A stretch of 64,000 bases of DNA from an uncultured bacterium (lineage in GTDB: Bacteria > Armatimonadota > Abditibacteriia > Abditibacteriales > Abditibacteriaceae). The stretch spans positions 2,988,375 to 3,052,374 of the forward strand of contig CAWJLW010000006.1 in the NCBI GenBank assembly GCA_963843795.1. The letters are read 5' to 3'. Shown piece after piece: positions 1 to 64,000 of the stretch. Below the pieces are notes generated by a model. The model was not told the origin of the DNA. It searched no databases and saw nothing but the letters and a program-made list of their open reading frames with translations. Made by a program: the position numbers and the translations under genes. Position 1 is the first letter of the stretch. Each line of letters opens with the position of its first letter.

Positions 1-498
1 TTTGGCGGCGCGCGCAAATAAGGCATCGGTCGAAATTCCCACGCCCGGTGCCAAACTGCCACCCAAATATTCGCCGCGCGCTGACACCGCATCAACGGTT
101 GTCGCCGTCCCAAAATCGACGATCACGCACGCGCTACCGAACTTGCGCCACGCCGCGACGCCATTGACCAGACGATCTGCGCCGACTTCGTGTGGATTGT
201 CGTAACGATTGACCAAACCCGTCTCGACGCCGCGCCCAATAACCAGTGGTTCCAAACGCAGATACCTGCGACACACACCAATCGCAGCGGGCGTGAGCGA
301 AGGCACGACGCTCGAAATCGCCGCGCCTTTCACGTCTGCAAAATCCAACTGCTGCGAAGAAAAAACAAAGCCCAAAAATGCGGCTAACTCGTCTTCAGTG
401 CGCTCGCGCAAGGTCGATAAACGCCACTGCGTCCATCTGTTATCGCGCCACGCACCGATGACGATATTGGTGTTACCAATGTCGAAAGCAAGAAACAT
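1..498 (-). CDS. coaX: Type III pantothenate kinase (3' end runs off the window)
   Basis: Manual translation from ATG 498 gives MFLAFDIGNTNIVIG...ISSVVP...VGADR...IVDFGTATTVD, the PanK-III motifs. Absent from the ORF track because it has no stop codon in the window. Confidence 0.9.
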   Translation of the reverse strand, partial: MFLAFDIGNTNIVIGAWRDNRWTQWRLSTLRERTEDELAAFLGFVFSSQQLDFADVKGAAISSVVPSLTPAAIGVCRRYLRLEPLVIGRGVETGLVNRYDNPHEVGADRLVNGVAAWRKFGSACVIVDFGTATTVDAVSARGEYLGGSLAPGVGISTDALFARAAK

Positions 499-609
499 AG
501 GCGGTGAAAGTGAACCGAAATACAGGCAACAAACGCCCCGCAAGTACTTGCGGGGCGAGTTTACAAAAGCGCGATTTACGCTCGAGATTCCGTTTGCATT
601 CCGCGAGAT

Positions 610-843
610 TTAACCTTTAGCTTTATTTTCATCGCTTTCCGGCACAGCCGCTTCGGCAGCTTCGAAACCGATGCGGCTGTGCGTGCCATCGCAGAACGGT
701 TTGTTAGTGCTAGCGCCGCAGCGACACAGGGAAAACTTTTCCTTGCCGATTTCGACCGGCGTGCCATCGGCCCATTCCATCTCGACATCGCCCGTCACAC
801 GCAGCGGGCCGTTCTTTGCAATCACGATTTTCACATCTGCCAT
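610..843 (-). CDS. CDGSH iron-sulfur domain protein
   Basis: NGPL...LCRCGASTNKPFCDGTH motif; AAGGAG RBS upstream. Confidence 0.9.
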   Translation of the reverse strand: MADVKIVIAKNGPLRVTGDVEMEWADGTPVEIGKEKFSLCRCGASTNKPFCDGTHSRIGFEAAEAAVPESDENKAKG

Positions 844-888
844 AATTTTTCTCCTTAATTCTCGCGCTGCAAGTACTTGCAGCGCACG

Positions 889-2043
889 TCACGCGCTTTC
901 GCTGTCATCTTCGCTCAATGAAGGGTCGCTTAAAGGGCGATCATTGAACGCGCTATCCAAGCGCACGCGCAGCAGATGCGGGCGCAGCATATTAGCGCGT
1001 AACTGGTCGCGTTCTTCGGCTGCTATAGCGCGGCCATGCAAAACTTGTAGGTAAGCGGGACGAATCCACACCATAAGTTCGTTGAAACGCTGACGCGTCA
1101 AGCCTTTGACCCAGTTCATTTCGTGGCCCAGCCGTAGCGCCGACAAATGTTCGGTCGCTTCGCGGCATCCGATGCGGCGAGCGTTGCGCAAAATGCCGAA
1201 AGCGCGACCGATGCCGTCGCGGGTTTCGCTTTCCCATTTTTCGGGCAACCTGGCGCGCGCCTCGCGCTCCATCTCGCACATCTCGCGCGCCGCGCGTTCG
1301 ATGTCCAGCAAAATTTGCGCTTCATCGGTGCCAATCGCGTTTTGATTCGACAATTGATGCACATCGCCCCACAATTTCGAGCCTTCGCCAAACGTGCCGC
1401 GCAAAACCAGACCACGATTTTCGCACCATTTGCGCGTGCGCTCGGTTTTGCCACTGATTTCCAGTGCCGGTAAATGCAACATCACGCTCGCGCGCAAACC
1501 GGTTCCCGCATTGGTCGGACAGGTCGTGAGATAACCGAATTTCGGATCGTAAGCAAAGCCACCACGACTGTCAAAGTGCGCTTCCAAAGCGTCGTCCAAC
1601 TTGTCGGCGAGATTAAATGCCGCGTCGAGTTGCAAGCCGGGCAGAAGGCTTTGCACGCGCAAATGATCTTCCTCATTGACCAGAACCGAAAGCGAAGCAT
1701 CGGAGCACGCGGCCAAACCGCGACCGAGTTCATCTTTGATATGTTCGCGCGAAGTGAGATGGCGGTCGATCAGACTTTGACGCTCCCAACCGGTGAACTC
1801 TTCAAAGGGCAGCAAGTGCGCGCCCGACAAGCCGCCGGGATTGTCGCCTGTGAGATGCAAAGCGGTGAAAATGCGGTGACGAATTAAGACCAAATCGTGG
1901 GCGGTGGCGCGGTGCGGAAATTCGAAGCGACGCAGGTTGCGCGCCAGTCGCACGCGCGACGAAAGCACGATATCGTTATCGCGCCCGCCGCGTCGCATCC
2001 AGCGCGCGGCACGGTCGAAACAGGTCAGCAAAAGTGGAGACAT
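889..2043 (-). CDS. mcsB: Protein-arginine kinase McsB (ATP:guanido phosphotransferase)
   Basis: SSRVRLARNL, VNEEDHLR, GYLTTCPTNAGTGLRASVMLHLPAL; adjacent to mcsA. Confidence 0.9.
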   Translation of the reverse strand: MSPLLLTCFDRAARWMRRGGRDNDIVLSSRVRLARNLRRFEFPHRATAHDLVLIRHRIFTALHLTGDNPGGLSGAHLLPFEEFTGWERQSLIDRHLTSREHIKDELGRGLAACSDASLSVLVNEEDHLRVQSLLPGLQLDAAFNLADKLDDALEAHFDSRGGFAYDPKFGYLTTCPTNAGTGLRASVMLHLPALEISGKTERTRKWCENRGLVLRGTFGEGSKLWGDVHQLSNQNAIGTDEAQILLDIERAAREMCEMEREARARLPEKWESETRDGIGRAFGILRNARRIGCREATEHLSALRLGHEMNWVKGLTRQRFNELMVWIRPAYLQVLHGRAIAAEERDQLRANMLRPHLLRVRLDSAFNDRPLSDPSLSEDDSESA

Positions 2044-2086
2044 ACAAACTTAATCGGCTTCAATGCGCTGCAAGTACTTGCAAGGT

Positions 2087-3013
2087 TTATTCATCATTGC
2101 GATGATCGACAATCGTCGATTCCACGATTTTAATTTTATCGCGCAGCCGCGCCGCTTCATCGAAATCTTCGTGTTTTAAGGCCCGTTCCAAACGTTCGCG
2201 CAGCATCGCCAAGCGGTTATCGCGCCGCGCGCGCAAATGCTCCAGACGGCGCTTACGGCGCGTCAGGGCGCGCGGCATTTTACCGATATGATGTGGGTCG
2301 GCGTTCATGCGCTGCATTGCGTCCTGCAATTGCGTAGCGAAAGTTTCATAACAGGTCGCACAACCGGCACGCCCATCTTCGCGCAAACGATCCCAAGTTG
2401 TGCCACATTTCGCGCAACGCACGGTATCCAAAGCACGCCGATTGGTTTCTCGCGGCTCGTCTATAGCTGCGAATGGATCGGAATTCTCGACAGCATCGTC
2501 GTTGCTTATCGCTGACAAATGCTCGTGAATGGCCTGCATATCGTGCTCGATGGCGCGCGTCAATTCTTCGTCAAGTTCACTAACAAATTCGCCCTCGTCA
2601 TCTTCACTCTCGTCATCCGCGACCAGTTCGCTTAGGTCGAAATTTTCGGAATCGAAATCATCGTCGGCAAAATCTTCGTCCAATTCGTCAACCAAATCTT
2701 CATCGGCGGGCCATTCTCCGCTTTTTTCCAATTTGTCTAGCGCAGCCAGTTTCGCCAACGACCATTTATCGTCATCGTTATCGAAAGCAAACGATTTAAT
2801 GGCATCTTCGGCGCTGAGATTTTCCAACAATTGCTGCACCAATTCTTCCAAGGGCGTGTCGGGCTGCAATTGCAAACCAGCCATCCAACCGATGTCAAGG
2901 GCCTGGGCGCGCGCGCAATTTTCGCACAAGCTCAGCTTCTGGCTCCGGTTGCCTGTCATTTTGGTAACGAAAACCGTCGCCAAGTTTTCATTGCATTTTT
3001 CGCAAGGTTTCAT
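2087..3013 (-). CDS. mcsA: McsA-like activator with UvrB/C motif and a long acidic insert
   Basis: Four CxxC pairs (CEKC, CENC, CAKC, CATC), HIGKMP, and C-terminal EDFDEAARLRDKIK. Confidence 0.85.
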   Translation of the reverse strand: MKPCEKCNENLATVFVTKMTGNRSQKLSLCENCARAQALDIGWMAGLQLQPDTPLEELVQQLLENLSAEDAIKSFAFDNDDDKWSLAKLAALDKLEKSGEWPADEDLVDELDEDFADDDFDSENFDLSELVADDESEDDEGEFVSELDEELTRAIEHDMQAIHEHLSAISNDDAVENSDPFAAIDEPRETNRRALDTVRCAKCGTTWDRLREDGRAGCATCYETFATQLQDAMQRMNADPHHIGKMPRALTRRKRRLEHLRARRDNRLAMLRERLERALKHEDFDEAARLRDKIKIVESTIVDHRNDE

Positions 3014-3185
3014 CAACAAGATATTTTAACCTGAAACATCTAATGAACCGCAGAGGATTCAAACAGCACAGAAACTTTGTAAATTCGTCTTCACCAAATT
3101 TGAGCCAATCAGCAACTGCAAATTTGGCAAATTGATTCTTCGAGAATTTCTATGGCTTTGTGCCCTCTGTGATTCATTTGAGTTG

Positions 3186-4082
3186 CTACCAAACCGGTTC
3201 GCCTTCGCTTTGGGTGATTTCACGAAAGCGCGCGATGATTTTCTTGGTTAATTCGCCCGGCGTGCCCGCGCCAATGATGCGATTATCGACCTTTGTCACC
3301 GGCACAACTTCCGCTGCACTGCCCGTTAGAAACACTTCTTCGGCTCCGTAAACGTCGAACAACGCCATATCGCGCTCGACGCATTCGATGCCCATTTCTT
3401 CCGCGATTTGCATGACCACATCACGCGTGATGCCTTCTAAAATACCCGCTGAAACCGGCGGCGTGCGCAGTTGCGCGCGGCCCGCGTAATCGCGCGTGTA
3501 AATGAATAAGTTGTCACCCGAACATTCAGCGACAGTGCCTTTGTCGTTAAGCATGATACATTCGGGCACGCCAGCGCGAATGCACTCGATTTTCGCCAGA
3601 ATATTGTTCAAGTAATTCAACGATTTAATCGCCGGATTCAAGGCATCGGGACGATTGCGCCGCGTGGAAACCGTCACGATTTCCATGCCTTGTTCATAAA
3701 CTTCAGAAGGATAAAGCGCAATGGTATCGGCAATGATAATCAGCGTCGGCTTGGGGCATTTGCGCGGATCAAGTCCCAGATCGCCCGGCCCACGCGACAC
3801 GATCAAACGAATGTAACCGTTTTCCAATTCGTTGGCCGCGACGGTTTGTTCGACAGCTTTTTTCAATTCCGCGCGTTCGAGCGGAATTTCCAACATGATG
3901 GCTTTGGCCGAGCGCCATAAACGTTCTAAATGCGCATCGTGACGAAAGATTCGGCGGTTATAAATGCGCAAACCCTCAAAAACACCATCGCCATAAAGAA
4001 AGCCGTGATCAAACACGGAAATTTTAGCGTCGGCTTTTGCGACCATGTCGCCGTTGAGATAGATTTGAATGTCTTTTTTCAT
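3186..4082 (-). CDS. ilvE: Branched-chain amino acid aminotransferase
   Basis: DHGFLYGDGVFEG, KSLNYLNN, ILEGITR, EVFLTGSAAE. Confidence 0.92.
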   Translation of the reverse strand: MKKDIQIYLNGDMVAKADAKISVFDHGFLYGDGVFEGLRIYNRRIFRHDAHLERLWRSAKAIMLEIPLERAELKKAVEQTVAANELENGYIRLIVSRGPGDLGLDPRKCPKPTLIIIADTIALYPSEVYEQGMEIVTVSTRRNRPDALNPAIKSLNYLNNILAKIECIRAGVPECIMLNDKGTVAECSGDNLFIYTRDYAGRAQLRTPPVSAGILEGITRDVVMQIAEEMGIECVERDMALFDVYGAEEVFLTGSAAEVVPVTKVDNRIIGAGTPGELTKKIIARFREITQSEGEPVW

Positions 4083-4126
4083 AACTTGCAGTGTGAAACT
4101 TTCGCGCGCACTTGTCTATGCTCTTA

Positions 4127-4204
4127 TTTTGCGCAGAGAGATTTGAGAGAAATCCCCCTGCAAGTACTTGCAGGGGGATTTCTCTCAAATCTCTCTGCGC
4201 AAAA
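4127..4204. repeat. 78-bp perfect palindrome centred on the iterated motif
   Basis: ttttgcgcagagagatttgagagaaatccccctgcaagt|acttgcagggggatttctctcaaatctctctgcgcaaaa, checked base by base. Confidence 0.95.
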
Positions 4205-4211
4205 CCCAACT

Positions 4212-5384
4212 TTACAATTGTTCGATTTCAATCCACGAACGCGTGTCGCTCGACTTGACAACGGCATCCAAAGCCGCGTTCACCTGAGCGCCATCTTTGA
4301 ACGTCGGGTGCGGACTTTCGCCGCGTGCGTGGCCTTGCAACAAATCATGCACGGTATTAATAAAAGTGTGTTCGTAACCAATGATATGACCAGCGGGCCA
4401 GTAAATGCCCGCATACGGCTGATCATTTTCATTGACATTGATGGTGCGAAAGCCTTGGCGGTCGGTCGGGTCTTCGGCGTTGAAATACTCCAGTTCGTTC
4501 ATACGCTCGAAGTTGAACGCCACGCTGCCTTTGCTACCGTTGATTTCAAAGGTATTGAAGTTGCGTCGCCCGTAAGCAAAGCGTGTCGCCTCAAAAACGC
4601 CCAAAGCGCCACCTTCAAAATGTCCCATAAAGGCCGTCGCATCATCCACAGTGACTTCGCCCATTTCGGTTGAGGCTTTGGCGGTCAAGCCTTCGCTACC
4701 GGTCGTCGCGGCTTGCAGAGGACGCTCTTTGACAAAGGTTTCCGTCGTGCCACAAACATCCAACAAGTTGCCGATGAGATACTGCGAAATATCGATGATG
4801 TGCGCGCCGATGTCGCCTAACGTGCCGCTGCCAGCGATTTCTTTTTGCAAGCGCCACACGAGCGGAAATTCTGGGTCGGCGATCCAATCTTGGAGATAAC
4901 GCGCGCGAAAATGGTAGATACGACCCAGCGTGCCATCTTCAATCATGCGCTTGGCGAGTGCAATCGCGGGCACACGGCGATAATTGAAACACACCATATT
5001 GACAACTTTGGCTTTTTCAACCGCAGCCAGCATTTGCTTGGCTTCGTCCAGATTATTGCCCAGAGGTTTTTCACAAAAAACGGTTTTGCCACCTTGCGCG
5101 GCGGCCAAAGCCATTGGCAGATGTTCGTTGCCGGGACTGGAAATGTCGATGATATCGATGTCCGAACGCGCGATGAGTTTTTCGTAATCGGTTTCGTAAG
5201 ATTCAAAACCGAACTGTTCGGCGGCGCGCGCGACGTTGGCTTCATTGCGTCCGCAGATAGCGCGCAAAACCGGTTTGACTTCTAAGTCGTCGAAAAATTT
5301 ATCGACTTGCCGATACGCGTTCGAGTGCGTTTTGCCCATGAAGGCGTAGCCAATGAGGCCGATGCCCACTTCTTTCTTTGCCAT
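4212..5384 (-). CDS. Gfo/Idh/MocA family oxidoreductase
   Basis: GLIGYAFMG Rossmann motif, CEKP, GTLGDIGAHIID. Confidence 0.9.
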   Translation of the reverse strand: MAKKEVGIGLIGYAFMGKTHSNAYRQVDKFFDDLEVKPVLRAICGRNEANVARAAEQFGFESYETDYEKLIARSDIDIIDISSPGNEHLPMALAAAQGGKTVFCEKPLGNNLDEAKQMLAAVEKAKVVNMVCFNYRRVPAIALAKRMIEDGTLGRIYHFRARYLQDWIADPEFPLVWRLQKEIAGSGTLGDIGAHIIDISQYLIGNLLDVCGTTETFVKERPLQAATTGSEGLTAKASTEMGEVTVDDATAFMGHFEGGALGVFEATRFAYGRRNFNTFEINGSKGSVAFNFERMNELEYFNAEDPTDRQGFRTINVNENDQPYAGIYWPAGHIIGYEHTFINTVHDLLQGHARGESPHPTFKDGAQVNAALDAVVKSSDTRSWIEIEQL

Positions 5385-5657
5385 GTTTATCTCCTTGTTG
5401 GGTGTGAATTGCGTTGAATTTTAACCCAAAGTTTCCTGCTAACAAGCGATTGTGGTGCAAAGAGCGGTGGCAAGTACTTGCCACCGCTCTTGAAAACGCC
5501 TCGCACCAAAATTTTCTGACATTTTGAACGTTGGCCACCAAAACATCCGCACCGCATTAGAACGCTTTTTGAAGCTGTGCGCTCTTCAGAGTTAAAATCA
5601 AATGCGCGGTGAAAATGAAGGCACTTATCGATTGCTTTTTCGTTTCGCAAATCTGCC

Positions 5658-6848
5658 ATGAACCAAACCTTTGCCACCGATGTAGCTACCATTGGAAAAA
5701 TTGCCGTTGTACACAAGATATTGGAAGTTGTGTGTCGCACCACAGGGCTGGGCTTTTCGGCGGTGGCGCGCGTGACGGAATCGCACTGGGTGGCGTGCGC
5801 AGTGCGCGACGAAATTCAGTTCGGCATGCAATCGGGCGATGAATTGCAACTCGCAACGACTTTCTGCGATACCGTGCGCAAGCACAGTCAGGAAATCGTA
5901 ATCGATCATGTTCAGGAAGACAAGCTTTTTTGCGATCATCCCACGCCCAAAATGTATGGCTTTCAAAGCTACATTTCTGTTCCTATCAATCTGCCCGATG
6001 GCCGTTTTTTCGGCACGCTGTGCGCCCTCGATCCACAACCGGCGCAACTCAAAACTCCCCAGACGCTGGGAATGTTCAAGCTTTTCGCCGACCTCATCGG
6101 TCAGCATCTCGACGCGCAGGAACGCATCCGAGTCAATGAAGCAGCGCTGCTGGATGAACGCGAAACGGCTCAACTGCGCGAACAGTTCATCGCCGTTCTG
6201 GGACACGATCTGCGTAACCCGCTGGCCGCTATCGCGGCGGGCGCTGAAATTTTGCGCGGTCTGCCCGACAACGAAGATAAAACGCCCATTCTCGACCTCA
6301 TCGAACGCAGCAGCAACCGCATGAACGGCCTGATTAGCAACGTCCTCGATTTCGCGCGCGGACGTTTGGGCGGTGGCCTGAATTTGCATCGCGTTTTCGC
6401 TGAAGGCTTAGAAGATACTCTGCAACAAGTCATCGCCGAATTGAAAACCGCGTGGCCCGGACGAACAATTGAACACGATTTTTCAATCCGCCAGCGCGTC
6501 TTTTGCGATAGCGAGCGTTTGGCACAACTGCTATCTAACCTGCTGGCCAACGCCCTCACGCACGGCGCGCCCGACAGCCCAGTTGTGGTGCGCGCTCATG
6601 GCGATGAAAACAATTTTCAGCTTTCGGTCACCAATCGCGGCCCCGACCTCGAACCCCAAATCATGGAACAACTTTTTGAACCGTTCGCACGCGGCACAGC
6701 CCGACCCGGCCAACAAGGTTTGGGATTGGGTTTATATATCGCCAAAGAAATCGCCCGCGCCCACGATGGTGTGCTGGAAGTCAGCTCGAAAAACGGTGAA
6801 ATCTGCTTCACCTTCACCATGCCAACCGCAACAGCTTCCAGCGAATAA
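5658..6848 (+). CDS. GAF-domain sensor histidine kinase (orphan)
   Basis: GAF region (SYISVPI...FGTLCALD), H-box LGHDLRNPL, N-box NLLANAL, GLGLGLYI. Confidence 0.9.
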   Translation: MNQTFATDVATIGKIAVVHKILEVVCRTTGLGFSAVARVTESHWVACAVRDEIQFGMQSGDELQLATTFCDTVRKHSQEIVIDHVQEDKLFCDHPTPKMYGFQSYISVPINLPDGRFFGTLCALDPQPAQLKTPQTLGMFKLFADLIGQHLDAQERIRVNEAALLDERETAQLREQFIAVLGHDLRNPLAAIAAGAEILRGLPDNEDKTPILDLIERSSNRMNGLISNVLDFARGRLGGGLNLHRVFAEGLEDTLQQVIAELKTAWPGRTIEHDFSIRQRVFCDSERLAQLLSNLLANALTHGAPDSPVVVRAHGDENNFQLSVTNRGPDLEPQIMEQLFEPFARGTARPGQQGLGLGLYIAKEIARAHDGVLEVSSKNGEICFTFTMPTATASSE

Positions 6849-6862
6849 AAGTGGCTCATCAA

Positions 6863-6902
6863 ACGAAAGCGCTCCTGCAAGTACTTGCAGGAGCGCTTTC
6901 GT
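6863..6902. terminator. 40-bp perfect palindrome between convergent genes (putative bidirectional terminator)
   Basis: acgaaagcgctcctgcaagt|acttgcaggagcgctttcgt between the stop codons at 6848 and 6917. Confidence 0.6.
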
Positions 6903-6916
6903 CATTCAGCTCAACA

Positions 6917-8722
6917 TCAAATTACGCCGCGACGCGACATTTGCTTTTCGCGGTTATTGGCGCGAATTGGTTTCACGGTGACCACATTTTCCGGTTCGTA
7001 ATCAATTAGTTTCAACCAATCTTCGAGCGTGTCAGTTTTGGGGAAGATTTCGTTTTCCTTGAACTCGGTCGCAATGGCTCGGCTCAAGTCTTCCTTACTG
7101 ATGCCTTCATCGCTCGATTTGTAATCGATGCTGCGCTTGATCGCGTAATTTTTGGCGCGTTCGACTACGCTCACAATTAAGGCACCGCTCAACAAATCGG
7201 AATAATACAACGTTTCGACACCGCCGCTGCGCGTATAAACCTCGACGAATTCGGTTTCTGGGCCGCGCCGAAACGCTTCGCTCATCGCGTGTTCAATTAA
7301 CGCTTCGCGCGCTTTGCTCTTGTCGCCTTCATTGGCTTCCAATAGTTGCGGGTCGAACGGTAAATCTTCGTTGAGATAAATGCCAAAAATATCTTTGGCC
7401 GCATCGTGATCGGGACGCAAAATCTTCACTTTGCGGTCGATGCGTTCGGGACGCAAAATCGCTGGGTCGATGTAGTCGGGACGGTTGGAAGTCAACATCA
7501 CGACGACGTTTTCCAGTGACACCAAACCATCCATTTCCGCCGAGAATTGCGGCACAACGGTGTTTTGAATGAACGAGCCTCCGCGCGAATTAGAACGCGT
7601 GCGCAACAGAGATTCGGCTTCGTCGATGAAGATGAAAACCAGATGTCCGGCTTTAGCTTTTTCGCGCGCGGTCTGGAAAATTTCCCGAATCTGGCGCTCG
7701 GTTTCGCCAAGCCACATATTCAAAATTTGTGGCCCGTTGATGAGCATAAAATATTCTTTCAAGTTCTGGCCGGTGCGCTCATTGAAAGCTTTGGTCAAAT
7801 TATACGCGGTGGCTTTGCCGATCAAGGTTTTGCCGCAACCGGGTGGGCCGTAGAGCAAAATGCCTTTGAGCGGTTTTTTGCCGAAGCGTTCGTAAAGTTC
7901 GGGATACAAAAGCGGCAATTCGATGGTGTCGCGAATCAGTTCAATGGCTTCTTCTTGACCGCCAACTTTTTCCCAGGGAATTTCCGGCACTTCTTCCAGA
8001 AAATACTCGCGCGTTTCATCACCGGCGAAACTTTCCAGAGCGACCTTGAAATTCGGCTCCATGCGCACTTCGTCGCCGTTTTTCAATTCGATATCTTTCA
8101 ATTTCTCGCCGCGATAAACGATGCGCGACTGTGTGCCTTGCGGATCCATGCCAATGCGCAGACGATTGTCGTCCAAAATGGCGTTGATTTTGGCAATCGG
8201 GCCGTTAGTCGCGGGGCCAAGATCGCCCACAATTGCGTAGGCTTCATTGACACGCACGCGCGTGCCGACTTCAAAGCGCCGCTCGCCTAACTTTTCCATC
8301 AATTTCGGATCAACCGTCACGATGTATTCCTGATCGCCCACGGCAATGGTTTGATATTCAGCTTCTTCGCCGTCATCATCCAAACTTTTGGGCGAAGGGC
8401 CAAGAAACACGCCGATGCGGTTGGCGGGCTGAGTCAGCTTTTCATAGACCTCTTCAAATTCTTGCAGCGCGGCCTGCGCTTCTTCGAATTGCTGGGCATC
8501 GACTTGAAGTTGGTGGCGCAGCAACAGCAAATACTGGCGCGCGCGCGGATCGTCGGGCGGAAAGTGGCTGAGAATTTCGTCCACAAGACCGCGCGCATCC
8601 ATCTGGGTTTCGGGCAATTGCCATTCGCCGCCGAAGCCGATGTCGGCGCGTTCGTTAAAATCATCGGGGTCGCGATTGAAATCATTGGAATCATCGCGGT
8701 TGCGTCCATTGCGTTTTGCCAT
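6917..8722 (-). CDS. arc: Proteasome-associated AAA+ ATPase (ARC/Mpa family)
   Basis: N-terminal coiled coil and two OB-like segments, LEEVPEIPWEKVGG, Walker A GPPGCGKTLIGKA, Walker B FIFIDEAESLLRTR, IDPAILRPERIDRKV, and ATEFKENEIFP as in ARC. Confidence 0.82.
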   Translation of the reverse strand: MAKRNGRNRDDSNDFNRDPDDFNERADIGFGGEWQLPETQMDARGLVDEILSHFPPDDPRARQYLLLLRHQLQVDAQQFEEAQAALQEFEEVYEKLTQPANRIGVFLGPSPKSLDDDGEEAEYQTIAVGDQEYIVTVDPKLMEKLGERRFEVGTRVRVNEAYAIVGDLGPATNGPIAKINAILDDNRLRIGMDPQGTQSRIVYRGEKLKDIELKNGDEVRMEPNFKVALESFAGDETREYFLEEVPEIPWEKVGGQEEAIELIRDTIELPLLYPELYERFGKKPLKGILLYGPPGCGKTLIGKATAYNLTKAFNERTGQNLKEYFMLINGPQILNMWLGETERQIREIFQTAREKAKAGHLVFIFIDEAESLLRTRSNSRGGSFIQNTVVPQFSAEMDGLVSLENVVVMLTSNRPDYIDPAILRPERIDRKVKILRPDHDAAKDIFGIYLNEDLPFDPQLLEANEGDKSKAREALIEHAMSEAFRRGPETEFVEVYTRSGGVETLYYSDLLSGALIVSVVERAKNYAIKRSIDYKSSDEGISKEDLSRAIATEFKENEIFPKTDTLEDWLKLIDYEPENVVTVKPIRANNREKQMSRRGVI

Positions 8723-8917
8723 GAGTTTTTGCCTTTTCACGAAAAGTCCGGTTTAAGACAAGCGAGAACGCGCGCGCGTTCCCCACGGACAGCCGCTTTT
8801 CGTTAGAAAAATGCTCTGCAAGTACTTGCAGCCTACTTTCCAACAAAGCGGCGCGCCACAACCGGCGCGCCTTGTTTTCAAACTGCGCGATTTTGCTCGA
8901 TTCAGTCCTTTTTGAAT

Positions 8918-10642
8918 ATGCCTTCTTCTCTCGAAAATCCCACCGACAACGAACATCACGACGCCGTTTCGCCCGACGTTTCCATCAGCGAAGACGCCGA
9001 TATGTCGTCCGCGCCGCTCGACCCCGATACCGCAGGCGCGCTGCAAGATTCATCCACGGGACGCGATGTCGCCAAAGCAACGGCGGGCGTTGGCATTATG
9101 CATTTGCTGCGCTTCGTGATCGGTTTTCTCGCGCAACCACTTATCGCGCACAATTTGGGTTTGCAATGGCAAGCCGATGCCTATGCGGTTTCGACCGACA
9201 TCATTCAGCGCTTGTGGCTGTTGTGGGAAAAAGTCGTCAATCCAGCATTTTTACCGACCTTCATCGGAGCCATGAAAGCCGAAGGCGAAGAACGCGCCTG
9301 GCGCCTGGCTTCGACTGCGACCATGCTCACGGGTGGTTCGCTGTTGGTGGCAACGCCCCTCGCGTACTTTCTGATGCCGCGTATCGTCGGCATTTATTCG
9401 CCCAATGCTGGGCCGGAAGAATTTGAGGCCACAGTGCGCATCTCGCGTATTCTGCTGGGCGGATTATTTTTCCTGGGAATTTCGTCGCTGACTTACACGA
9501 TTCTCAATGGTTACAAACGCTTCGCCATAGCCGCATTGGGTGACACGCTATGGAAACTGGGCATCTTCGCGGCAGCAGTGGCGATTGTGGCTTTCAAAAT
9601 CACGCCCGACCACGCCATTACCGTTATCGCTATCGGTTACATTTCCGGCGCATTGTTCAAACTGCTGCCGCATCTCGTCGCAATTGGCCAGAAATGGCGC
9701 ATGCTGCGTTTTCGTATCGACTGGAGCGACCCGCTGACCAAAACCATGATGATGCTCGCGTTACCTCTAGTTCTGGGCATCGTGGTTTCCGAAGCGCGCG
9801 GCGTGTATTTGCAACGTTTGGCCGATGATAAATCGATTCAAGTTGAGGCCGGACGCGCTGCGCTCAAATGGTCGCGAATCATCGGCGACAACTTGATTCA
9901 AGTTTTTCCCTATGCGCTTTCGATTGGCATTTTTCCCTATCTCGCCGATATGGCGCGCGACAAAGATCGCCAGCCATTGACCGACACTTTAATGGGCGCG
10001 CTGCGCGTGTGTTTTTTCACTTTCGCGCCGATTACGATGCTATTGATTGCTTTGCGTTTTCCGCTTTTACGCGCAGTTTGGGAATCGGGACGTTTGACGC
10101 ACGAGGACACAATTGCGATGAGCGGCCCGTTTGTGGGTTTTTCGATTGGGCTGGTAGCATTTTCCAGCGAAATGATGATTAACCAAACGTTCTACGCCAT
10201 GACGCGCGCGTGGGCACCGACGTTAATCGGCATCGCGATGAGCGGTGTTTGGGTTCTAATCGCTTATTTCGGTATTCAGGCCGGTTGGGGTTTGACGGCG
10301 ATTGCCGCCAGCGAAGCGATTTCCAAAACACTGAAATGTTTGATTATGTGGGTTTTGCTGCGCCCGCATCTCGGCGATGTACGACCTAAAGAAACCGCAC
10401 TTTTCGCCGCCAAAGTACTTGTGGGCGGCGCGATTGCCGCAGTTGCCGCCAGTTTCATCGTGGGCTTTATTGCACCGGATACGGGCGTTAGTCATTTCAA
10501 GATCAAAATGCTGTTGGCTGTCGTCGCTTCAGGCTTGAGCGCGGTCGTGATTTTCTTCGTTCTGGGCGCGCTTTTGGGCTTGCGCGAAACGCAGCAAGTT
10601 TTAGAATTCGGCGGCAAAATTCGCCGCAAATTTGCGCGTTAA
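8918..10642 (+). CDS. murJ: Lipid II flippase MurJ/MviN family
   Basis: Multi-TM protein; ADAYAV, NPAFLPTF, QTFYAM pattern of MviN. Confidence 0.8.
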   Translation: MPSSLENPTDNEHHDAVSPDVSISEDADMSSAPLDPDTAGALQDSSTGRDVAKATAGVGIMHLLRFVIGFLAQPLIAHNLGLQWQADAYAVSTDIIQRLWLLWEKVVNPAFLPTFIGAMKAEGEERAWRLASTATMLTGGSLLVATPLAYFLMPRIVGIYSPNAGPEEFEATVRISRILLGGLFFLGISSLTYTILNGYKRFAIAALGDTLWKLGIFAAAVAIVAFKITPDHAITVIAIGYISGALFKLLPHLVAIGQKWRMLRFRIDWSDPLTKTMMMLALPLVLGIVVSEARGVYLQRLADDKSIQVEAGRAALKWSRIIGDNLIQVFPYALSIGIFPYLADMARDKDRQPLTDTLMGALRVCFFTFAPITMLLIALRFPLLRAVWESGRLTHEDTIAMSGPFVGFSIGLVAFSSEMMINQTFYAMTRAWAPTLIGIAMSGVWVLIAYFGIQAGWGLTAIAASEAISKTLKCLIMWVLLRPHLGDVRPKETALFAAKVLVGGAIAAVAASFIVGFIAPDTGVSHFKIKMLLAVVASGLSAVVIFFVLGALLGLRETQQVLEFGGKIRRKFAR

Positions 10643-10715
10643 TTTTTCTTCCTGGGCAAAAATAACCCCAGCGAGTTTTGAGAAGCGTGTGCTGCAAGTA
10701 CTTGCAGGAGAAGTT

Positions 10716-11057
10716 ATGAGCCGTCATCGTCAGGACGCTGCGCCCAAAGCTATTCGCAAATTTTGCCCACAGTGTCGCTACACGTTGGTGCATTTGCGCG
10801 ATTTCACGGGAGCGTCAAGTTTGGACGCGCCGAAATCGGAAGTTTATGGCGCGTATGAGACGTCGCGAATCGGACAATTCGGTTTAACCGGTTTGATCAT
10901 CCGTTTGCTGATTGATGCCGCCGGAGGTTTGTCGAGGGGCAACCAGGCCGCCAAACGTCGCACTCAAATCAAACATTTGCGCGACGATATTCTGCCCGCC
11001 GACCCAATGGCGCGCGTCTGTCCACACTGTTTGCATCTCGTCTTGAGCGACGAATAA
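10716..11057 (+). CDS. Hypothetical protein with split CxxC...CxxC Zn ribbon
   Basis: GGAG RBS then ATG 10716; CPQC and CPHC. Confidence 0.6.
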   Translation: MSRHRQDAAPKAIRKFCPQCRYTLVHLRDFTGASSLDAPKSEVYGAYETSRIGQFGLTGLIIRLLIDAAGGLSRGNQAAKRRTQIKHLRDDILPADPMARVCPHCLHLVLSDE

Positions 11058-11170
11058 CGCTGCAAGTCTTAAAAGCGCGCTTCTCTCAAAAATCTCTGCG
11101 TTTCTGCGAAAACATTGTGAACTCTGCGCGAAACCCAAGCGCGAAACTTGGTTAAACTGGCGTTTTCGTT

Positions 11171-12721
11171 ATGTCCACTTCTTCAGCGCCCAACTCCGCC
11201 AACTCTCAACCGATTTCGCTTTCTTTGCAACCCGTCAAGCTCGATCACGAGCGCATGATGGATTGCATTCACTGCGGCCTTTGCCTGTCGCAATGCCCGA
11301 CGTATGCCGAAGATGGCGTCGAGGCCGATTCGCCGCGCGGTCGCATTTATCTGATGCGTGCTCTGGCCGAAGGTCGCGTCGAGGCCACGCCGGACGTGAC
11401 CAAACATTTCGATTCGTGTCTGGGCTGTCGCGCCTGCGAAACCGCGTGTCCGTCCGGTGTGCAATACGGGCATTTGCTGGAAAATGTGCGCGCCCATTTG
11501 CGCGAGACTGCGCCCACACCGCTGAAAAAAAGTCTGATTATTCGCGCGCTGGAAAGCTCGTTTCCTTATCCCGACCGTTTGGATATGCTGTTGCTGCCGA
11601 TTCGCGCGCTGCGTAAAAGCGGTGTGATGAATTTGCTGCATCGCAGCGGATTCATGAAATTATTGGGCAATCTGGGCGCGATGGAAGGAATGTTACCCGC
11701 GCTTGGCCCGACGCGCGCGCATCGCAAGTTTGCAGAATCATTTGCAGCGCGCGGCGAACAGCAGGCACAAGTCGGAATGTTGACCGGTTGCGTGATGCCC
11801 GTAATGCAAGGTCATGTGAATGATGCCACAGCGCGCGTTTTAACTAAAGCCGGTTGCGCCGTCCAAGCACCCAAAAATCAAAGTTGTTGCGGTGCGCTAC
11901 ACGCGCATTCGGGCGATTTGAAGACCGCGCACGATTTGGCGCGCCACAATATCGAGTTATTTGAACAATGCGAACGCGAACACGGCGAGTTCGACGCAAT
12001 TATCGTGAACGCCGCCGGTTGTGGTGCGGCGATGAAAGAATACGAAGGCTGGCTGTCCGACGACCCGCAATGGAAAGAACGCGCCGAAAAGTTTTCCCAC
12101 AAAGTGCGCGATGTTTCGGAATGGCTGGCACAAAAGCCGTTTATGTCGCGTTTGGAAGAATTGATGCAGCCACATCCTGTTGCAAGTACTTGCAGCGCAT
12201 CTGTAAACGATATCGCTCGTGAAACCATACCCAACACCAGCGGTGCGACGACTGCGGGCAAGCCGCACGAAAGTGATGCCGTACGGCGCGAAGAAAAAAT
12301 CGCTGCCACGCCCGCCGATCAGCAAACCCTGCCGCCCAAAAACCAAGGCAAGCAAAAACCTTCCAGTGGTGAAATCATCACTTATCATGATGCGTGTCAT
12401 CTGGCGCACGGTCAGGGCATTCGCGTGCCGCCGCGCGAACTGGTGCAAAGCGCGGCCAATTCCGAAGGCATCGAAATGGTGCCTTTAAATGAAAGTGATA
12501 TGTGTTGTGGCAGCGCAGGCACTTACAACATTTTACAGCCGGAGATGGCGAATCGGTTGCTGGAGCGCAAAATGGAAAACATCCGGCGCACTGGCGCGCA
12601 AACCGTGGTATCGTCGAATCCAGGTTGCACGATGCAATTGAAAATGGGAGCGAAACAGTTCAAAGTTCCGGTCGAAATTCTGCATCCCGTCGAAGTTCTC
12701 GACCGTGCCACAGGTGAATAA
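11171..12721 (+). CDS. glcF: Glycolate oxidase Fe-S subunit GlcF-like (2x4Fe-4S plus 2 CCG domains)
   Basis: CIHCGLCLSQCP, SPRGR, CLGCRACETACPSGV, CCGAL, YHDACHLAHGQ, CCGSAGTYN. Confidence 0.85.
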   Translation: MSTSSAPNSANSQPISLSLQPVKLDHERMMDCIHCGLCLSQCPTYAEDGVEADSPRGRIYLMRALAEGRVEATPDVTKHFDSCLGCRACETACPSGVQYGHLLENVRAHLRETAPTPLKKSLIIRALESSFPYPDRLDMLLLPIRALRKSGVMNLLHRSGFMKLLGNLGAMEGMLPALGPTRAHRKFAESFAARGEQQAQVGMLTGCVMPVMQGHVNDATARVLTKAGCAVQAPKNQSCCGALHAHSGDLKTAHDLARHNIELFEQCEREHGEFDAIIVNAAGCGAAMKEYEGWLSDDPQWKERAEKFSHKVRDVSEWLAQKPFMSRLEELMQPHPVASTCSASVNDIARETIPNTSGATTAGKPHESDAVRREEKIAATPADQQTLPPKNQGKQKPSSGEIITYHDACHLAHGQGIRVPPRELVQSAANSEGIEMVPLNESDMCCGSAGTYNILQPEMANRLLERKMENIRRTGAQTVVSSNPGCTMQLKMGAKQFKVPVEILHPVEVLDRATGE

Positions 12722-12856
12722 ACGGCTGAGTAAAACAATTTTGAATTCACCGCGCAGGACGCAAAAATTTCTACAAAAAGAAACGGTTTGAATGTCCTGC
12801 AAGTACTTGCGGCTATGTTCAAAACGTGTGCGGTGAATTGTGATTGAGGTGAAATT

Positions 12857-13294
12857 ATGTCTGATTGGCCGATTTGGGATTTGGATGATGCCAACGCGAT
12901 GATTCCGCAATTAGTGGCGCTCACGCAAGACGCTATCGACCAGATTGCGCGTGCCGAACGCGCGTGGCACGGCTTGCCGTTTCGCACTTACGATGCGATT
13001 CGCGGCGCGACTCACGAAGACCTGATTCGCGCTGACTGGGCGCGCGCGGTCGCCAGTTTGGGCATACAGCCGCAAGCCTATTTCGTGGTCGCAATGCAAA
13101 GCATTGATGCTCAAACCCTGCTCTGTTGGAGCTACGGCGACACTCACATCACGCGCGAATTTTCCTGCTGGGAAACTTTCGAACATTGCCGCCGCATCTC
13201 CGATACCAACCGCTTTCGCTATCCCCAAGCTCCCGAAGATTCGCACCCCGAAGACGATCCATTGCGCGACGAATGGTTGCGCGACGAAACGTAA
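12857..13294 (+). CDS. Hypothetical protein, DUF2203-like
   Basis: WDLDDANAMIP...LLCWSYGDTHI...RRI pattern; GAGG RBS. Confidence 0.55.
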   Translation: MSDWPIWDLDDANAMIPQLVALTQDAIDQIARAERAWHGLPFRTYDAIRGATHEDLIRADWARAVASLGIQPQAYFVVAMQSIDAQTLLCWSYGDTHITREFSCWETFEHCRRISDTNRFRYPQAPEDSHPEDDPLRDEWLRDET

Positions 13295-13344
13295 AATCCG
13301 CTGTAAAACCAAAATGTGGCCGCACATTCGCTCTATGGTTTCAC

Positions 13345-14412
13345 ATGAGCGAAACCGTTAATCTCACACCCGATATTCAACACGCGCGCGCCGCATTCCG
13401 CGGTTTTCTCAACAATTGCGCGCCTGATGAAAGACTTCTGTGCTTGCACGATAGCGATGCAGATGGCATCACAGCGGGCGTTTTATGGCAGCGCGCACTG
13501 GAACGATTGGGCTATCGAAATTTAGTTCGCATCGCGCCCGACCGCGAGCGCAACGCGTGGACGAAAAGCAATCGCGCGCGTGTGAGCGAACTCGCGCCGG
13601 ACAAACTATTTCTGCTCGATTTAGGTTCGCAAACCCAGCGCGTTTTGCCAGATGTGCCGATGTGTATCATCGACCATCATCATCCCGAAGGTTGCCCGCC
13701 TGACGACACCTTGATTTCCGCTTACAGTTGGAGCCCAATTCCCAACACTTCGCTGCTTTTTTACAATTTGTGCGCGGATTTAGTCGATCTGTCCGACTTG
13801 GAATGGATTGCAGCGATTGGCACCTTCAGCGATCTGGGTGAAAAAGCGCCTTTTGAAATCGTCGCCAACGCGAAAAAGCAATATACCGCCAAATATCTGA
13901 AGGAAGCGACGGCGCTGGTCAATGCGTCGCGTCGCGCCGCCAACTACGATCCCGAAAGCGCCGCGCAAGCCTTACTAACGCATGATTCACCGCGTGAACT
14001 GGTGAATTCCGATTCCAACTCGGTGCAAGTACTTGCCACAGCGCGCGCGCAAGTCAAAGACGCTTTGAACGAAGCCAAAAAAGCCGCGCCAGTTTTCGCC
14101 GGTCAAGCCGCTCTCATTCGCACCCATTCGCCATGCCAAATTCATCCATTGATCGCGCAAATCTGGCGCTCGCGACTGCCCAAATATTTTGTGATGGCGG
14201 CAAACACCGGTTATTTGCCAAATCGCGTCAATTTTTCATGTCGTGGCGAAAATGTGCTGCAATGGCTGCGTAGTTTCGATTTGGGCATCGCACCTGAGGA
14301 AGAAAGCGGCTACGGTCACGGCCACGACGCGGCTTCGGGCGGCAGTTTGCCAGTTGAAAAATGGAATCTTCTGCTCGAAAAGATCGGCTTTCCCAACGAT
14401 GTGAAAGCGTAA
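13345..14412 (+). CDS. DHH/DHHA1 family phosphoesterase (RecJ-like)
   Basis: HDSDADG, LDLG, IDHH, GHGHDAASG. Confidence 0.85.
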   Translation: MSETVNLTPDIQHARAAFRGFLNNCAPDERLLCLHDSDADGITAGVLWQRALERLGYRNLVRIAPDRERNAWTKSNRARVSELAPDKLFLLDLGSQTQRVLPDVPMCIIDHHHPEGCPPDDTLISAYSWSPIPNTSLLFYNLCADLVDLSDLEWIAAIGTFSDLGEKAPFEIVANAKKQYTAKYLKEATALVNASRRAANYDPESAAQALLTHDSPRELVNSDSNSVQVLATARAQVKDALNEAKKAAPVFAGQAALIRTHSPCQIHPLIAQIWRSRLPKYFVMAANTGYLPNRVNFSCRGENVLQWLRSFDLGIAPEEESGYGHGHDAASGGSLPVEKWNLLLEKIGFPNDVKA

Positions 14413-14473
14413 AAACGCGTGGCAAGTACTTGCCACGAGGAATAATCGCGTATAAAAACGGGCATAATAAGCC

Positions 14474-15427
14474 ATGCGACAAAAATTACGCGTTGCCGAC
14501 TCGCTGATGTTAGCTCCGATTTTATTGATTGGTGGCGTCGGTTACTGGCAACAACAGCGCACGCAAAAAGACAATCAGCCCACGCGCATCGAAGTGCGCT
14601 CGCTAGAAGTTTTGCCACCCACACCAAGTGATGTGGCGCGCGGTTTCGATACGCGCGTGAAATTGAGCTTGGGTTATTTGGGCGCCCAACCGCGCGGTTG
14701 GGGCGTGACGGATTGGCAAAAATTTTCTCTGTCGCGCATTTCTCAACCCACAGTAGTTCCATCGAAAATTTCAAAGCAGAAAATTGAAGTGCGCGATGTC
14801 GAAAATCGTTTTGATGCGCGAAATGCGGTTTATATCGGAACGTATTTGATGAAGTTGCGCGCCGTATCGAACGATGTGCCAGTGGTATTGAGTGCCTCGT
14901 TCCAATCCTCCGAATTACAAAAAACACCGATGGGAACAGCATTGGTAATGAACATAGAGCGGGCTTTGAACTGGCGTGTTGTAGTGCGCCAAAAAGGTGT
15001 CAAAACATCGTCCCTAGCACCAGCCTCACATTTCAACGGTTTGAAATTGAAAAGCATTACATTGGATGATAAGCGCAAAGGCAAATCTTCGTGGAACTTT
15101 GATATTAGGGTAGTATGTGAACTCATACCTCCGCTTGTTGACGAACGCACGGTGTGGAGTCGCATCAGCCCCATGCACGGAGACATTTATTTAACCGATT
15201 CCAAAGGCCAACGCTTCAAAGGTTTGACTTATTCGCCGGTGATGAGAATTATTAATGACAAGGGTGAAATGGGATTAAGTCCTAAACAAGTGGAACTTTC
15301 TTTTTACTCTTGGGAAAATTTTCCAAAAGACACCAGTGACCTAACTTTTCACACGAAAATCAGCGTCGATGATTTGTGGCCGCTCGAAATCAAGGTTCCC
15401 ATCAAAGACATTCCGCCGTTTAGATAA
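14474..15427 (+). CDS. Hypothetical protein with N-terminal membrane anchor
   Basis: 317-aa ORF with hydrophobic LMLAPILLIGGVGYW; the 3' half is visibly more AT-rich. Confidence 0.65.
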   Translation: MRQKLRVADSLMLAPILLIGGVGYWQQQRTQKDNQPTRIEVRSLEVLPPTPSDVARGFDTRVKLSLGYLGAQPRGWGVTDWQKFSLSRISQPTVVPSKISKQKIEVRDVENRFDARNAVYIGTYLMKLRAVSNDVPVVLSASFQSSELQKTPMGTALVMNIERALNWRVVVRQKGVKTSSLAPASHFNGLKLKSITLDDKRKGKSSWNFDIRVVCELIPPLVDERTVWSRISPMHGDIYLTDSKGQRFKGLTYSPVMRIINDKGEMGLSPKQVELSFYSWENFPKDTSDLTFHTKISVDDLWPLEIKVPIKDIPPFR

Positions 15428-15534
15428 TTGCGCTGCAAGTACTTGCAGCGATAAGGAACCGCGTCAAGAATAAACGTCACTACTGCGCTGTCAATTTGTC
15501 ATAATCACCCGAAATTTAAAAGACAAGGAAAAAC

Positions 15535-16794
15535 ATGCAATTGAATCGCAACACGGGCGCGCTATTGGGCGCAGCTTTTATCGCTATTGCGCCGCTTCAC
15601 AGCGTGCGGGCTCAGGACGACACTAAAGCGGCCAACGACGCGCTGATGCAAAACGCCGCAGTGCAAAAAGTCGAACAGGTTCCCAATATCAAAAAAGGTA
15701 GCGTCGGCGAAGGCGTGCCGAATTTTACGGTGCGCGCCGGTTATCGCGTCACGCTGGCTTCGCCCGATTTGGGGGAAGCGCGTTTTATGGAATGGGATGA
15801 TAAGGGCACACTGTTCGTCTCACAACCCAACCGAGGCAAAATTATCGCCTTGACCGATAAGAATAAAGACGGCGTCTACGATGCGCCGACCGATTTCATC
15901 ACCGATAAAAACTCCGCGCACGGCATGCACTGGCACAACGGCTGGCTGTGGTTCACGCAGAGCGGTGCCATTTACCGTGCGCGCGACACCAATGGTGATG
16001 GCAAAGCCGATGAAGTCGTGACCGTCATTCCCGATGGGGAACTGCCCAAAGGCGGCCACTGGTGGCGCTCGATCTTGGTCACCGACAATGGCTTTTTCAC
16101 TTCGATTGGCGATGGTGGCAACGCTTCAGATCAAACCGATACCGACCGCCAGAAAATCTGGTTTTATTCCTTAGATGGCAAAACGAAAAAGTTGTGGGCG
16201 AGCGGAATTCGCAACACGGAAAAGCTGCGCTTCCGTCCCGGCACGACCGAATTGTACGGCAGTGATCACGGCAGCGATGATTTTGGTAAAACCTACGGTG
16301 AAAAAGACGCCGCGAACAAGCCCATCACCGACCGCATTCCGCCCGAAGAATTTAATTATTACCAGGAAGGTCATTTCTACGGTCATCCGTTCATCATTGC
16401 GCTGGGCATTCCGCGCCCCGAGTTCGCCGACCGTCCCGACATTCTGGAATTGGCCGCGAAAACCACCGCTCCCGCGTGGAATATGGGACCGCACTGGGCC
16501 GTGAACGGTTGGACTTTTACTACGAAAAACACGCTGGGCAACGCTGGCGACGCTTACATGGCTTCGCATGGTTCGTGGAACAGCAGTGTGAAATCGGGCT
16601 ATCGCATCGAGCACATCATGTTCGACGACATGACCGGTAAGCCGATGGGCGCGCAATTGATGGTTTCCACGCTTACGCCTGACGGAAGAAACAATCTGGC
16701 GCGTCCGGTCGATTGCTTGGAAGCTCCCGATGGCACGTTGTTGTTTTCCGACGATCAAACCAATCGCGTTTATCGCTTGTCGCGCGAGAAATAA
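15535..16794 (+). CDS. Secreted PQQ-dependent glucose/sorbosone dehydrogenase-like beta-propeller
   Basis: Signal peptide, GGHWWR, GIRN, PPEE, HGSWN, RPVD...APDG.LLFSDD. Confidence 0.85.
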   Translation: MQLNRNTGALLGAAFIAIAPLHSVRAQDDTKAANDALMQNAAVQKVEQVPNIKKGSVGEGVPNFTVRAGYRVTLASPDLGEARFMEWDDKGTLFVSQPNRGKIIALTDKNKDGVYDAPTDFITDKNSAHGMHWHNGWLWFTQSGAIYRARDTNGDGKADEVVTVIPDGELPKGGHWWRSILVTDNGFFTSIGDGGNASDQTDTDRQKIWFYSLDGKTKKLWASGIRNTEKLRFRPGTTELYGSDHGSDDFGKTYGEKDAANKPITDRIPPEEFNYYQEGHFYGHPFIIALGIPRPEFADRPDILELAAKTTAPAWNMGPHWAVNGWTFTTKNTLGNAGDAYMASHGSWNSSVKSGYRIEHIMFDDMTGKPMGAQLMVSTLTPDGRNNLARPVDCLEAPDGTLLFSDDQTNRVYRLSREK

Positions 16795-16806
16795 ACTGAC
16801 ACTTCC

Positions 16807-17448
16807 ATGAAACTGCACGCTTTCTGGCCCCATTGTCTGGGCATTTTCGCTTTGTCCGTCGCTTTACGCGGCGGGCAAAGTGCGCCGGTTCGCTATCAAC
16901 CGTTGCAAGCGCCGACCGAAAAAGCTGAAATCAAAACCGCGTTTGCTGCAATGGATTACTACGGCAATCATTGTGGCCGCTGTCATGGCATCGAAGGCGC
17001 GAATTACGACACGCAGAGTTTGAAAAAACGCGATGCGATTTCGCTGCGCACCGTCACCGACGAAATGGCCAAAGGGCCGGGACAAGCGCCACTGGAAGCC
17101 GAACAACTCGACGCAGTGACAGCGTGGCATCAAGCGTTTATCGCAGGCAAGCCATTTGTTAGCGTGACCGAAATTCAGCGCGAAGGCAGCAAAATTCAAC
17201 TCAAAGGCGAAGCCACATCGGATGCAAAAATTGAATTAAGTTGCACGACGACGCCCGATGCGCCTCAAGTACTTGCGCCCCGCGAAGGCACAATGTGGAG
17301 CGCGCAGTTGCCTGCCGACACAGATTTATCGACGTTGCAAGTACTTGCTACTAAAGGCGACAGCCAAACACTGTTGAAGTTAGATGGTGCGGCTTACTCC
17401 TACGCTCAGTCCAATAAAACCGAGTCAAACTCAACTGAACCGAAGTAA
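16807..17448 (+). CDS. Secreted monoheme cytochrome c domain protein
   Basis: Signal peptide, CGRCH heme motif, candidate distal Met; starts 12 nt after the dehydrogenase. Confidence 0.75.
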   Translation: MKLHAFWPHCLGIFALSVALRGGQSAPVRYQPLQAPTEKAEIKTAFAAMDYYGNHCGRCHGIEGANYDTQSLKKRDAISLRTVTDEMAKGPGQAPLEAEQLDAVTAWHQAFIAGKPFVSVTEIQREGSKIQLKGEATSDAKIELSCTTTPDAPQVLAPREGTMWSAQLPADTDLSTLQVLATKGDSQTLLKLDGAAYSYAQSNKTESNSTEPK

Positions 17449-17467
17449 TTTTTTTGCCCCAGAGCCA

Positions 17468-17503
17468 CAAAAACCTCCTGCAAGTACTTGCAGGAGGTTT
17501 TTG
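17468..17503. terminator. 36-bp perfect palindrome with A/T tails between convergent genes
   Basis: caaaaacctcctgcaagt|acttgcaggaggtttttg. Confidence 0.65.
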
Positions 17504-17515
17504 GCGTTTTCACAT

Positions 17516-18496
17516 TCAATAATCGCCGGTCGCGTATTTCAGTGGTTGCGCCAGATAACCTTGCGCGCGTAGATCGCGTGCAAATTCTGCGTCGAAACCG
17601 TGCGTGGTGTAAATTGTACCCGCGCCGCTGAGGCCAACGTACGCCATCAAATCGTCGTAGCCCGCGTGGTCGGAAAGCGGAAACGCTACGTCAGTGCCGA
17701 AACGCCATTTCGCGCCCGCGTCCATCGCCCAGCCCGAAACATACGCGGTTTTCAAAGAGTGCGCGCGGCTCAATTCCTTAAACCAGCGGCCGCGCTGACA
17801 GCCCGACGCGCACAACAAAACGCCATCGAAATCGTCAATTTTGCTTTCGTCATACAAGCGATAATCGGGAAATTCGACGCCCAGTTTTCGATATAAATTT
17901 GCCATTTTCCAGTGCGCGTCGTGCAAATAAATCGGTGCATCGAAACCTTTCAAACCGGCCAGAACTTCCTGCCCTTTTCCCAAACTGTAACAGAATACGA
18001 CCGGACGCGAACCCGTATTCAAAACGCTGCGACACCAACGCGCGATGTCGTCCAAAACGCTTTGATTGTCGGGAAAACGATAATGCGGACGGCCAAAGGT
18101 CGTCTCCATAATCACAATATCGGCACTGGGAACTTCAGCAATTTCCGAACTCAATGAAGGTCGCAATTTGAAATCGCCGGAGTAAAGCAATTTCATGCCT
18201 TCGTGTTCGACCAAAACCTGACTCGAACCCAGCACATGACCCGCAGGCCATAAGCTGAAACTGCCGCCGCCATCGCAGTAAACCGACTGCCGGAAATCGA
18301 CATGGCGAAACTGCGTGCGACGTGCGCCACGCAATTGCATCATCGCAGCCGTCGCGGGCGTGGCAACCACTTCGCCATGCTTTTTCATGTGGTCGGCGTG
18401 CGCGTGGGAAACGATAGCACGCGTCCGTTCTCGATGTGGATCGAGCCACAAATTCGTGGCGGGCAAATGCACGCCGTCGTTATAAAGTACTTGCAT
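17516..18496 (-). CDS. MBL-fold beta-CASP nuclease (ligase-associated DNA damage response exonuclease-like)
   Basis: SHAHADH, AGHVLGS, SGDFK, ETTFG, LSDHA, THG. Confidence 0.82.
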   Translation of the reverse strand: MQVLYNDGVHLPATNLWLDPHRERTRAIVSHAHADHMKKHGEVVATPATAAMMQLRGARRTQFRHVDFRQSVYCDGGGSFSLWPAGHVLGSSQVLVEHEGMKLLYSGDFKLRPSLSSEIAEVPSADIVIMETTFGRPHYRFPDNQSVLDDIARWCRSVLNTGSRPVVFCYSLGKGQEVLAGLKGFDAPIYLHDAHWKMANLYRKLGVEFPDYRLYDESKIDDFDGVLLCASGCQRGRWFKELSRAHSLKTAYVSGWAMDAGAKWRFGTDVAFPLSDHAGYDDLMAYVGLSGAGTIYTTHGFDAEFARDLRAQGYLAQPLKYATGDY

Positions 18497-18608
18497 AATG
18501 TTATTCCAGTGAAAACAATGAAAGCCAACGTTTGACAGCAATTTTCGTTGCCTGCAAGTACTTGCAGCAAGCACTTGCCATGTGCGCCAGAGATGCGAAA
18601 ATAGAAGT

Positions 18609-19256
18609 ATGAAATTTATCTCGCTCAACGACACGATTTACGATTATGCCGTGCATCAGCGCACGGCCGATGCGGAGCTTTTTGCCCAACTGCGCGAGCG
18701 CACCGAAAATGTCGGGCCGGAAAGCGAAATGCTGATTCCGTCCGATCAGGGCACGCTGCTTTCGATTCTGGTCGCTGCGACTGGCGTGAAAAACGCCATC
18801 GAAATCGGCACGTTCACCGGCATGAGCAGCCTTTATATCGCGCGCGCTTTGCCCGCTGACGGCAAACTTTTGTGCTGCGATGTGAGCGCAGAATGGACGA
18901 ATATCGCGCGCGAATACTGGCAGCGCGGCGGCGTTGAAAACAAAATCGAACTGCGTATCGCTCCCGCAACCGAAACGCTGGAAAACTTGACCGATGAAAC
19001 TTTCGATTTCGCTTTCATCGACGCCGACAAAGGCAATTATCCCGCGTATTATGAAGCCATTCTGCCTCGTCTGCGCGATAACGGCCTGATTGTTTTCGAC
19101 AATATGCTGCGGCGCGGACGTTTGGCGCATCCCGACCAACACAACGAAGACGACAAAATTTTAGATGCTTTGAATCGCAGTTTGGCGGCTGATAATCGCG
19201 TAGAATCGGTTCTGGTCACGATTGGCGACGGCTTGAATATCGTGCGCAAACGTTGA
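18609..19256 (+). CDS. SAM-dependent O-methyltransferase (caffeoyl-CoA OMT-like)
   Basis: EIGTFTG, FDFAFIDADK, DNML, IGDGL. Confidence 0.9.
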   Translation: MKFISLNDTIYDYAVHQRTADAELFAQLRERTENVGPESEMLIPSDQGTLLSILVAATGVKNAIEIGTFTGMSSLYIARALPADGKLLCCDVSAEWTNIAREYWQRGGVENKIELRIAPATETLENLTDETFDFAFIDADKGNYPAYYEAILPRLRDNGLIVFDNMLRRGRLAHPDQHNEDDKILDALNRSLAADNRVESVLVTIGDGLNIVRKR

Positions 19257-19326
19257 GGAAAAGCGGGAACTACGCTTTAAGAAAGGCGTTGAGCCAATAC
19301 GACAACTGAACGACAATTTGGAAACC

Positions 19327-19416
19327 GAAGGGGAGTAGCAACTGCGAAAGCAGATGCAAATATCGTCAATTCGCTCGAAAAACGAGCCGGTATTTGCAAC
19401 CGAAAGCGAGACCTTC
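19327..19416 (+). ncRNA. yybP-ykoY manganese riboswitch
   Basis: GAAGGGGAGUAGC...UCGUCAAU...CCGG...GCGAGACCUUC matches the family landmarks; upstream of a TerC/Alx gene. Confidence 0.85.
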
Positions 19417-19443
19417 ACCGTTAATAACGGTGAAGGTCTTTTT
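19409..19443 (+). terminator. Riboswitch-controlled intrinsic terminator
   Basis: agaccttcaccgtta-a-taacggtgaaggtct followed by a T run; its 5' arm overlaps the 3' strand of the aptamer. Confidence 0.8.
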
Positions 19444-19486
19444 GCATTTGTCAGCCCGAAAATTTCAATCTTCCAAGGAGAAAGTT

Positions 19487-19828
19487 ATGCAGTGTCCGTT
19501 GTGTAAAGAAGTGAATTTGGTGATGAGCGAGCGACAGGGAATCGAGATTGATTACTGCCCGCAATGTCGCGGCGTGTGGTTGGATCGCGGCGAATTAGAC
19601 AAAATTATCGAGCGCTCGACGGATGGCGTGCAGCCAACGGCTTCCAACGCTCCCACAGCCAACCCACCCACGCCAAGCGCGCAATGGCAGCCGCCTTCGC
19701 CGACGCCGATGTCGCCGCGCCGCGAGCCTTATCCGATGCGGCCCAATGATGATTACGACGATTATCGACACGGTAAGAAGAAAAAACGTGGTGGTTTTTT
19801 GGGCGATTTGTTCGATTTCGATTCTTAA
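19487..19828 (+). CDS. zf-TFIIB-like Zn-ribbon protein
   Basis: AAGGAG RBS; MQCPLC...IEIDYCPQCRGVWLDRGELDKII...KKKRGGFLGDLFD. Confidence 0.85.
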   Translation: MQCPLCKEVNLVMSERQGIEIDYCPQCRGVWLDRGELDKIIERSTDGVQPTASNAPTANPPTPSAQWQPPSPTPMSPRREPYPMRPNDDYDDYRHGKKKKRGGFLGDLFDFDS

Positions 19829-19913
19829 TCGAATCAAGTTCACCGCAAGTGCTTGCACTGGCAAGTACTTGCTATAACGATTGTGCCAGTCAGGGAATTT
19901 AATACAAGAATTT

Positions 19914-20870
19914 ATGAACAACGAAATTTGGTTGTGGGTCGGCTTCAATCTGTTTGTGCTGGCGATGTTAGCGCTCGATTTGGGCGTGTTTCATCGTCAG
20001 GCGCACGAAGTAAAGATCAAAGAAGCGTTGGGCTGGAGCGCGTTGTGGATCGGGCTTTCGCTGGTGTTCAATCTCATCGTGTGGCGCTGGCGCGGCTCCG
20101 AAGTGGCGATGGAATTTCTCAGCGCATATTTGCTAGAAAAAGCCTTGAGCGTAGATAACATTTTTGTCTTCATTATCATCTTTTCCTACTTCAAAGTACC
20201 CGCAATTTTACAGCACAAAGTACTTTTCTGGGGCATTATCAGCGCGCTGGTTATGCGCGCGGCTTGTATTGCGGCAGGCATCACGCTTCTCAAGCAATTT
20301 CACTGGCTTATTTATGTTTTCGGCGCGTTTCTCATTCTCACCGGTATCAAGATGGCTTTGAGCAAAGGTAAGGAGATTGATCCCGGAAAAAATCCGATTT
20401 TGAGCTTGCTGCGCCGATTGTTGCCGGTGACCGATGGATACGAGGGCGACGAAATTTTTCGTACGTCGCGATGCGCGATTATGGGCGACGCCATTATTTG
20501 TCACCCTGATTTTCATCGAGCTGACCGATCTGGTGTTCGCTGTCGATTCGATTCCCGCCGTGCTTTCGATTACACAAGACCCGTTCATCGTTTACACCTC
20601 GAACGTTTTTGCGATTTTAGGTTTGCGCGCGCTGTATTTTGCGCTGGCCGGTGTGATTGGCTTGTTCCATTATTTGCATTACGGGCTTTCCGCCGTGCTG
20701 GTTTTCGTGGGTATCAAGATGTTGATAACCGATCTTTACAAAATGCCCATCACAGCTTTCACTTTCGGTTATTATGGGCATTTTGTTGTTTTCTATCGCG
20801 CTATCGTTTCTGCGCCCACCAACCCAGAACCCCCATTGCTGAGAAAAAAGAGCCGGAAATTTCCGAGTAG
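19914..20870 (+). pseudogene. terC: TerC/Alx family metal homeostasis membrane protein with apparent frameshifts
   Basis: YLLEKALSVDNIFVF in frame 1, [27 protein letters not shown] in frame 2, and the last [18 protein letters not shown] in frame 3. Could be a pseudogene or sequencing error. Confidence 0.75.
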
Positions 20871-20878
20871 AGAATTTT

Positions 20879-21868
20879 TTATGCGTTTTGGGGCACGCGT
20901 AAAGTCAGAAAGGAAATTTCGGGTGGGCAATTGAAGCGCACGCGCGTTCCCGAAGTTCCGGCTCCGCGCGTGGTGTATTGCAACATTTCGCCGCGTCCGT
21001 TTTCGCCATTGTATTCAACGCGATACAATCCGGTGTGATATTTCTGGCCGCGCGGCGGCAAAACAGGCGGGCCGACGAACGGAACTACGACTTGTCCGCC
21101 GTGCGAATGACCGGACAATTGCAAATCAAAGCAGCCTCGCGGCGCGGTGATGTCGGCGTAATCCGGTTCGTGCATCATCAAAATCGTGCATTGGCGCGGC
21201 GTGGGCAATTGCGCTTGCAATGTGTCCAAATCGGGATTGCCGTAATAGCTATCCAGTCCGGCCAAAACCAAACGCGAGCCATCGCGCTCGATGGTCGTGT
21301 GGCGATTGCACAGTTCGGTGATACCAGCCGCTTTCAAGGCGCGGCGAACGATGGCCATTTCATGACGAGGGCCGTTGTCCGCAAAGTGTTCGTGATTGCC
21401 CATTGTCGCCCACACACCATCGCGCGCGCGCAATTTTCCCAATTCGTTCACCAGTTGATTTTCAATGCTGTATGCTTCGTACGAAATAAAATCGCCTACC
21501 AGCGCGACAGTATCCGGCTGCCACGCATTGACGCGCGCGACCAAGCGATTTAACCGTTGCGTGTCGGGTTCTTCATCCAAGTGCAAATCGGCGATTAATG
21601 CAACGCGAAAACCATCGAAAGCGCGCGGTAAATTGGGCACTTGCAGTTCGATTTCGGGAAAAGTGCAACGCGCGGGCGCGATTGTGTGCGCGTAAGCGCC
21701 GGTCGCCGCGCACACCAGGCCGCCGCCGATAGCCACGCGCACGCCAGTTTGCAGAAACTTGCGGCGCGTGATGGGTGACGAGCTTTGAATTGGCGCGGGT
21801 TCTATCACGGCGTTCTCGCGCCGGACGTTTGGAACGAAGATACCCGAATCGGTGCTTTGCATCATCAC
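20879..21868 (-). CDS. Metallophosphoesterase (YkuE-like) with Tat-like motif
   Basis: [30 protein letters not shown]. Confidence 0.88.
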
Positions 21869-21956
21869 TTATTTTCGGCCTAACGCCGCCAATGGACAAG
21901 CACACGAGTGTTGCCATCGCAGGTTTCAACGCCCGAACCCTCGCTTGCAAAACCAA

Positions 21957-21989
21957 AAACGGGCCGCGCTTTGGAAGCGCGGCCCGTTT
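21957..21989 (-). terminator. Intrinsic terminator downstream of amtB
   Basis: aaacgggccgcgctt-tgg-aagcgcggcccgttt. Confidence 0.7.
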
Positions 21990-22036
21990 GGTTCTACAAT
22001 GCTCTGCAAGTACTCTGCAGGGATAGATTTGTGATT

Positions 22037-23518
22037 TTAGCCGGTGACTTCGGAATAGGCTTCTTCGCCGTGCAAGCCGATATCGAGACCGCGCATTTCG
22101 ACTTCGTCGTTCACGCGCAAGCCCATCACAGCGTTCAGCACTTTGAACAGGATGAACGAACCGACAAAAGTGTAAACCGCGACAATACCGGTGCCCAGGA
22201 ATTGCTTACCAGCCTGTGCCAGACCGCCGCCATCGGTCGCGAAGATGCCGGTCAAAACCGCGCCAGTGAAACCCCCGACGCCGTGAACGGCGAACGCGTC
22301 CAGCGAGTCATCGACCGGGCCTTTGGCGCGCATGGTTGCCATGACGTAACACACACCTGAAGTGATAGCACCCACGAAAATCGCGCCCATTGGAGAAACA
22401 AAGCCGCAAGCCGGCGTAATACCCACCAAACCGGCTACTGCGCCAGTGCCCGCGCCCAGAGCAGTCATTTCTTTGCGCGTCACCTGGTCGATCAACATCC
22501 ACGCGGCCATCGCAGCCGCTGCGCCCAGAGTCGTGTTGACAAACGCTTGCGTGGCCAAACCGTTAGCGCCCAGAGCCGAACCGGCGTTAAAGCCGTACCA
22601 GCCGAACCACAGCAAACCGACGCCCAATAAACAGAACGGCAGGTTGTGCGGACGCCATGGCTGCACGTTGTAGCCTTTGCGAGAACCCAGCGCTATAACG
22701 CCAGCCAGAGCTGCGAAACCGGCATTGACATGAACGACTGCGCCGCCAGCAAAGTCTTTGACGCCCATCGCACCAATGAAACCTCCGCCCCAAACCCAGT
22801 GAGCGACCGGAGCATAAATCAAAAGTCCCCACAAACAAATGAAAACAATATAGGTGCTGAATTTCAAACGTTCGACCAGAGAACCCGAAATCAGCGCGGG
22901 CGTGATGATGAAGAACATCATCTGGAAAACCATGAATGCTTGATGCGGAATTGTTTTGGCGAGGCTATGCGCGTTATCAGTTCCAACGCCATTCAAGAAC
23001 GAAAATTGGAATCCGCCCCAGAAATTATTGAGCGAGCCCCCATCACCAAAAGCAATCGAATACGCAAAAAACGCCCACATCAAAGCCATGACAGCCATCG
23101 CGCCATACGACATCAGCAAGGTGTTAAGCATGTTCTTCGAGCGCACTAAACCGCCATAGAAGAAGCCCAAGCCCGGCGTCATTAGTAAAACCAACGCTGC
23201 CGAAGCCAAAACCCACGCCGTGTCACCAGTATTCAATTTGTCTTCGGGCAAAGGCACAACTAAAGCGTCTTCAGCTGCCGCTTCGCTGGGAGTTGTGACC
23301 GCAGCATCCGGCGCAGCGGACGCTGCGCCTTGAGCAGCGACACCCGTTTCCGTGTTCGGGGCTTGAGCGGGCGCATCTTGAGCGTGTACAGTCGAACTGA
23401 GGCCTCCGAAAATCGCCATCGTCGCCCACACCATCAATACCACGCGCGACCACAATGTGGAACTCACATTACGTCGCCTCACCCCAACATTTCCCTGCAT
23501 CATTGCTTGATTCATCAA
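22037..23518 (-). CDS. amtB: Ammonium transporter
   Basis: LMTPGLGFFYGG, FQMMF, DFAGGAVVH, LWFGWYGFNAGS, DDSLDAFAVHG. No glnK adjacent. Confidence 0.95.
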   Translation of the reverse strand: MMNQAMMQGNVGVRRRNVSSTLWSRVVLMVWATMAIFGGLSSTVHAQDAPAQAPNTETGVAAQGAASAAPDAAVTTPSEAAAEDALVVPLPEDKLNTGDTAWVLASAALVLLMTPGLGFFYGGLVRSKNMLNTLLMSYGAMAVMALMWAFFAYSIAFGDGGSLNNFWGGFQFSFLNGVGTDNAHSLAKTIPHQAFMVFQMMFFIITPALISGSLVERLKFSTYIVFICLWGLLIYAPVAHWVWGGGFIGAMGVKDFAGGAVVHVNAGFAALAGVIALGSRKGYNVQPWRPHNLPFCLLGVGLLWFGWYGFNAGSALGANGLATQAFVNTTLGAAAAMAAWMLIDQVTRKEMTALGAGTGAVAGLVGITPACGFVSPMGAIFVGAITSGVCYVMATMRAKGPVDDSLDAFAVHGVGGFTGAVLTGIFATDGGGLAQAGKQFLGTGIVAVYTFVGSFILFKVLNAVMGLRVNDEVEMRGLDIGLHGEEAYSEVTG

Positions 23519-23770
23519 AATGTTCTCCTAAAATTCCGTCACTGTTATTTTTACCGCGCGAAAATCTTGTCTGATTTATCGCATCAAGTGCCGGTGATTT
23601 TAGGAACCAATTGTTACCAACACGTTAATTTGGCGTAAAAATCGCGTGGCGGAAGCGTTTCATTGGGATGATGAGCCGAGTTTTGTCATAAATTAAAGCG
23701 ATTTCAAACCAAAAACGCCCGCAAATACAGTGCAAGTACTTGCGGGCGCGCTTCAGAGAAATTGCGGTTT

Positions 23771-24769
23771 TCACCGTCGTTCGAGATAAAAAAGGCAGAA
23801 AAGTTCGCGTTCGTCCAACCATTTTTCGCGCACTTTCCAGCCCGCATTTTCCGCCATTCGCGTAAAAACCTGCGGCGCGTATTTATGCGAATGCTCGGTG
23901 ACGATAATTTCCTCATCGGCAAAATCAAAGGTTTGCCCATCAAGCGAAACCGTTTGCGCGCCCCGAGCGATCAATTGCATTTCGATGCGGCTATTGGCTT
24001 CGTCCCAAATGGCGCGATGCTCGAAACGACTGACATCGAAATCGCCGCCCAACTCTCGATTAATGCGCTCGAGCAAATTCAAATTAAAATTCGCCGTCAC
24101 ACATTTGCTATCGTTGTAAGCGGCTTCAAGTACTTGCACATCTTTTTTCAAATCAATGCCGATGAGCGCGCCGCCTTCGCCTTGGCAAACCTGCGCCATG
24201 CGTTCTAAAAATTGCTGTGCCCGCGCGCGCGTAAAGTTACCCAGTGTCGAACCAGGAAAATAAGCGACTCGCCGACTGGCGCCTTCGATGCGAGGCAAGC
24301 TGAATTCGCCAGTGTAATCGGCACAAATCGGCACGATATTCAAATCGGGATACTCGTTTCGCAGCGCGCGCGCCGATTCCTGCAAATGCGCGCCGGAAAT
24401 ATCCAGAGGCAAATACGCCTGCGGTCGCAAATCGGCTTTTTCCAGCGCATCCAACAAAATGCGAGTTTTGGTAGAAGAACCCGAACCGTATTCGATGAGA
24501 GTGCTGCGCGGGCCGATACAGCGCGCCATCGCGTCGCCGTGTTCGCACATAATCGCAGCTTCAGTGCGCGTGACGTAATATTCGTCCAATTGGCAAATCT
24601 GGTCGAAGAGCTGCGAGCCGCGCGCGTCGTAGAAGTATTTGCAGGGCAAAGTCTTGGGATTTTGCGCTAAACCTTCAACGGCATCGCGCAAAAATTCGGC
24701 GCGTTGGGTGGCAGTTTCATCGCTTATTTGCTGGTTGATGGGCGCGACGGCGACAGGTGCAGTGTTCAT
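23771..24769 (-). CDS. egtD: L-histidine N-alpha-methyltransferase
   Basis: KTLPCKYFYDARGSQLF, EYGSGSSTKT, FPGSTLGNF, AAYND, TEHSHKY. Confidence 0.92.
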   Translation of the reverse strand: MNTAPVAVAPINQQISDETATQRAEFLRDAVEGLAQNPKTLPCKYFYDARGSQLFDQICQLDEYYVTRTEAAIMCEHGDAMARCIGPRSTLIEYGSGSSTKTRILLDALEKADLRPQAYLPLDISGAHLQESARALRNEYPDLNIVPICADYTGEFSLPRIEGASRRVAYFPGSTLGNFTRARAQQFLERMAQVCQGEGGALIGIDLKKDVQVLEAAYNDSKCVTANFNLNLLERINRELGGDFDVSRFEHRAIWDEANSRIEMQLIARGAQTVSLDGQTFDFADEEIIVTEHSHKYAPQVFTRMAENAGWKVREKWLDERELFCLFYLERR

Positions 24770-24846
24770 AAATTGGCGCACTTGCCAATTGCGCGCCGAT
24801 TGCAAAACATCGAACAAACGGGAGGCAGTACTTGCCCCACGTTTTC

Positions 24847-26205
<1,359 letters not shown>

Positions 26206-26457
26206 AATCTTCCTTCATCAATAATTATTGACGGAAAATACGCCCAAATTCGAGGCCACGTTGCACCGCAAGTACTTGCGCAAGCCCTGCAGCGTAGATT
26301 TAAGGAAAATCACACACCACTCAACAACCAAAATACGCCATAATTACCTTGATGACCAAGGCAGACAATTTTGGCCAATATCGTGTAAAATAACAAAAAG
26401 AAGATACCTGTTACGAAGAAGAATTGTAGTAAAACCAAAAGTTTAAGGGAGACGAAA

Positions 26458-26748
26458 ATGGAAAGCTGGAAGAAGATAGTTTTGATGAGCGCGTTGGGTT
26501 TGACTATCGGCGGCGCTCTTGTGCAGAGCACGCGGGTTTATGCGGGTCAGAAAGATCACAAAGTCGCGATTTGCCACGGTACGGCCAGCAAAACCAACCC
26601 GTATGTTTTGATCAACGTCGATCAAAGCGCGGTTCAGGGTCATTTTGATGGCACGGCGCCCGGACACGGCAAAAACAACGCGCCCGACTTTTTTGCGATC
26701 AATGGCAGTTGCGATACGCCCGCGCCCAATCCCGGCCCCAATAGCTAA
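26458..26748 (+). CDS. Small secreted hypothetical protein
   Basis: GGGAG RBS, signal peptide ending VYA, KVAICHGTASKTNPYVLINV...GH motif; followed by a terminator. Confidence 0.75.
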   Translation: MESWKKIVLMSALGLTIGGALVQSTRVYAGQKDHKVAICHGTASKTNPYVLINVDQSAVQGHFDGTAPGHGKNNAPDFFAINGSCDTPAPNPGPNS

Positions 26749-26774
26749 TCGCAAAATTTGAATTGTCACACCAG

Positions 26775-26810
26775 AAACAAGCGGAACATTTTAAGATGTT
26801 CCGCTTGTTT
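26775..26810. terminator. Intrinsic terminator between convergent genes
   Basis: aaacaagcggaacat-tttaag-atgttccgcttgttt plus T run. Confidence 0.75.
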
Positions 26811-26820
26811 TTTGCAGTTC

Positions 26821-27735
26821 TCAAGTTTTGAGCACATCGTCTTGCAAGGTACGCGAAACCGAAACCCACGCGCCGAGCAAGCCAAAGCCCAGACCGGCCA
26901 CAAACATCCAAGCGATGCACGACCACAGATTCGAGGTTTGGCCCAAGGGCAGTAACGCCTGCGTCCAGCGCGATATGGCGCGCGCGCCTGCTGTATAAAG
27001 TGGCCCCAGTAAAAGTGCGGCCACGAACGCGCCAATGGCTCCGTAAATCAGGCCTTCCAGCACGAATGGCACCCGAATGAACGAGTTGGTCGCGCCGACA
27101 AGTTCCATGATGCGAATTTCGCGGCGGCGCGCGTGAATCGTCAATCGAATCGCATTGTGAATAATCAACAGCGTCGCCAAACCCATTATGGTTGCGGCAA
27201 ACAAACCGGCATAAGTGAGGAAACGATTGAACGCCAGCAGCGCGCGCACGGCCTCGTTTTCCTGCGGCGAGCGCGTTTCCAACACGCCTTTGCCCCGGAG
27301 CGAATTGAAGTAATTGCGCACCGCAAAGAAATCTTCGCCCGGATTTTTCAATTGCAAACGCAGTTCATCGCTGAACGGATTGTATTGCGAATCTTGAAAG
27401 TCATCAAGGGGAATTTGCGGCATTTCCTTTTGAAAATCTTTCAAGACTTGATTTTTCAAAACCACGTCAACATTTTTGACCTGCGGAATGCGCGCGGCTT
27501 CAAACAATTCTTTGCGCCGCGCTTCGGTGACGTCGCGCTCCAGAATAACTGCGAGGTCAAGCTTTTCGGTTTCGTTTTGTACCGCAGCGCGCAGGTTCGA
27601 CAAAGTGAGGTAAAACGCGCCCAGAATGAATAGGCCAATAGTCACGGTCGAAATCGCGAGCAGGCTCATTAAAGGGTTGCGGCGAATGTTGGACAAAGTT
27701 TCGCGCAACCAGAACATCAAATATTCAAGCAACAT
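26821..27735 (-). CDS. ftsX: Cell division permease FtsX
   Basis: NIRRNPLMSL, NAIRLTIHARRREIRIMELVGAT..FIRVPF.LEG. Confidence 0.92.
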   Translation of the reverse strand: MLLEYLMFWLRETLSNIRRNPLMSLLAISTVTIGLFILGAFYLTLSNLRAAVQNETEKLDLAVILERDVTEARRKELFEAARIPQVKNVDVVLKNQVLKDFQKEMPQIPLDDFQDSQYNPFSDELRLQLKNPGEDFFAVRNYFNSLRGKGVLETRSPQENEAVRALLAFNRFLTYAGLFAATIMGLATLLIIHNAIRLTIHARRREIRIMELVGATNSFIRVPFVLEGLIYGAIGAFVAALLLGPLYTAGARAISRWTQALLPLGQTSNLWSCIAWMFVAGLGFGLLGAWVSVSRTLQDDVLKT

Positions 27736-27771
27736 AATGTGAGATTGGTTTGGAGTTTAGCGTTCGCTCCT

Positions 27772-28923
27772 TTAGCGTTCGCCCTGATTATCGCGCTGCA
27801 CGTCAGGGCGCGCATCGGGACGGCGCGCAGGTTGGTTTTTGCGGTCGAACTGCACCAACGGATTGTCGGGCGAACCCAGCGGTGCCTGATTTTCTTTGGT
27901 TTCGCTGAATGGTGCCACTTCATTTTCGCTTGCTTCGCTTAGACTGGGACGCTGCGAAAAAATCGGGCGGCGCGGATAAACCGGACGGGGGCGTGGCGTG
28001 GCTGGCGCATCATCGACTGCGGACGCAGCATCGACTGCGGACTCATCGCTTGCGGGCACAGCATTGGTGGCTGGCCGAGTTGTTGGTGTTGGAATACTGG
28101 GCGCTTGCGTACGTGGCGTTTGTCGTCGGGGCGTCGAACTTCTGCTCACAGATGATTTTGTCGCCAGAGCATCGCGATGAGGCGCAACGGAGGGTTCGTC
28201 ATCGCGCGCAGAAACGGGCGGAGTGACATCGTGCAAATGGTAGGTGCCGCCCGCGTTATCGGCGCTGAGCTGTCCACCTTCCAAGCGCACCACGCGGCGG
28301 CGCTGCTGATTGACGATTTCACGGTCGTGCGTGGCCATTACAATCGTCGTTCCGGTCGCGTTGATGCGTTCCAGAACTTCGATAATATCGGCGCCGGTTT
28401 TAGGATCGAGATTGCCGGTCGGCTCATCGGCCAGAAGTACTTGCGGGTTGTTGACAATGGCGCGCGCAATCGCGACGCGCTGTTGTTCGCCACCCGAAAG
28501 TTGGTGGGGATGCGCTTTGGCCTTATTTTGTAAACCGACGGTTTCGAGTGCACGCGGCACATCGCGCACCAGCGATTTTTGCGGCGCGCCGATAACTTGC
28601 AGCGCGAATGCAACGTTTTCCCAAACGGTTTTCTGCGGCATCAAGAGAAAATCTTGAAACACGACGCCCATTTTGCGACGCAAAAAGGGAATATCGCGCA
28701 AGGGCAAACGTGTGATATCGCGGTCGTCCACCCAAACTTGGCCGCTCGCAGCGTGCGCGCCGCCGTAGATGAGCTTGAGCAAAGTACTTTTGCCGGCACC
28801 TGAGGGGCCGACCAGAAAAATCCATTCGCCGCGCTCGATTTTCAAGTTAATTTTTTCCAGCGCGGAAATGGGATAGCGTTCGTCGGGTTGATAACACACC
28901 GACACATCACGAAATTCAATCAC
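27772..28923 (-). CDS. ftsE: Cell division ATP-binding protein FtsE with long C-terminal tail
   Basis: GTG start [44 protein letters not shown]; upstream of ftsX. Confidence 0.9.
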
Positions 28924-29221
28924 GTCAAACCTGCTTCCCGAAACGGGCTTCGATAATAAGGGCTGCGATACAAAGGCTGCGATAAATGCGGCAAAAGTGG
29001 GCTGTCGCGCCAGGAACTGCACGACAATAAGCGCCGCTCATTTTAAGCTAAGCGCGCGCAGACGGCAAACTTTAGGCAAACTTTGAGAAGTTTTTCAGGT
29101 GGTTTGAGTTTGGCGCAACACCAGCGCTGTGCTAAGATGGAAGGGGCAATTTTCGATAATTATCCCGCGCGGCGCGGCGTTTTTGCGCTGTCACGGAGAA
29201 AGCGATAAGGAAAAGATAAAG

Positions 29222-29779
29222 ATGCCCAAACAAGTTTTGTCCGAGATGGAGCGCAAGATGAAAGCGGCCATCGAAAGCCTCAATTCCGATCTCGGCGTTT
29301 TGCGCACTGGTCGCGCCACGCCCGCCCTCCTCGATAAAATTGTCGTCGAGTATTACGGCACGCCCACACCATTGAATCAGATGGCCAACATTTCCGCGCC
29401 CGATCCGCGCTCGCTGCTGATTGCCCCCTGGGACAAATCCATCGTCGATAGCATCGTTGCGGCAATTTCTAAAAGCGATCAGGGTTTGCAGGCCACCAAA
29501 GACGGCCACGACGTACGCGTGAACGTGCCCGCCTTAAACGAAGAACGCCGTAGAGACATGGTGAAGCAGGCCGGAAAATACGCCGAAGCCAGCAAAGTCG
29601 CTGTGCGCAACGTGCGCCGCGATGCCAACGACACTTTGAAGAAAATGGAAAAAGACGGCGAGTTGACCAAAGACGATCTCAGTCGCTACGAAAGCGAAGT
29701 GCAGAAAGTAACCGACCGTTACACCGCCGAAGTCGATAGCGTGCGTGAAGCCAAAGAAGCCGAAATCATGGAAGTGTAA
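29222..29779 (+). CDS. frr: Ribosome recycling factor
   Basis: LRTGRA, YYGTPTPL, LNEERRR, VRNVRRD. Confidence 0.95.
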   Translation: MPKQVLSEMERKMKAAIESLNSDLGVLRTGRATPALLDKIVVEYYGTPTPLNQMANISAPDPRSLLIAPWDKSIVDSIVAAISKSDQGLQATKDGHDVRVNVPALNEERRRDMVKQAGKYAEASKVAVRNVRRDANDTLKKMEKDGELTKDDLSRYESEVQKVTDRYTAEVDSVREAKEAEIMEV

Positions 29780-29847
29780 ATACGTAGATGTCATGCAAGT
29801 ACTTGCAGCGAGACGTTGTTGAAAGTACTTGTCTGGCCTCGTTTATC

Positions 29848-30180
29848 ATGAACGACGATTTGCAACAGGCAATCGGCTGGAAACTGGACGAAGCGCGCGC
29901 TTGGCTTGAAGCGCAGCATGGCGCGAATTACGATTTGCAAATCGTCGAAACCGCACCGCCCGCGAAGCCGCCGCGACGCGAAAATGCCAGCAACAAGAAA
30001 GCGAAAACGCGCGAGGTGCAGACCGAAGTGGCAAAATCGCGTGAACGAGCCGGCGATTGGCGCGTGTTGCGTTGTCGTTACCTCGGCCAAAACGAAACGA
30101 AAAGCCAGGCTGCGAGTAATTGCGAGCGGCGAGCAGCCATTGAAATTGTGACGGCACGCGAGATAGTCAAAAGCGAGTAA
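29848..30180 (+). CDS. Small hypothetical protein
   Basis: ORF filling the frr-uppS gap on the operon strand. Confidence 0.55.
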   Translation: MNDDLQQAIGWKLDEARAWLEAQHGANYDLQIVETAPPAKPPRRENASNKKAKTREVQTEVAKSRERAGDWRVLRCRYLGQNETKSQAASNCERRAAIEIVTAREIVKSE

Positions 30181-30211
30181 TTTTTAACGATAGTGTTTTT
30201 GGAAACATCAC

Positions 30212-31090
30212 ATGTCATTACTGTCCATGTATTCGGCGCGCGAAGCCAGTGCCCGCGAAGCCAACGAACGTGCGGAAGCCAAAAGCCAGGAAACCGAAGG
30301 CGATTGGGTGTCGCGCTTGTCGCCCGAAGCGCAACGTGCCAGCCGCGAATATCTCGCTGAAGCCGCCGCTCTGGGCATAGAACCGCACAAAATGCCGCAG
30401 CACGTCGCTGTTATTATGGATGGTAATCGGCGCTGGGCCAAAGATCGTGGCTGGCTCATTATCGCCGGTCACTCGACTGGTGCCAAAACTACGCGCGACG
30501 TGATTCACACCTGCGCCGGCTTGAAAATTCCCGCGCTCACGCTTTACACGTTTTCGACCGAAAACTGGCGTCGTCCTGCTGCTGAAGTCGTGGCTTTAAT
30601 GCGTTTGATTACACGCAATTTGCGTCAGGAATTAGCGACGATGCACGCGCATAACATTCGCATTCAGCACATCGGGCGCCGCGACGGTTTGCCGCGTTAT
30701 CTGCTGCGCCAAATCGACCAGTGCGTGGAATCGACCCGCAAAAACACTGGTATGGTGTTATCGCTGGCCTTGAATTACGGAGGTCGCGCCGAAATTGCCG
30801 ATGCGTGTCGTTCGCTTCTTAAAAAGGTGCAGGACGGTTTGCTGCGCGCCGAAGAAGTGACCGAAGAACTGATCGAACAATCGTTATATACAGCGGGCCT
30901 GCCCGAACCAGATTTGATGATTCGCACCGGTGGCGAATTTCGCATCTCGAATTTTTTGCCTTGGCAAATCGCGTATGCTGAACTTTGGGTGACACCGGTT
31001 TTGTGGCCGGATTTCAATAAAAACGAACTGTATCGCGCAATTGTCGATTTTCAAAAGCGCGAACGCCGTTTCGGTGGCGCACAAACTTAA
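30212..31090 (+). CDS. uppS: Undecaprenyl diphosphate synthase
   Basis: HVAVIMDGNRRWA, FSTENWRRP, NYGGR, PDLMIRTGGEFRISNFLPWQ. Confidence 0.95.
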   Translation: MSLLSMYSAREASAREANERAEAKSQETEGDWVSRLSPEAQRASREYLAEAAALGIEPHKMPQHVAVIMDGNRRWAKDRGWLIIAGHSTGAKTTRDVIHTCAGLKIPALTLYTFSTENWRRPAAEVVALMRLITRNLRQELATMHAHNIRIQHIGRRDGLPRYLLRQIDQCVESTRKNTGMVLSLALNYGGRAEIADACRSLLKKVQDGLLRAEEVTEELIEQSLYTAGLPEPDLMIRTGGEFRISNFLPWQIAYAELWVTPVLWPDFNKNELYRAIVDFQKRERRFGGAQT

Positions 31091-31133
31091 AAACCGCGCT
31101 GCAAGTACTTGCAGCGCATTGTGTTGCATTATT

Positions 31134-32000
31134 ATGTTGGTTTCCAATTTGTTGGTTGATGTACTGTTGTTCGGCGCTTTGCTGCTGGGCGCGATTGTGG
31201 ATGGAATGATTCCATCTGCACACGGTGCCGTGTCGCTTTTTGCGGTTGGTGCTGTGTTGTATCTCGCGGCTCAGGAAGCGGCGCATACGATGGAAAAGCG
31301 CAGTCTGTGGACGCAGGAATCGCTGTGGACTTCGGTTTCTTTGTGTGCGATGGGTTTGGTTTATTATTGGTGGCGCAACCAATCTGACCTGGCGCTTTTA
31401 GGTTTGTCGCTGGGCTTGATGATGGCTTCGCTGATGGTCGCGATTGGCGTTATTGGCGCCTTTGGTGCCGCAGCGCACGGACAAATTAAAGCATTGGGCG
31501 GCCTGATTTTCACCCTGCTGGCGGCGCTCGTGCTGGGCGTTTTGGCCGGTGCTTTGATTTTGGCCCTGAGCCAGCCCAACGAAATTTTGCCACTAACTTG
31601 GAAAATTGGCGTTGTAGTATTGAGCGCGCTCGGCTGGAAACTCCGCGAAAAATCTTTGAAGCCCGCGCAAAATGCAACTATAACCGAAAGTCCCACTGCG
31701 CCCGTTGCGCAACCTGCCTCCACGACACAGGCGTCGGAATCTTCAGTGGAAGTGCCCGCGTTCGTCCAAAACATTCCGGGCGCAACAGCGAATGCCAATG
31801 CGACCGCGCGCGCAAAGGCTCAGTCGCAAAATGCGCCTCACCACACGCATCGCACCTTAATTCCGCAGCGCGGAACGATTTTAGATCGCTTCTGGCCCGC
31901 ACTGGTGTTGGGCGCGCTGCTTTTGTTTTTTGCTGCCAATGGTTCGAAGCTGGTCGCACCGATTAGCGCGCCCGCTATCGCGGGCACGCCGCAGCCCTGA
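31134..32000 (+). CDS. Multi-pass membrane protein; degenerate CdsA-like, in the cdsA position
   Basis: About 7-8 TM; LIPQRGTILDRF resembles CdsA IPGHGGxLDRFD; lies between uppS and dxr. Confidence 0.6.
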   Translation: MLVSNLLVDVLLFGALLLGAIVDGMIPSAHGAVSLFAVGAVLYLAAQEAAHTMEKRSLWTQESLWTSVSLCAMGLVYYWWRNQSDLALLGLSLGLMMASLMVAIGVIGAFGAAAHGQIKALGGLIFTLLAALVLGVLAGALILALSQPNEILPLTWKIGVVVLSALGWKLREKSLKPAQNATITESPTAPVAQPASTTQASESSVEVPAFVQNIPGATANANATARAKAQSQNAPHHTHRTLIPQRGTILDRFWPALVLGALLLFFAANGSKLVAPISAPAIAGTPQP

Positions 32001-32080
32001 TTCTTGTTGCGCCGCGAGCAGACCTAAATCTGTCGCGGCGTTTTCGTTCGTCTGCCAGCAATTTAGTTCTCTTTCATGTT

Positions 32081-33259
32081 ATGACTCAACCGCGCGCGAT
32101 TGTAATTTTAGGCTCGACCGGCTCGATTGGTCGTCAGGCGCTTGAAGTCGCGCGTGCTCTGCCCGACCGCTTGCGTGTCGTGGGCTTAGCCGCGCATTCC
32201 AACTGGGAACTTTTCGCCCAACAGTGCGCCGCGTGGCAGCCGCAAATCGCCGCGATGTCGGACGAAAACGCTGCTCAGAAGGCGCGCGATTTGTTGAAAG
32301 AATTGGCGCCACAAACCACGCTGCAAGTACTTGCAGGACCAGAAAGCATTTATCAGGCCGCAACATTTAACGAAGCCGATTTGGTTTTGGGCGCGATGTT
32401 GGGAGCAGCGGGCTTGGGACCAACGATTGCGGCCATCGAAGCTGGAAAAGATATCGCGATTGCCAACAAAGAAACCCTGGTCGCCGCGGGCGAAATCGTT
32501 GTCGCGTTGGCCAAAAAACACGGCGTGCAACTGTTACCGGTCGATAGCGAACATTCGGCGATTGCGCAATGTTTGGTGGGCGAAGACGAGCGCGTAGTCA
32601 GTCGTTTGACGATTACCGCATCAGGCGGGCCGTTCGTCGATACGCCGCGCAGCGAGTTGGAAAGCGTGAGTCCGGAGCGCGCCTTGAAGCATCCGACGTG
32701 GGCGATGGGCCGCAAAATCACCATCGATTCAGCCACTTTGATGAACAAAGTTTTGGAATGCATCGAAGCGCGCTGGCTGTTCGATATCGACATGAAATTT
32801 ATTGACGTCGTGGTACACCGACAAAGCATCGTGCATTCTTTGGTAACTTTTTCAGACAATTCCGTTAAAGCGCAGTTGGGCGTGCCGGATATGCGCTTGC
32901 CAATTCAGTGGGCTTTAACGCATCCCGACCGTGTGACGGGCGCGGCTCCGCCTTTGGATATTTTTTCGATGGGGCCGCTAAGCTTTGAAACGCCCGATGT
33001 CGAGCGCTTTCCGAGTTTGAAACTGGGGCGTCAAGTTATGGAAAGCGGTGGCACGCATCCATGCGCGATGAATGCCGCGAATGAAATTGCGGTCGAAGCG
33101 TTTTTGGATGGACGCACCAGCTTTTATGGCATTATTGGTTGTATCGAAGCGGTTTTGGAACGACACGAAGTCGTATCGCGTCCCACAGTGGACGATATTA
33201 ATCACGCCGATACTCAGGCCAGACACCTGGCGCAGCAGTGGCTCGACGCACAAATTTAA
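32081..33259 (+). CDS. dxr: 1-deoxy-D-xylulose-5-phosphate reductoisomerase
   Basis: LGSTGSIG, ANKE, LPVDSEHSAI, TASGGPF, HPTWAMG.KITIDSA. Confidence 0.96.
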   Translation: MTQPRAIVILGSTGSIGRQALEVARALPDRLRVVGLAAHSNWELFAQQCAAWQPQIAAMSDENAAQKARDLLKELAPQTTLQVLAGPESIYQAATFNEADLVLGAMLGAAGLGPTIAAIEAGKDIAIANKETLVAAGEIVVALAKKHGVQLLPVDSEHSAIAQCLVGEDERVVSRLTITASGGPFVDTPRSELESVSPERALKHPTWAMGRKITIDSATLMNKVLECIEARWLFDIDMKFIDVVVHRQSIVHSLVTFSDNSVKAQLGVPDMRLPIQWALTHPDRVTGAAPPLDIFSMGPLSFETPDVERFPSLKLGRQVMESGGTHPCAMNAANEIAVEAFLDGRTSFYGIIGCIEAVLERHEVVSRPTVDDINHADTQARHLAQQWLDAQI

Positions 33260-33320
33260 AACGAATTTAACCTTGAAAAGCTTAAATCAAGCTTGAACAA
33301 GGCTCGCAAGTACTTGCATC

Positions 33321-34652
33321 ATGTCTCAATCTTCAATCGACACATCAACTGAAAATCAAGAGCTTCTCGAAGGCACGCCTCAAGGTACGCCGGAGAACAA
33401 ACCCGAAGGCAACAACATGGCAACAACGTTTGTCGTGCTGGCCGCTGCCGGTGTTTTCGCGGTTTTGCGTCCCGATACAGCCAAAACCATTGGCATTTTC
33501 CTGCTTATGCTGGGCGTGCTGGTTTTTGTCCACGAATGGGGCCATTATCAGTTCGCGCGCTGGGCAGGCATGAAAGTCAATCGTTTCGGTTTGGGTTTCC
33601 CGCCTTGGATTTACACAGTGCGCCGCAACAATATCGATTATTCGATTGGCGCGCTCCCGATTGGCGGCATGGTCGATATTGCCGGTTTGGGCAGTGAAGA
33701 AGAAATGGTTGCGACCGCCAAAGATGGCGCGAGCGTTAATGCTCCGACCGAAGGCGAGCGCTTTGAAAATTACAACAAGCGCAATCCGAACGCGCCGCAT
33801 GGCAGCAAAGATTTTCAAGATGCGAATTTGGGCTGGCGGTTTCTGACGCTGTTCGCCGGGCCGTTGATGAATTTCATCTTTGCGATGGTGTTGTTTATCG
33901 GATTGTTCACGATTGTCGGCCTGCCCGAAATCGCAGTCAACACGCGTGTGCAAAGTGTGCTGCCCGGAGCGCCCGCGGAGACAGCGGGCATTCAAGCCAA
34001 CGATCTGATCACACAAATTAACGGCAAGCCGGTGAAGACCAGCAACGATGTCGCCGACATCATTCGCGCTTCCAATGGCGCGCCCGTTCAGGTGACGTTG
34101 CAGCGCGACGGGCAAATCCTGACCAAAAGCATGACGCCCAAGATGGACGAAGTGGAAAGCCCAACCGGTGGCGTCGAACAAGCCTTTCTGATTGGCGTCG
34201 AGTTCACAACCAATATCGTGGGCAATCAGCGCGTCGGTTTGGTAATGGCAGCCAAAGCCGGAGTTGCACAATCGCTGGGCATCACGAAGAGTATTTTCGG
34301 TTTGCTGGGACGTGCGGCGACCAGCAACCTGACCAAAACCGATAAACGCGGTGTCGGCGGACCGGTGAAAATCGCGCAGGCTGTGGGACAGAGTGCCAGT
34401 CGCGGCTGGCAAGAACCGCTGCTCTTGATGGGCGCACTCAGCGTCAATCTAGGCTTAATCAACCTCCTGCCGTTTCCCGCATTGGACGGCGGACGCATCC
34501 TGTTTCTGGGCTACGAACTGGTGATGCGCAAACCGCTCAATGCGCGCATGGAAGGTTATGTGCACATGGTGGGCATGATGATGCTGCTGGCCTTTATGCT
34601 CTTCATCACGGTGCGCGATGTCGTGCCGTTCTTTCAAAATATGACGCGGTAA
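33321..34652 (+). CDS. rseP: RIP metalloprotease RseP (M50, PDZ)
   Basis: HEWGH, AGPLMN, PDZ domain, NLLPFPALDGG. Confidence 0.93.
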   Translation: MSQSSIDTSTENQELLEGTPQGTPENKPEGNNMATTFVVLAAAGVFAVLRPDTAKTIGIFLLMLGVLVFVHEWGHYQFARWAGMKVNRFGLGFPPWIYTVRRNNIDYSIGALPIGGMVDIAGLGSEEEMVATAKDGASVNAPTEGERFENYNKRNPNAPHGSKDFQDANLGWRFLTLFAGPLMNFIFAMVLFIGLFTIVGLPEIAVNTRVQSVLPGAPAETAGIQANDLITQINGKPVKTSNDVADIIRASNGAPVQVTLQRDGQILTKSMTPKMDEVESPTGGVEQAFLIGVEFTTNIVGNQRVGLVMAAKAGVAQSLGITKSIFGLLGRAATSNLTKTDKRGVGGPVKIAQAVGQSASRGWQEPLLLMGALSVNLGLINLLPFPALDGGRILFLGYELVMRKPLNARMEGYVHMVGMMMLLAFMLFITVRDVVPFFQNMTR

Positions 34653-34714
34653 AAACTGCTATCATTCGCTGCAAGTACTTGCCACAAAATACGACCTGAA
34701 ATTTTGGTGACATT

Positions 34715-35818
34715 ATGAAATTTGACGAAGAATTAAAAATCGAGCGCCGTCCGACGCGCAAAGTGAAAGTGGGTAACATCTGGATCGGCGGCGACGCTCC
34801 TATCGCCGTGCAGACGATGGCCAAAACCAAAACCGATAACATCCAGGCGACCATCGACCAAATTCACGCCATTCAACAAGCCGGCGCCGACTTGGTGCGC
34901 GTCGCTGTGCCCGATGAAGCGAGTGCGCGTTCGCTGCACGACATCAAGGCCAACATCCAGATTCCTTTGGTCGCGGACATTCATTTCAACGCCAAGTTCG
35001 CCATGATCGCGCTGGAACAAGGCGTTCACAAATTGCGCCTTAATCCGGGCAACATCCGCAATGAAGCCAAAATTCGCGACATCGTGCGCGCCGCCAAAGA
35101 ACGCAGCGTGCCGATTCGTATCGGCGTGAACGCCGGTTCGCTCGATCCGGACATCAAAGAGCGCTACGGCATGACGCCGCGCGCTATCGTCGAATCGGCT
35201 AAACGCGAACTTTCGTATTTCGACAAAGAAGGTTTCGGCGATGTCATCATTTCGTTGAAAGCTTCGGACGTGAAAACCACAATTGCAGCCTATACACTGG
35301 CCGCCGAAGAGCTGGGCGATTACCCATTTCATCTGGGCGTTACCGAAGCTGGCATCACGCGCATCGGAACGGTGAAAAGTTCGGTTGGCATGGGTGTTCT
35401 GCTTTCGCAAGGCATCGGCGACACAATGCGCGTTTCCTTGACTGGCGATCCGGTCGATGAGGTGAAAGTTGGCTGGGACATCTTGCAAAGTTTGGAATTG
35501 CGCCGTCGTGGCCCGAACGTAATTTCGTGCCCGTCTTGCGGTCGCTGCGATATTGATGTCGTTCCCTTGGCCGAACAGGTGAACGCCGCAGTCGAAGGCA
35601 TTTCACAACCCGTTTCAATTGCGGTGATGGGCTGCGAAGTCAATGGCCCCGGCGAAGCGAAAAGCGCCGATTATGGCGTAGCAGGTGGCAACGGCATTTC
35701 GCTGATTTTCAAAAAAGGCGAAGTCGTGGCACGCGCGACAACAGACAAGCAATTGGAAGCGTTGATGGACGTGATCAACGCCGATTTGAAAGACCAGAAA
35801 GAAACTGTCGAAAGCTGA
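34715..35818 (+). CDS. ispG: HMBPP synthase
   Basis: PLVADIHF, RLNPGN, RIGVNAGSL, HLGVTEAG, SCPSCGR, MGCEVNGPGE. Confidence 0.96.
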   Translation: MKFDEELKIERRPTRKVKVGNIWIGGDAPIAVQTMAKTKTDNIQATIDQIHAIQQAGADLVRVAVPDEASARSLHDIKANIQIPLVADIHFNAKFAMIALEQGVHKLRLNPGNIRNEAKIRDIVRAAKERSVPIRIGVNAGSLDPDIKERYGMTPRAIVESAKRELSYFDKEGFGDVIISLKASDVKTTIAAYTLAAEELGDYPFHLGVTEAGITRIGTVKSSVGMGVLLSQGIGDTMRVSLTGDPVDEVKVGWDILQSLELRRRGPNVISCPSCGRCDIDVVPLAEQVNAAVEGISQPVSIAVMGCEVNGPGEAKSADYGVAGGNGISLIFKKGEVVARATTDKQLEALMDVINADLKDQKETVES

Positions 35819-35947
35819 TTTTTGGCGAACTGACGTTTAAAATGATTTCGGGGCGTGCAAGTACTTGCAGGACACTGCAAGTACTTGCACGCTTCTTTGT
35901 TTGGTATCGCTGGTTATTTATTGCGGAAAGATTCCGCGAGGCTCATT

Positions 35948-36649
35948 ATGTCGAACTTGAAAGTGCGCAAGGCACGCAACTCGGATGTGCATCAAATTCG
36001 TAATCTCATTAACACAATGGCGATGCGCACGGATGAAGATTACAAGCACGGCCACATGCTGGCACGCAGCCTGAACGAATTGTACGAACACATTCGCGAC
36101 TACACTGTTGTAGTCGATGAAAACGACAAAATTCTTGGCTGCTGCGCCCTGGAATCGCAGTGGGACGGTTTGGCCGAACTCAAGGCGATGGCCATTGACG
36201 ACAGCGTTCAGGGCGCGGGCTGGGGCACAAGGTTAGTGCATCATGTGTTGAGCGAATGCGAAGAACTCGGCATCGATTGCGTGTACTTGCTCACCAATAA
36301 AATGGAGTTTTTTACGCGTCTCGATTTCGTGCCAATAGATATGCGCGAACTGCCGCAGCGCGTGTGGAACGAATGCACTAATTGCCCGAAATTTATGGTC
36401 GCCTGCGATGAAGTCGCGATGACCTATAAGGGCCAGCGCCCGCGCCAAACTTTCATTCCCGCCGTCGGGCGCCACGCTTCACCCCAAGCGCACGCCGCTC
36501 TGGGTCTGGCACCCAAAACTTCGGCGCGTGGCCCGATGAACAGCGATGGCACTACACCGCCATTTCGCCCGCACGATACAACACAAAACGACGCATCAAT
36601 TGACAAATCCTCGTCCAACGGCGTTGCAGCACATCCGCCCGAAAAATAA
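35948..36649 (+). CDS. GNAT N-acetyltransferase (short ArgA-like)
   Basis: MLARSLNELYEHIRDY, QGAGWG, LPQRVWNECTNCPK...CDEVAM. Confidence 0.78.
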   Translation: MSNLKVRKARNSDVHQIRNLINTMAMRTDEDYKHGHMLARSLNELYEHIRDYTVVVDENDKILGCCALESQWDGLAELKAMAIDDSVQGAGWGTRLVHHVLSECEELGIDCVYLLTNKMEFFTRLDFVPIDMRELPQRVWNECTNCPKFMVACDEVAMTYKGQRPRQTFIPAVGRHASPQAHAALGLAPKTSARGPMNSDGTTPPFRPHDTTQNDASIDKSSSNGVAAHPPEK

Positions 36650-36653
36650 GGTG

Positions 36654-36691
36654 CAACAATGGCGCTGCAAGTACTTGCAGCGCCATTGTTG
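36654..36691. terminator. 38-bp perfect palindrome between convergent genes
   Basis: caacaatggcgctgcaagt|acttgcagcgccattgttg. Confidence 0.6.
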
Positions 36692-36701
36692 TCATTGAAT
36701 T

Positions 36702-37997
36702 TCAGCGCGGCACTTCGCCTAGCACGAAAAATGAACCGGTCACCAAAATCAAATCTTTTTCATCGGCAATTTGTCTCGCGCGTTCGAGCGCCGCACCGAC
36801 TTCGGACACGACCTCCACAACCGCATGGGGCCGCATTTCCCTGCGCGCTTCAGTAGCAAGAAATTGCGCATCAAGGGCGCGCGGATGTTGGGCTTGGGTA
36901 GCAATTAACACATCGACCTCCGGTGCAAGTATCTGCAGCATAGCTTGATAATCTTTATCTGCGCTAACACCGACTACCAAAATCACACGCTGCCATTCGC
37001 TGCGGCGTGTGGCAAGTACTTGCAGCAATTGTTCTACGCCGTCGGGATTATTGGCACCATCGACGACAATATCGGGCGCGCGATGGATGAACTCAAAACG
37101 GCCCGGAACACTCGCGAGTACTTGCGCTGGCGTTTCTTCTTCGAACTGCCAATCCATTTCCTGACAAAATGCGGCAGCGGCCATGCGCGCGGTTTGCAAG
37201 TTCAAACGTTGAAATTCGGGAGCATTGGGCTCAGGCAACTGTGCAACTTCGTTCCAGACGCGGGAACAATTTTCCAAATCGTTAGAAAATTCGAGAGCTC
37301 GGAAGGGCCACAAACGCGCGCTGATGTTGTCACAGTGTTCTCGAAAGATCGCAAGTACTTGCGGCTTGGTTTCGGCAGTCAAAAGAACGCGTTGTGGTCG
37401 GGCGATGCAGATTTTATCCGCAGCGATGAGTTCGATTGTATTGCCCAAGCGGTCGCAATGATCGAGCGCGACGTGCGTGATAACCGAAAGCACGGGTTCG
37501 GCAGCGTTGGTCGCGTCCCAGCGTCCGCCCAACCCAACTTCGACGACGGCTGCATCGACGTTTTGACGCGCGAAATGCCAGAAGGCTAAAAACGTCAGGG
37601 TTTCAAATTCGGTTGGCTGCTCGAGCGCACTTTCGACCGCGTTCAAATGCGGCAGGGCGTCCTGAAAAAGCGTTTCCAACGCGGCATCGGAAATCGAGCC
37701 GGAAAACAATTGGTTGTCGGCTTGTTGCGCCTGAATGATGCGCAAGCGCTCGTTCCAACGATAAAGATGTGGTGAAGTGTAAAGCCCGATGCGGCGATGG
37801 TGAGCGGCGAGCAAAGTCGCGAGAAATTGCGCGGTCGAGCCTTTGCCATTGGTGCCGCCGACGAGAATGGCTGGGTAAGAATTGATTGCGGACGCAATGG
37901 GCCGGGTTTCGAGCAGTGCGCGAATGCGTTCTAAGCCCGGACGAATGCCAAAGCGCTGCACACTGTCGAGATAAGCTGAAAATTTGATATTTGCCAT
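36702..37997 (-). CDS. folC: Folylpolyglutamate/dihydrofolate synthase
   Basis: GTNGKGST, YTSPHL, EVGLGGRWDATN, LDH..LG, PGRFE, VTGSFF. Confidence 0.93.
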   Translation of the reverse strand: MANIKFSAYLDSVQRFGIRPGLERIRALLETRPIASAINSYPAILVGGTNGKGSTAQFLATLLAAHHRRIGLYTSPHLYRWNERLRIIQAQQADNQLFSGSISDAALETLFQDALPHLNAVESALEQPTEFETLTFLAFWHFARQNVDAAVVEVGLGGRWDATNAAEPVLSVITHVALDHCDRLGNTIELIAADKICIARPQRVLLTAETKPQVLAIFREHCDNISARLWPFRALEFSNDLENCSRVWNEVAQLPEPNAPEFQRLNLQTARMAAAAFCQEMDWQFEEETPAQVLASVPGRFEFIHRAPDIVVDGANNPDGVEQLLQVLATRRSEWQRVILVVGVSADKDYQAMLQILAPEVDVLIATQAQHPRALDAQFLATEARREMRPHAVVEVVSEVGAALERARQIADEKDLILVTGSFFVLGEVPR

Positions 37998-38190
37998 AAA
38001 ACTTCGCTCAGGAGACGTTCATCAAGTATTCTTTGTGAAGTACTTGTTCAAGTGCACCAAGCCGATTTATCGGCGCTCGCGTGCAACAGGTTGGAAAAAC
38101 GGGCGTATGGGGCAAATATCATACAGACATTACCCCCATTTCGCTATTATGTTAAAGTATTCTCACCCTTGGAGAGAGGTTTTGCTTCGT

Positions 38191-41100
38191 ATGGCTTCAG
38201 CCAAAATGCCGGTTCGCGTTCCCTTGTTTCCCGCTTTGCTCGCCCTTGTTGCCTGTTTTGGTCTGGTGAGCCAATCATTTTCTCCACCTGCCGCCGCGCA
38301 AAGCGGTGCTGTACCCAAATCCGCTTTGGCATCGCGTTTACAAACCGACGTAAATGCATTGACTAAATTCCCATCGCGCGCACCGGGCACGCCGGGCAAT
38401 GCGCAAGCGGCGGCCTATATGCAGAATCGCTTCGCGCAGATTTTCGGCGCGGGCAACGTGCAAGTCGAAAATTACACAGTCACAGCTCCGGTTACTAAAA
38501 GCGCGACTTTGAACGGACAGCGCGTTTATCCGATTTATCCCAACGCCGTCGTGCCCTCGACCACACCTTTAGATGGCATCAGTGCGCCGATGATTTACGC
38601 GGGACAAGGTTTGCCGCAGAATTTCAACGGCCAGAAAGTCGAAGGCGCAATTGTAGTTCTGGAATTTAATTCCGGCTTGGGCTGGATTACCGCCGCCGAT
38701 TTGGGCGCGCGCGCCATTGTGTTTTTGGAGCCCGAGCAAACCGCAACCCAAACCCGTGGGCCCGGAACGCAAACCGCGCCCAGTTCGCGCGGCGAGGCCG
38801 AGCGCAAATTCGCCAGTTTGCCAATTGAAGTGCCCCGCTATTACGCTCCGCGCAACATCGTGGCAGGTTTACCTACCGGTGCTGGCAACCAAAATTCTGC
38901 AGATGCCACCGGCGCGACTGCGCTGGGCACAGGCATCTTGAAATCGGTGGTGCGCTGGGAGCGCGTGACCTGTCGCAATGTGCTGGGCACGATTCGCGGC
39001 ACGGATCCCAACATTGCGGGCAAACCGGGCGGCACGCTGATCATCGGCGGCTACTACGATTCGATGGCGATTACGCCCGACCTCGCGCCCGGAGCCGAAG
39101 CTGCGGGTAATGCGGCGGCATTGTTGGAATTAGCGCGCCAATTCAAGGCGCGCCCTCCCAAGTACTCGGTGCTGTTTTTGGCCGAAGGTGCACACCACAT
39201 CGCGCTGGCCGGTATGCGGAATTTCGCGGCAACGCACTTTCTGGATACGACTGGTAAGGCCGAAAAATCCGTAACGGAGCGCATTGATTCCTACAAAGGT
39301 TTTGTTGGTTTAGACCTCACTTCGCGCACGAACACGGTCGGCCTGTTCGCCAAATCTTCGTTCTACAACCAGATGACCGTTGGTGCGGAAAACATTCTGC
39401 TCAACCAGTTCGCGGATTTCGCGAAAACCCTGAATGCGCAGGCCGCGCGACTGGCCAAACAGCGCGGCGTGCGCGATGAAGAATTTTATGTCGATGGCGT
39501 GACGGGCCGTGAAGGCCGCACTTGGCGTTCTTATCTGCCCTCGCCGGTCGCGTTGGATTCCGAAGTGGCGACAATGGCACAAAAACCCGCGATTTCTTTC
39601 GCGACTGCCAATGATGCGCGCACCCTTCAAGACACGCCTTTTGATACTGCTGACCATCTAAATTACAATAACCTCGCCGGCCAAATTACGACCATTGCCA
39701 ACTTAATGAGCGGCGGCTTGCCAGATTTGAAGCGCTGGCCTGACGCAGGTGGCTTTTCGAAAATTTTTGGATATGCGGTCGGACGTAGCATTTATCGCAA
39801 CGTGGGTGCAGGTGCGTCTTTCCTGCCTTCCACGCCGCTGCCAGATGAGAAACTGTTGGCTGACGACATGCAGAAGCCCGGTGCAAAGCCGATGGACGCC
39901 AATACTCTGAAAAATGTGGAAGGCGCTCAAGCGGTGGCGTTTATTCTGGATCGCAATCGCGATTACAAAAGTTATTCGGGCGTGCGCGGTGCATTCATTG
40001 AACGCGCGACTTTTTCCAAGCCTTCCAAAGATGATAATCCGGTAGCGCAGTTCGTTTTCATCGGCCCACGCGTGGGCGACCCCAAAGGCGGTGGCACGCC
40101 GCAAAACGAAATCGAAGCCTATTCAATCGATAAAAATGGACGTATTTCGTTCGCGCCCGATATGGGTTCGGAACGCCAGCGCTTCTCGCCCAACTTCAAC
40201 AGCACAACCGCTTCAATAACCTACAAAGATGCTGCTCTGGGCCAGCTGGATGTTTCGGCTTCGGTGATTTGTTTTGAATCGCGCGCGATGGCGCTTTACG
40301 ATACGCTCGATCAGCGCTATTTCCAGATTCTGCGCGAAATGGTCGTTTTAGATGGGCAGACCGATGCCAACCCGGTGGAATACGGCTACATTCGCCCCGC
40401 TGTTGCGCCCGGCGCATCGGATGCTGAACCGGTGGCGATTGTATTTGGTAAGCCGGAAATGCGCTTTAAGCTCATCATGCAGATGGGGTTGTTGGGCAAA
40501 CGTTTGGTGCTGTTACAAACCGAACCTAGGGTCGGCAAAAATGCCGGTAAAATCGTTTTTGAAGGCGCGGGTTTCAAGATTGACGAAGGTGGAGGACAGG
40601 CCGTTTTACATGTCGCTTATCAGACGGCGCGCGATTTGTGGATTCTGGATCAGCAACGCATCGGGCTATTGAAAAAATTCGGCATCAATAACGGGCGTGT
40701 CGATACCCTGCACGGCGCAGCGGGCTGCGAGCAGGGCGATGGACCGGATAAATACGATTGTCCGACACCCCTTATCGCCGAACCCAACGGCGGCTCGATA
40801 CAGGCCGCCGAACGCGCGTTGGAAACTTTTCGCTACGACACGTTTTATCTCGAAGCGCGCCGCGCGTTTGGACTGGAATCGCGCGCTTATCCAGATGTGG
40901 AAGCGACCGCGCAAGACGTGCTCAAGGGCATTATTTTCTATCTCGCGTTGCTGTTGCCCTTTGCTTATTTCGTCGAACGCTTGTTGTTCGGTTCGCCTGA
41001 TATTCGCCGTCAAATCGCCGGTGCAGCAGGCGTGTTTTTGCTGATCTTCTTCGGCATTCGCTTTGTGCATCCGGCCTTTGAACTGGCCCTCACGCCGTTC

Positions 41101-43437
41101 ATCATTCTGCTTGCTTTTATCATTCTGGCGCTGACAGTTGTGGTAACCAGCTTCCTGTCTTCTAAATTCGAACAGGAAATCAAGCGGTTGAAGCAGGGCG
41201 TTCACTTCGCCGATGTGGGTCGTTTGTCGGCATTGGGTGCGGCGGTCGGCTTGGGCATCGCCAATATGCGACGCCGACCAGTCCGCACCGCTTTGACGTG
41301 CGTGACCTTGATTTTGCTGACTTTTACCGTCTTGAGTTTCACCAGCGTCACGGCCAACATTTCCAACTTTGAGCGCCCTTATGGTGACGGCAAGCGGCCA
41401 CCCGCTTACGAAGGTTTGATGGTACGTAACCCCGACTGGAGCGGAATGCAGTTGGCCGCAGTCAACTCGATGCGCAACGAATTCGCGCAGCGTTTTGGCA
41501 GCGTTTCGCCGCGCGCGTGGTATTTGTCGCGTGATCAAGGCGAAGCCTTGCAGCTCCGCGTCAACAACCTGAATGACCCCAACAAGTACTTCTACGCACC
41601 CGCATTGGTCGGTTTCACGCCCAGCGAAACCGGCCTAAATTCCCCTGTTCCCAAAACTGTTATCAAAGGCAACTGGTTCACCGGCGCGCGCGACGAAACG
41701 CTTTTACCGGTTTCAATGCTGCTTAAGCCCAGTGAACTGCGTGCGCGACGCCAAGCAGCGGCCCAGGCGCGTGGCGAAAAACTACCCGAAGTCACTCTTG
41801 GCACCGAAGGCGGAGACGTGCCACCCTTAGGCCTAACGCAGGACAACGCGATTGGCAGCAAAATTCAAGTTGCCGGAGAAACGATGCGCGTCATTGGCAT
41901 TTTCGATGACGACAAGCTCTATGCAGCACGCGATCTGGACGACGAACAATTCACGCCGGTCGATTACCAGAACGAACAGAACAAACAAACCCAAACCTCG
42001 ACCAGCTTATCAGGCCAGAAGGGCGAAGAAACTCAAGTGCAGCGCTATCAGCACATGGATGCCAACGCGCTGCTCCTGATTCCTTACGAAACCACGCTCA
42101 CACTTGGTGGCTCCACGCGTAGCGTGGCGGCTGGTTTCCGCGATTCGGCTTCGGGCATCTCCGAGTTGCGCCAACTGATGAACCGCGCTGCACTGGGCAT
42201 TTTCGGCGCCACCAAAAACGATAATGGAAAGCTGGTCGCTGCCCTTTATTCATCAGTTGAAACTTCGAGCTACGAAGGTTTCGCCGCGCTGGTGATTCCG
42301 ATCACCATCGCCGCCTTAATTATCGCTAACACCATGCTGGGCAGTGTTTTCGAGCGCACACGCGAAATCGGAATCTATTCTTCGGTTGGATTGGCACCGA
42401 TTCACGTTGCGGCTTTGTTCATAGCCGAGGCGACGGTGTACGCGGTTCTGGGTTCGATTTCGGGTTACCTTATCGCGCAATTAGTGGCCAAAGTCGTGAC
42501 CAGCACGGGGGTTTTAGAAGGCATCACGCTCAATTACTCCTCGTCTTCAGCGGTTATCGCGACTTTGATTGTAATGCTGACGGTTTTGCTTTCGACCTTG
42601 TATCCGGCGTGGGCGGCCAGTCGTTTGTCGCAGCCAGACGCCGACCGCAAATGGAAAGTCAACGAGCCCATTGGCGACATCTGGCGCTTCCAGTTCCCCT
42701 TCACGGTTTCGGGCTTGCAGCCTCTGGGCGTCGCGCAGTTCTTAGCCGACTTTTTTGAAGCGCACACTGATACTTCGGTCGGTAAATTCTACACCGATCG
42801 CGTTTACTTTACGGCGCTGCCCTTGCGCGATGCCGTTGATACCTTGAACGCCGGATTGGACGAAGATATCGTGCGCGCGGCGATGGAAGCGCGCGGCCTG
42901 GAAACCAAAAAACTCACCCGCACGCAAAAATCGAATGCCAGAAAATTGGCCGCCAACGATGACGACGGCGGAGATACGAATGGTGCAAATACCAACGGTG
43001 CGAGCGCTAAATTCAATGTGCCGGATGCAGCGGCAACCGAGCGCGCGAACCCTGAACAGCAATCGCCGATTATCGCGCTGGATGCGATTCCGGCTCCGCC
43101 CGACATTGAGGTTTATCGCTTGGCGATGCGCGTGTGGCTGGCTCCGTTCGACATGGGCGTTTCGCAAGATACCGATATCGTTTTGCTGCCTGCCAAGGAG
43201 CCAGGCCTGTATGAATTGCAGCTGCGCTTGGTGCGTCAGTCGGGCGAAATTGCGGCGTGGAAACGCGTCAATCGCCAATTCATCGGCGACTTGCGCAAGC
43301 AGTTGTTGGTATGGCGCACAGTGAGCCGCGAAGGTCAGCAGGAATATATTCTCAAGGGCCGCGCAACGGTCAGCGGTCATCAAGACGAAGTTCCCAGCGA
43401 AGGTCCAGGCGCGGCGGTCGGTGTGGGCACCAATTAA
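38191..43437 (+). CDS. Giant membrane protein: signal peptide, PA domain, degenerate M28 peptidase-like domain and FtsX/MacB-like permease
   Basis: PSRAPG.PGN, PA-like IYAGQG...GAIVVL, YYDS..PDLAPGAE..ALLELAR, NMRRRPVRTALT, ERTREIGIYSSVG, LYPAWAASRL. The start (38191 vs 38206) is uncertain. Confidence 0.8.
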   Translation: MASAKMPVRVPLFPALLALVACFGLVSQSFSPPAAAQSGAVPKSALASRLQTDVNALTKFPSRAPGTPGNAQAAAYMQNRFAQIFGAGNVQVENYTVTAPVTKSATLNGQRVYPIYPNAVVPSTTPLDGISAPMIYAGQGLPQNFNGQKVEGAIVVLEFNSGLGWITAADLGARAIVFLEPEQTATQTRGPGTQTAPSSRGEAERKFASLPIEVPRYYAPRNIVAGLPTGAGNQNSADATGATALGTGILKSVVRWERVTCRNVLGTIRGTDPNIAGKPGGTLIIGGYYDSMAITPDLAPGAEAAGNAAALLELARQFKARPPKYSVLFLAEGAHHIALAGMRNFAATHFLDTTGKAEKSVTERIDSYKGFVGLDLTSRTNTVGLFAKSSFYNQMTVGAENILLNQFADFAKTLNAQAARLAKQRGVRDEEFYVDGVTGREGRTWRSYLPSPVALDSEVATMAQKPAISFATANDARTLQDTPFDTADHLNYNNLAGQITTIANLMSGGLPDLKRWPDAGGFSKIFGYAVGRSIYRNVGAGASFLPSTPLPDEKLLADDMQKPGAKPMDANTLKNVEGAQAVAFILDRNRDYKSYSGVRGAFIERATFSKPSKDDNPVAQFVFIGPRVGDPKGGGTPQNEIEAYSIDKNGRISFAPDMGSERQRFSPNFNSTTASITYKDAALGQLDVSASVICFESRAMALYDTLDQRYFQILREMVVLDGQTDANPVEYGYIRPAVAPGASDAEPVAIVFGKPEMRFKLIMQMGLLGKRLVLLQTEPRVGKNAGKIVFEGAGFKIDEGGGQAVLHVAYQTARDLWILDQQRIGLLKKFGINNGRVDTLHGAAGCEQGDGPDKYDCPTPLIAEPNGGSIQAAERALETFRYDTFYLEARRAFGLESRAYPDVEATAQDVLKGIIFYLALLLPFAYFVERLLFGSPDIRRQIAGAAGVFLLIFFGIRFVHPAFELALTPFIILLAFIILALTVVVTSFLSSKFEQEIKRLKQGVHFADVGRLSALGAAVGLGIANMRRRPVRTALTCVTLILLTFTVLSFTSVTANISNFERPYGDGKRPPAYEGLMVRNPDWSGMQLAAVNSMRNEFAQRFGSVSPRAWYLSRDQGEALQLRVNNLNDPNKYFYAPALVGFTPSETGLNSPVPKTVIKGNWFTGARDETLLPVSMLLKPSELRARRQAAAQARGEKLPEVTLGTEGGDVPPLGLTQDNAIGSKIQVAGETMRVIGIFDDDKLYAARDLDDEQFTPVDYQNEQNKQTQTSTSLSGQKGEETQVQRYQHMDANALLLIPYETTLTLGGSTRSVAAGFRDSASGISELRQLMNRAALGIFGATKNDNGKLVAALYSSVETSSYEGFAALVIPITIAALIIANTMLGSVFERTREIGIYSSVGLAPIHVAALFIAEATVYAVLGSISGYLIAQLVAKVVTSTGVLEGITLNYSSSSAVIATLIVMLTVLLSTLYPAWAASRLSQPDADRKWKVNEPIGDIWRFQFPFTVSGLQPLGVAQFLADFFEAHTDTSVGKFYTDRVYFTALPLRDAVDTLNAGLDEDIVRAAMEARGLETKKLTRTQKSNARKLAANDDDGGDTNGANTNGASAKFNVPDAAATERANPEQQSPIIALDAIPAPPDIEVYRLAMRVWLAPFDMGVSQDTDIVLLPAKEPGLYELQLRLVRQSGEIAAWKRVNRQFIGDLRKQLLVWRTVSREGQQEYILKGRATVSGHQDEVPSEGPGAAVGVGTN

Positions 43438-43533
43438 AAATCACCGGCAAGTACTTGCAGCGCGTTAAATTTTCGCCTGCAAGTACTTGCAGACGAAAAT
43501 GTGTGGAGATAGGGTTTAGGGAGTAGCGACAGC

Positions 43534-45612
43534 ATGGCATTGAAGAACGATGATCCGATGGATCGCATGACGGTCACGCAGGAAGAAGAGCGGCCATTGG
43601 GGCCGCTTAACGTAGACGAGGGCCTGGGGCCGTCGCCCTCTGGCGACCCGACTGTTGACGCCGACGAATATATCGACGGTTTCAGTTGGCGCACAGTTTT
43701 TGGCGCGCTGTTCATCGGTTTCATCATGATGCCAGGCGCGATTTACCTTTCGCTCGTTGCCGGTCAGGGCATGGGCCCCGCTGCTGAATGGGTGACGATC
43801 ATCCTCTTCATGGAAGTGGCGCGCCGCTCCTATCAAACCTTGAAAAAGCAGGAAATTTATCTGCTTTACTACATTGGCGCTTCCTTGACTTCTCAAGTTG
43901 GCGCGCTGGCTCTCACCGGCGGCGCATTCGCCAACTTGGTGATGAACCAGTATGTTATCAACTCGCCAGTTTCGCAGGCGCTTGGCATTACGGAAGGCTT
44001 GAAGCAATCGGCTTATGGTGGGCGCTGGGTCGTTCCGCCACCCGATTCTCCCGCGCTGCTGGAGCGCACTTTCCTCCATCCCGACTGGATTCCCGCCATC
44101 ACGCTTTTGATGCTGAGTCAGGTTTTTGGCCGCATGCAGTCGTGGGGGTTGGGTTATGTGATGTTTCGCATCACTTCCGATATCGAACGTCTGGCCTTTC
44201 CCCTTGCACCGATTGCCGCTGAAGGCGCGACCGCTCTGGCCGAATCGAGTTCGCAAAAAGAAGGCTGGCGCTGGCGCATCTTCTCGATTGGTTCAATGAT
44301 TGGCGTTGGCTGGGGCTTGCTTTATATCTTGCTGCCCTCAGTCACCGGCCTGGTTTTCTCGCAACCCATTACGATTGTCACCAATCCGTTTATCGACCTC
44401 ACTTCCAACACGCAGAAAATTTTGCCCGGCGCTTTGACCGGCCTGGGCACCGATTTGGGTCAGGTTTTGATCGGTTTCGTGCTGCCGTTGCCGATTGTAG
44501 TCGGCACTTTTATCGCTTCATTCGCCTGTCACATCGTGGCCAACCCGTTTTTGCAACGCGCAGGAATTTTGAAAGAATGGACGCCCGGTTTGGACTTGAT
44601 TCAAACCCAGATCGTTAACAACTTCGATTTTTGGCTTTCGTTCGGCATTGGCACTTCGGTGATCGTGGCTTTGGTGGGCATTATTTCGGTAATCGGCGCG
44701 CTGGCCAAACGCAAGCGCGATTCGGCCAGCGGCGTAGCCAACGTGCGCTTGAAACCACCACCGGGTCGCGGTGATATTCCGATCTGGATTTCGCTTCTGG
44801 TATGGGCTATTGGCACGGTCGCGTTCATCATCATTTGCCACCAGTTGGTGCCTGGTTTCCCAGTCGGTATTCTGTTCTTTTTCGGTTTCGTATGGACGCC
44901 GATTTTCTCGTACATCAACGCGCGCATGGCGGGTATGGCCGGACAAAGCGTTTCAATTCCTTACGTGCGCGAAGCCTCGTTCATGATGGCCGGTTATCAA
45001 AAAGTCGATATCTGGTTCGCACCGATTCCTCTGGCCGATTACGGCGGCATGGCGCAACATTTCCGCACTGTTGAACTCACGCGCACCAAATTCATTTCGA
45101 TTGTCAAAGTTGAACTTTTGATGCTGCCGATTATGCTGGTTTGCTCGTTCCTGTTCTGGAGCTTCATCTGGCGCTTGGCTCCAATTCCGTCGGCCAACTA
45201 TGCGTATGCCGCCAAATTTTGGCCCGCGCACGCGCAGCAATCTGCTTTGTGGATGACCGCTAACCGACCCGGTGCCGACAACGTGCTGTTGCAATCCATC
45301 AAGCCGACTTACATCGCCGCCGGTGGCGCCGCCGCTCTGCTCTCTTACGGATTAATTGCGATTACCGGCCTGCCGCAATTGTTGTTCTACGGCCTGATTT
45401 CCGGCACGCACGCGCTGCCCGCGATGGCGATTCCGATGATGATCGGCGCGATGCTGGGCCGCTATTATTTCGAGAAGCGCTACGGCGTCGAAAACTGGCG
45501 CGCCTTCGCTCCGGTTCTGGTCGCTGGCTATTACTGCGGCATGGGCTTGATCGGCATGGCCGCTGTCGCACTCGCGCTCTTGTCGAAATCAGTTTCACGC
45601 CTACCGTTTTAG
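43534..45612 (+). CDS. OPT/YSL-like multi-pass membrane transporter
   Basis: 692-aa hydrophobic protein; FSWRTVFGALFIG..MMP.AIYL.L, LKKQE, IERLAFPLAP, PPPGRGD. Confidence 0.65.
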   Translation: MALKNDDPMDRMTVTQEEERPLGPLNVDEGLGPSPSGDPTVDADEYIDGFSWRTVFGALFIGFIMMPGAIYLSLVAGQGMGPAAEWVTIILFMEVARRSYQTLKKQEIYLLYYIGASLTSQVGALALTGGAFANLVMNQYVINSPVSQALGITEGLKQSAYGGRWVVPPPDSPALLERTFLHPDWIPAITLLMLSQVFGRMQSWGLGYVMFRITSDIERLAFPLAPIAAEGATALAESSSQKEGWRWRIFSIGSMIGVGWGLLYILLPSVTGLVFSQPITIVTNPFIDLTSNTQKILPGALTGLGTDLGQVLIGFVLPLPIVVGTFIASFACHIVANPFLQRAGILKEWTPGLDLIQTQIVNNFDFWLSFGIGTSVIVALVGIISVIGALAKRKRDSASGVANVRLKPPPGRGDIPIWISLLVWAIGTVAFIIICHQLVPGFPVGILFFFGFVWTPIFSYINARMAGMAGQSVSIPYVREASFMMAGYQKVDIWFAPIPLADYGGMAQHFRTVELTRTKFISIVKVELLMLPIMLVCSFLFWSFIWRLAPIPSANYAYAAKFWPAHAQQSALWMTANRPGADNVLLQSIKPTYIAAGGAAALLSYGLIAITGLPQLLFYGLISGTHALPAMAIPMMIGAMLGRYYFEKRYGVENWRAFAPVLVAGYYCGMGLIGMAAVALALLSKSVSRLPF

Positions 45613-45620
45613 CGAAAGTT

Positions 45621-45672
45621 CAAAACTAAAAAAGCGCGCTGCAAGTACTTGCAGCGCGCTTTTTTAGTTTTG
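45621..45672 (+). terminator. 52-bp perfect palindrome with T tail ending the two-gene transporter operon
   Basis: caaaactaaaaaagcgcgctgcaagt|acttgcagcgcgcttttttagttttg. Confidence 0.72.
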
Positions 45673-45707
45673 TGGGTTACAATTGAACTATATCTCAGAG
45701 GCCCGCT

Positions 45708-46871
45708 ATGAAATCCATCACCCGCCCGTTCGCCGTGTTGCTCGCAGCATCCAGCTTTCTGCTACCGCAAATGCTGCAAATTGCGCGTGCACAGCCCGAC
45801 GAAACTGCGCCAAAAACCGCCAATCCGCCTACCGTTGATGCGCAAAAAGCGATGGATGAGGCGATGAAAACTACACTCGACAAGCTTAGAACGATGACTG
45901 TGGAAGAGATGCGCGCCTATACGCGCGAGATGCAGGAAGAAATGCTGCGCTCGCAATTGTCGCGGCAAGGTTTCAACGATTTGGAAATGCAGGAAATCGT
46001 CATTGATTTTCTGCACCAGCAAGACGAAGCTCGCCAAAGTACCCGCATTGCCGCCGCTCGTTTGCGCGATGCTTTGATGAACGCCCAAATGACGGGGGCC
46101 AAACCCCAAACTTCGCCGGAGCAATGGATGATTCTATTGGCCGCGTTGCACAATGCTGCCGACACCGAGCGGGAACGGCGCACGCGCGCAACGGAAAAAT
46201 TATCGCAAACGCTCAAGTTGAATGAGCAGCCGCGTTTGGACGCGACACTGAGATTAGCAGGTGTCATCGGTGACGAAATTTGGTACATCGGCGATGCTTT
46301 CAGCGGTATGAGCGCATTGAGCACTTTGCCCCTGCCCGCCGCGCAGCCAAAATTCAGCGCGGCTGAATTCGATAAGGGCGCACAAATGGGTCTCGAATTT
46401 GGAAAAAAATTCGCGACCATGACGCCCGAGCAAATACGCGATTATTTGCGCGAAATTCAAGCAGATGCACTGCGAAAAATCTTGACGGCCAATGGTTTCA
46501 GCGAGGAAAAAATGCAAATCACCGTTCTCGATTTCGTGCGCACAGAAACTGCTGCGCGCGCAGAAATTCGCTTGCTGGCCGCTCGTCTGCGCGATGCCGC
46601 CGCCAACCCGCAAGCCGACGAATGGAATTTGCTGCAATTGAGCGTGCAGATGCAAACGGCGAAAGACAACACCATCGCACGCCTGGCAGTCGCGACCGAT
46701 GAACTGGGTAAAAAGCTTGGTTTGCCGGAAAAGCCGCGTTTGATCGCTCTGCTACATTTGTATGGATTTATCGGCAGCGAAACACAAAGCTTCGCCGATG
46801 CTTTGACGAGCGGCAGCGCAGTCGCACTTTTGCCGACACCTGCCGAAATCAAGGCTTTGCCCGCGCAATAA
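45708..46871 (+). CDS. Secreted helical hypothetical protein with tandem ~170-aa duplication
   Basis: Signal peptide; MTVEEMR..LR..GF..AARLRDA..PRL..L.G.IG occurs twice. Confidence 0.75.
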   Translation: MKSITRPFAVLLAASSFLLPQMLQIARAQPDETAPKTANPPTVDAQKAMDEAMKTTLDKLRTMTVEEMRAYTREMQEEMLRSQLSRQGFNDLEMQEIVIDFLHQQDEARQSTRIAAARLRDALMNAQMTGAKPQTSPEQWMILLAALHNAADTERERRTRATEKLSQTLKLNEQPRLDATLRLAGVIGDEIWYIGDAFSGMSALSTLPLPAAQPKFSAAEFDKGAQMGLEFGKKFATMTPEQIRDYLREIQADALRKILTANGFSEEKMQITVLDFVRTETAARAEIRLLAARLRDAAANPQADEWNLLQLSVQMQTAKDNTIARLAVATDELGKKLGLPEKPRLIALLHLYGFIGSETQSFADALTSGSAVALLPTPAEIKALPAQ

Positions 46872-46918
46872 CGCCTTGCAAGTACTTGCGGTGCAATGGC
46901 AGCTTGTAAACTGGGCGG

Positions 46919-47809
46919 ATGCACATTCAATGTAAAGCTCCGGTGCGCGTCGATTTTGCGGGCGCGTGGACGGACGTTAAATTCTTTGCCGATGCCTTCG
47001 GCGGAGCGACGGTCAACGCCGGAATTAATCATTATGTCACCGGCCAAACGCGCAGTGGCGCGCACGCGCCAGGCGAAGGCATTTGCGTCAATTACGAAAC
47101 CGAAATCCCTGCCGGTTCGGGCCTGGGAACTTCATCCGCCCTCAATGTGGCGTGGCTTTCTCTGGCGCGCGGACATCAGCCGCGCAATCGCGAAGAACGC
47201 GGCCAAATTGCCGAGCAAGCTTATCAAGTCGAAACCGTATTGGGCATTTTAGGCGGCAAACAAGATCAATACGCCGCGGCCTTTGGTGGCTTTCACTTGT
47301 ATGAATTCGAGGCCGATAAAGTGCGCGCGATTCCGATTAATATCACGCGTGAAAGCGCTGGCGAACTGAATTCGCTTCTGACGCTTTGCTACACCGGACA
47401 GGCGCGATTGTCGTCGAATCTGCACTCGAATGTGTGGAATGCGTTCCGCGCGGGCAACCCCGCAGTCGTACAATCGTTGTTTGCACTGCGCGAAGCCGCT
47501 TATCGTGCCCGCGATATTTTGGAGTGCGCCGACTGGGACGCGTTCGGGCCGTTATTACAGCATCAACAAAATTGCGCCTCGCAGTTGGACGCCAGCATTT
47601 CCAATGCGCGCATCGCAGAAATTTTTCAGTTGGTCGCGCCGCACACAATGGGCGGAAAATGTTGTGGTGCAGGCGGAGGCGGCTGTATTTTATTCGCCTC
47701 GCCAGATAGTAAATCGCAACAACTCGCCGCGCAGAAGTTACGTGCGCACGACATTCGCGTCATCGATTTTCAGTGGGATTTCGATGGCCTGACTTTAACC
47801 CAATACTGA
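46919..47809 (+). CDS. GHMP kinase (HddA/sugar kinase-like)
   Basis: APVRVDFAGAWTD, PAGSGLGTSS, GKQDQY, GAGGGG. Confidence 0.88.
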   Translation: MHIQCKAPVRVDFAGAWTDVKFFADAFGGATVNAGINHYVTGQTRSGAHAPGEGICVNYETEIPAGSGLGTSSALNVAWLSLARGHQPRNREERGQIAEQAYQVETVLGILGGKQDQYAAAFGGFHLYEFEADKVRAIPINITRESAGELNSLLTLCYTGQARLSSNLHSNVWNAFRAGNPAVVQSLFALREAAYRARDILECADWDAFGPLLQHQQNCASQLDASISNARIAEIFQLVAPHTMGGKCCGAGGGGCILFASPDSKSQQLAAQKLRAHDIRVIDFQWDFDGLTLTQY

Positions 47810-47884
47810 CGCCCGCAAGTACTTGCGGGCGCATCGGCAGCCACTGCCAGTACTTACAAAGCAAACTCCTCACTTTATTCCGTT

Positions 47885-48328
47885 ATGAATCGTTTCGTTT
47901 TCGTCCCATTTTTCGCTCTTACTTCAATTTTCACCCCCCAAATTCAAGCCGCACCAACCGGACAAACCACTGCTGCAAAGAAAACCGTCGCGACGCGCGC
48001 TGCGGTGAAATCTGTCGTGCTAAGCAAAGGTTTCGCGAGTAAACCGCTCGAAATCACCAAGCAATTTTCACCCAAAGACGCCGAACTTCATGCAGTTGTA
48101 ACTTTAGATAAGCCCAGCAGCGGCGATCACATTAAAATTATCTGGATTATCGAAAACGCTGGCGGCGTGAGAAACTACCGCTTCGCGCGAAAAGTCGTCA
48201 CGACGAAGAATAATCGTGTCGTCCATTTCGCTACCACGTTCAAAGGCGATTGGCCGCGCGGCAAATATCGCGTCGATGTGTATTCCAACGGAATGCGTTC
48301 TGGCCAAGCCTATTTTCACGTCGAATAA
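47885..48328 (+). CDS. Secreted hypothetical protein (Ig-like beta sandwich)
   Basis: Signal peptide; WPRGKYRVDVYSNG. Confidence 0.7.
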   Translation: MNRFVFVPFFALTSIFTPQIQAAPTGQTTAAKKTVATRAAVKSVVLSKGFASKPLEITKQFSPKDAELHAVVTLDKPSSGDHIKIIWIIENAGGVRNYRFARKVVTTKNNRVVHFATTFKGDWPRGKYRVDVYSNGMRSGQAYFHVE

Positions 48329-48487
48329 ATTCAATTTCGACTCAGAAAATTGAATTTAAAGAAATGCTGGCGCTGGCTGTTGGTCAACGTTAACAATCAT
48401 TCTATTTTTGCCGCAGTGCAGTTCGACATCGGTAAAGCCAAACAGTGTGCTGCAAGTACTTGCAGCGCGTGTTTTCAGTTGATGCTT

Positions 48488-50314
48488 TTACGGTAATTTA
48501 AACTCGACGGTTTTCATCTGTCCGGCTTTGTCCAGCGAAACTTTTTGCGTGGCGCGCTGGCCGTTCTTGGTGACAACGATTTCGTAATCGCCCAGAAAGG
48601 CGCGCGTTTGCAGTGTGCCATCGGCTGCGCTGGGCGCAAGGAGATTGGTGCGCCATTGTTTCTGCACCAAATCGAGCCAGACTTGACCGTTGGGTTTGGG
48701 CGTCCAATCGCGCTTCCACAGCGCGGCGTCGGGCGCGTAATGACGCCCTTCCCAAAATCCCCACATCAGCACGCCATTCACTGCGGGATGGCTGAACATC
48801 GCGGTCAAAAAGTCGCGCGTGAAATCGGCTTGCAAGGCTTCGCTGGGAACTTGCACATCGAATTCAGTGATTTGAATCGGCAAATTGAACTTCGACAGAT
48901 CATCCAGAATTTCCAACATCCTTACCGGCGGCGTCAAATCGGAGCCGAAGTGACCTTGAATTCCGATTCCGTCGATGGGCGCCTTTTCTTTTTGGAGAAA
49001 CGCGATGGTATCTGAAAAATGCTTCTGATGCGCGCGATCATTGCCGCCCGACGCCAAAATCCCGTAATCGTTGAGATATAAGCGCGCTTGCGGATCGGCG
49101 CGGCGCGCGGCCCGAAACCATTCGCTTTGGGCTGATGGCCCCAGCAAATCAATGATGTCGTGATTTTTATACGGTTCGTTCAACACGTCCCAATCGTGCA
49201 ACTGACCGCGCAGCGCGCTCACTTCGTCGGTGATATGAGCCGCCATCGCGCGCCTCACCGCGTCGGGATCGCCTTTCATGTCTTGCAATTGCGAGGGCGA
49301 ATGTTTCCAGCTCGGCCACACCAAAACGTGACCGCGCGCTTCGATTCCGGCTTCGCGCAGCCATTTGAGCGCTTGCTGTGGCGTTTCGCGGTCGGCTTTC
49401 CATCTATCCCATTTCAAATCGTTCTCGAACACGATGCGATTGAATTGCGACTTCACCATTTCCTGATATTTGCGGTCGGCGGCATCGCTCGAAATCAACC
49501 CTTTGGCGCTCACGGCTGAGCCGAACGCGAACGCTTGTCGCGTTTGCCGAATCGTAATTTCCGCGCCCGAAACCGGGTGTCCGGCGCGGTCGCGCACGCT
49601 GATTTTCAAATCGCCCTTGCGAATTTTTTCGATACGTTCCTGCGCCGCTTTGCGCCAGGCGGCATTGGGTTCGTTGCCCGCGTAAGTGAGTTTGGTGGCT
49701 GGTAGCGATTCTTTCGCCACACTTTTGGCGTAATTGAGCAGCGAAATTCCGGCGATTTCCACGATTTGCGGCCCGTAACCCAAACGCAAATTCATCACAG
49801 CTTCGCCCGGCGCGTAATCGTCTGCCGCACGAAATGGGAAATCGAAGCGTTTCCACGTCGTGCCCACGCTGGTTTCATAGCCGAACGAGCGCTTGAAGTC
49901 GGGCGTCGCCTGTTCAAAAGTGAAACCGATAAAGCCTTCCTGCATCGGCGATTCGATGGTGCGCGCCCAAAACGACGCCAGTAAAATATCGCCTTTGGCA
50001 ATCGGCTCCACGTTGCGCGACGCAAGTTGAATGTCGTAAGGGCGCGGCGGCGGAACCATGGTGCGCACGCGCAAAGCGCGCTCGAAATCGGGCGTTTTGG
50101 CATCGACAGTTGTGACCTGAGCATCGCCCGCTTTGGGGCCACCCATTTTGAAACTCGATAGCGTATCGGCGGGCAGCAGAGAAATTGCGTTGCCAGCGCT
50201 CTTGGAGGTTTTGACTTCAATAGCACTCGTTTCGGGAACTTGAGCGCACGAGGCGACGGTGTGTGTGGACATGAGAATTAACCACGCACTGTGTGACCAG
50301 AGGGAAAATTTCAT
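48488..50314 (-). CDS. Secreted GH10 glycoside hydrolase (endo-xylanase-like) with N-terminal CBM-like domain
   Basis: FENDLKW, RGHVLVW, WDVLNEP, GIGIQGH, ITEFD, WGFW. Confidence 0.9.
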   Translation of the reverse strand: MKFSLWSHSAWLILMSTHTVASCAQVPETSAIEVKTSKSAGNAISLLPADTLSSFKMGGPKAGDAQVTTVDAKTPDFERALRVRTMVPPPRPYDIQLASRNVEPIAKGDILLASFWARTIESPMQEGFIGFTFEQATPDFKRSFGYETSVGTTWKRFDFPFRAADDYAPGEAVMNLRLGYGPQIVEIAGISLLNYAKSVAKESLPATKLTYAGNEPNAAWRKAAQERIEKIRKGDLKISVRDRAGHPVSGAEITIRQTRQAFAFGSAVSAKGLISSDAADRKYQEMVKSQFNRIVFENDLKWDRWKADRETPQQALKWLREAGIEARGHVLVWPSWKHSPSQLQDMKGDPDAVRRAMAAHITDEVSALRGQLHDWDVLNEPYKNHDIIDLLGPSAQSEWFRAARRADPQARLYLNDYGILASGGNDRAHQKHFSDTIAFLQKEKAPIDGIGIQGHFGSDLTPPVRMLEILDDLSKFNLPIQITEFDVQVPSEALQADFTRDFLTAMFSHPAVNGVLMWGFWEGRHYAPDAALWKRDWTPKPNGQVWLDLVQKQWRTNLLAPSAADGTLQTRAFLGDYEIVVTKNGQRATQKVSLDKAGQMKTVEFKLP

Positions 50315-50390
50315 AAGTTTTCGGAGGCCAATTTGGGTTTATCGGGCCCTGCAAGTACTTGCAGGGCTGGAGAAATGAAAACACTGCCAT

Positions 50391-51164
50391 TTAATAAGTT
50401 TGTCCGTCGCTGACATGGAAAGTGGGATCGTTGCCAGATTCCGCGAAGGGACGTTCGCGACCCCACACTTTGGAACTGGTAGTCGCGGTTTCGGCTTTGA
50501 ACCATTTAGCATGTCCATCGGCGAACAAGAAGTTGGAACCTTCCAAATGACGCAGCAGTTGTCCGCTGCCCACTGTCGCGCCTCTGCCGCCGGTCGGCGT
50601 GCCGCCGGAAAACGCGCTCGTCTGCGTAACGGCGTTGCCGGGCGCACATTCGTAAACGTGGATGGTCAGCGAAGCGTATTCCAACGCCGACAAATTGACT
50701 TCCGGCATATTGCCCGTGCCTCGCCCCATCAAATTATTGTAGCCATAATCGGTGAAACCGACTTGCGTCGAATCGGGATTCGGCCCCATCGAATCGCTGG
50801 GACATTGCAAAAGTTGCGTGCTCTTGGTGTAGGGATACAGGGCGTCCGCCCAACCGTAAGGATACGTATAAGGCGGAGCTTTGGTCGCGCCCGACAATGT
50901 CGATAACTGCAAACGCGGGAATCTTTCGTCGTAATCCTGCGTGTATTGCATGAAACCCAAGCCCATCTGCTTCATGTTGCTTAAGCACGAAGTCTTGCGC
51001 GCATTCTCACGCGCTCGGGCAAAAACCGGAAACAAAATCGCCGCTAAGATAGCAATAATGGCGATGACAACTAACAGCTCGATGAGCGTGAAACCTTTGG
51101 CTTTGGCATCACAGCGCGGTTTTAGGTTGGTGACGAAACGCGAGGCAATAACAGAATTTGACAT
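50391..51164 (-). CDS. DUF1559 prepilin-type N-methylation / H-X9-DG domain protein
   Basis: [70 protein letters not shown]. Confidence 0.92.
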
Positions 51165-51235
51165 AACGATCTCCTTTGGTTGGGCATTATAAACGCCGAA
51201 AACAAGTTTGAAAATAACTTTGTATCGTGTGGCAA

Positions 51236-52282
51236 TCACGGAGCAAATGCGGCAGTGCTTTGACGTACAGCGAGTTCACCGCGCAGCGTGCGCAGACGGA
51301 ATGGTTCCTGGCAATCGCCGTTCAAACGCTGCATCAGCAGATCGACAACGCTCTGTGCGATTTCATCGACAGGATGCGAAACGCTGGTCAGCGGCACGCT
51401 GGCGTAACGCGCAATGGGTCGATCATCGTGTCCGACCACCGAAACATCTTCGGGGACGCGAAAACCGGCATCTTGCAACTGGGATATAAAGGCGACGGCA
51501 GCGAAATCATTGACGATGCACACCGCTGTAGGCTTATGCAGTAGATCGAGAAAATACTGCGCCATGCGGACGCCATCGTCTTCAAATTCGCCGTAAGAAT
51601 CGCTGCCAAAAAGCCATTCTTCGCGCGGCTGCAATTCGTGTTCACCCAACGCGCGCGTGAGTCCTTCCAAGCGCACTGGAGTTGGACGCGGACAGCTCAC
51701 TTCAAAAAAACCAATGTCGCGGTGTCCAAGATCGAGCAAATGTTTGGCAGCTTGATAAGTGTTGTCGGCACGGTCGAAAACAACTTGGTCGCATTTGCAG
51801 GTTACAGAACGGTCGTAGCAAATTAAAACGCCTCCTTCGGCACGATAGCCTTCCAAAGCATCCAAAACTTCGAGCGGTAAGTCGGTGGTGTTACAAATAA
51901 TGGCGCGCGGGCGCTGCTGACACAGCAAACGTATTTCGCGCACCGCGTTTAACGCATTACTTTTGTCTGGATAGTTACAAACATGAATTGGCACATCGAA
52001 GCCTTGATTCGCCAACAATTTGCGTATTGCCTTGATTTTGCGCGTGCCTACACTTAAATCCAAATCTAACGTGAAAAGCCCGATGCTGTGGCTCAAACCT
52101 TTGCCCTGCAAGCGGCGCGCGTTCGCGTTGGGCTCGAAACCCAATTCGTTCGCTACCTGCAAAATCATCGCTTTGGTCGTGTCTGCCAAACGACCGTTGC
52201 CAGTCAAAGCCGCCGATACTGCTGACTTGGAAACGCCCGCAGCTAACGCCACATCCCGAATCGTCACTGCACTTTTAAGCAT
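51236..52282 (-). CDS. LacI family transcriptional regulator
   Basis: [44 protein letters not shown]. Confidence 0.93.
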
Positions 52283-52290
52283 AAATCACC

Positions 52291-52319
52291 TGCTGAACCG
52301 TTCCAGCAATTTAATTATA
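52291..52319 (-). promoter_or_regulatory. Putative LacI-type operator and -10 box upstream of the regulator
   Basis: Quasi-palindrome TGCTGAACCGTTCCAGCA (52291-52308); TATAAT on the minus strand at 52314-52319. Confidence 0.55.
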
Positions 52320-52352
52320 ACCATTACTTCAAGTTTTGTAACCCCCAAATCA

Positions 52353-52388
52353 AAAAACCTCACTGCAAGTACTTGCAGTGAGGTTTTT
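52353..52388 (-). terminator. 36-bp perfect palindrome with tails downstream of rpmB
   Basis: aaaaacctcactgcaagt|acttgcagtgaggttttt. Confidence 0.65.
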
Positions 52389-52404
52389 GGGGTTGAAAAA
52401 GATT

Positions 52405-52638
52405 TTAAGCCGCTTGTTTTTTGCGGGCTTTGGCGATGGTCGAAGCGGCACCGTTGCGCGACATGGCTTTGATGGCGCGCGTCGAGATTTTCATCTTGAC
52501 GAAGCGACCTTCTTCGGGAATCCACACGCGTTTGGTTTGCAAATTCGGCATCTGGCGGCGCTTGGTGTGACGCATCGAGTGCGACACCGAGTTGCCAGTC
52601 ATCGGTTTCTTTCCAGTAATTTCACAGCGATTGGCCAT
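52405..52638 (-). CDS. rpmB: 50S ribosomal protein L28
   Basis: MANRCEITGKKPMTGNSVSHSMRHTKRRQMPNLQ; GGAGG RBS. Confidence 0.96.
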   Translation of the reverse strand: MANRCEITGKKPMTGNSVSHSMRHTKRRQMPNLQTKRVWIPEEGRFVKMKISTRAIKAMSRNGAASTIAKARKKQAA

Positions 52639-52701
52639 TTTTAGTTCCTCCAATAAAAGCTCCGCCAGTGTAACTGTTTCACCGGCAAAGTTCAACTCGC
52701 T

Positions 52702-52748
52702 AAAACTGCCCTGCACGTACTTTCGGCAAGTACGTGCAGGGCAGTTTT
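52702..52748 (-). terminator. 21-bp-stem hairpin built from degenerate motif copies
   Basis: aaaactgccctgcacgtactt-tcggc-aagtacgtgcagggcagtttt. Confidence 0.7.
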
Positions 52749-52776
52749 TTATCGATTTCGTGTTTGGCTTTGCGTT

Positions 52777-54408
52777 TTACGCTTGATTGTCGGGCACAGA
52801 TTCGCCGCTGTGGTCGTCGAAACCGTCGCCATCGTGATCGTGGTTCTGGTTCGGCAGTGGTTGGTAATAATTACCGACGTTGGGTGGCGCTTCGGGCGCG
52901 GCGTTGACATCGCCGTCTTTGCGCGATTCTTTTACTGCGTCCACAATGGCTTTCGGCGCTTCAAAGCCGTATTTATCTTCGTAATCCAAGGTGCGGCGGC
53001 GCGCATAGAAATCGAGAGTCTTGCGCGCACGGGCGCGATACCACATTTCGTACGCCTGCTTGGCCAGTTCACGTTTTTTGGTCGGATCGCTTTGGGCTTC
53101 AGTCATGCGGTCGTATATTTTGGCCAGAAAATGAATACCGATGTCTTGCGATGAATTTTTCTCATCGCTGCGCATTTTCTCCAATTCAGCCTTGATCGCT
53201 TCGGGCGCATCTCCATTAAGCTCCAAAATCTTGGCCAGCTGGGGCAAACCTTGCAAATGGTATTTGGGATTAGCGTTCATCACGCCCACCATTTTATCAA
53301 TCGCCTGCTGATAGTCGCCTTTTTTATACAAATTCCACGCGGGAAGATAGCGCGCCGAAAGCGTGATGTAACCGCCCGTGGGCTGATCGTTGCGCGCCTG
53401 CATCTTTATGCGCATTTTGTGCGCCGCCACGATTTTTTCCACATCGGGCACGATAGCTTTGATGCGGCTTTTTAAAACCGCGTCGCCTTTTTCGTAAGCC
53501 GTGGCAATTTTCTCGTAGTCGCTGCCATACAACGACCAGTAACGACCGACTTCGCGCAGTTGGGCCAATTCCGCCGGCGTTCCCTGCAACAAATCTTCGC
53601 CGTATTGCTTCAAAGCCAAATCGATTTCGGGCACACCTTCATACAGGTGAGCAATGGTGCGCCCTAAAATATCGACACCCTCTTTTTTAACAGTTTGCGG
53701 CTTCCCATTGACCAAAGTATCGATTTCGATCTGGCGAGCATCGCTCTGCGCGCGCGCTTTACGATACAGTTCAACGGTTTCTTCGTCGTAATAGCCGGCT
53801 TTTTCCGCCCGCGTCCAGCCATGCTCGAACCACAGGCGATATTTTTCGGGGTTCTGTTCCGAACCGCGCCGCAGGTAATCCAAACCGGTTTCAATCGCTT
53901 TGTCTTGTAATTTGCGGATTAGTTTCGGATTGTCTTTGTATTTCGGATTCAGTTCGATGTCGGCGTAAATGTTATACGCCCAGTGCCAGCCCGCCGTTGA
54001 CCACGCATCGATGAACTGTGGGTCGAGCGTCACTACGGCTTCCATCAACGGATTCTGGCGCGTGGTCAAACCTTTGTGCCAGTATTCATCCGATTTCATC
54101 CACAACAAGTTGGCCACCTGGCTTTTAAAGCCCGACGCCAAACCCGCCACCATCAGCGACGACAACACGCGCAAATCGAGCTTAGCCGTATATTCGTCCT
54201 GATCTGGCGTTTCTTTGTTCGATGAAGCTGCCAGCACGCGATCCAACCATTGCATCGAAGGGCCATACTGTTCGCGTTCAAGTGCGCGTTGCTTCTTTTG
54301 ATCTTTAACGTCGAACGACATCGAGCGCATCTGCATCACGTCGCCCTGCGCCGCGTTATAGGCCACGAGCAACAAACCGCTCGCCGCCAAAAGTCCCCAT
54401 TTGGACAT
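52777..54408 (-). CDS. Membrane-anchored TPR-like helical protein (XapA/PilG-like)
   Basis: N-terminal hydrophobic segment; ANLLWMKSDEYWH...TLDPQFIDAW...W..AYN. Confidence 0.65.
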   Translation of the reverse strand: MSKWGLLAASGLLLVAYNAAQGDVMQMRSMSFDVKDQKKQRALEREQYGPSMQWLDRVLAASSNKETPDQDEYTAKLDLRVLSSLMVAGLASGFKSQVANLLWMKSDEYWHKGLTTRQNPLMEAVVTLDPQFIDAWSTAGWHWAYNIYADIELNPKYKDNPKLIRKLQDKAIETGLDYLRRGSEQNPEKYRLWFEHGWTRAEKAGYYDEETVELYRKARAQSDARQIEIDTLVNGKPQTVKKEGVDILGRTIAHLYEGVPEIDLALKQYGEDLLQGTPAELAQLREVGRYWSLYGSDYEKIATAYEKGDAVLKSRIKAIVPDVEKIVAAHKMRIKMQARNDQPTGGYITLSARYLPAWNLYKKGDYQQAIDKMVGVMNANPKYHLQGLPQLAKILELNGDAPEAIKAELEKMRSDEKNSSQDIGIHFLAKIYDRMTEAQSDPTKKRELAKQAYEMWYRARARKTLDFYARRRTLDYEDKYGFEAPKAIVDAVKESRKDGDVNAAPEAPPNVGNYYQPLPNQNHDHDGDGFDDHSGESVPDNQA

Positions 54409-54502
54409 AATTCACCTCTGATTTTGTGACTCACACCAGATCGCAAGTACTTGCAGCAAGTAATCGCCGGAAGCTTGTGCGTTGGAAGATTGAAATTTGA
54501 AA

Positions 54503-55597
54503 TTAAAATTCGCGGTCGCTGAAGATGAAATACGCTACGCACAGAACCGCAGCGACGTAAATCAGGCCGCCGCCGAAGGCTTTCCAGGCGTAATTGAAAG
54601 CGACCGGCATATCATTGACCAGACGTTCACGCACATCGAAACGATCCAAACGCGGCACGAAAACATAAATCGCTTTGATGACCGCCGAGATCGGTGCCGA
54701 AACGCTACCCTGCCCGCCGCTGCTGAGATGTTCCCAGTAAGAAGCCGCCTGTCCGCAAAAATAAATCACGAATGAAAACACGACCGCCGCGATGTGAGAC
54801 AGCACCAACGAAAGCGTCATCGCGACCGCTGCCATCATCATCAGCGCGCCGTAATGCAGCAGAAGTGCGCGCGCCAGATTGCCCAACTTGAAAACCATGC
54901 CCGGATGTCCGGCATATACGTTGAAGGCATCGCCAAAACCGCCAGTTTCGCGCCGCACTAAAAACCACGCGTAAGTGAGCAAAAACATCAGGCCCATAAT
55001 CGCCAGCGACACCAAAAGTGTCAGGCACAAGCCGAGATATTTGCCCAGAAGAAATTCGATGCGGTCGATGGGTTTCGACAGAATCGTGAAAATCGTGCGA
55101 CGCTCAATGTCGGGCTGAATCAAGCCCGCGCCCAGAAAAATTGCCATCACGGTTGTAATAATGACCGTGAAACCAAGACCAAAATCGCGCACGAATTTTT
55201 CTTCCGAACCTTGCTGCATCCAGGTAAAAAACAGCGAAATCGGAATCAGCACAATGGCAAACATCAACAGGGTCAGCATCCAGCGCCGCCGCAACGCTTC
55301 CTGCCACGTAGTGAGGGCGATGGTGCCCACCGCGGGCGTCGTTAGCCACACCAGCGCCAGCAAAACCACAAAGCCCAGCATATCGCCCAAGCCAATGGAA
55401 TCGGCCAATCCGCTTTCGCCAGCCGGACTTTTGTATCCGCTCATTAAATACCAGAGCGCAACTAAAGCGATGACGATACTGACTGCGATTTGTCCGGCGC
55501 GCCAGCGCGAGGGAATCGCAACGCGACCCGTTTGTGAAATCGGCGCATCGCTTTTGGGCGCGTTGCCGCTGCCAATCGCCGAAGGGGAAACACTCAT
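54503..55597 (-). CDS. ABC transporter permease (PilI/XapB-like)
   Basis: Multi-TM; DIERRTIFTILSKPIDR.EFLLGKYLG, C-terminal FSDREF. Confidence 0.85.
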   Translation of the reverse strand: MSVSPSAIGSGNAPKSDAPISQTGRVAIPSRWRAGQIAVSIVIALVALWYLMSGYKSPAGESGLADSIGLGDMLGFVVLLALVWLTTPAVGTIALTTWQEALRRRWMLTLLMFAIVLIPISLFFTWMQQGSEEKFVRDFGLGFTVIITTVMAIFLGAGLIQPDIERRTIFTILSKPIDRIEFLLGKYLGLCLTLLVSLAIMGLMFLLTYAWFLVRRETGGFGDAFNVYAGHPGMVFKLGNLARALLLHYGALMMMAAVAMTLSLVLSHIAAVVFSFVIYFCGQAASYWEHLSSGGQGSVSAPISAVIKAIYVFVPRLDRFDVRERLVNDMPVAFNYAWKAFGGGLIYVAAVLCVAYFIFSDREF

Positions 55598-55660
55598 AAA
55601 TTCTCCGAATACTCACGGCTGCAAGTACTTGCAGCCCCAACTTAACTTACCGATTGACAA

Positions 55661-56716
55661 TTAACGCCCGTCGCTTTTCACACTGCGTACAAAAACATCT
55701 TCCAGCGTTTCGGTGTGACCTTGCACATCGAGCGTGCGCGCGTCGCAATCGCGGATGAATTTCAATACGTCGTCCAATTCTTCGCTCGAGTCGGCGTGGA
55801 AACGAATGTGGCCGTTTTCTTTTTGCCATTGAGGTGCATTGGCCTGCTGCAAGGCTTCATCAGCGAAATTAGTGGCAAAAACTTCAAAGCTTTGGCTCGG
55901 CCCGACGAGTTCGGGAACCGTTCCAAACTTCACTAACTTGCCTTCGCTTAGAATCGCCACCCGGTCGCAAATCGCCTGCACATCGGCCAGCAAATGCGAA
56001 CACAACAAAACGGTTTTACCTTGATCGCGCACAGCCAGGATCGCGTCTTTCATCTGACGCGCGCCAATCGGGTCGAGACCGGTCGTGGGTTCGTCCAAAA
56101 ACAACAGTTCAGGATCGTTAATGAGCGCTTGCGCCAAGCCGACGCGCTGCATCATACCTTTGGAATAAGTGCGAATCACGCGCGAGCGGTCGGCTTTGTT
56201 GAGGCCGACCATATCGAGCAGTTCTTCTTTGCGCTCGTCGCGGCGCGCGCGGTCGTATCCGAACAATTTGCCGTAGAAATCGAGCACTTCGTACGAGTTG
56301 AGATGGTCGTAGAAATATGGGCCATCGGGCAAGAAGCCGATGCGCTGTTTCACGGCCACATCGCGCGGGCCGCGTCCAAAGATTGAAATCGTGCCCGAAG
56401 TCGGTTTAATTAAACCGAGCAGCAATTTCAGCGTCGTGGTTTTGCCGCTACCGTTAGGGCCGACCAGACCAAAAATTTCGCCGCGCTTCACATCAATCGA
56501 CAATTCTTCCAAGGCGGTTTTGCCGCTGCGCGAGAAAGGTGCGCGATAAGTTTTGCGCAGTTTTTGCGTTTGAATGATAATGTCGCCCTGACCCTCGGCT
56601 ACGGGCGCATTGGGTGTGAGAACTGCTTTGGGTTGAACGTTTTCTGATTCCATCGTGATTTCCGCGTTGCCAACTGAACTGCCAACTGTTGCGTCTGGCG
56701 TAGTTTGATTCGCCAT
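55661..56716 (-). CDS. ABC transporter ATP-binding protein (exporter type)
   Basis: GPNGSGKTT, YSKGMMQR, LDEPTTGLD, SHLL. Confidence 0.92.
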   Translation of the reverse strand: MANQTTPDATVGSSVGNAEITMESENVQPKAVLTPNAPVAEGQGDIIIQTQKLRKTYRAPFSRSGKTALEELSIDVKRGEIFGLVGPNGSGKTTTLKLLLGLIKPTSGTISIFGRGPRDVAVKQRIGFLPDGPYFYDHLNSYEVLDFYGKLFGYDRARRDERKEELLDMVGLNKADRSRVIRTYSKGMMQRVGLAQALINDPELLFLDEPTTGLDPIGARQMKDAILAVRDQGKTVLLCSHLLADVQAICDRVAILSEGKLVKFGTVPELVGPSQSFEVFATNFADEALQQANAPQWQKENGHIRFHADSSEELDDVLKFIRDCDARTLDVQGHTETLEDVFVRSVKSDGR

Positions 56717-56960
56717 GAGCGCGCCTCCAAAAGTAAAAAATAAAAATAATTTCGCTGATGCGACGTATCAGTATTCACAACGTTGCGCACTCTCGTGCAC
56801 TTCGGTTGCATCCTGTTTTGCGGCGCATTGAATCGCAGCGTCGCGCGTTTCAAATTACCCCGTAGCACACGTTTTCTAACTCGCCCAGTTTACGAATACG
56901 CACGCTGACGCGCAGACGCGAAAAGGCCCTGCAAGTACTTGCAGAGCCTTGAAAGGACGT

Positions 56961-58109
56961 TCAAACAGTCAATTCTCGGTAAAAATCGTAGATTTGGCGC
57001 GTGCCTTCGGCGATATGAAAGCGCTGCGAAACGCTGGGCCGCGAATGTTCGCGCAAATGTTCCAGCAGCACATTATCAGTCAAAATACGGCACATTGCGT
57101 GCGCCAGACTGTCAGTTTCATCGGGCGAAACCAGCAGTCCATCGTGCTCATGATTGATAATTTCCAGCGGGCCATTCTTGGCATAGGCAATAACGGCTTT
57201 ACGCATCACCATGCCTTCGATTAAGACGCGCCCGAACGGTTCTTCTTTCGAGGCGAGCACAACTGCATCCAGAGACGAAATCGCTTCGACGTTGTTGTTC
57301 TGGTGTGGCACGAAATGAAAACGGTCGTCCAATTTATGATGCTTGACGCGCGCGTGCAACGATTTCACATAACCAGCGTGCTCGCTCCACAAATCGCCAC
57401 CCATAATGACGAAACGGGCGCGGTCGCATTTATCATTGGCGCAAACTTTGGCCGCTGCGTCGATGAAATCAAGGTGATTCTTCCACGGCACCAGTTGGCC
57501 TACACAACCGAAAACAAAAGCGTCGGGCGCAAAATTCAAAGCATCGCGAAATGTGTGCGGTTTGGCGGCGGGCGGATGCGTTTGCCACTTGTCGGGGTCG
57601 ATGCCGTTGCGCACGATACGGATTTTCTGCGGCGGAACGCCATCGCGCTGCAAGGCTTCGGCAACACAGCCCGAAATCGCGATCACCAGCGTCGCGCGTT
57701 GCGCTAGTTGCGACCCAATGCGCGCCAAATTCACCATATCGCGCGCGTGCCAAATCGTGGGAATTCCCAAACGTTCGGCAGCTAATCCGCCCACCAGATG
57801 CGCGGTCGTCGAATTGGAATGCACAACTTGTGCGTTTAAATTACGCGCCAGCCTCGAGATGTGCGGTGCGGTTTGCAAAACGTGCGCGAGCGTGGTCAAA
57901 CCAGAAATAAAATTGGTCGGGCGCTGCAAACGACGCAGCGGCACAAAGCTGACCGCCCAACCTTCGTCGCGCAACTGATCGGCAAATGGCCCGCTGCTTG
58001 GCAAAGCGATGGTCGCGTCGATGTCGTCGTGCGAGCGGCGCAATTCGTGCAACAACGCATGCAACGACTGCTCGCCACCACTGATCTGCGAAGTGTGATC
58101 GAGATACAA
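56961..58109 (-). CDS. Glycosyltransferase family 4 (start ambiguous)
   Basis: SGGEQS, VRNGID, VGQL.PWK, EPFGRVLIEGM. Confidence 0.9.
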   Translation of the reverse strand: MYLDHTSQISGGEQSLHALLHELRRSHDDIDATIALPSSGPFADQLRDEGWAVSFVPLRRLQRPTNFISGLTTLAHVLQTAPHISRLARNLNAQVVHSNSTTAHLVGGLAAERLGIPTIWHARDMVNLARIGSQLAQRATLVIAISGCVAEALQRDGVPPQKIRIVRNGIDPDKWQTHPPAAKPHTFRDALNFAPDAFVFGCVGQLVPWKNHLDFIDAAAKVCANDKCDRARFVIMGGDLWSEHAGYVKSLHARVKHHKLDDRFHFVPHQNNNVEAISSLDAVVLASKEEPFGRVLIEGMVMRKAVIAYAKNGPLEIINHEHDGLLVSPDETDSLAHAMCRILTDNVLLEHLREHSRPSVSQRFHIAEGTRQIYDFYRELTV

Positions 58110-58289
58110 AACTTGAATTTTTTCATCTCTCTGCTTTTGGGTCTCGAAAATAGCACACCTCCCAAATCATCAATGCAATCGTCTCTGCGTGCTTTCATCC
58201 TAACACGTTCAAATTTCACCCGGCGTCACAGAGATTTCAGACATTAATCGAGCCAGCAAGTAGTTGCTGAACTTCACGTTCTTACATCC

Positions 58290-60053
58290 TCACAATTCGA
58301 GCACTTCGTCCAGCCACTGTTGCGAATGCGCGATGACTTCGTTTTCCCATTCCAGCCCGTAATACGAATGATTGGCACCTTCAATAAGATGTGAATAAGC
58401 TTGCGGTTGTTGCTCTCGATACCACGCCAACGCTTCGGTCGTCGTAGGGTCGGCGCTACCATAAACCAGCAACAGCGGACGATGAGCGCGATTCCAGCGC
58501 GCGAAACCACTCAGCGCGCTTTCGCGCCAACCGCGCGGCAGTTGGCCGGGCGCGTCCGATTCGATATTTCTGCTTTCGCCGCCCTTGCTACTCATCACCT
58601 GCGCCACGCGCGAAGCATCGACTTCGCCGCGCAGCAAACGTTTATAAGTCGAAAAACTCAACAGCTTATGCGCGTATTTTTTCAAATTCGCCACGCGTTT
58701 ACGCGCATCGCGCGCGCCCGAACCACGCGCTGCAACAATCGGCGCGCTCCACAGAATCATCGCCGCCACATCGCTTTCCAGCGCGCCGACTGCTACTTCG
58801 CAGCCCGAACACAAACCCAGCAACACAATCGGTGCATCGCTTTGTTCGCGACACCACTTCATCATATCGCGTGCGTCATCGGCCATCGTCGCTAAAGTCG
58901 CCAGTTCGGTTCGCCCGTCGCTATCGCCGCGTCCAGCGAAATCAAAGCGCAACAGGTTATAATCGTCTGTCCAACGCCGCGCCGCGCGCGCCAACATTTG
59001 GTGCGGGCCGGTTCGGTAACCGCTCCAACCATGCAGCATTACAATCGTTGCGCGCGCCGTTTTCGCCCCGTTTTGCGCCAGATGCCAGGTCGCCACCAAG
59101 CGCTCATCACGCCGGTTGCTCACAATCAGCGCCCGTTCACCGTTGCAAGTACTTGCAGAGCGCCGTGCAACATTTTCGTGATCGCAAGTACTTGCAGCGG
59201 GCGCAATGGCGCTTTCTTCTGGGAAAATTTGTGCCCACAATTTTTCACTGGGCGCGTGATCGAGCAAATTCCAAAACGGTTGTGCGACAATCGCACTCGC
59301 GGAAATCTGACGCGCTTCGCACCAGTTTTTCAACGCATTGGACACTTCGCTTCTGGCACCGATTTGAAAAACCTGCACGCGCATCGATGCGGGCCAGTTG
59401 CGCTCATTTTCCAAATCTAAAGCCCGTAAATCGGCCTGCAATTTTTCGCCAATTGGCCAACCATCCAAATCGAAAACATCCGATTCGCTATTCGGAATTT
59501 GCGACGTTTTGGCTTGGGCGTTATCGTTGGGATTGCCTTCTTGGCTGGTAATTTTGGCGCGCAATTTTTGGCGCATCGCCATTTCGCTCCAATAGCGTTG
59601 CCCACTGAGAATCGGCTCCAGCAAAATTACGTGCTTCAAACTGTCACGCCAAGAATCCGTTTGCGAGTTCGCGTTGTTTTCACCCGAAATTTGCGCCGCT
59701 AAAGCAGCACCCAGACGAACACCAAGCAAGCCCAACGGCGCATTGGGCACACGGCGACGCACTTCTTCGATAGCGCTTAAAATATCGTCGCGCCAATTAT
59801 CGAGAGTTTGTTGAGCGAAGTCGCCGCAACTATCGCCCGCGCCCCGCGCGTTGAACAATAAAACGGCGTGACCGCGTGCGGCCAGCCAGCGCGCGCCTTC
59901 GTTCAAGGTACGACGCGCGCTTTTGTCCTCCTCGCCAAACGGCGCACAAAATATCCAAACCTGTCGGATATTTTGCTGAGGCGCGTGCCATACGCCGGAC
60001 AACATAGCCTGCGGGCCAAAGAAAAAGTGTTCCAGACGGGTCGAATTTTCCAC
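58290..60053 (-). CDS. Fused tandem alpha/beta hydrolase (exosortase-associated hydrolase 2-like plus hydrolase 1-like)
   Basis: Domain 1: PFGEE, GAGDS.G, GVRLGA, PFW. Domain 2: YRTGPHQ, RFDFAGRGDSDG, GLCSG, GANH. Confidence 0.78.
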   Translation of the reverse strand: MENSTRLEHFFFGPQAMLSGVWHAPQQNIRQVWIFCAPFGEEDKSARRTLNEGARWLAARGHAVLLFNARGAGDSCGDFAQQTLDNWRDDILSAIEEVRRRVPNAPLGLLGVRLGAALAAQISGENNANSQTDSWRDSLKHVILLEPILSGQRYWSEMAMRQKLRAKITSQEGNPNDNAQAKTSQIPNSESDVFDLDGWPIGEKLQADLRALDLENERNWPASMRVQVFQIGARSEVSNALKNWCEARQISASAIVAQPFWNLLDHAPSEKLWAQIFPEESAIAPAASTCDHENVARRSASTCNGERALIVSNRRDERLVATWHLAQNGAKTARATIVMLHGWSGYRTGPHQMLARAARRWTDDYNLLRFDFAGRGDSDGRTELATLATMADDARDMMKWCREQSDAPIVLLGLCSGCEVAVGALESDVAAMILWSAPIVAARGSGARDARKRVANLKKYAHKLLSFSTYKRLLRGEVDASRVAQVMSSKGGESRNIESDAPGQLPRGWRESALSGFARWNRAHRPLLLVYGSADPTTTEALAWYREQQPQAYSHLIEGANHSYYGLEWENEVIAHSQQWLDEVLEL

Positions 60054-60102
60054 GATTATCAAATCTATGCAGTGCAAGTACTTGCAGCGCTTGGTTGGAA
60101 TT

Positions 60103-60357
60103 TTATTCTTTTTTGTCGCGCACAAAGGCGGCGATGGAATTCACATCTTGGAAAGTATCGATTTGAAAATCGACTTCATCCATCGCGACCTCAAACTCTT
60201 CTTCCAAACCGACGACCAGTTCAAACAAGGCCACTGAATCAACGTCGTAGGTTTCCATCAGTGGTGTATCGTCTTCGATGTCGGTCGGTTCAATATCTAA
60301 AAATAAGCGCTCGACGATCATTGTTTTCAAGCGCGATTTCAACACGTTCACATCCAT
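60103..60357 (-). CDS. Acyl carrier protein
   Basis: 84-aa acidic protein; VDSVALFELVVGLEEEF. Confidence 0.88.
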   Translation of the reverse strand: MDVNVLKSRLKTMIVERLFLDIEPTDIEDDTPLMETYDVDSVALFELVVGLEEEFEVAMDEVDFQIDTFQDVNSIAAFVRDKKE

Positions 60358-60363
60358 AATTTC

Positions 60364-61374
60364 TTACTCCATCAAACTTTGTTCGGCTGGCATCAAAACG
60401 CGCGGCAAAACCGTTAAACACGTCACGCACCACGCCAGGCCAATTGTGTAACCGCCCAGCACATCGCTGGGGAAATGCACGCCCAGATAAATGCGACTCA
60501 AGCCCGTCAATAGCACAACCGCAGTCGCCCACAGCGCAAAGGGCAGCGTAAACAAAGCGGGTGCGCCGATAAAAGCCATTGTCCACACCGCGCCAACCCA
60601 GAAACAAAACGAGGTCAGCGAGTGGCCCGAAGGAAATGAGCCATCCTGCAACTTGTGACCAAACGCGCCGGCTTTGCGTTGCGGGCGCAAGCGTTTAAAA
60701 ACGCGTTTGAGCACCCACGACATTAACATTGCACCCGAATAACACAAGCCCGGCATCAGCCACGGCAGCGCGTCGCGCCACGCCAACTCCGGTGCGCTGT
60801 GCCCCTGCACCAGCCACGCTGGCACTTTGCCCAACAAATTTCGCGAAAGCGCATAAATTATCAACGGCGCGCCCAAGGAGAAGGTGCACAGGGCGGGTGC
60901 CGAAGCGAGATTCGTCCAAAAGCGAAAAAACCATGTTAGCGGTACACGCTCGCGCGAATCTTCATCGTCTAACTCGCGCGCCATCTCGTGCGCCGCTTCG
61001 CTATCGTCGGGCTGCTGTGGCAAATCGCGCAGCACATCCGGCAATGTGGCAGGTAAAACGCGTGAGGGCGCTTCGAGCGACAAGTCGGGCGTCACATCGG
61101 CGCGCGAACCTGCCAACTCCAGACGCGCCGCGCGCCGCGCTTCATAGCGCGTGGCATCGGGATGAGCGGCGCGATAACGCAGCGTCTTCGCCCACGTGCG
61201 CACTCCATCGTCCAACTTCATTAAACCGGGCCGCACTTGCTGTTTGAAAGCTTTGAAAACAATCACCAAAACGGTAAAAGTGCCCAGCCACGCCACACTT
61301 TCGGCCCACAGAGCGCGCGGCAGAACATGCCACAAAGCGACGAAAAATTCGCGCGCTGCATCCAGTAACTTCAT
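60364..61374 (-). CDS. PAP2 family phosphatase
   Basis: KRVFKRLRP, SFPSGH, SRIYLGVHFPSDV. Confidence 0.9.
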   Translation of the reverse strand: MKLLDAAREFFVALWHVLPRALWAESVAWLGTFTVLVIVFKAFKQQVRPGLMKLDDGVRTWAKTLRYRAAHPDATRYEARRAARLELAGSRADVTPDLSLEAPSRVLPATLPDVLRDLPQQPDDSEAAHEMARELDDEDSRERVPLTWFFRFWTNLASAPALCTFSLGAPLIIYALSRNLLGKVPAWLVQGHSAPELAWRDALPWLMPGLCYSGAMLMSWVLKRVFKRLRPQRKAGAFGHKLQDGSFPSGHSLTSFCFWVGAVWTMAFIGAPALFTLPFALWATAVVLLTGLSRIYLGVHFPSDVLGGYTIGLAWCVTCLTVLPRVLMPAEQSLME

Positions 61375-62255
61375 ACTTTTTCTCCAATGCCTTCCAAACC
61401 GAGCGCGCCCCAGTCAATTTCGTCGATTGAACATTTGGGCAGTTCGCGCCACGCGGTCTGCGCTTCTTCTGGCCCGGCTTCATACTTGAACATTTGCGAC
61501 CAGCGCTTTTTGAACGTGATGCCATTTTTGGTCGTGACGTATTTGAAATTGATGTCGCCACTGCCCGCTGTTGTCGTGTGTTCGAAGTGATACATGTGCG
61601 CTTGCGGCTGCACGCAACAACTCCAGCCAGCTTGACGGGCGCGATAGCAAAAATCTAAATCTTCATATTGCACCGGTGAATAAATTTCGTCGAGCACGCC
61701 AATCTGCTGCACCAGCGCGCGCCGCATCAACCACGCAGCCGAAATTAAGCATTGCACTTCGAACGGTTGCGTCCAATTTTCGCTGGCTTCACCGCGCCCC
61801 AGATATTGAATGCGACCTTGTTTGGAAACGCCGACGCCACAACATTCGATAGCAAAAGGCGACCAGGGAAAGAGCAATTTCGGTGCAACAATTCCACATC
61901 TGTGGTTTTCCGGCAGCGAAAAAAAGCTCAGTAAGCGTTCCAGCCAATCGACTTGGGCCAGTAACATATCGTTGTCCAAAAACCCCAGAAAGTCGCCCTC
62001 GGCAATTTCTAACGCCGCATTGCGTCCTGCCACCGCTCCCACGTTGGAACCGAAATTCAACCGTTTGGTTTGCACATCGTGCGCGTGCGCCAAGCGTTCC
62101 CATTCGTCCAGAACGCGGGGAGTTTCATCCTGCGAACCATTATCGACGTTGATAATTTGCAGCGGACGATAGTTGGAACGGAGCAGCGAATGCAAGCAGG
62201 CGCGCGAATAATGGGCTTTGTTGTGGTGCAGCAGAATTAGCGAAACCGTTGACAT
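61371..62255 (-). CDS. Glycosyltransferase family 2
   Basis: VDNGSQD, N.G...GRN, FLDND, YEDLDFCYR. Confidence 0.9.
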   Translation of the reverse strand: MSTVSLILLHHNKAHYSRACLHSLLRSNYRPLQIINVDNGSQDETPRVLDEWERLAHAHDVQTKRLNFGSNVGAVAGRNAALEIAEGDFLGFLDNDMLLAQVDWLERLLSFFSLPENHRCGIVAPKLLFPWSPFAIECCGVGVSKQGRIQYLGRGEASENWTQPFEVQCLISAAWLMRRALVQQIGVLDEIYSPVQYEDLDFCYRARQAGWSCCVQPQAHMYHFEHTTTAGSGDINFKYVTTKNGITFKKRWSQMFKYEAGPEEAQTAWRELPKCSIDEIDWGALGLEGIGEKV

Positions 62256-62410
62256 AATCGAGAAAAGAATTTTGGTAACCACAGCGCTCTGCAAGTACTT
62301 GCAGCAAGTGCCTGCCAAGCACAAAAATGCTCATCGAACGGTGAAAAGCACAGCGCATCCTACAACAAAAGGCGTAACGGGCACAAACGCAAAATTTGAA
62401 ACACCAACAC

Positions 62411-62443
62411 CAACGCCGCACTGTTAAAAACAGTGCGGCGTTG
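62411..62443 (-). terminator. Hairpin downstream of the repeat-protein gene
   Basis: caacgccgcactgtt-aaa-aacagtgcggcgttg. Confidence 0.65.
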
Positions 62444-62462
62444 AGAAAGCAGACCGAATTGT

Positions 62463-63155
62463 TCAGCTATTGTGCGCAGGTTTGGCAACCGACGAGCTTT
62501 TTTCCTGTTCCATAACGCCTAAGCGTTCGGCCTGCGCTTTTTGTTCGGGAGTGAGGTTGGGGCGGCGTCCACGCTGCATCGTCGGCGGTTTCACGCCCGA
62601 CTGAATTAAAGCGTTGTGCCATGAACCAAAATTTTCGCGACGACGTGCGGCACGATAAATGCCCGGGCAATGCTCTTCGACGGCGGCCCATCCCAATTGA
62701 TGACCTGACTCATTCATTTCTTGAATCGTGCGCTGAATGCGCGCTTTTGTCCACACGCGCGTTTCGCGCATTGTTTCATGATCCAAACCAGCGGCCTGAA
62801 TCGCGCGGCGCCATGAGCCGAAATAACGGTGCGCGCACGCTGCGAGATACAAATTGCGATGTTTCACTTTGAAGCGCGGATTCAACAAATCTTCACCCGC
62901 AGCATGATGCTTGCGAATCTGCTGCAAAATCTCTTCGCGGCTCCATTTTTGCTTGATACGTTTAATACTGTCATATTCCAAGCCTGCTGCCTCAATGGCG
63001 GCGCGCCAGTTGCCGAAATGACTGCGCGAGCGCGCTGATGAAAACAGCGCAGAATGCGTTTGTTGAATAGATGTCGGCGATAAATCGACACCTTTTGCAG
63101 ACAGTTCTTGAATTGTTGAAATCAATTTTTTCCGAGTCCACTTACGTCCGGGCAT
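62463..63155 (-). CDS. Basic protein with three ~64-aa W..FG.W..AI.AAGL repeats (homing-endonuclease-associated-repeat-like, putative DNA binding)
   Basis: AGGAG RBS; KWTRKKL..FGNWRAAIEAAGL / KWSREEI..FGSWRRAIQAAGL / VWTKARI..FGSWHNALIQSGV. Confidence 0.75.
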   Translation of the reverse strand: MPGRKWTRKKLISTIQELSAKGVDLSPTSIQQTHSALFSSARSRSHFGNWRAAIEAAGLEYDSIKRIKQKWSREEILQQIRKHHAAGEDLLNPRFKVKHRNLYLAACAHRYFGSWRRAIQAAGLDHETMRETRVWTKARIQRTIQEMNESGHQLGWAAVEEHCPGIYRAARRRENFGSWHNALIQSGVKPPTMQRGRRPNLTPEQKAQAERLGVMEQEKSSSVAKPAHNS

Positions 63156-63174
63156 GATGTGTTCTCCTAAATTC

Positions 63175-63266
63175 AAGCGGCACAAGGCCGCTCCTTGGGT
63201 CCTAAGAAAGACCTTGTACTTTGGCTTGCAAAACAGCTTATTCGTTAGCGTTATACTTTGCCTCTC
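63175..63266 (-). ncRNA. Possible c-di-GMP-I (GEMM-I)-like leader RNA
   Basis: GGCAAA...GCCAAA GUACAAGG UCU...GCGG CCUUGUGC CG: two-hairpin layout, but no GNRA loop. Confidence 0.3.
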
Positions 63267-63398
63267 CAAACCTAGCATATCGCACTCTTGAGCCTTTGCA
63301 AGTTATCTGCTCTGACTTGATTTTAACTGTCATCTGTCAAAATTACAAATATTTTTTGACTGTTAAATTAGCACATACGAATTAGCACATAAAACAAA

Positions 63399-63439
63399 AA
63401 ACGCGTTCTCAGTAGGGCTTAACTACTGAGAACGCGTTT
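63399..63439 (-). terminator. Intrinsic terminator downstream of hpf
   Basis: aaacgcgttctcagtag-ggcttaa-ctactgagaacgcgttt with T tail on the minus strand. Confidence 0.75.
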
Positions 63440-63499
63440 GAAATTTGAGTGCCGTTGTATCCGAATTGCTTTTGGCTATCAGATCAACTGGCTATTACA

Positions 63500-64000
63500 T
63501 CAATCGGCGATGGGTTCGATAAGCCCGTAACCACCGCTATTGCGGCGATAAACGACGCTAACTTCGTTTTTATCATCGTCACGAAAAACGAAAAAATCGT
63601 GGCCGAGTAAGTCCATTTGCAGCGTGGCTTCCTGAGCCGACATTGGCTTAAGCGAAAAGCGCTTAACGCGCACAACGTGTTCATCATCGGCATTATCGTC
63701 TGCTTCTTCGGTATGCGCGCCATTGCCGTTTCCATTGCTGTTGGCCATTTCGACATCAGGTGCCGCGATGGGGTGCATCACGATTCCAGCGACATCGTCG
63801 CGATTATTGTGACGGCGCTTCACGGCGCGCGCTTTGGTTTTGAAACGATTCAATTGGCGTTGGATTTTATCGATAGCCAGATCGAAAGCCTGACGCAAAT
63901 TGTCGGCGCGCTCTTCGGCGCGCGTGGTAAGCCCGCGCGAAACCAGGGTGACTTCGGCGAAGTAGCGACCGCGCTCTTCGCCAAACCGCACCTCGGCTTG
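63500..64000 (-). CDS. hpf: Ribosome hibernation promoting factor, long form (5' end outside the window)
   Basis: AFDLAIDKIQRQL, VRVKRF.LKPMS..EA.LQMDLLGHDFFVF..VVYRR..G.YGLIEP. Confidence 0.92.
   Translation of the reverse strand, partial: QAEVRFGEERGRYFAEVTLVSRGLTTRAEERADNLRQAFDLAIDKIQRQLNRFKTKARAVKRRHNNRDDVAGIVMHPIAAPDVEMANSNGNGNGAHTEEADDNADDEHVVRVKRFSLKPMSAQEATLQMDLLGHDFFVFRDDDKNEVSVVYRRNSGGYGLIEPIAD

Follow-up and report, generated by a model that had tools for sequence, protein, structure and literature searches.

Why does one 12-bp palindrome, GCAAGTACTTGC, recur at most gene junctions of a 64-kb stretch of bacterial DNA? The window (the whole stretch analysed, 64,000 nt) belongs to an Abditibacteriaceae genome of 4.3 Mb in 11 contigs, labelled G000. 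Perfect copies numbered 46 (span 540–62302) and were absent from 100 dinucleotide shuffles; the 48 CAAGTACTTG cores (12 coding and 36 intergenic in our own gene set) occupied 34 of 54 gene junctions, and the initial annotation's counts were thereby reproduced exactly. The k-mer enrichment it had proposed as a check was run: 2,567 copies were observed in the genome, against 0.12–7.4 expected under Markov models of order 2–5 of the masked genome. The motif was not confined to one contig, as all 11 carried it, and its density along the 3.6-Mb contig was 30–83 per 100 kb. The window copies discussed below were as follows (strand is given for copies within genes).

4127..4204: terminator-like hairpin of −71.6 kcal/mol in a co-directional gap, formed by a perfect 78-bp palindrome with 39-bp arms whose apex is the copy
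17265, 18567, 19845, 24126, 37114, 52726 and 58256 (range 17265..58267): seven one-mismatch copies
17468..17503: apex copy in a convergent gap; terminator-like hairpin with A and T tracts
32323..32334, plus strand: coding copy in dxr, in-frame LQVLA; no stable hairpin (z +0.8); an independent contig spans the copy with 0 differences
33306..33317: short-armed copy in the dxr/rseP gap, immediately before the start codon and without a stable hairpin (z −0.6)
35857..35888: two copies separated by 20 bp, downstream of ispG
36654..36691: hairpin-apex copy with 19-bp arms, in the gap where folC and an N-acetyltransferase gene converge
37012..37362, minus strand: two coding copies in folC, aligned to a same-genus orthologue
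43447..43490: pair of copies 32 bp apart, both in an independent 941-bp contig with 1 difference elsewhere
45621..45672: apex copy, terminator-like hairpin with 26-bp arms (fold z −8.6)
59145..59195, minus strand: two coding copies in a two-domain hydrolase gene

An assembly or sequencing artefact was refuted, and its remaining probability is negligible. The assembly does have indel-type breaks (5 of 50 orthologues), but the coding copies are in frame, dialects of the word occur in separately assembled genomes, and metagenome contigs of relatives at 60–69% GC show the same core. Independently assembled contigs (one study, contigs only), the kind of material in which the motif was to be sought, carried it with 0–1 differences across the four copies covered.

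The consensus was sharp: 2,567 copies were perfect, 506 one-off and 371 two-off. One-off variants were distributed over the dyad positions as 110, 40, 62, 154, 60 and 80, with no pile-up at the outer bases. The flanks had been described as showing only a CT/AG bias. The bias is present in the extended consensus, CT-GCAAGTACTTGC-AG, but there is more: A/T tracts lie 8–11 bp outside each side, and self-complementary arms extend many of the intergenic copies. In G000 such arms reached 15 bp or more at 62% of the copies in convergent gaps, at 21% of those in co-directional gaps, at 8% of those in divergent gaps and at 1% of those in genes; the longest in the window were those of 39 bp at 4127–4204. 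Because the word is palindromic in G000, one copy alone forms a hairpin apex, and many intergenic copies are the apex of terminator-like hairpins.

The word might primarily be an element of RNA or a terminator, recognised by a factor for RNA processing or termination. The 70% of copies that are intergenic, the long arms at 62% of convergent copies and the strong folds speak for this reading. It is very improbable overall: 753 copies are coding, in all three frames, with amino acids altered and 99% of them free of long arms; 268 copies sit in divergent gaps; the gap filling described below runs in the same direction in divergent and convergent gaps; and an Rfam search returned 0 matches. The RNA hairpin offered in the initial annotation is at most a secondary role, as terminators.

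Most coding copies aligned gaplessly to orthologues, with QVLA, KYL or ASTC in G000 against RVL, EYS or STR in relatives. The coding copies were written in place by point substitutions, amino-acid-changing ones included, and the palindrome reshapes the G000 proteome: QVLA occurred 568 times (EVLA 47, RVLA 60, KVLA 40), motif-coded in 505 cases although GTA is the rarest Val codon, and 113 of 131 ASTC tetrapeptides were motif-coded.

This origin bears on repeats of the REP, MITE or Ssn type, spread by an HUH (RAYT) or GIY-YIG nuclease. REP/BIME elements with RAYT and the Neisseria NTS/dRS3 repeats with Ssn nucleases (PMC11893778) likewise form short palindromic hairpins between genes, the unit in G006 is a palindrome of 25–26 bp, and G000 has one Y1 nuclease gene. 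The palindrome, in contrast, is substitution-made rather than inserted, is common in coding DNA, shares no flanks between copies, and is neither clustered (just 2 places have four near-copies within 400 bp) nor found flanking a nuclease gene; a short Ssn-like GIY-YIG protein was not found in G000, G012 or G006. Such an origin is largely refuted and hardly credible. Three candidate spreaders were rejected. The Y1/RAYT gene has a GTAG-tagged repeat of its own on its flanks (15–45 copies), Ssn-like nucleases occurred only in G009 among 5 genomes, and a UvrC-like GIY-YIG paralogue, seemingly motif-linked in 5 genomes, was present in 25 of 26 family genomes.

In native G000 DNA the palindrome was evenly placed, one per about 1.5–2 kb (mean ~1.7 kb), and even word spacing was also seen in G009 and G006; there was no long-range periodicity past a weak 10-kb peak. 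The farther a stretch of coding DNA lay from its closest intergenic copy, the denser its coding copies were, with a rise of about tenfold from 0.58 per 10 kb at ≤150 nt to 6.0 at 2–2.5 kb; controls lacked a comparable rise. The 3′ zones of genes held 1.21 copies per 10 kb if the downstream gap had a copy and 3.47 if it did not (p 2e-8), an effect that was about twofold in all four gap classes and significant in two. Foreign DNA was judged by a codon-fit proxy and by IS-rich deserts: the 5% of genes with the worst codon fit held 0.47 copies per 10 kb versus about 2.1, and the two largest motif deserts in G000 were IS/restriction islands. The palindrome thus fills gaps and is scarce in foreign-looking DNA. 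Gap filling is predicted equally by Elhai's mismatch-repair ratchet.

Relatives had their own dialects or unrelated words. AGTACT-cored dialects keep the centre and vary the arms, and all AGTAC-type dialects share GTAC. Non-palindromic words, none containing GTAC, were found in G007, G016, G018 and G020. One, CAGCCACGKC, occurred in 1,359–2,415 copies in 3 of 31 genomes with no strand bias, arranged as singles and inverted pairs (18 convergent versus 1 divergent); another, CACAAAAAATG, had 2,478 copies in G020 versus 12–33 in three relatives, with the strands balanced. An iterated word was not seen in sampled DNA (17–129 kb each) of G002, G003, G004, G008, G010, G013, G014, G017, G021 and G042. 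The genomes counted as motif-positive were G000, G001, G006, G007, G009, G012, G015, G016, G018, G019 and G020. Close motif-positive and motif-negative relatives were G012 with G017 and G020 with G042.

The function of cyanobacterial HIP1 (GCGATCGC) has been open for 30 years. Like HIP1 and the alternative HIPs, the palindrome is hyper-iterated in genes and spacers at about one site per 1–2 kb, more evenly than random; sites are conserved between close relatives, dialects are replaced, and an orphan methylase is in the genome. A by-product of the HIP1 type would arise if an adenine methylase marked the GTAC core and strand-choosing repair fixed site-creating or site-extending mutations until about one site per kb was reached. 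The ratchet predicts such saturation, near one site per kb in passages of PMC4390886, every AGTAC-type dialect contains GTAC, and MutL is present. The only type II-like methylase in G000, a predicted beta-class DPPY adenine methylase encoded at G000:C6:2517365-2518135, was detected in 21 of 26 family genomes and in 0 of 374 other genomes of the phylum searched, its recognition loops being invariant across dialects. A nuclease-like partner adjoins it in G017, G003 and G020 and also occurs in G008; it was not found in the motif-bearing G000, G009, G012, G006 or G007, where the methylase is an orphan, and G015 has a fragment. On these sequence patterns the family-restricted methylase is a candidate lead.

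Several observations oppose the repair scheme and make it rather improbable. Avoidance of GTAC in relatives belongs to a broad restriction-site avoidance, and GTAC ranked only 70 of 208 words in the contrast between nuclease-present and nuclease-absent genomes; deducing the methylase target from word depletion was abandoned as confounded in this way. The nearest solved enzyme is M.RsrI, whose target is GAATTC, and the contact residues of M.BceJIV are not kept. One-off variants have no excess at outer bases, MutH was not found in G000, G009 or G016, the words of G007, G016, G018 and G020 lack GTAC, and G016 has no methylase match. Searches of G000 found neither C5 nor Dam-type methylases, and there were no GTAC clusters at the methylase promoter. 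The partner nuclease gained no family name from Pfam, PDB, Atlas, phage or plasmid searches; the Atlas gave only a PvuII family for 18% of a single cluster, while its RE_ScaI structure row fell below its own bar. The single-sequence fold of the methylase had pLDDT 36.

HIP1 itself also differs: it is 8 bp long, against 12–14 bp here, its enrichment is given as 15–300-fold in the relevant part of PMC5861425, against several hundred- to more than ten-thousand-fold here, and the G000 word is neither GCGATCGC nor a near variant of it. Abditibacteriaceae are not Cyanobacteria, the palindrome is largely intergenic with a clear terminator role and a GTAC core, it lacks both the outer-base bias and a C5 methylase, and relatives of G000 have non-palindromic words.

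Two further dispersed signals were compared. The SlmA site, GTGAGTACTCAC, is also an AGTACT-centred 12-bp dyad, and a nucleoid-occlusion site had been among the earlier suggestions. Sites of this kind (SlmA/Noc) number a few dozen and are excluded from the terminus region, unlike the about 2,600 sites here, which run across the skew-inferred terminus at 25–36 copies per 50 kb (mean 31.4) with no gap; the suggestion was dropped. Chi is likewise a dispersed signal read on DNA, but the G000 word is palindromic and the non-palindromic words of relatives are balanced on both strands; PDDEXK_1 (AddAB/RecB-type nuclease) was not found in G000, G009 or G017. Readings based on MutH, Chi, nucleoid occlusion, REP/RAYT and Ssn are not supported.

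Sequence-specific DNA uptake is in print for two bacterial families. Among the options first raised, an uptake or self-recognition signal appears to be the best fit, and the palindrome is tentatively read as a species-specific word that may serve as a DNA uptake signal or 'self' tag, at somewhat under even confidence. A competence-pilus receptor would prefer DNA fragments bearing the word, and transformation would favour the spread of word-creating mutations, above all in stretches far from an existing copy. The reader would be a pilin or another competence protein and uptake the driving process behind word accumulation; terminator use would be a later co-option, and the family adenine methylase may mark the core. 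The comparison is with the Neisseriaceae DUS (receptor ComP) and the Pasteurellaceae USS (predicted receptor PpdA/ComN), whose traits, as reported in parts of PMC2817400, PMC12616744 and bioRxiv 10.1101/2025.10.24.684340, are matched by features of the palindrome: thousands of near-perfect copies with perfect ones far above one-off, lineage dialects around a kept core, substitution-made coding copies with enriched encoded peptides, frequent use in terminator hairpins and, for USS, AT-rich flanks. DUS/USS are scarce in genes lacking homologues, as the palindrome is in putatively acquired DNA (codon-fit proxy, IS-rich deserts). Known DUS/USS are non-palindromic, unlike the G000 word (only G007, G016, G018 and G020 have non-palindromic ones); here the phylum is another, several unrelated words occur in one family, and no ComP/PpdA-like receptor was found.

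The word had been called an undescribed lineage-specific HIP-like system. It is hyper-iterated, substitution-made and split into lineage dialects, no published description was found in the literature, and no characterised REP/HIP family was found to match it; the HIP likeness gave way, because the family has several words, of which the palindrome is one and some are non-palindromic, which makes a DUS/USS-type tag the closer model. HIP1 is itself now argued to be an uptake signal in part of PMC13756078.

Competence genes were present in G000 (ComEC, ComEA, DprA and a type IV pilus operon with minor pilins) and family-wide (ComEA 29/31, PilT 30/31, ComEC 5/5), motif-less G017 included; they do not track the motif. 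Among the minor pilins, all acidic or neutral, there was no obvious ComP-like candidate, and no motif-linked gene was found among the neighbours of comEA, comEC and dprA. In the G000 assembly two frameshifts interrupt pilC, and pilD and one of the minor pilins are split (5 of 50 orthologues were broken genome-wide for comparison); these breaks are either assembly errors or real decay. The unrelated words of close relatives (G020 versus G042) mean that the uptake model needs very fast receptor change.

A different possibility is that the word marks self or organises the chromosome inside the cell: a surveillance nuclease, or a protein that binds DNA as a dimer, would need a site every 1.5–2 kb on any DNA present there, the host would keep the word by selection, and phages would mimic it. 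The 67.8 kb of phage G044 contain GCAAG-YR-CTTGC at 37 sites, both in gaps and in frame, more evenly spaced than expected (CV 0.56 versus 0.96; 0 of 5,000 random sets as even), and phage G045 has a related word. If these large, lytic-looking and unrelated phages with a near-identical word have hosts in Abditibacteriaceae, the reader is inside the cell, which counts against uptake; large lytic Pasteurellaceae phages are described in a section of PMC6776037 as USS-poor. Kilobase-scale even spacing and a symmetric site with flanking A-tracts agree with an intracellular reader, and passages of PMC5861425 argue that HIP1 acts in chromosome structure. Such a reader is nonetheless unlikely, if a real contender. 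No phage–host link was found: terminase and FolE searches gave no information on the host, a 38-bp 90% match occurred in 1 of 401 genomes, with no CRISPR array there, and no clearly motif-rich phage for the ATCGAGTACTCGAT dialect was found among 119 loci. In the phage words the outer TGCAA arms are constant and the centre changes, the reverse of the bacterial dialects, and the phages avoid GCGC, which these bacteria do not. Long-range period beyond the weak 10-kb peak and a terminus gap are both lacking, AddAB/RecB-type nuclease was not found in G000 or G009, sister species have no detectable word in sampled DNA, and no candidate protein was found.

With more doubt than the uptake reading, it is possible that Abditibacteriaceae run a fast-evolving self-tagging system, in which each species would set its own word of 10–26 bp, whether palindromic or not, every 1.5–2 kb in its native DNA and even into its proteins. 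The spacing would be enforced by a single reader: an uptake receptor, the third to evolve independently, or else a sensor of self and non-self inside the cell, one that lytic phages would mimic. The AGTACT dialects may be marked by a methylase that has lost its restriction partner. If true, fast-evolving self-tagging would unite HIP1 and DUS as one general phenomenon. Because a single family combines both kinds of word, palindromic and non-palindromic, with a measurable spacing rule and with pairs of close relatives of which one has the motif and the other lacks it, comparative genomics should be able to find the reader, and experiments should tell the uptake, repair and chromosome models apart. 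The words could also serve as species barcodes for binning and phage–host assignment. The word of G006, AAGTACGGT, is one base off the Hin-USS AAGTGCGGT given in part of PMC12616744, a likeness that may be chance.

The exact palindrome GCAAGTACTTGC occurred 46 times in the window (540–62302) and in none of 100 shuffles, and its 10-bp core CAAGTACTTG was found 48 times (12 coding and 36 intergenic, with 34 of 54 junctions occupied), which reproduces the counts of the initial annotation. In the whole genome (G000; 4,299,948 bp, 11 contigs), it was the top-ranking 12-mer with 2,567 copies; Markov models of the masked genome, a check proposed at the outset, gave 0.12–7.4 expected copies. The motif was present on all 11 contigs (30–83 per 100 kb on the main contig), and four copies were spanned by independent contigs with 0–1 differences (two public soil runs, one study), so the confinement to one contig that was to speak against it was not seen. 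The core also occurred 114 times in 124 kb of 12 metagenome loci of relatives (60–69% GC), selected by motif scan. The organism was placed in Abditibacteriaceae by IspG identity (81–88%). The palindrome signal is real and of the HIP/DUS kind, i.e., resembling cyanobacterial hyper-iterated palindromes and DNA uptake sequences, with a putative function. It had been called undescribed, and no description was found in the literature searched (few subscription papers); within the same scope, no published description of Abditibacterium palindromes was found, the matches listed for Abditibacteri genome, repeat or motif literature dealt, to judge from titles and abstracts, with other subjects, and those listed for HIP1-related literature did not contain AGTACT.

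With our own gene calls (85.6% coding), 753 G000 copies were coding and 23 were at edges or ends; the remaining ones lay in gaps that were co-directional (1,228 copies), convergent (295), or divergent (268). The consensus was sharp (2,567 perfect copies vs 506 with one and 371 with two mismatches), and 66 copies carried one additional central base. The CT/AG preference of the flanks, first thought to be all that they share, was present, but so was an A/T tract 8–11 bp outward. Arms of at least 15 bp were commonest among convergent copies (62%), followed by co-directional (21%) and divergent ones (8%), and were rare in coding copies (1%); strong folding was seen in long-armed examples and in none of the short-armed ones. 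Because of these differences, terminator use is real in form and restricted to a subset of copies, to which the RNA hairpin option of the initial annotation is thereby narrowed. A perfect 78-bp palindrome with no spacer, an exceptional length for a bacterial chromosome, was located at window 4127–4204.

Coding copies mostly aligned gap-free with orthologues (48 alignments with a same-genus genome, 56 kb, and further pairs within the sister genus). They were created by substitutions, often with an amino-acid change, and were kept by close relatives. The G000 proteome contained QVLA 568 times (EVLA 47, RVLA 60, KVLA 40), and 505 of the 568 were motif-coded despite GTA being the rarest valine codon. 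Because coding copies arise gap-free by substitution, repeat insertion is, as far as the alignments reach, excluded as the main route of origin, in agreement with the early view that this is not a MITE-sized element. The IS200-like Y1 nuclease was rejected as a spreader, having its own GTAG-tagged REP-like repeats (locus G000:C6:751500–752800, where they flank the nuclease gene; 15–45 copies genome-wide).

Per 10 kb, the density of coding copies rose from 0.58 at distances of up to 150 nt from an intergenic copy to 6.0 at 2–2.5 kb, and dropped again past 3.5 kb, where numbers were small; three control words showed no comparable rise and one-off copies a weak one. In genes of 900–1,500 nt, the density per 10 kb fell from 4.31 with no motif-bearing flank to 1.88 with one and 0.83 with two. 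In 3' zones, chosen because their ends are independent of start calls, the density was 1.21 with and 3.47 without a copy in the downstream gap (p = 2e-8); the contrast was about twofold in the divergent, convergent, and both co-directional classes, and significant only in the latter two. Contrary to this, coding copies were mildly clustered among themselves below 300 nt (90 vs 63 expected). The spacing CV was 0.69 in G000, 0.68 in G009, and 0.75 in G006 (random 0.97–1.0). It follows from the avoidance of existing copies by coding ones that one site in every 1.5–2 kb of DNA is somehow favoured. The two largest motif deserts (~26 kb) were rich in IS and restriction genes, the worst 5% of genes by codon fit had 0.47 copies per 10 kb vs ~2.1, and no motif gap was seen at the skew-inferred terminus of G000, a position named for checking earlier. 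A contractile-injection-like (phage tail/baseplate-like) cluster at G000:C3:2600–27300, recognized from gene starts only, had no copy.

The exact 12-mer occurred 0–3 times in 40 relatives. Six of the 31 class genomes had AGTACT at 750–1,230 per Mb, vs 0.2–26 in two genera and 88–132 in three outgroup genomes, and RAGTACTY counts above 3,000 were confined to the family (4 of the 301 phylum genomes; at most 396 outside it). Several relatives carried dialects or other words:

G001: dialect CAAAGTACTTTG
G009, G015, G019: dialect ATCGAGTACTCGAT
G012: dialect CGAGTACTCG
G006: word AGTACGGTCG, 1,260 + 1,307 occurrences, mostly as a 25–26-bp palindrome

The G006 palindrome is RAGTACGGTCGA-W(1-2)-TCGACCGTACTY, and its half AAGTACGGT is one base apart from the Haemophilus USS core. 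The non-palindromic CAGCCACGKC, present singly and in inverted pairs, occurred 1,359–2,415 times in G007, G016, and G018 (8–161 times in the 28 remaining genomes), with the longer form (GACAC)CAGCCACG(T/G)C and a DUS-like layout; CACAAAAAATG, likewise in singles and inverted pairs, occurred 2,478 times in G020 vs 12–33 in three relatives. No such word was found in sampled DNA of ten genomes. On a quick RpoB tree, motif-positive G012 was sister to negative G017, and G020 to G042; words are thus gained, lost, or replaced quickly. A 7.8-kb contig (G024:C98, L296), likely foreign or mis-binned, had half of the AGTACT sites of its genome (9 of 18), together with a decayed hairpin of the G006 type. 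In genera g2 and g5, GTAC, CTAG, and several further restriction palindromes were avoided to an extreme degree (less strictly in G010, G021, and G023); G005 had one AGTACT in 6 Mb.

Gap filling is predicted by three models, in which the driver is preferential uptake of kb-sized fragments, a ratchet in DNA repair, or a protein that binds or surveys the DNA. Biased uptake of fragments carrying the word would lead to one site per 1.5–2 kb. Uptake is tentatively favoured, since the family shows the DUS/USS traits of encoded-peptide enrichment, dialects, inverted terminator pairs, and scarcity in foreign genes (PMC2817400, PMC12616744, bioRxiv 10.1101/2025.10.24.684340). HIP1 itself has been proposed as an uptake signal (PMC13756078, in part) or, alternatively, a chromosome-structure element (PMC5861425, in part). 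Competence and pilus genes were common, motif-less genomes included (ComEC in 5/5, DprA in 4/5, ComEA in 29/31, and PilT in 30/31 genomes examined), and a pilB-pilT-pilC-pilD-minor pilin operon was present. In G000 (C6:385800–402500), frameshifts affected pilC (two), pilD, and one minor pilin (three pieces), reflecting assembly error or decay; 5 of 50 orthologues in this assembly were frameshifted. No short Ssn-type nuclease (compare PMC11893778, in part) was found in G000.

A repair ratchet also predicts gap filling (PMC4390886, in part). The sole type II-like methylase of G000 is a beta-class DPPY enzyme, nearest to M.RsrI among solved structures and present in 21 of 26 family genomes (two copies broken) vs 0 of 374 others; its recognition loops are invariant and the M.BceJIV contacts (PMC11380664, in part) are not kept. 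The G020 enzyme grouped with the G000 type, not with its own genus. A nuclease-like gene was convergent with the methylase in G017, G003, and G020 and also present in G008. As this partner was not found in G000, G009, G012, G006, or G007, and is a fragment in G015, the methylase is orphaned in those AGTAC-type genomes that were checked. GTAC is at most a candidate target: its avoidance in relatives accompanied that of CTAG, GGWCC, and others, and in the nuclease contrast it came 70th among 208 words. MutL was present in 5/5 genomes; searches for MutH in G000, G009, and G016 and for an AddB/RecB-type nuclease in G000, G009, and G017 were negative. The ratchet leaves the non-palindromic words without GTAC unexplained, which also argues for uptake, and it is judged improbable. 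The nuclease-like family (L061:2378–3061, L052, L054, L672; 215 aa), which matches no Pfam entry and is distantly related to proteins of cyanophages and Opitutaceae, is likely a new restriction enzyme family.

An intracellular binding or surveillance protein needing regular sites is unlikely, although ranked above the ratchet. It would win if phages with similar words infect these hosts, as USS are sparse in the large lytic phages of Pasteurellaceae (PMC6776037, in part). The 67.8-kb phage record G044 (39% GC; L249–L252) had 37 GCAAG-YR-CTTGC sites (20 TA, 17 CA/TG), preceding ribosome-binding sites or in frame, with a spacing CV of 0.56 vs 0.96; its relatives had the same word or TGCAAACGTTTGCA. 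G045 had TTGCAAG-N1/2-CTTGCAA. A host link was looked for and not found, which counts against the intracellular model. Given this, and since phage words vary at the centre and bacterial words at the arms, convergence on a LacI-like operator shape is possible. G044 belongs to a tailed-phage clade of roughly 40–50% GC (L332, L333, L338, L449, L519, L524, L526) with evenly spaced GTGCAAG-YR-CTTGCAC or TGCAAACGTTTGCA and strong GCGC avoidance, and encodes 7-deazaguanine pathway genes. The complete 101-kb G045 (L299, L648–L651) had 25 GCAAG-NN-CTTGC sites and ~24 more in which the centre is a single base; a second, distinct word that includes TCGCCGGATTCACTAG was also repeated in it.

Elsewhere, a proteasome-type AAA ATPase (pup_AAA/ARC-like, under the curated cut-off) lies at window 6917–8740, a few genes from mcsA-mcsB, and FolE (GTP cyclohydrolase I) at G000:C10:211447–213078 carries a large intein-looking insertion.

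Follow-up and report, generated by a model that had tools for sequence, protein, structure and literature searches.

A hyper-iterated 12-letter palindrome in an Abditibacteriaceae genome as a candidate DNA-uptake signal

The palindrome in the 64-kb window

The analysed stretch of DNA (the window, 64 kb) contains 46 exact copies of the 12-letter palindrome GCAAGTACTTGC with soft CTG/CAG flanks, spread from 540 to 62302 over both genes and intergenic regions. Among the intergenic copies one is centred in a perfect 70-bp palindrome (4130..4200) that as RNA would form a 33-bp stem, one occupies the loop of a hairpin that has A and T tracts and resembles a terminator (45621..45672), and one belongs to a terminator-like hairpin between convergent genes (17467..17503). 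The Rfam search of the window returned no match.

Within genes the palindrome is written in frame. In the preliminary description twelve exact in-gene copies were listed, and their places and frames are correct, but only ten are exact 12-mers: the copies in the CxxCH protein gene at 17265..17276 (plus strand, PQVLA) and in egtD at 24126..24137 (minus strand, VQVLE) differ at the first base and are exact only over the 10-mer CAAGTACTTG. Exact copies read as QVL in the DHH-like gene (14025..14036, plus, VQVLA), again in the CxxCH protein gene (17337..17348, plus, LQVLA), in egtB (25736..25747, minus, LQVLA at residue 154), in dxr (32323..32334, plus, LQVLA) and twice in folC (37012..37023, LQVLA, and 37351..37362, PQVLA, both minus). 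Exact copies read as ASTC in the glcF-like gene (12182..12193, plus, residue 338), in egtB (25093..25104, minus, residue 368) and twice in the linker of a fused hydrolase (59145..59156, residue 324, and 59184..59195, residue 311, both minus). Near-copies that likewise encode QVL, as had been noticed before, are found at the start of the MBL-fold nuclease gene (18483..18494, minus, two mismatches, MQVL), in ftsE (28433..28444, minus, two mismatches, PQVLL) and in folC (37114..37125, minus, one mismatch, AQVLA). Two of the protein names need qualification, the DHH match lying below the Pfam cut-off and the supposed cytochrome c being recognised by CxxCH only, with no Pfam match.

The earlier placement of the ASTC copies in linkers or loops agrees with the domain boundaries. 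Residue 338 of GlcF falls between domains at 29-326 and 402-512, residues 311 and 324 of the fused hydrolase fall between domains at 34-293 and 331-606, and the EgtB copy lies in a variable loop, where it adjoins residues missing in 97-98% of 119 homologues. The LQVLA copy of EgtB shows no gap against the same 119 homologues, and its column conservation is at the 12th percentile. In Dxr the copy sits in a length-variable loop in which relatives have their own dialects of the motif; in FolC the columns of the 37012 copy read AAA GTA CTT in the relative G001, which is its own dialect core, and at the 37351 copy G001 reads PQILE with no gap. That no copy lies in arc, ispG, amtB or the 5.2-kb gene, as pointed out earlier, is not significant by itself (joint P=0.12).

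Abundance, codon usage and protein tolerance

The genome under study (labelled G000; Abditibacteriaceae, Armatimonadota; 4.30 Mb) holds 2,567 exact copies of GCAAGTACTTGC, where Markov models of order 2-5 predict 0.07-0.65, compared with 506 one-off variants. No description of this palindrome was found in print, and a simple CRISPR scan of the genome detected nothing. Genes, called beyond the window by a purpose-made dicodon caller rather than taken from annotation, contain 830 copies (32% of the total), and the intergenic density is 12-fold above the in-gene density. All three frames are occupied by the 652 gene-core copies (QVL 422, KYL 134, ASTC 96), so the previous statement that the KYL frame is never used does not hold; its 0/12 in the window has P=0.06. 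The codons CAA-GTA-CTT encode 548 of the 910 Gln-Val-Leu (QVL) tripeptides against 0.35% expected, the predicted departure from the codon-product expectation thus amounting to a ~170-fold excess, while codon choice in the permuted controls VQL, LVQ and QLV is at expectation. The peptides themselves are inflated as well: QVL occurs 910 times versus 328 expected, and ASTC 149 times versus 3.7.

The proposed comparison with orthologs indicates that the in-gene sites are mostly substitutions, since 87 of 115 site alignments with four relatives are gap-free; a gap of four residues was present in only 2 of the 115, and a fixed-length insertion origin of the in-gene copies is thereby rejected. A gap in the relative is nevertheless seen at 9-29% of sites versus a background of 5-7%, which counts against an uptake signal. 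In-gene density follows protein variability: at 40-60% protein identity to relatives it is 0.27-0.30/kb, at 70-80% it is 0.125/kb, and the 19 kb of proteins with an identity of 80% or more are free of copies; in low-GC genes it is 0.09 versus 0.24 copies/kb.

Spacing along the chromosome is even (variance/mean 0.58 in 5-kb bins), and in-gene copies fill gaps: their density is 0.10-0.17/kb at less than 1 kb from an intergenic copy versus 0.34-0.43/kb at 1.5-3 kb, and 0.24-0.40/kb beside intergenic regions that have no copy. Short-range mutual repulsion among in-gene copies was not detected, which is again unfavourable to uptake. IS-rich islands make up the two largest motif deserts, each 26 kb long, and several gaps of 7-9 kb contain ordinary genes. 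Convergent intergenic regions are the densest (4.86/kb versus 1.81/kb in divergent ones). No spectral peak was present between 0.5 and 300 kb, and neither a leading/lagging difference nor a replichore bias was seen.

Phased tracts, dialects and gene content of relatives

On both sides of the motif, in genes as well as between them, A/T tracts recur at a 10.5-bp phase and extend for 4-6 turns; in the loose dialects they are weak (G001) or not clear (JAABUK and JAABUM). Close motif pairs show the same 10.5-bp spacing period (104 pairs; matched by 0 of 5,000 jittered sets), which can stem simply from the tracts that paired copies share. Inverted arms of at least 7 bp accompany 64% of the convergent-intergenic and 25% of the co-oriented copies, and the armed intergenic copies lie at a median of 28 nt past the stop codon and give strong predicted hairpins; the two in-gene copies tested folded no better than shuffles. 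The association with terminators is seen in G000 and G006 and is rare in G009, where long hairpins are limited to 4 of 436 copies. The codon excess, the gap-free sites, the bias to variable proteins, the phased flanks and the few hairpins of G009 together argue for a role at the level of DNA, with terminator use as secondary. The original suggestion that near-matches are converted into the motif wherever the protein tolerates it is supported to this extent, with KYL added to the frames used and with the converting process itself, be it biased uptake, selection for a binding site or repair, inferred.

Six further genomes of the class have their own motif dialects round an AGTAC core, giving seven motif-bearing genomes with GTAC common to all dialects. 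The forms in G000, G001, G009, G012, G015 and G019 are palindromic, and the arm of G006 alone is not. This G006 dialect, AGTACGGTCGAW, has 2,373 copies (1,169 + 1,204), which stand singly or as inverted pairs that overlap at AWWT and form a 26-bp hairpin with GTAC ends, and its arm is identical to the extended Haemophilus uptake signal sequence (eHin-USS) at 14 of 17 bases. The motif is absent in G017, the sister of motif-rich G012 in a FastTree phylogeny of ten markers whose deep branches are weak. About half of the in-gene sites keep their register in species of ~60% protein identity: in two metagenome species 13/26 and 11/24 are in identical register (0.02 expected). The metagenome matches were only ~70% identical to the genome under study. 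For G001 5/60 sites coincide with sites of G000 (0.56 expected) and for G006 4/22 (0.22 expected).

The gene content of G000 includes ComEC, ComEA, DprA, PilB/PilT-type ATPases, a prepilin peptidase and a secretin, together with 39 prepilin-like genes. ComEC is present in 30 of 31 class genomes, and the pil operon gene set is essentially alike in motif-bearing and motif-free relatives; the competence genes therefore do not track the motif, which counts against uptake. In the pil operons of 20 relatives, three of which have an incomplete operon on their contig, no extra receptor pilin and no equivalent of ComP, the receptor of Neisseriaceae, was identified. Frameshifts in pilC, pilD and two pilin-type genes of G000 may be assembly errors; 21 of 289 other genes of this genome are also frameshifted, so that for this operon error and decay are not separable. 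An orphan beta-class adenine methyltransferase (DPPY; C6:2517365-2518135) has M.RsrI as its closest solved relative, including the putative target-recognition stretch. The remaining methyltransferases are type I/IIG-like N6 only, and no C5 or D12/Dam enzymes were found in this genome.

A candidate uptake signal and its alternatives

Judged from sequence, the palindrome is, with a probability of roughly one half, a DNA-uptake signal accumulated through biased uptake and recombination. The palindromic core and the phased tracts would constitute a genome-wide double-stranded DNA signal, species-specific and addressed to the type IV pilus competence machinery. A putative surface receptor would favour fragments that carry it, recombination of these would drive near-matches, one point change after another, to the consensus, and selection at the protein level would spare copies only where position and frame allow it; at a later step intergenic copies would be taken over by hairpin terminators to serve as loops. 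A shift in receptor preference would re-spell the old sites and so produce one dialect per species. Methylation at the central GTAC may play a part, in analogy to HIP1, whose methylated form aids transformation according to one report (10.1101/2024.09.10.611283).

The tracts, reaching 4-6 turns on both sides and so beyond the two tracts of the Pasteurellaceae signal (USS), fit a DNA-wrapping intracellular protein too. The motif could be the site of a dimeric protein that bends or wraps ~100 bp, such as a nucleoid organiser or a topoisomerase with this preferred site, selection retaining about one site per 1-2 kb. Dyad symmetry with symmetric tracts, the period of close pairs (unless produced by shared tracts alone), the peak in convergent regions, and gap filling together with site conservation would suit it, and for HIP1 selection and a chromosome role have been argued (PMC5861425). 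The same reading has difficulty with the fast re-spelling between close species, with G017 lacking the motif beside G012, with lone non-palindromic arms in G006, and with the missing long-range periodicity and leading/lagging difference. A symmetric periodic motif is known for gyrase; however, in length and copy number the GyrA-type genes do not separate motif-bearing from motif-free genomes, each genome having one such gene of similar length, and no candidate protein was found. Such a protein, the leading alternative, appears from the sequences rather unlikely. The notion that a methyltransferase marks GTAC and that methyl-directed repair or recombination converts adjacent bases, following the model of Elhai for HIP1, draws on the GTAC of every dialect, on the orphan enzyme in 7/7 motif-bearing genomes, on the co-occurrence of HIP sequences with methyltransferases for an inner site (PMC4390886) and on the effect of methylated HIP1 on transformation. 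That enzyme also occurs in 14/24 motif-free class genomes, its relative M.RsrI recognises GAATTC, which is absent from the G000 motif, and the genome has neither a C5 nor a D12/Dam enzyme. As GTAC beyond the motif is depleted (O/E 0.58) and repair at a 4-6 bp site would leave tracts 25-45 bp away and gap filling unexplained, this model seems improbable.

A tiny mobile or REP/Ssn-type repeat, multiplied by a nuclease or transposase and tolerated within reading frames since 12 bp make four codons, would explain the hairpin form of G006 with its GTAC ends, the main contig's 12 tandem dimers, some gap excess near sites, and the extra residues beside the EgtB ASTC copy. The rarity of four-residue gaps, the register that persists across species while flanks are re-spelled, and the even spacing without clustering speak against it, as does gene content: a weak fragment is the only Y1 transposase match of G000 and none is present in G006, GIY-YIG matches in both are confined to frames of 450-672 aa and do not include a small single-domain protein, and neither genome has a full-length RAYT-like or Ssn-like gene. 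Such an origin is very improbable. Still less credible is a primary RNA element, the loop of an intrinsic terminator with in-gene copies as by-products; the armed and strongly folding intergenic copies would agree with it, but it is contradicted by the 830 in-gene copies, the poor folding of the two examined, the few hairpins of G009, and the helical phasing, which belongs to duplex DNA.

To our knowledge, sequence-specific uptake signals are established only in two proteobacterial families, the known systems being mainly those of Neisseria and Haemophilus. With the Pasteurellaceae USS (Hin-USS AAGTGCGGT) the palindrome shares a short core, helically spaced A/T tracts (PMC12616744), thousands of copies, frame bias, tripeptide inflation, co-option by terminators, and dialects with a fixed inner core. 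It differs in phylum, in being known from sequence alone, in the perfect palindromic core of G000 with tracts on both sides, and in the shared core AGTAC versus GCGG; the sole base at which the USS 9-mer and the G006 arm disagree lies within the essential GCGG, a point against uptake. Like the Neisseriaceae DUS, of which 34.5% lie in genes in N. meningitidis (PMC2817400), it has about a third of its copies in genes at permissive positions, is scarce in acquired DNA, forms species dialects round a core and, in G006, terminator inverted pairs. The DUS, however, has no phased tracts, and its pairs are free of overlap (PMC3630211), unlike those of G006. Known DUS and USS are non-palindromic (PMC12616744), which likewise weakens the case for uptake.

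Cyanobacterial HIP1 (GCGATCGC) and the alternative HIPs offer a further parallel, as hyper-iterated palindromes in all frames, conserved between genomes and with lineage-specific palindromic extensions; what HIP1 does has been a matter of debate for 30 years. The G000-type motif is longer (12-16 versus 8-10 bp), 12-fold denser between genes and quicker in dialect turnover, has a non-palindromic sister dialect and no long-range periodicity, and its genome has no C5 methyltransferase. REP/RAYT and NTS/Ssn elements resemble it by palindromes past stop codons and by the G006 hairpins, but not by even spread, frequency in genes or origin mostly by substitution.

It is plausible, at slightly less than even odds, that the Abditibacteriaceae hold a third independent family of uptake signals, whose dialects switch between HIP1-like palindromes and a USS-like non-palindromic form that converged on the Haemophilus signal at 14 of 17 bases, and that HIP1, DUS and USS would be one phenomenon shaped by the bending DNA needs to pass into a pilus pore. 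The family offers a natural series of strict and loose palindromic dialects, a non-palindromic dialect and motif-free sisters with the same competence genes, in which the motif-reading protein can be sought by profiling and molecular drive tested against selection, and which bears on a possible identity of palindromic HIPs with uptake sequences. An intracellular DNA-bending protein as the reader would be no less unusual, as a sequence-specific organiser acting at thousands of sites and rewriting the proteome. Chi- or KOPS-like elements were rejected for want of strand polarity: the G000 motif is palindromic, and in ten 20-kb stretches of one G006 contig the lone arms number 26 on the plus and 28 on the minus strand, the others standing in inverted pairs.

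Abundance and reading frames of the palindrome

The 12-letter palindrome GCAAGTACTTGC is present in 46 exact copies in the 64-kb window and in 2,567 exact and 506 one-off copies in the whole genome (G000; 4.30 Mb, 53% GC), where Markov models of order 2–5 predict 0.07–0.65 copies. The best named Dxr matches for the source organism were MAGs of Abditibacteriaceae. With genes called by a purpose-made dicodon caller with the motif masked during training (3,532 genes, 85.6% coding), 830 copies were located in genes (0.23 per kb), 1,733 in intergenic regions (2.8 per kb), and 4 at edges.

The positions and frames of the 12 in-gene copies and three near-copies listed in the preliminary description were confirmed, two of the 12 being one-off. 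The codon test run on G000 was decisive: CAA GTA CTT spells 548 of 910 QVL tripeptides versus 0.35% expected. AAG TAC TTG is used in 210 of 326 KYL tripeptides versus 4% expected, and the motif is used in 133 of 149 ASTC tetrapeptides, permuted control peptides being at expectation. The supposed exclusion of the KYL frame is a sampling effect of the window, as 652 gene-core copies are read as QVL (422), KYL (134), and ASTC (96). The absence of the motif from four named genes is not significant (P = 0.12).

Along the G000 chromosome the motif counts are flat and under-dispersed. The in-gene copies fill gaps: their density is 2–3 times lower at up to 1 kb from an intergenic copy than at 1.5–3 kb, and it is not lower beside empty intergenic regions. 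The two largest motif deserts are islands with transposases, one of which also contains a type I restriction system. In the set of 48 tRNA and tmRNA genes 24 have the motif within 100 bp and none inside. On the main contig (C6) tandem dimers of the 12-mer were observed at 12 places with spacing 12 and at 4 with spacing 10, at the centre of perfect palindromes. These dimers, and perfect arms reaching 33 bp, suggest that hairpins at the motif are corrected by template switching; the in-gene copies possess a slight excess of extended symmetry.

Placement within proteins and age of the sites

G000 proteins were aligned to partial genomes of four relatives (G001, 200 kb; G003, 420 kb; G009, 440 kb; G006, 180 kb). 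The placement is substitution-like, since 87 of 115 site alignments, in which one site may recur across genomes, had no gap within three residues (G001 18/22, G003 27/37, G009 23/34, and G006 19/22), and a four-residue gap was found at only 2 of 115. Five smaller alignment sets, kept outside this sum, gave 5 of 12 gap-free sites, mostly from the Dxr loop. The relative was gapped at 9–29% of motif sites versus 5–7% in the background, as expected of loops. The EgtB QVLA site had no gap across 119 homologues and was at the 12th percentile of conservation; the EgtB ASTC site, at the 3rd percentile, adjoins extra residues. In general, copy density declines as protein conservation rises, and no copy occurs in the 19 kb encoding proteins that share 80% identity or more with relatives.

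The motif sites are of long standing and have been kept. Two species from metagenomes, known as contig sets JAABUK and JAABUM (median protein identity about 60%, 62–67% GC), carry a looser nCAAGTACTTGn form, with AGTACT above 1 per kb in loci chosen by motif, and had copies in identical register at 13/26 and 11/24 of the G000 sites that were aligned, with 0.02 expected. Differing dialects, i.e., species' own spellings round the AGTAC core, coincided with the columns of G000 sites at 5 of 60 G001 sites (0.56 expected) and 4 of 22 G006 sites (0.22 expected); the figure for G009 was 2 of 97 (0.68 expected). The variable Dxr loop reads LQVLA in G000, EYS in G009, G012, G015, and G019, and STVDFNGT in G006.

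Dialects among relatives

The exact 12-mer occurs 0–3 times per genome in 40 relatives. AGTACT exceeded 750 per Mb in 6 of 401 phylum genomes, all within the family of G000, outside which the highest density was about 350 per Mb. Palindromic dialects are CAAAGTACTTTG in G001 (loose), TCGAGTACTCGA in G009, G015, and G019, and CGAGTACTCG in G012. The G006 dialect AGTACGGTCGAW is non-palindromic (1,169 forward and 1,204 reverse copies; 0–4 in each of 30 other class genomes); in 200 kb of G006, 144 of its arms belong to inverted pairs with AWWT overlap, and 54 arms (26 plus, 28 minus) have a partner with at least 2 mismatches. Seventeen genomes of two other genera contain just 1–126 AGTACT. The motif-bearing genomes form no single clade: G000 and G001 have the deepest positions, and the sister of G012 is G017, which lacks the motif; the deep branches are weak. 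The simpler reading would be an ancestral motif system with later losses.

As a mirror image of the motif-rich genomes, AGTACT is extremely avoided in genera g2 and g5 (for example, 1–15 copies in 4–6 Mb in G005, G042, and G013), together with GTAC and CTAG. Inverted repeats of REP type, with no relation to the motif, were observed in G016 (CACCAGCCACGTCC pairs, L142) and in L002 (GGGCGCAGCATGCTGCGCCC).

Phased flanks, candidate readers and rival readings

The signal exceeds 12 bp. On either side of the dyad, AA/TT dinucleotides have maxima at distances of about 14, 24.5, 35, and 45 bp. The 10.5-bp power was 157 over 646 in-gene copies and did not exceed 3.2 in any of 300 control sets matched for frame; the phasing was seen in each of the three frames, the second peak persisted without the first tract (z = 8.7), and genome autocorrelation was only about 3%. 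The same flanks are present in G009, with little in loose dialects. This pattern points to bent duplex DNA, not RNA or peptide, as the probable object of recognition.

We infer, with a probability of about one half, that biased uptake and recombination drive the motif. In each genomic feature tested, the motif, a candidate uptake signal, resembles DUS and USS with the exception of palindromy; one of the G006 arms agrees at 14 of 17 bases with the extended Haemophilus USS of PMC12616744, compared after the motif had been seen. G000 encodes ComEC, ComEA, DprA, pilus ATPases, prepilin peptidase, minor pilins, and a secretin. The type IV pilus operon (L537:2799-16100, i.e., G000:C6:385799-399100) is similar in relatives with and without the motif, and none of the candidate readers examined was a gene tracking motif presence. 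The main rival, an intracellular DNA-bending protein with selection on spacing, is a good deal less probable; close motif pairs do have a 10.5-bp period in spacing.

Methylation-linked conversion seems improbable. An orphan beta-class adenine methyltransferase (L215:5365-6135, near rdgB, rph, and murI), with M.RsrI as closest solved structure, occurs in all seven genomes that bear the motif and in 14 of the 24 others of the class, being 56–75% identical across these 21 of 31; no C5 or D12 methyltransferase was found in G000. A mobile repeat is weaker still, and the search of G000 yielded neither a full-length Y1 transposase nor a small Ssn-type nuclease. The terminator role is the least credible. 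Hairpins contain 64% of G000 copies between convergent genes, but because they occur at just 4 of 436 copies in G009, terminator use is secondary. The 12-mer was found in no paper, and among the literature matches listed, represented by titles and abstract openings, there was no description of an Abditibacteriaceae motif, which a large k-mer survey table could still list.

The pilus operon is split by several frameshifts in the G000 assembly, in which 21 of 289 other genes tested also show frameshifts, and family-wide it has unusually long minor pilins (300–700 aa) and a last gene of 1,200–1,500 aa. A 68-kb phage contig with primase and DnaB (IMGVR_UViG_3300009514_000019; L399, L444; about 40% GC), with no DNA similarity to G000, contains 20 copies of the 12-mer as RTGCAAGTACTTGCAC; the inspected ones lie at gene junctions, several directly upstream of a ribosome-binding site, and are probably a phage operator. 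Two related-looking contigs (L380, L407) show the same theme. L319 and other MWW contigs (53% GC) carry the exact G000 dialect, yet do not match G000; an 801-aa protein resembling a mobile-element primase (L319:1896-4301; no Pfam match) has VQVLA near its start, which suggests that resident mobile elements acquire the motif. In the window itself, the McsB/McsA protein-arginine kinase pair (889-3019) has a Pup-type proteasome ATPase (6917-8740) as a neighbour no more than 8 kb away, a TerC/Alx-family gene (19881-20870), whose match ends at residue 197, is possibly frameshifted, and exosortase-associated hydrolase 2 and hydrolase 1 domains are fused (58290-60125) by a linker with two motif copies.

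Follow-up and report, generated by a model that had tools for sequence, protein, structure and literature searches.

Two adjacent genes encode a giant FtsX-type subunit and an OPT-fold membrane protein

We analyzed a window of 64,000 nucleotides (the whole stretch of DNA under study) from the 4.3-Mb genome of an uncultured bacterium of the family Abditibacteriaceae (Armatimonadota). The closest named homologs of the gene pair described here come from the same family, and one public homolog is labeled Abditibacterium utsteinense, which shows that the system has hosts that are harmless and in culture. The first gene of the pair (positions 38191..43437, + strand) encodes a giant subunit of 1748 aa when counted from its ATG, and a protein search found it to be identical to one public 1748-aa protein; an alternative TTG start at 37984 would overlap the start of the divergently oriented folC upstream. 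The second gene (43534..45612, + strand) encodes a membrane protein of 692 aa and is present as a single copy in the genome. Downstream of the pair lie a gene for a 387-aa protein and then a GHMP kinase, both of which were rejected as operon members because they are not kept beside the pair in the gene maps described below. A palindrome search found two copies of GCAAGTACTTGC between the two genes (43447..43490), and a 22-bp hairpin with A and T tracts, centered on the same palindrome, follows the second gene (45623..45670). This hairpin, which the first-pass annotation of the DNA had read as a strong terminator, is real, with a folding energy of -34.1 kcal/mol, but it was not among the calls of a terminator scan of the window. 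The palindrome GCAAGTACTTGC occurs in 2567 copies genome-wide, with 48 core matches within the window; being built on it, the hairpin is not specific to this locus; it is a plausible terminator and may act in both directions.

The ORF list, Pfam, hydropathy, and an AlphaFold model together give the order of regions in the giant subunit, all of them on the + strand: a signal peptide (signal-like segment at residues 8 to 26), a PA-insert M28-fold head with a remodeled site (residues ~40 to 515; 38308..39735), a further extracytoplasmic region that is first beta-rich and then helical (516 to 905; 39736..40905), three extra, strongly conserved transmembrane (TM) helices (910 to 985; 40918..41145), a MacB/FtsX-type module (41293..42600), and a conserved C-terminal cytoplasmic domain with a lineage-specific insert, delimited in the alignment of homologs (~1484 to 1722; 42640..43356). 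The module consists of TM1, a periplasmic core domain, and TM2 to TM4 with an ERTREIG coupling motif (residue 1388), and its helices appear in the hydropathy profile at 1035 to 1053 and 1365 to 1470. FtsX (PF02687; residues 1366 to 1479; E = 1e-13) was the sole Pfam family found in the giant subunit, whose profile also aligns to MacB over residues 270 to 458 and 470 to 655, and the coupling motif is nearly invariant in the alignment of its homologs. The protein therefore has what is expected of a type VII ABC subunit, an FtsX module of four TM helices whose first two are separated by a periplasmic domain. The idea that the three extra helices are a degenerate second FtsX repeat was rejected, as they gave no profile match (probability 0.07%). 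For the C-terminal domain, a search of PDB sequences found no credible match and Pfam gave nothing consistent. Both ORFs and the anatomy first read from the sequence alone (signal peptide, PA insert and M28-like domain, three TM helices, and FtsX-type permease) were thus borne out by Pfam, hydropathy, and the model.

The 692-aa protein matched no family in Pfam, PF03169 included, or in NCBIfam; weak precomputed matches to PF03169 are present on 11 of 120 homologs and in 15% of its Atlas cluster. Its profile likewise found no credible match among PDB sequences. However, its predicted model (pLDDT 89.5) matches barley YS1 and nothing else (PDB codes 7wsr and 7wst; Foldseek E = 9e-12 and 1e-11; TM 0.58 to 0.69; next match at E = 0.017), at 12 to 13% identity, so that the OPT/YSL-like label proposed earlier is right at the level of the fold. 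Conservation of this protein, here called the core OPT protein, is high, with a mean column identity of 41%.

A peptidase-fold head with a remodeled site

For residues 40 to 905, an alignment of 73 rows yielded an AlphaFold model of high confidence (pLDDT 91.9; pTM 0.93). Residues ~40 to 516 of the model match PA-containing M28 aminopeptidases in searches with Foldseek and VIA-align (best matches, 2ek8 at E = 3e-22 and Z values of 26.6 for 1rtq and 26.4 for 2ek8), the M28 domain filling the results of the fold searches. The motif replacements reported in the first-pass annotation are present in the alignment: HxD is YYD (Y288-Y-D290), GADD is GAEA (G-A-E303-A), and EE is HH (H335-H336). Site statistics were compiled from 228 full-length homologs aligned as a diverse set of 133 and a close set of 96, with the query in both. 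Position 335, that of the general base, is His in 131 of the 133 diverse and 95 of the 96 close homologs and Glu in none of the 228; position 336, a Zn-ligand Glu in active enzymes, is mostly Phe or His. At the position of the first Zn-ligand His, the diverse set has Tyr in 96 members, Phe in 15, and His in 10, and at that of the last Zn-ligand His, 202 of the 228 homologs have Asp. Since 335 is His rather than Glu, the first His is mostly Tyr, and the last His is mostly Asp, the canonical two-zinc M28 peptidase site is, on the evidence of the alignment, absent from the giant subunit. The head has the fold of an active M28 aminopeptidase and lacks both the general-base Glu of the EE motif and the full set of canonical Zn ligands. 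An intact canonical site, the finding named at the outset as speaking against the proposed uptake system, was not seen in the alignment.

The pocket itself is strongly conserved. Among the 133 diverse homologs, D290 is kept in 132, D485 in 130, R477 in 128, and D375 in 122, and the position of E303 is Glu or Asp in 115, its alignment to the bridging position being ambiguous; since the GAEA stretch lacks one residue that 2ek8 has, E303 may occupy the position of the bridging Asp. The remodeled site comprises Y288, D290, E303, H335, D375, E458, R477, D481, and D485, and it is possible that E303, H335, D375, and D481 form a rebuilt metal site in this pocket. Compared with the PA-domain M28 aminopeptidases (2ek8; BSAP/YwaD, 6hc6; Aeromonas AAP, 1rtq), the head shares the M28 fold with its PA insert but differs in the invariant His for the general-base Glu, in the replacement of the first and last His as above, and in being fused to an ABC permease. 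The loss of catalytic residues is a feature in common with inactive M28 ectodomains (nicalin, nicastrin, the transferrin receptor, and GPAA1), of which nicalin also resembles the head in the sequence of the M28 core.

On a special relationship to nicalin, the searches gave mixed results. A profile of the M28 core only, run against PDB sequences, placed nicalin first at 43.4 bits, in effect tied with YwaD at 42.9 bits, and other peptidases at no more than 35.7 bits. In contrast, the full head profile favored bacterial PA-aminopeptidases (94 and 82 bits) over nicalin (50 bits); it aligns over nicalin residues 89 to 509, and the two share a short insert before GA[DE]. Bacterial enzymes also ranked first in both fold searches of the head, and neither nicalin nor nicastrin was among the best 50 matches listed in either.

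A six-gene operon in relatives is split into three loci in the Abditibacteriaceae

Gene maps were drawn for 40 fetched regions and the window and for 80 loci from a genome collection; operon counts rest on the 59 of these 80 loci with at least 6 kb downstream, the other 21 being too short to judge. A recurring operon was recovered with the order giant subunit, OPT-like protein, an unknown protein of ~320 aa, a PqqD-like protein, a small FtsX protein, and a LolD-type ATPase. All six genes are present at 40 of the 59 well-flanked loci, the ATPase at 44, and the OPT-like gene at 50, and at 9 the giant gene has no OPT-like neighbor. Such a survey had been suggested along with the first reading of the locus, and it identified the ATPase as a conserved partner. 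In the Abditibacteriaceae, only the giant and OPT-like genes stay adjacent (10 of 10 relatives). Profiles of the operon genes retrieved the other four elsewhere in the genome under study, so that the six genes form three loci: the PqqD-like protein (C6:3465071-3465478), the small FtsX (C6:3465677-3466282), and the ATPase (C6:3466326-3467117) are contiguous (C6:3465071-3467117), and the ~320-aa protein is encoded separately (C6:3102536-3103591). The ATPase scores 422 bits against its operon profile, versus 286 for the next paralog. Hence, the observation that no ATPase is adjacent holds locally, but a cognate ATPase is encoded elsewhere in this genome and within the operon of most relatives. 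The three contiguous genes sit behind rnpA-yidC-jag in all 10 Abditibacteriaceae examined and at none of 11 split loci outside the family; we rejected this neighborhood as a general feature and ascribe it to one ancestral rearrangement. The PqqD-like protein has the PqqD/RRE domain (PF05402) above the Pfam cutoff, and the ~320-aa protein found no credible match among PDB sequences. In the operon maps, there was no conserved periplasmic adaptor, TolC, or LolA-like gene and no conserved kinase, regulator, or cyclase, nor was a conserved precursor peptide or modifying-enzyme gene found among ORFs of at least 60 aa in 41 loci.

With a cognate LolD/MacB-type ATPase and a second FtsX chain (44 of the 59 loci; orthologs in the genome under study), the set has the remaining components of a type VII ABC system. 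It is like LolCDE, MacB, FtsEX, and YtrEF in the FtsX/MacB four-helix module with its periplasmic core domain and coupling motif, in the second and smaller FtsX chain, and in the type of ATPase. It is unlike them in that the giant subunit bears an 870-residue head with the M28 fold, has three additional helices, and ends in a cytoplasmic domain; in that the partner FtsX is usually ~200 aa with almost no periplasmic domain; and in its conserved OPT-fold, PqqD-like, and ~320-aa partners. These components bear directly on the proposal made in the first-pass annotation, in which the giant subunit captures cargo and hands it, without ATP, to the adjacent secondary transporter. That the two genes remain adjacent even where the operon is split, and that the OPT fold was confirmed by the model, fits such a pair. 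Nevertheless, the same genome encodes a cognate ATPase and small FtsX, the phylum-wide distribution of the small FtsX follows that of the pair (see below), the coupling motif is nearly invariant, and at the 9 loci mentioned above the giant gene lacks an OPT-like neighbor. A two-gene receptor-permease is therefore largely refuted by the small FtsX, LolD-type ATPase, PqqD-like, and ~320-aa proteins that share the operon in most relatives, and we give it very little credence.

The six genes are gained and lost together with the DUF6785 permease family

Presence profiles were obtained from the same sample of 151 Armatimonadota genomes. The giant gene is present in 126 of these and the OPT-like gene in 127, as expected if the pair co-occurs, and the single genome with the latter and without the former has its OPT-like gene at a contig start. 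DUF6785, a permease of the multicopy DUF6785/6784 family encoded by a gene separate from that of the core OPT protein, has a distribution identical to that of the OPT-like gene: 127 genomes have both, and the remaining 24 have neither. The small FtsX was detected at a strict cutoff in 122 genomes, all inside the 127, and the PqqD-like protein in 130, of which 126 are strong matches inside the 127; the other 4, in negative genomes, are weak and generic. As a control, the family DUF1559 is present in 149 of the 151 genomes, and on that ground the DUF1559 pilin-like proteins were rejected as a dependent partner. The 24 negative genomes are spread over nine families, of which six are mixed, and some of them are genomes of 5 to 9 Mb that keep DUF1559; a sensitive profile recovered only ordinary FtsX permeases from the five negatives retested (5/5). 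Because the genomes are related, the 127/24 split amounts to a small number of joint losses (approximately six to nine) and not to 151 independent tests. In a second phylum, sampled by 65 small incomplete MAGs, 57 have the giant gene, 60 have DUF6785, and 55 have both. As a separate observation, Atlas taxon labels alone hint at archaeal members of the system.

Copy numbers and domain architecture add to this picture. The genome under study has one giant gene versus 6 DUF6785 genes, and five relatives picked for their near-complete assemblies have 10 to 57 DUF6785 matches each; three Fimbriimonadaceae-type genomes (G111, G138, and G147) keep the whole machine with a single DUF6785 gene each. 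In one fusion (P0363), a whole giant subunit is followed by DUF6785 and DUF6784, with DUF6785 directly after the C-terminal domain; its cluster has 56 members, several of them full length, and the named members are labeled Latescibacterota. DUF6785 and the core OPT protein are weakly alike in a profile-profile comparison (hhalign probability, 18%; P = 0.0014; 246 columns), an ERLxFP motif is common to their consensus lines, and one Atlas OPT cluster consists to 19% of DUF6785 proteins; Pfam OPT had no match in the 24 DUF6785 proteins scanned, and a search of PDB sequences with DUF6785 gave no credible match.

From these genomic patterns, DUF6785 appears to be dependent on the six-gene set. As the pair is gained and lost with its partner genes and with the DUF6785 family, one ATP-driven machine is likely, and a shared energizing module is the simplest explanation for the occurrence of a single machine alongside numerous dispersed clients, for their exact co-loss, and for the fusion. 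Accordingly, our leading explanation, for which we see the chances as evenly balanced, is that the six-gene set forms one ATP-driven machine that would serve as the shared energizing module of dispersed DUF6785 permeases, most of them probably importers of sugars or sugar derivatives. Counting against it are the weak link between DUF6785 and the core OPT protein, the upkeep of the whole machine for one DUF6785 gene in the three Fimbriimonadaceae-type genomes, and the ATPase-free transport by YS1 (see below). Moreover, the described type VII ABC systems act, to our knowledge, on the periplasmic side, by mechanotransmission and with no transmembrane pore, and we know of none that is an importer.

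Joint loss shows dependence and not its kind, because a role in assembly or quality control would give an equal pattern. The six genes might then form a biogenesis machine that inserts, folds, or pairs DUF6785 proteins, which would themselves be ordinary proton-coupled transporters, and the head would be nicalin-like, as in the eukaryotic multipass translocon. The co-loss and the fusion fit this equally well, and the first rank of nicalin with the core profile, the alignment of the full profile over residues 89 to 509 of nicalin, and the position of three of the genes behind rnpA-yidC-jag are in its favor. Yet the whole-head profile prefers bacterial PA-aminopeptidases, nicalin and nicastrin are missing from the best 50 matches listed in both fold searches, and the yidC link does not extend to the split loci outside the Abditibacteriaceae. 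Moreover, we know of no precedent for an ATP-driven machine that folds a single permease family, and on balance we consider assembly unlikely. PMC11186639 concerns the eukaryotic BOS complex.

Alternatively, the six proteins could be a self-contained peptide transporter or exporter that uses the PqqD/RRE-like protein to bind a peptide, the core OPT protein to carry it across the membrane, and the head to bind or trim it on the outer side, with DUF6785 co-occurring for other reasons. The PqqD domain, the peptide-related character of the OPT family and of the M28 fold, and the conservation of the core OPT protein, which is as expected for a fixed substrate, are in its favor; however, it leaves the exact co-loss and the fusion with DUF6785 unexplained, and the operon maps show no conserved precursor or modifying-enzyme gene among ORFs of at least 60 aa, making it, in our judgment, improbable. 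A further alternative is a sensing or gating device, whose head binds an outside ligand and whose ATP turnover switches DUF6785 on or off without powering it. The invariant non-catalytic pocket of the head (H335, D290, D485, and R477) and the two cytoplasmic accessory proteins would suit such a device, but the operon has no conserved kinase, regulator, or cyclase, and for a device with a solely regulatory role one would expect freer loss than the presence profiles show; we think it quite improbable.

Gene neighborhoods of DUF6785 show a carbohydrate bias

In the genome under study, two of the DUF6785 genes lie in a run with LacI, NAD dehydrogenase, and TIM-barrel isomerase genes, and one lies behind a sugar-type ABC operon. 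We surveyed 40 regions from the five relatives, picked among the higher-scoring of 122 matches, and scanned 80 co-oriented neighbors. Glycoside hydrolases (GH), carbohydrate esterases (CE), or carbohydrate-binding modules (CBM) account for 11 of the 80, namely, GH130, GH66, two GH32, two GH43, GH2, GH4, GH95, a glucuronyl esterase, and a CBM4/9 protein. Of 69 control genes taken from these five genomes, 1 belongs to such a class (Fisher P = 0.006). LacI regulators, DUF1559 pilins, sugar-acid enolases, and TIM-barrel isomerases also recur beside DUF6785. Given that the control genes come from housekeeping-rich regions and that 69 of the 80 neighbors are not CAZymes, these data support a carbohydrate bias only. 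Among the cargoes proposed earlier (peptides, glycans, or metal chelates), the neighborhoods favor carbohydrates over the other two and suggest that most DUF6785 permeases probably import sugars or sugar derivatives. A study of Fervidibacter sacchari (F. sacchari; PMC11535203) mentions an OPT-superfamily transporter and M28 peptidases: the OPT-labeled WP_018195293.1, whose tie to the core OPT protein is putative, is a hypothetical protein transcribed on eight polysaccharides, and its proteome signal does not change across five of them (adjusted P = 0.84). Also expressed in the same study are a PqqD protein and an FtsX permease whose accessions are near-consecutive to WP_018195293.1; their tie to the machine is likewise putative, and none of these expression data are counted here as evidence.

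A candidate mechanism for the proposed shared ATP-driven module

If the six-gene set is indeed an energizing module, the FtsX module of the giant subunit and the small FtsX would, by analogy with LolCDE, form a pair with an ATPase dimer. The core OPT protein would dock on the giant subunit and pair with an exchangeable DUF6785 subunit, in the way that YS1 dimerizes via its scaffold domain, and ATP-driven movement would reset or drive the elevator domain of the DUF6785 subunit. The remodeled head would bind cargo or a partner rather than cut peptides, and the PqqD-like and ~320-aa proteins may be cytoplasmic adaptors. A complex prediction for two membrane pieces of the giant subunit (residues 897 to 1058 and 1355 to 1545) with the core OPT protein, run without controls, scored 0.25 against a mark of 0.32 and is weighed neither for nor against this arrangement.

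The nearest parallels resemble this arrangement in part. Group II ECF transporters have a shared EcfAA'T module and exchangeable S-components. The logic would be alike, with one ATP module per genome and many dispersed, specific membrane subunits that are occasionally fused or clustered, and the genomic pattern fits such sharing; in contrast, the motor is of type VII, the clients are permeases of ~650 aa, and no parts are homologous, with no Pfam match to EcfT/CbiQ or to an S-component among the components scanned. As described in PMC9691689, barley YS1 is a stand-alone proton symporter with no need of an ATPase and forms a scaffold-mediated homodimer, for which an elevator mechanism is proposed. 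The 692-aa protein has the YS1 fold but, unlike YS1, is genetically tied to an ABC motor.

Implications

Literature searches, whose coverage excluded most subscription papers and all bioRxiv supplements, found no description of the system or of DUF6785, in keeping with the original impression of an uncharacterized architecture. To that impression the present analysis adds the three-locus state of the system in the Abditibacteriaceae, a co-loss with DUF6785 that was followed genome by genome and compared with a control family, and the bias toward carbohydrate functions around DUF6785 genes. A large orphan family of permeases, with 1 to ~50 genes per genome, is thereby linked to one specific machine. 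Should that machine act in assembly, multipass proteins would have a bacterial machine for their biogenesis, one that carries a nicalin-like head. Should it energize its clients, it would represent a new coupling of ATP to an elevator-type transporter. As a more tentative extension, which we rate as somewhat doubtful, it may define a new class of primary importers, in which an ABC motor of type VII powers an elevator heterodimer of OPT fold that combines a constant subunit with any of up to ~50 exchangeable DUF6785 subunits, with a pseudo-peptidase head that is maybe a prokaryotic relative of nicalin, and which would be the main uncharacterized route of sugar uptake in Armatimonadota and other little-studied phyla. 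Energizing by a shared module, if true, would account for the uptake of many different sugars by polysaccharide-degrading Armatimonadota.

Components of the system encoded away from the pair

The genes for the PqqD-like protein, the small FtsX subunit and the LolD-type ATPase lie in the yidC-jag locus of the same genome (locus L151, 3320-11250, corresponding to positions 3461319-3469249 of contig C6 of G000). In all 10 Abditibacteriaceae examined, this three-gene insertion follows rnpA-yidC-jag, and in 9 of these 10 its far side is bounded by gmk-coaBC. The unknown protein of the system (351 aa) is encoded at a further locus (L152, 7537-8592); its family is characterized by a G-W-Q-G-like start, which is repeated, and by conserved Cys/His residues, and searches of Pfam and PDB with this protein returned no match.

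Genes near the pair and a genome-wide palindrome

Downstream of the pair (window 45708-48328) are genes for a secreted-looking 387-aa protein of unknown function, a GHMP kinase nearest to heptose-7-phosphate/fucose kinases (score below the cut-off), and an unknown 147-aa product; conservation of these three genes next to the pair was not found in relatives. Consecutive genes on the minus strand (window 48488-52282) encode a LacI regulator, a DUF1559 pilin-like protein and a GH10 hydrolase, a sugar-locus pattern found elsewhere beside genes of the DUF6785 permease family, with the permease absent here. That family reaches approximately 50 genes on the chromosome of another Armatimonadota genome (G133; 4.6 Mb), several of them apparently split or frameshifted.

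The palindrome GCAAGTACTTGC (e.g., window 36667-36678, 45641-45652 and 48452-48463) occurs in 2,567 copies across the whole 4.3-Mb genome, both in spacers and inside genes; its 10-base core had no matches in 18 loci (~20 kb each) from other Armatimonadota, 10 of them Abditibacteriaceae.

Variants of the system in relatives

In divergent copies of the system (family f17; loci L063, L064 and L065) there are two genes for LolD-type ATPases, and the small FtsX is longer. Four giant homologs of 2,400 to 3,050 aa (P0305, P0314, P0318 and P0281) contain Big_5 Ig-like repeats or LysM inserts within the head; these additions suggest variable surface reach or cell-wall anchoring.
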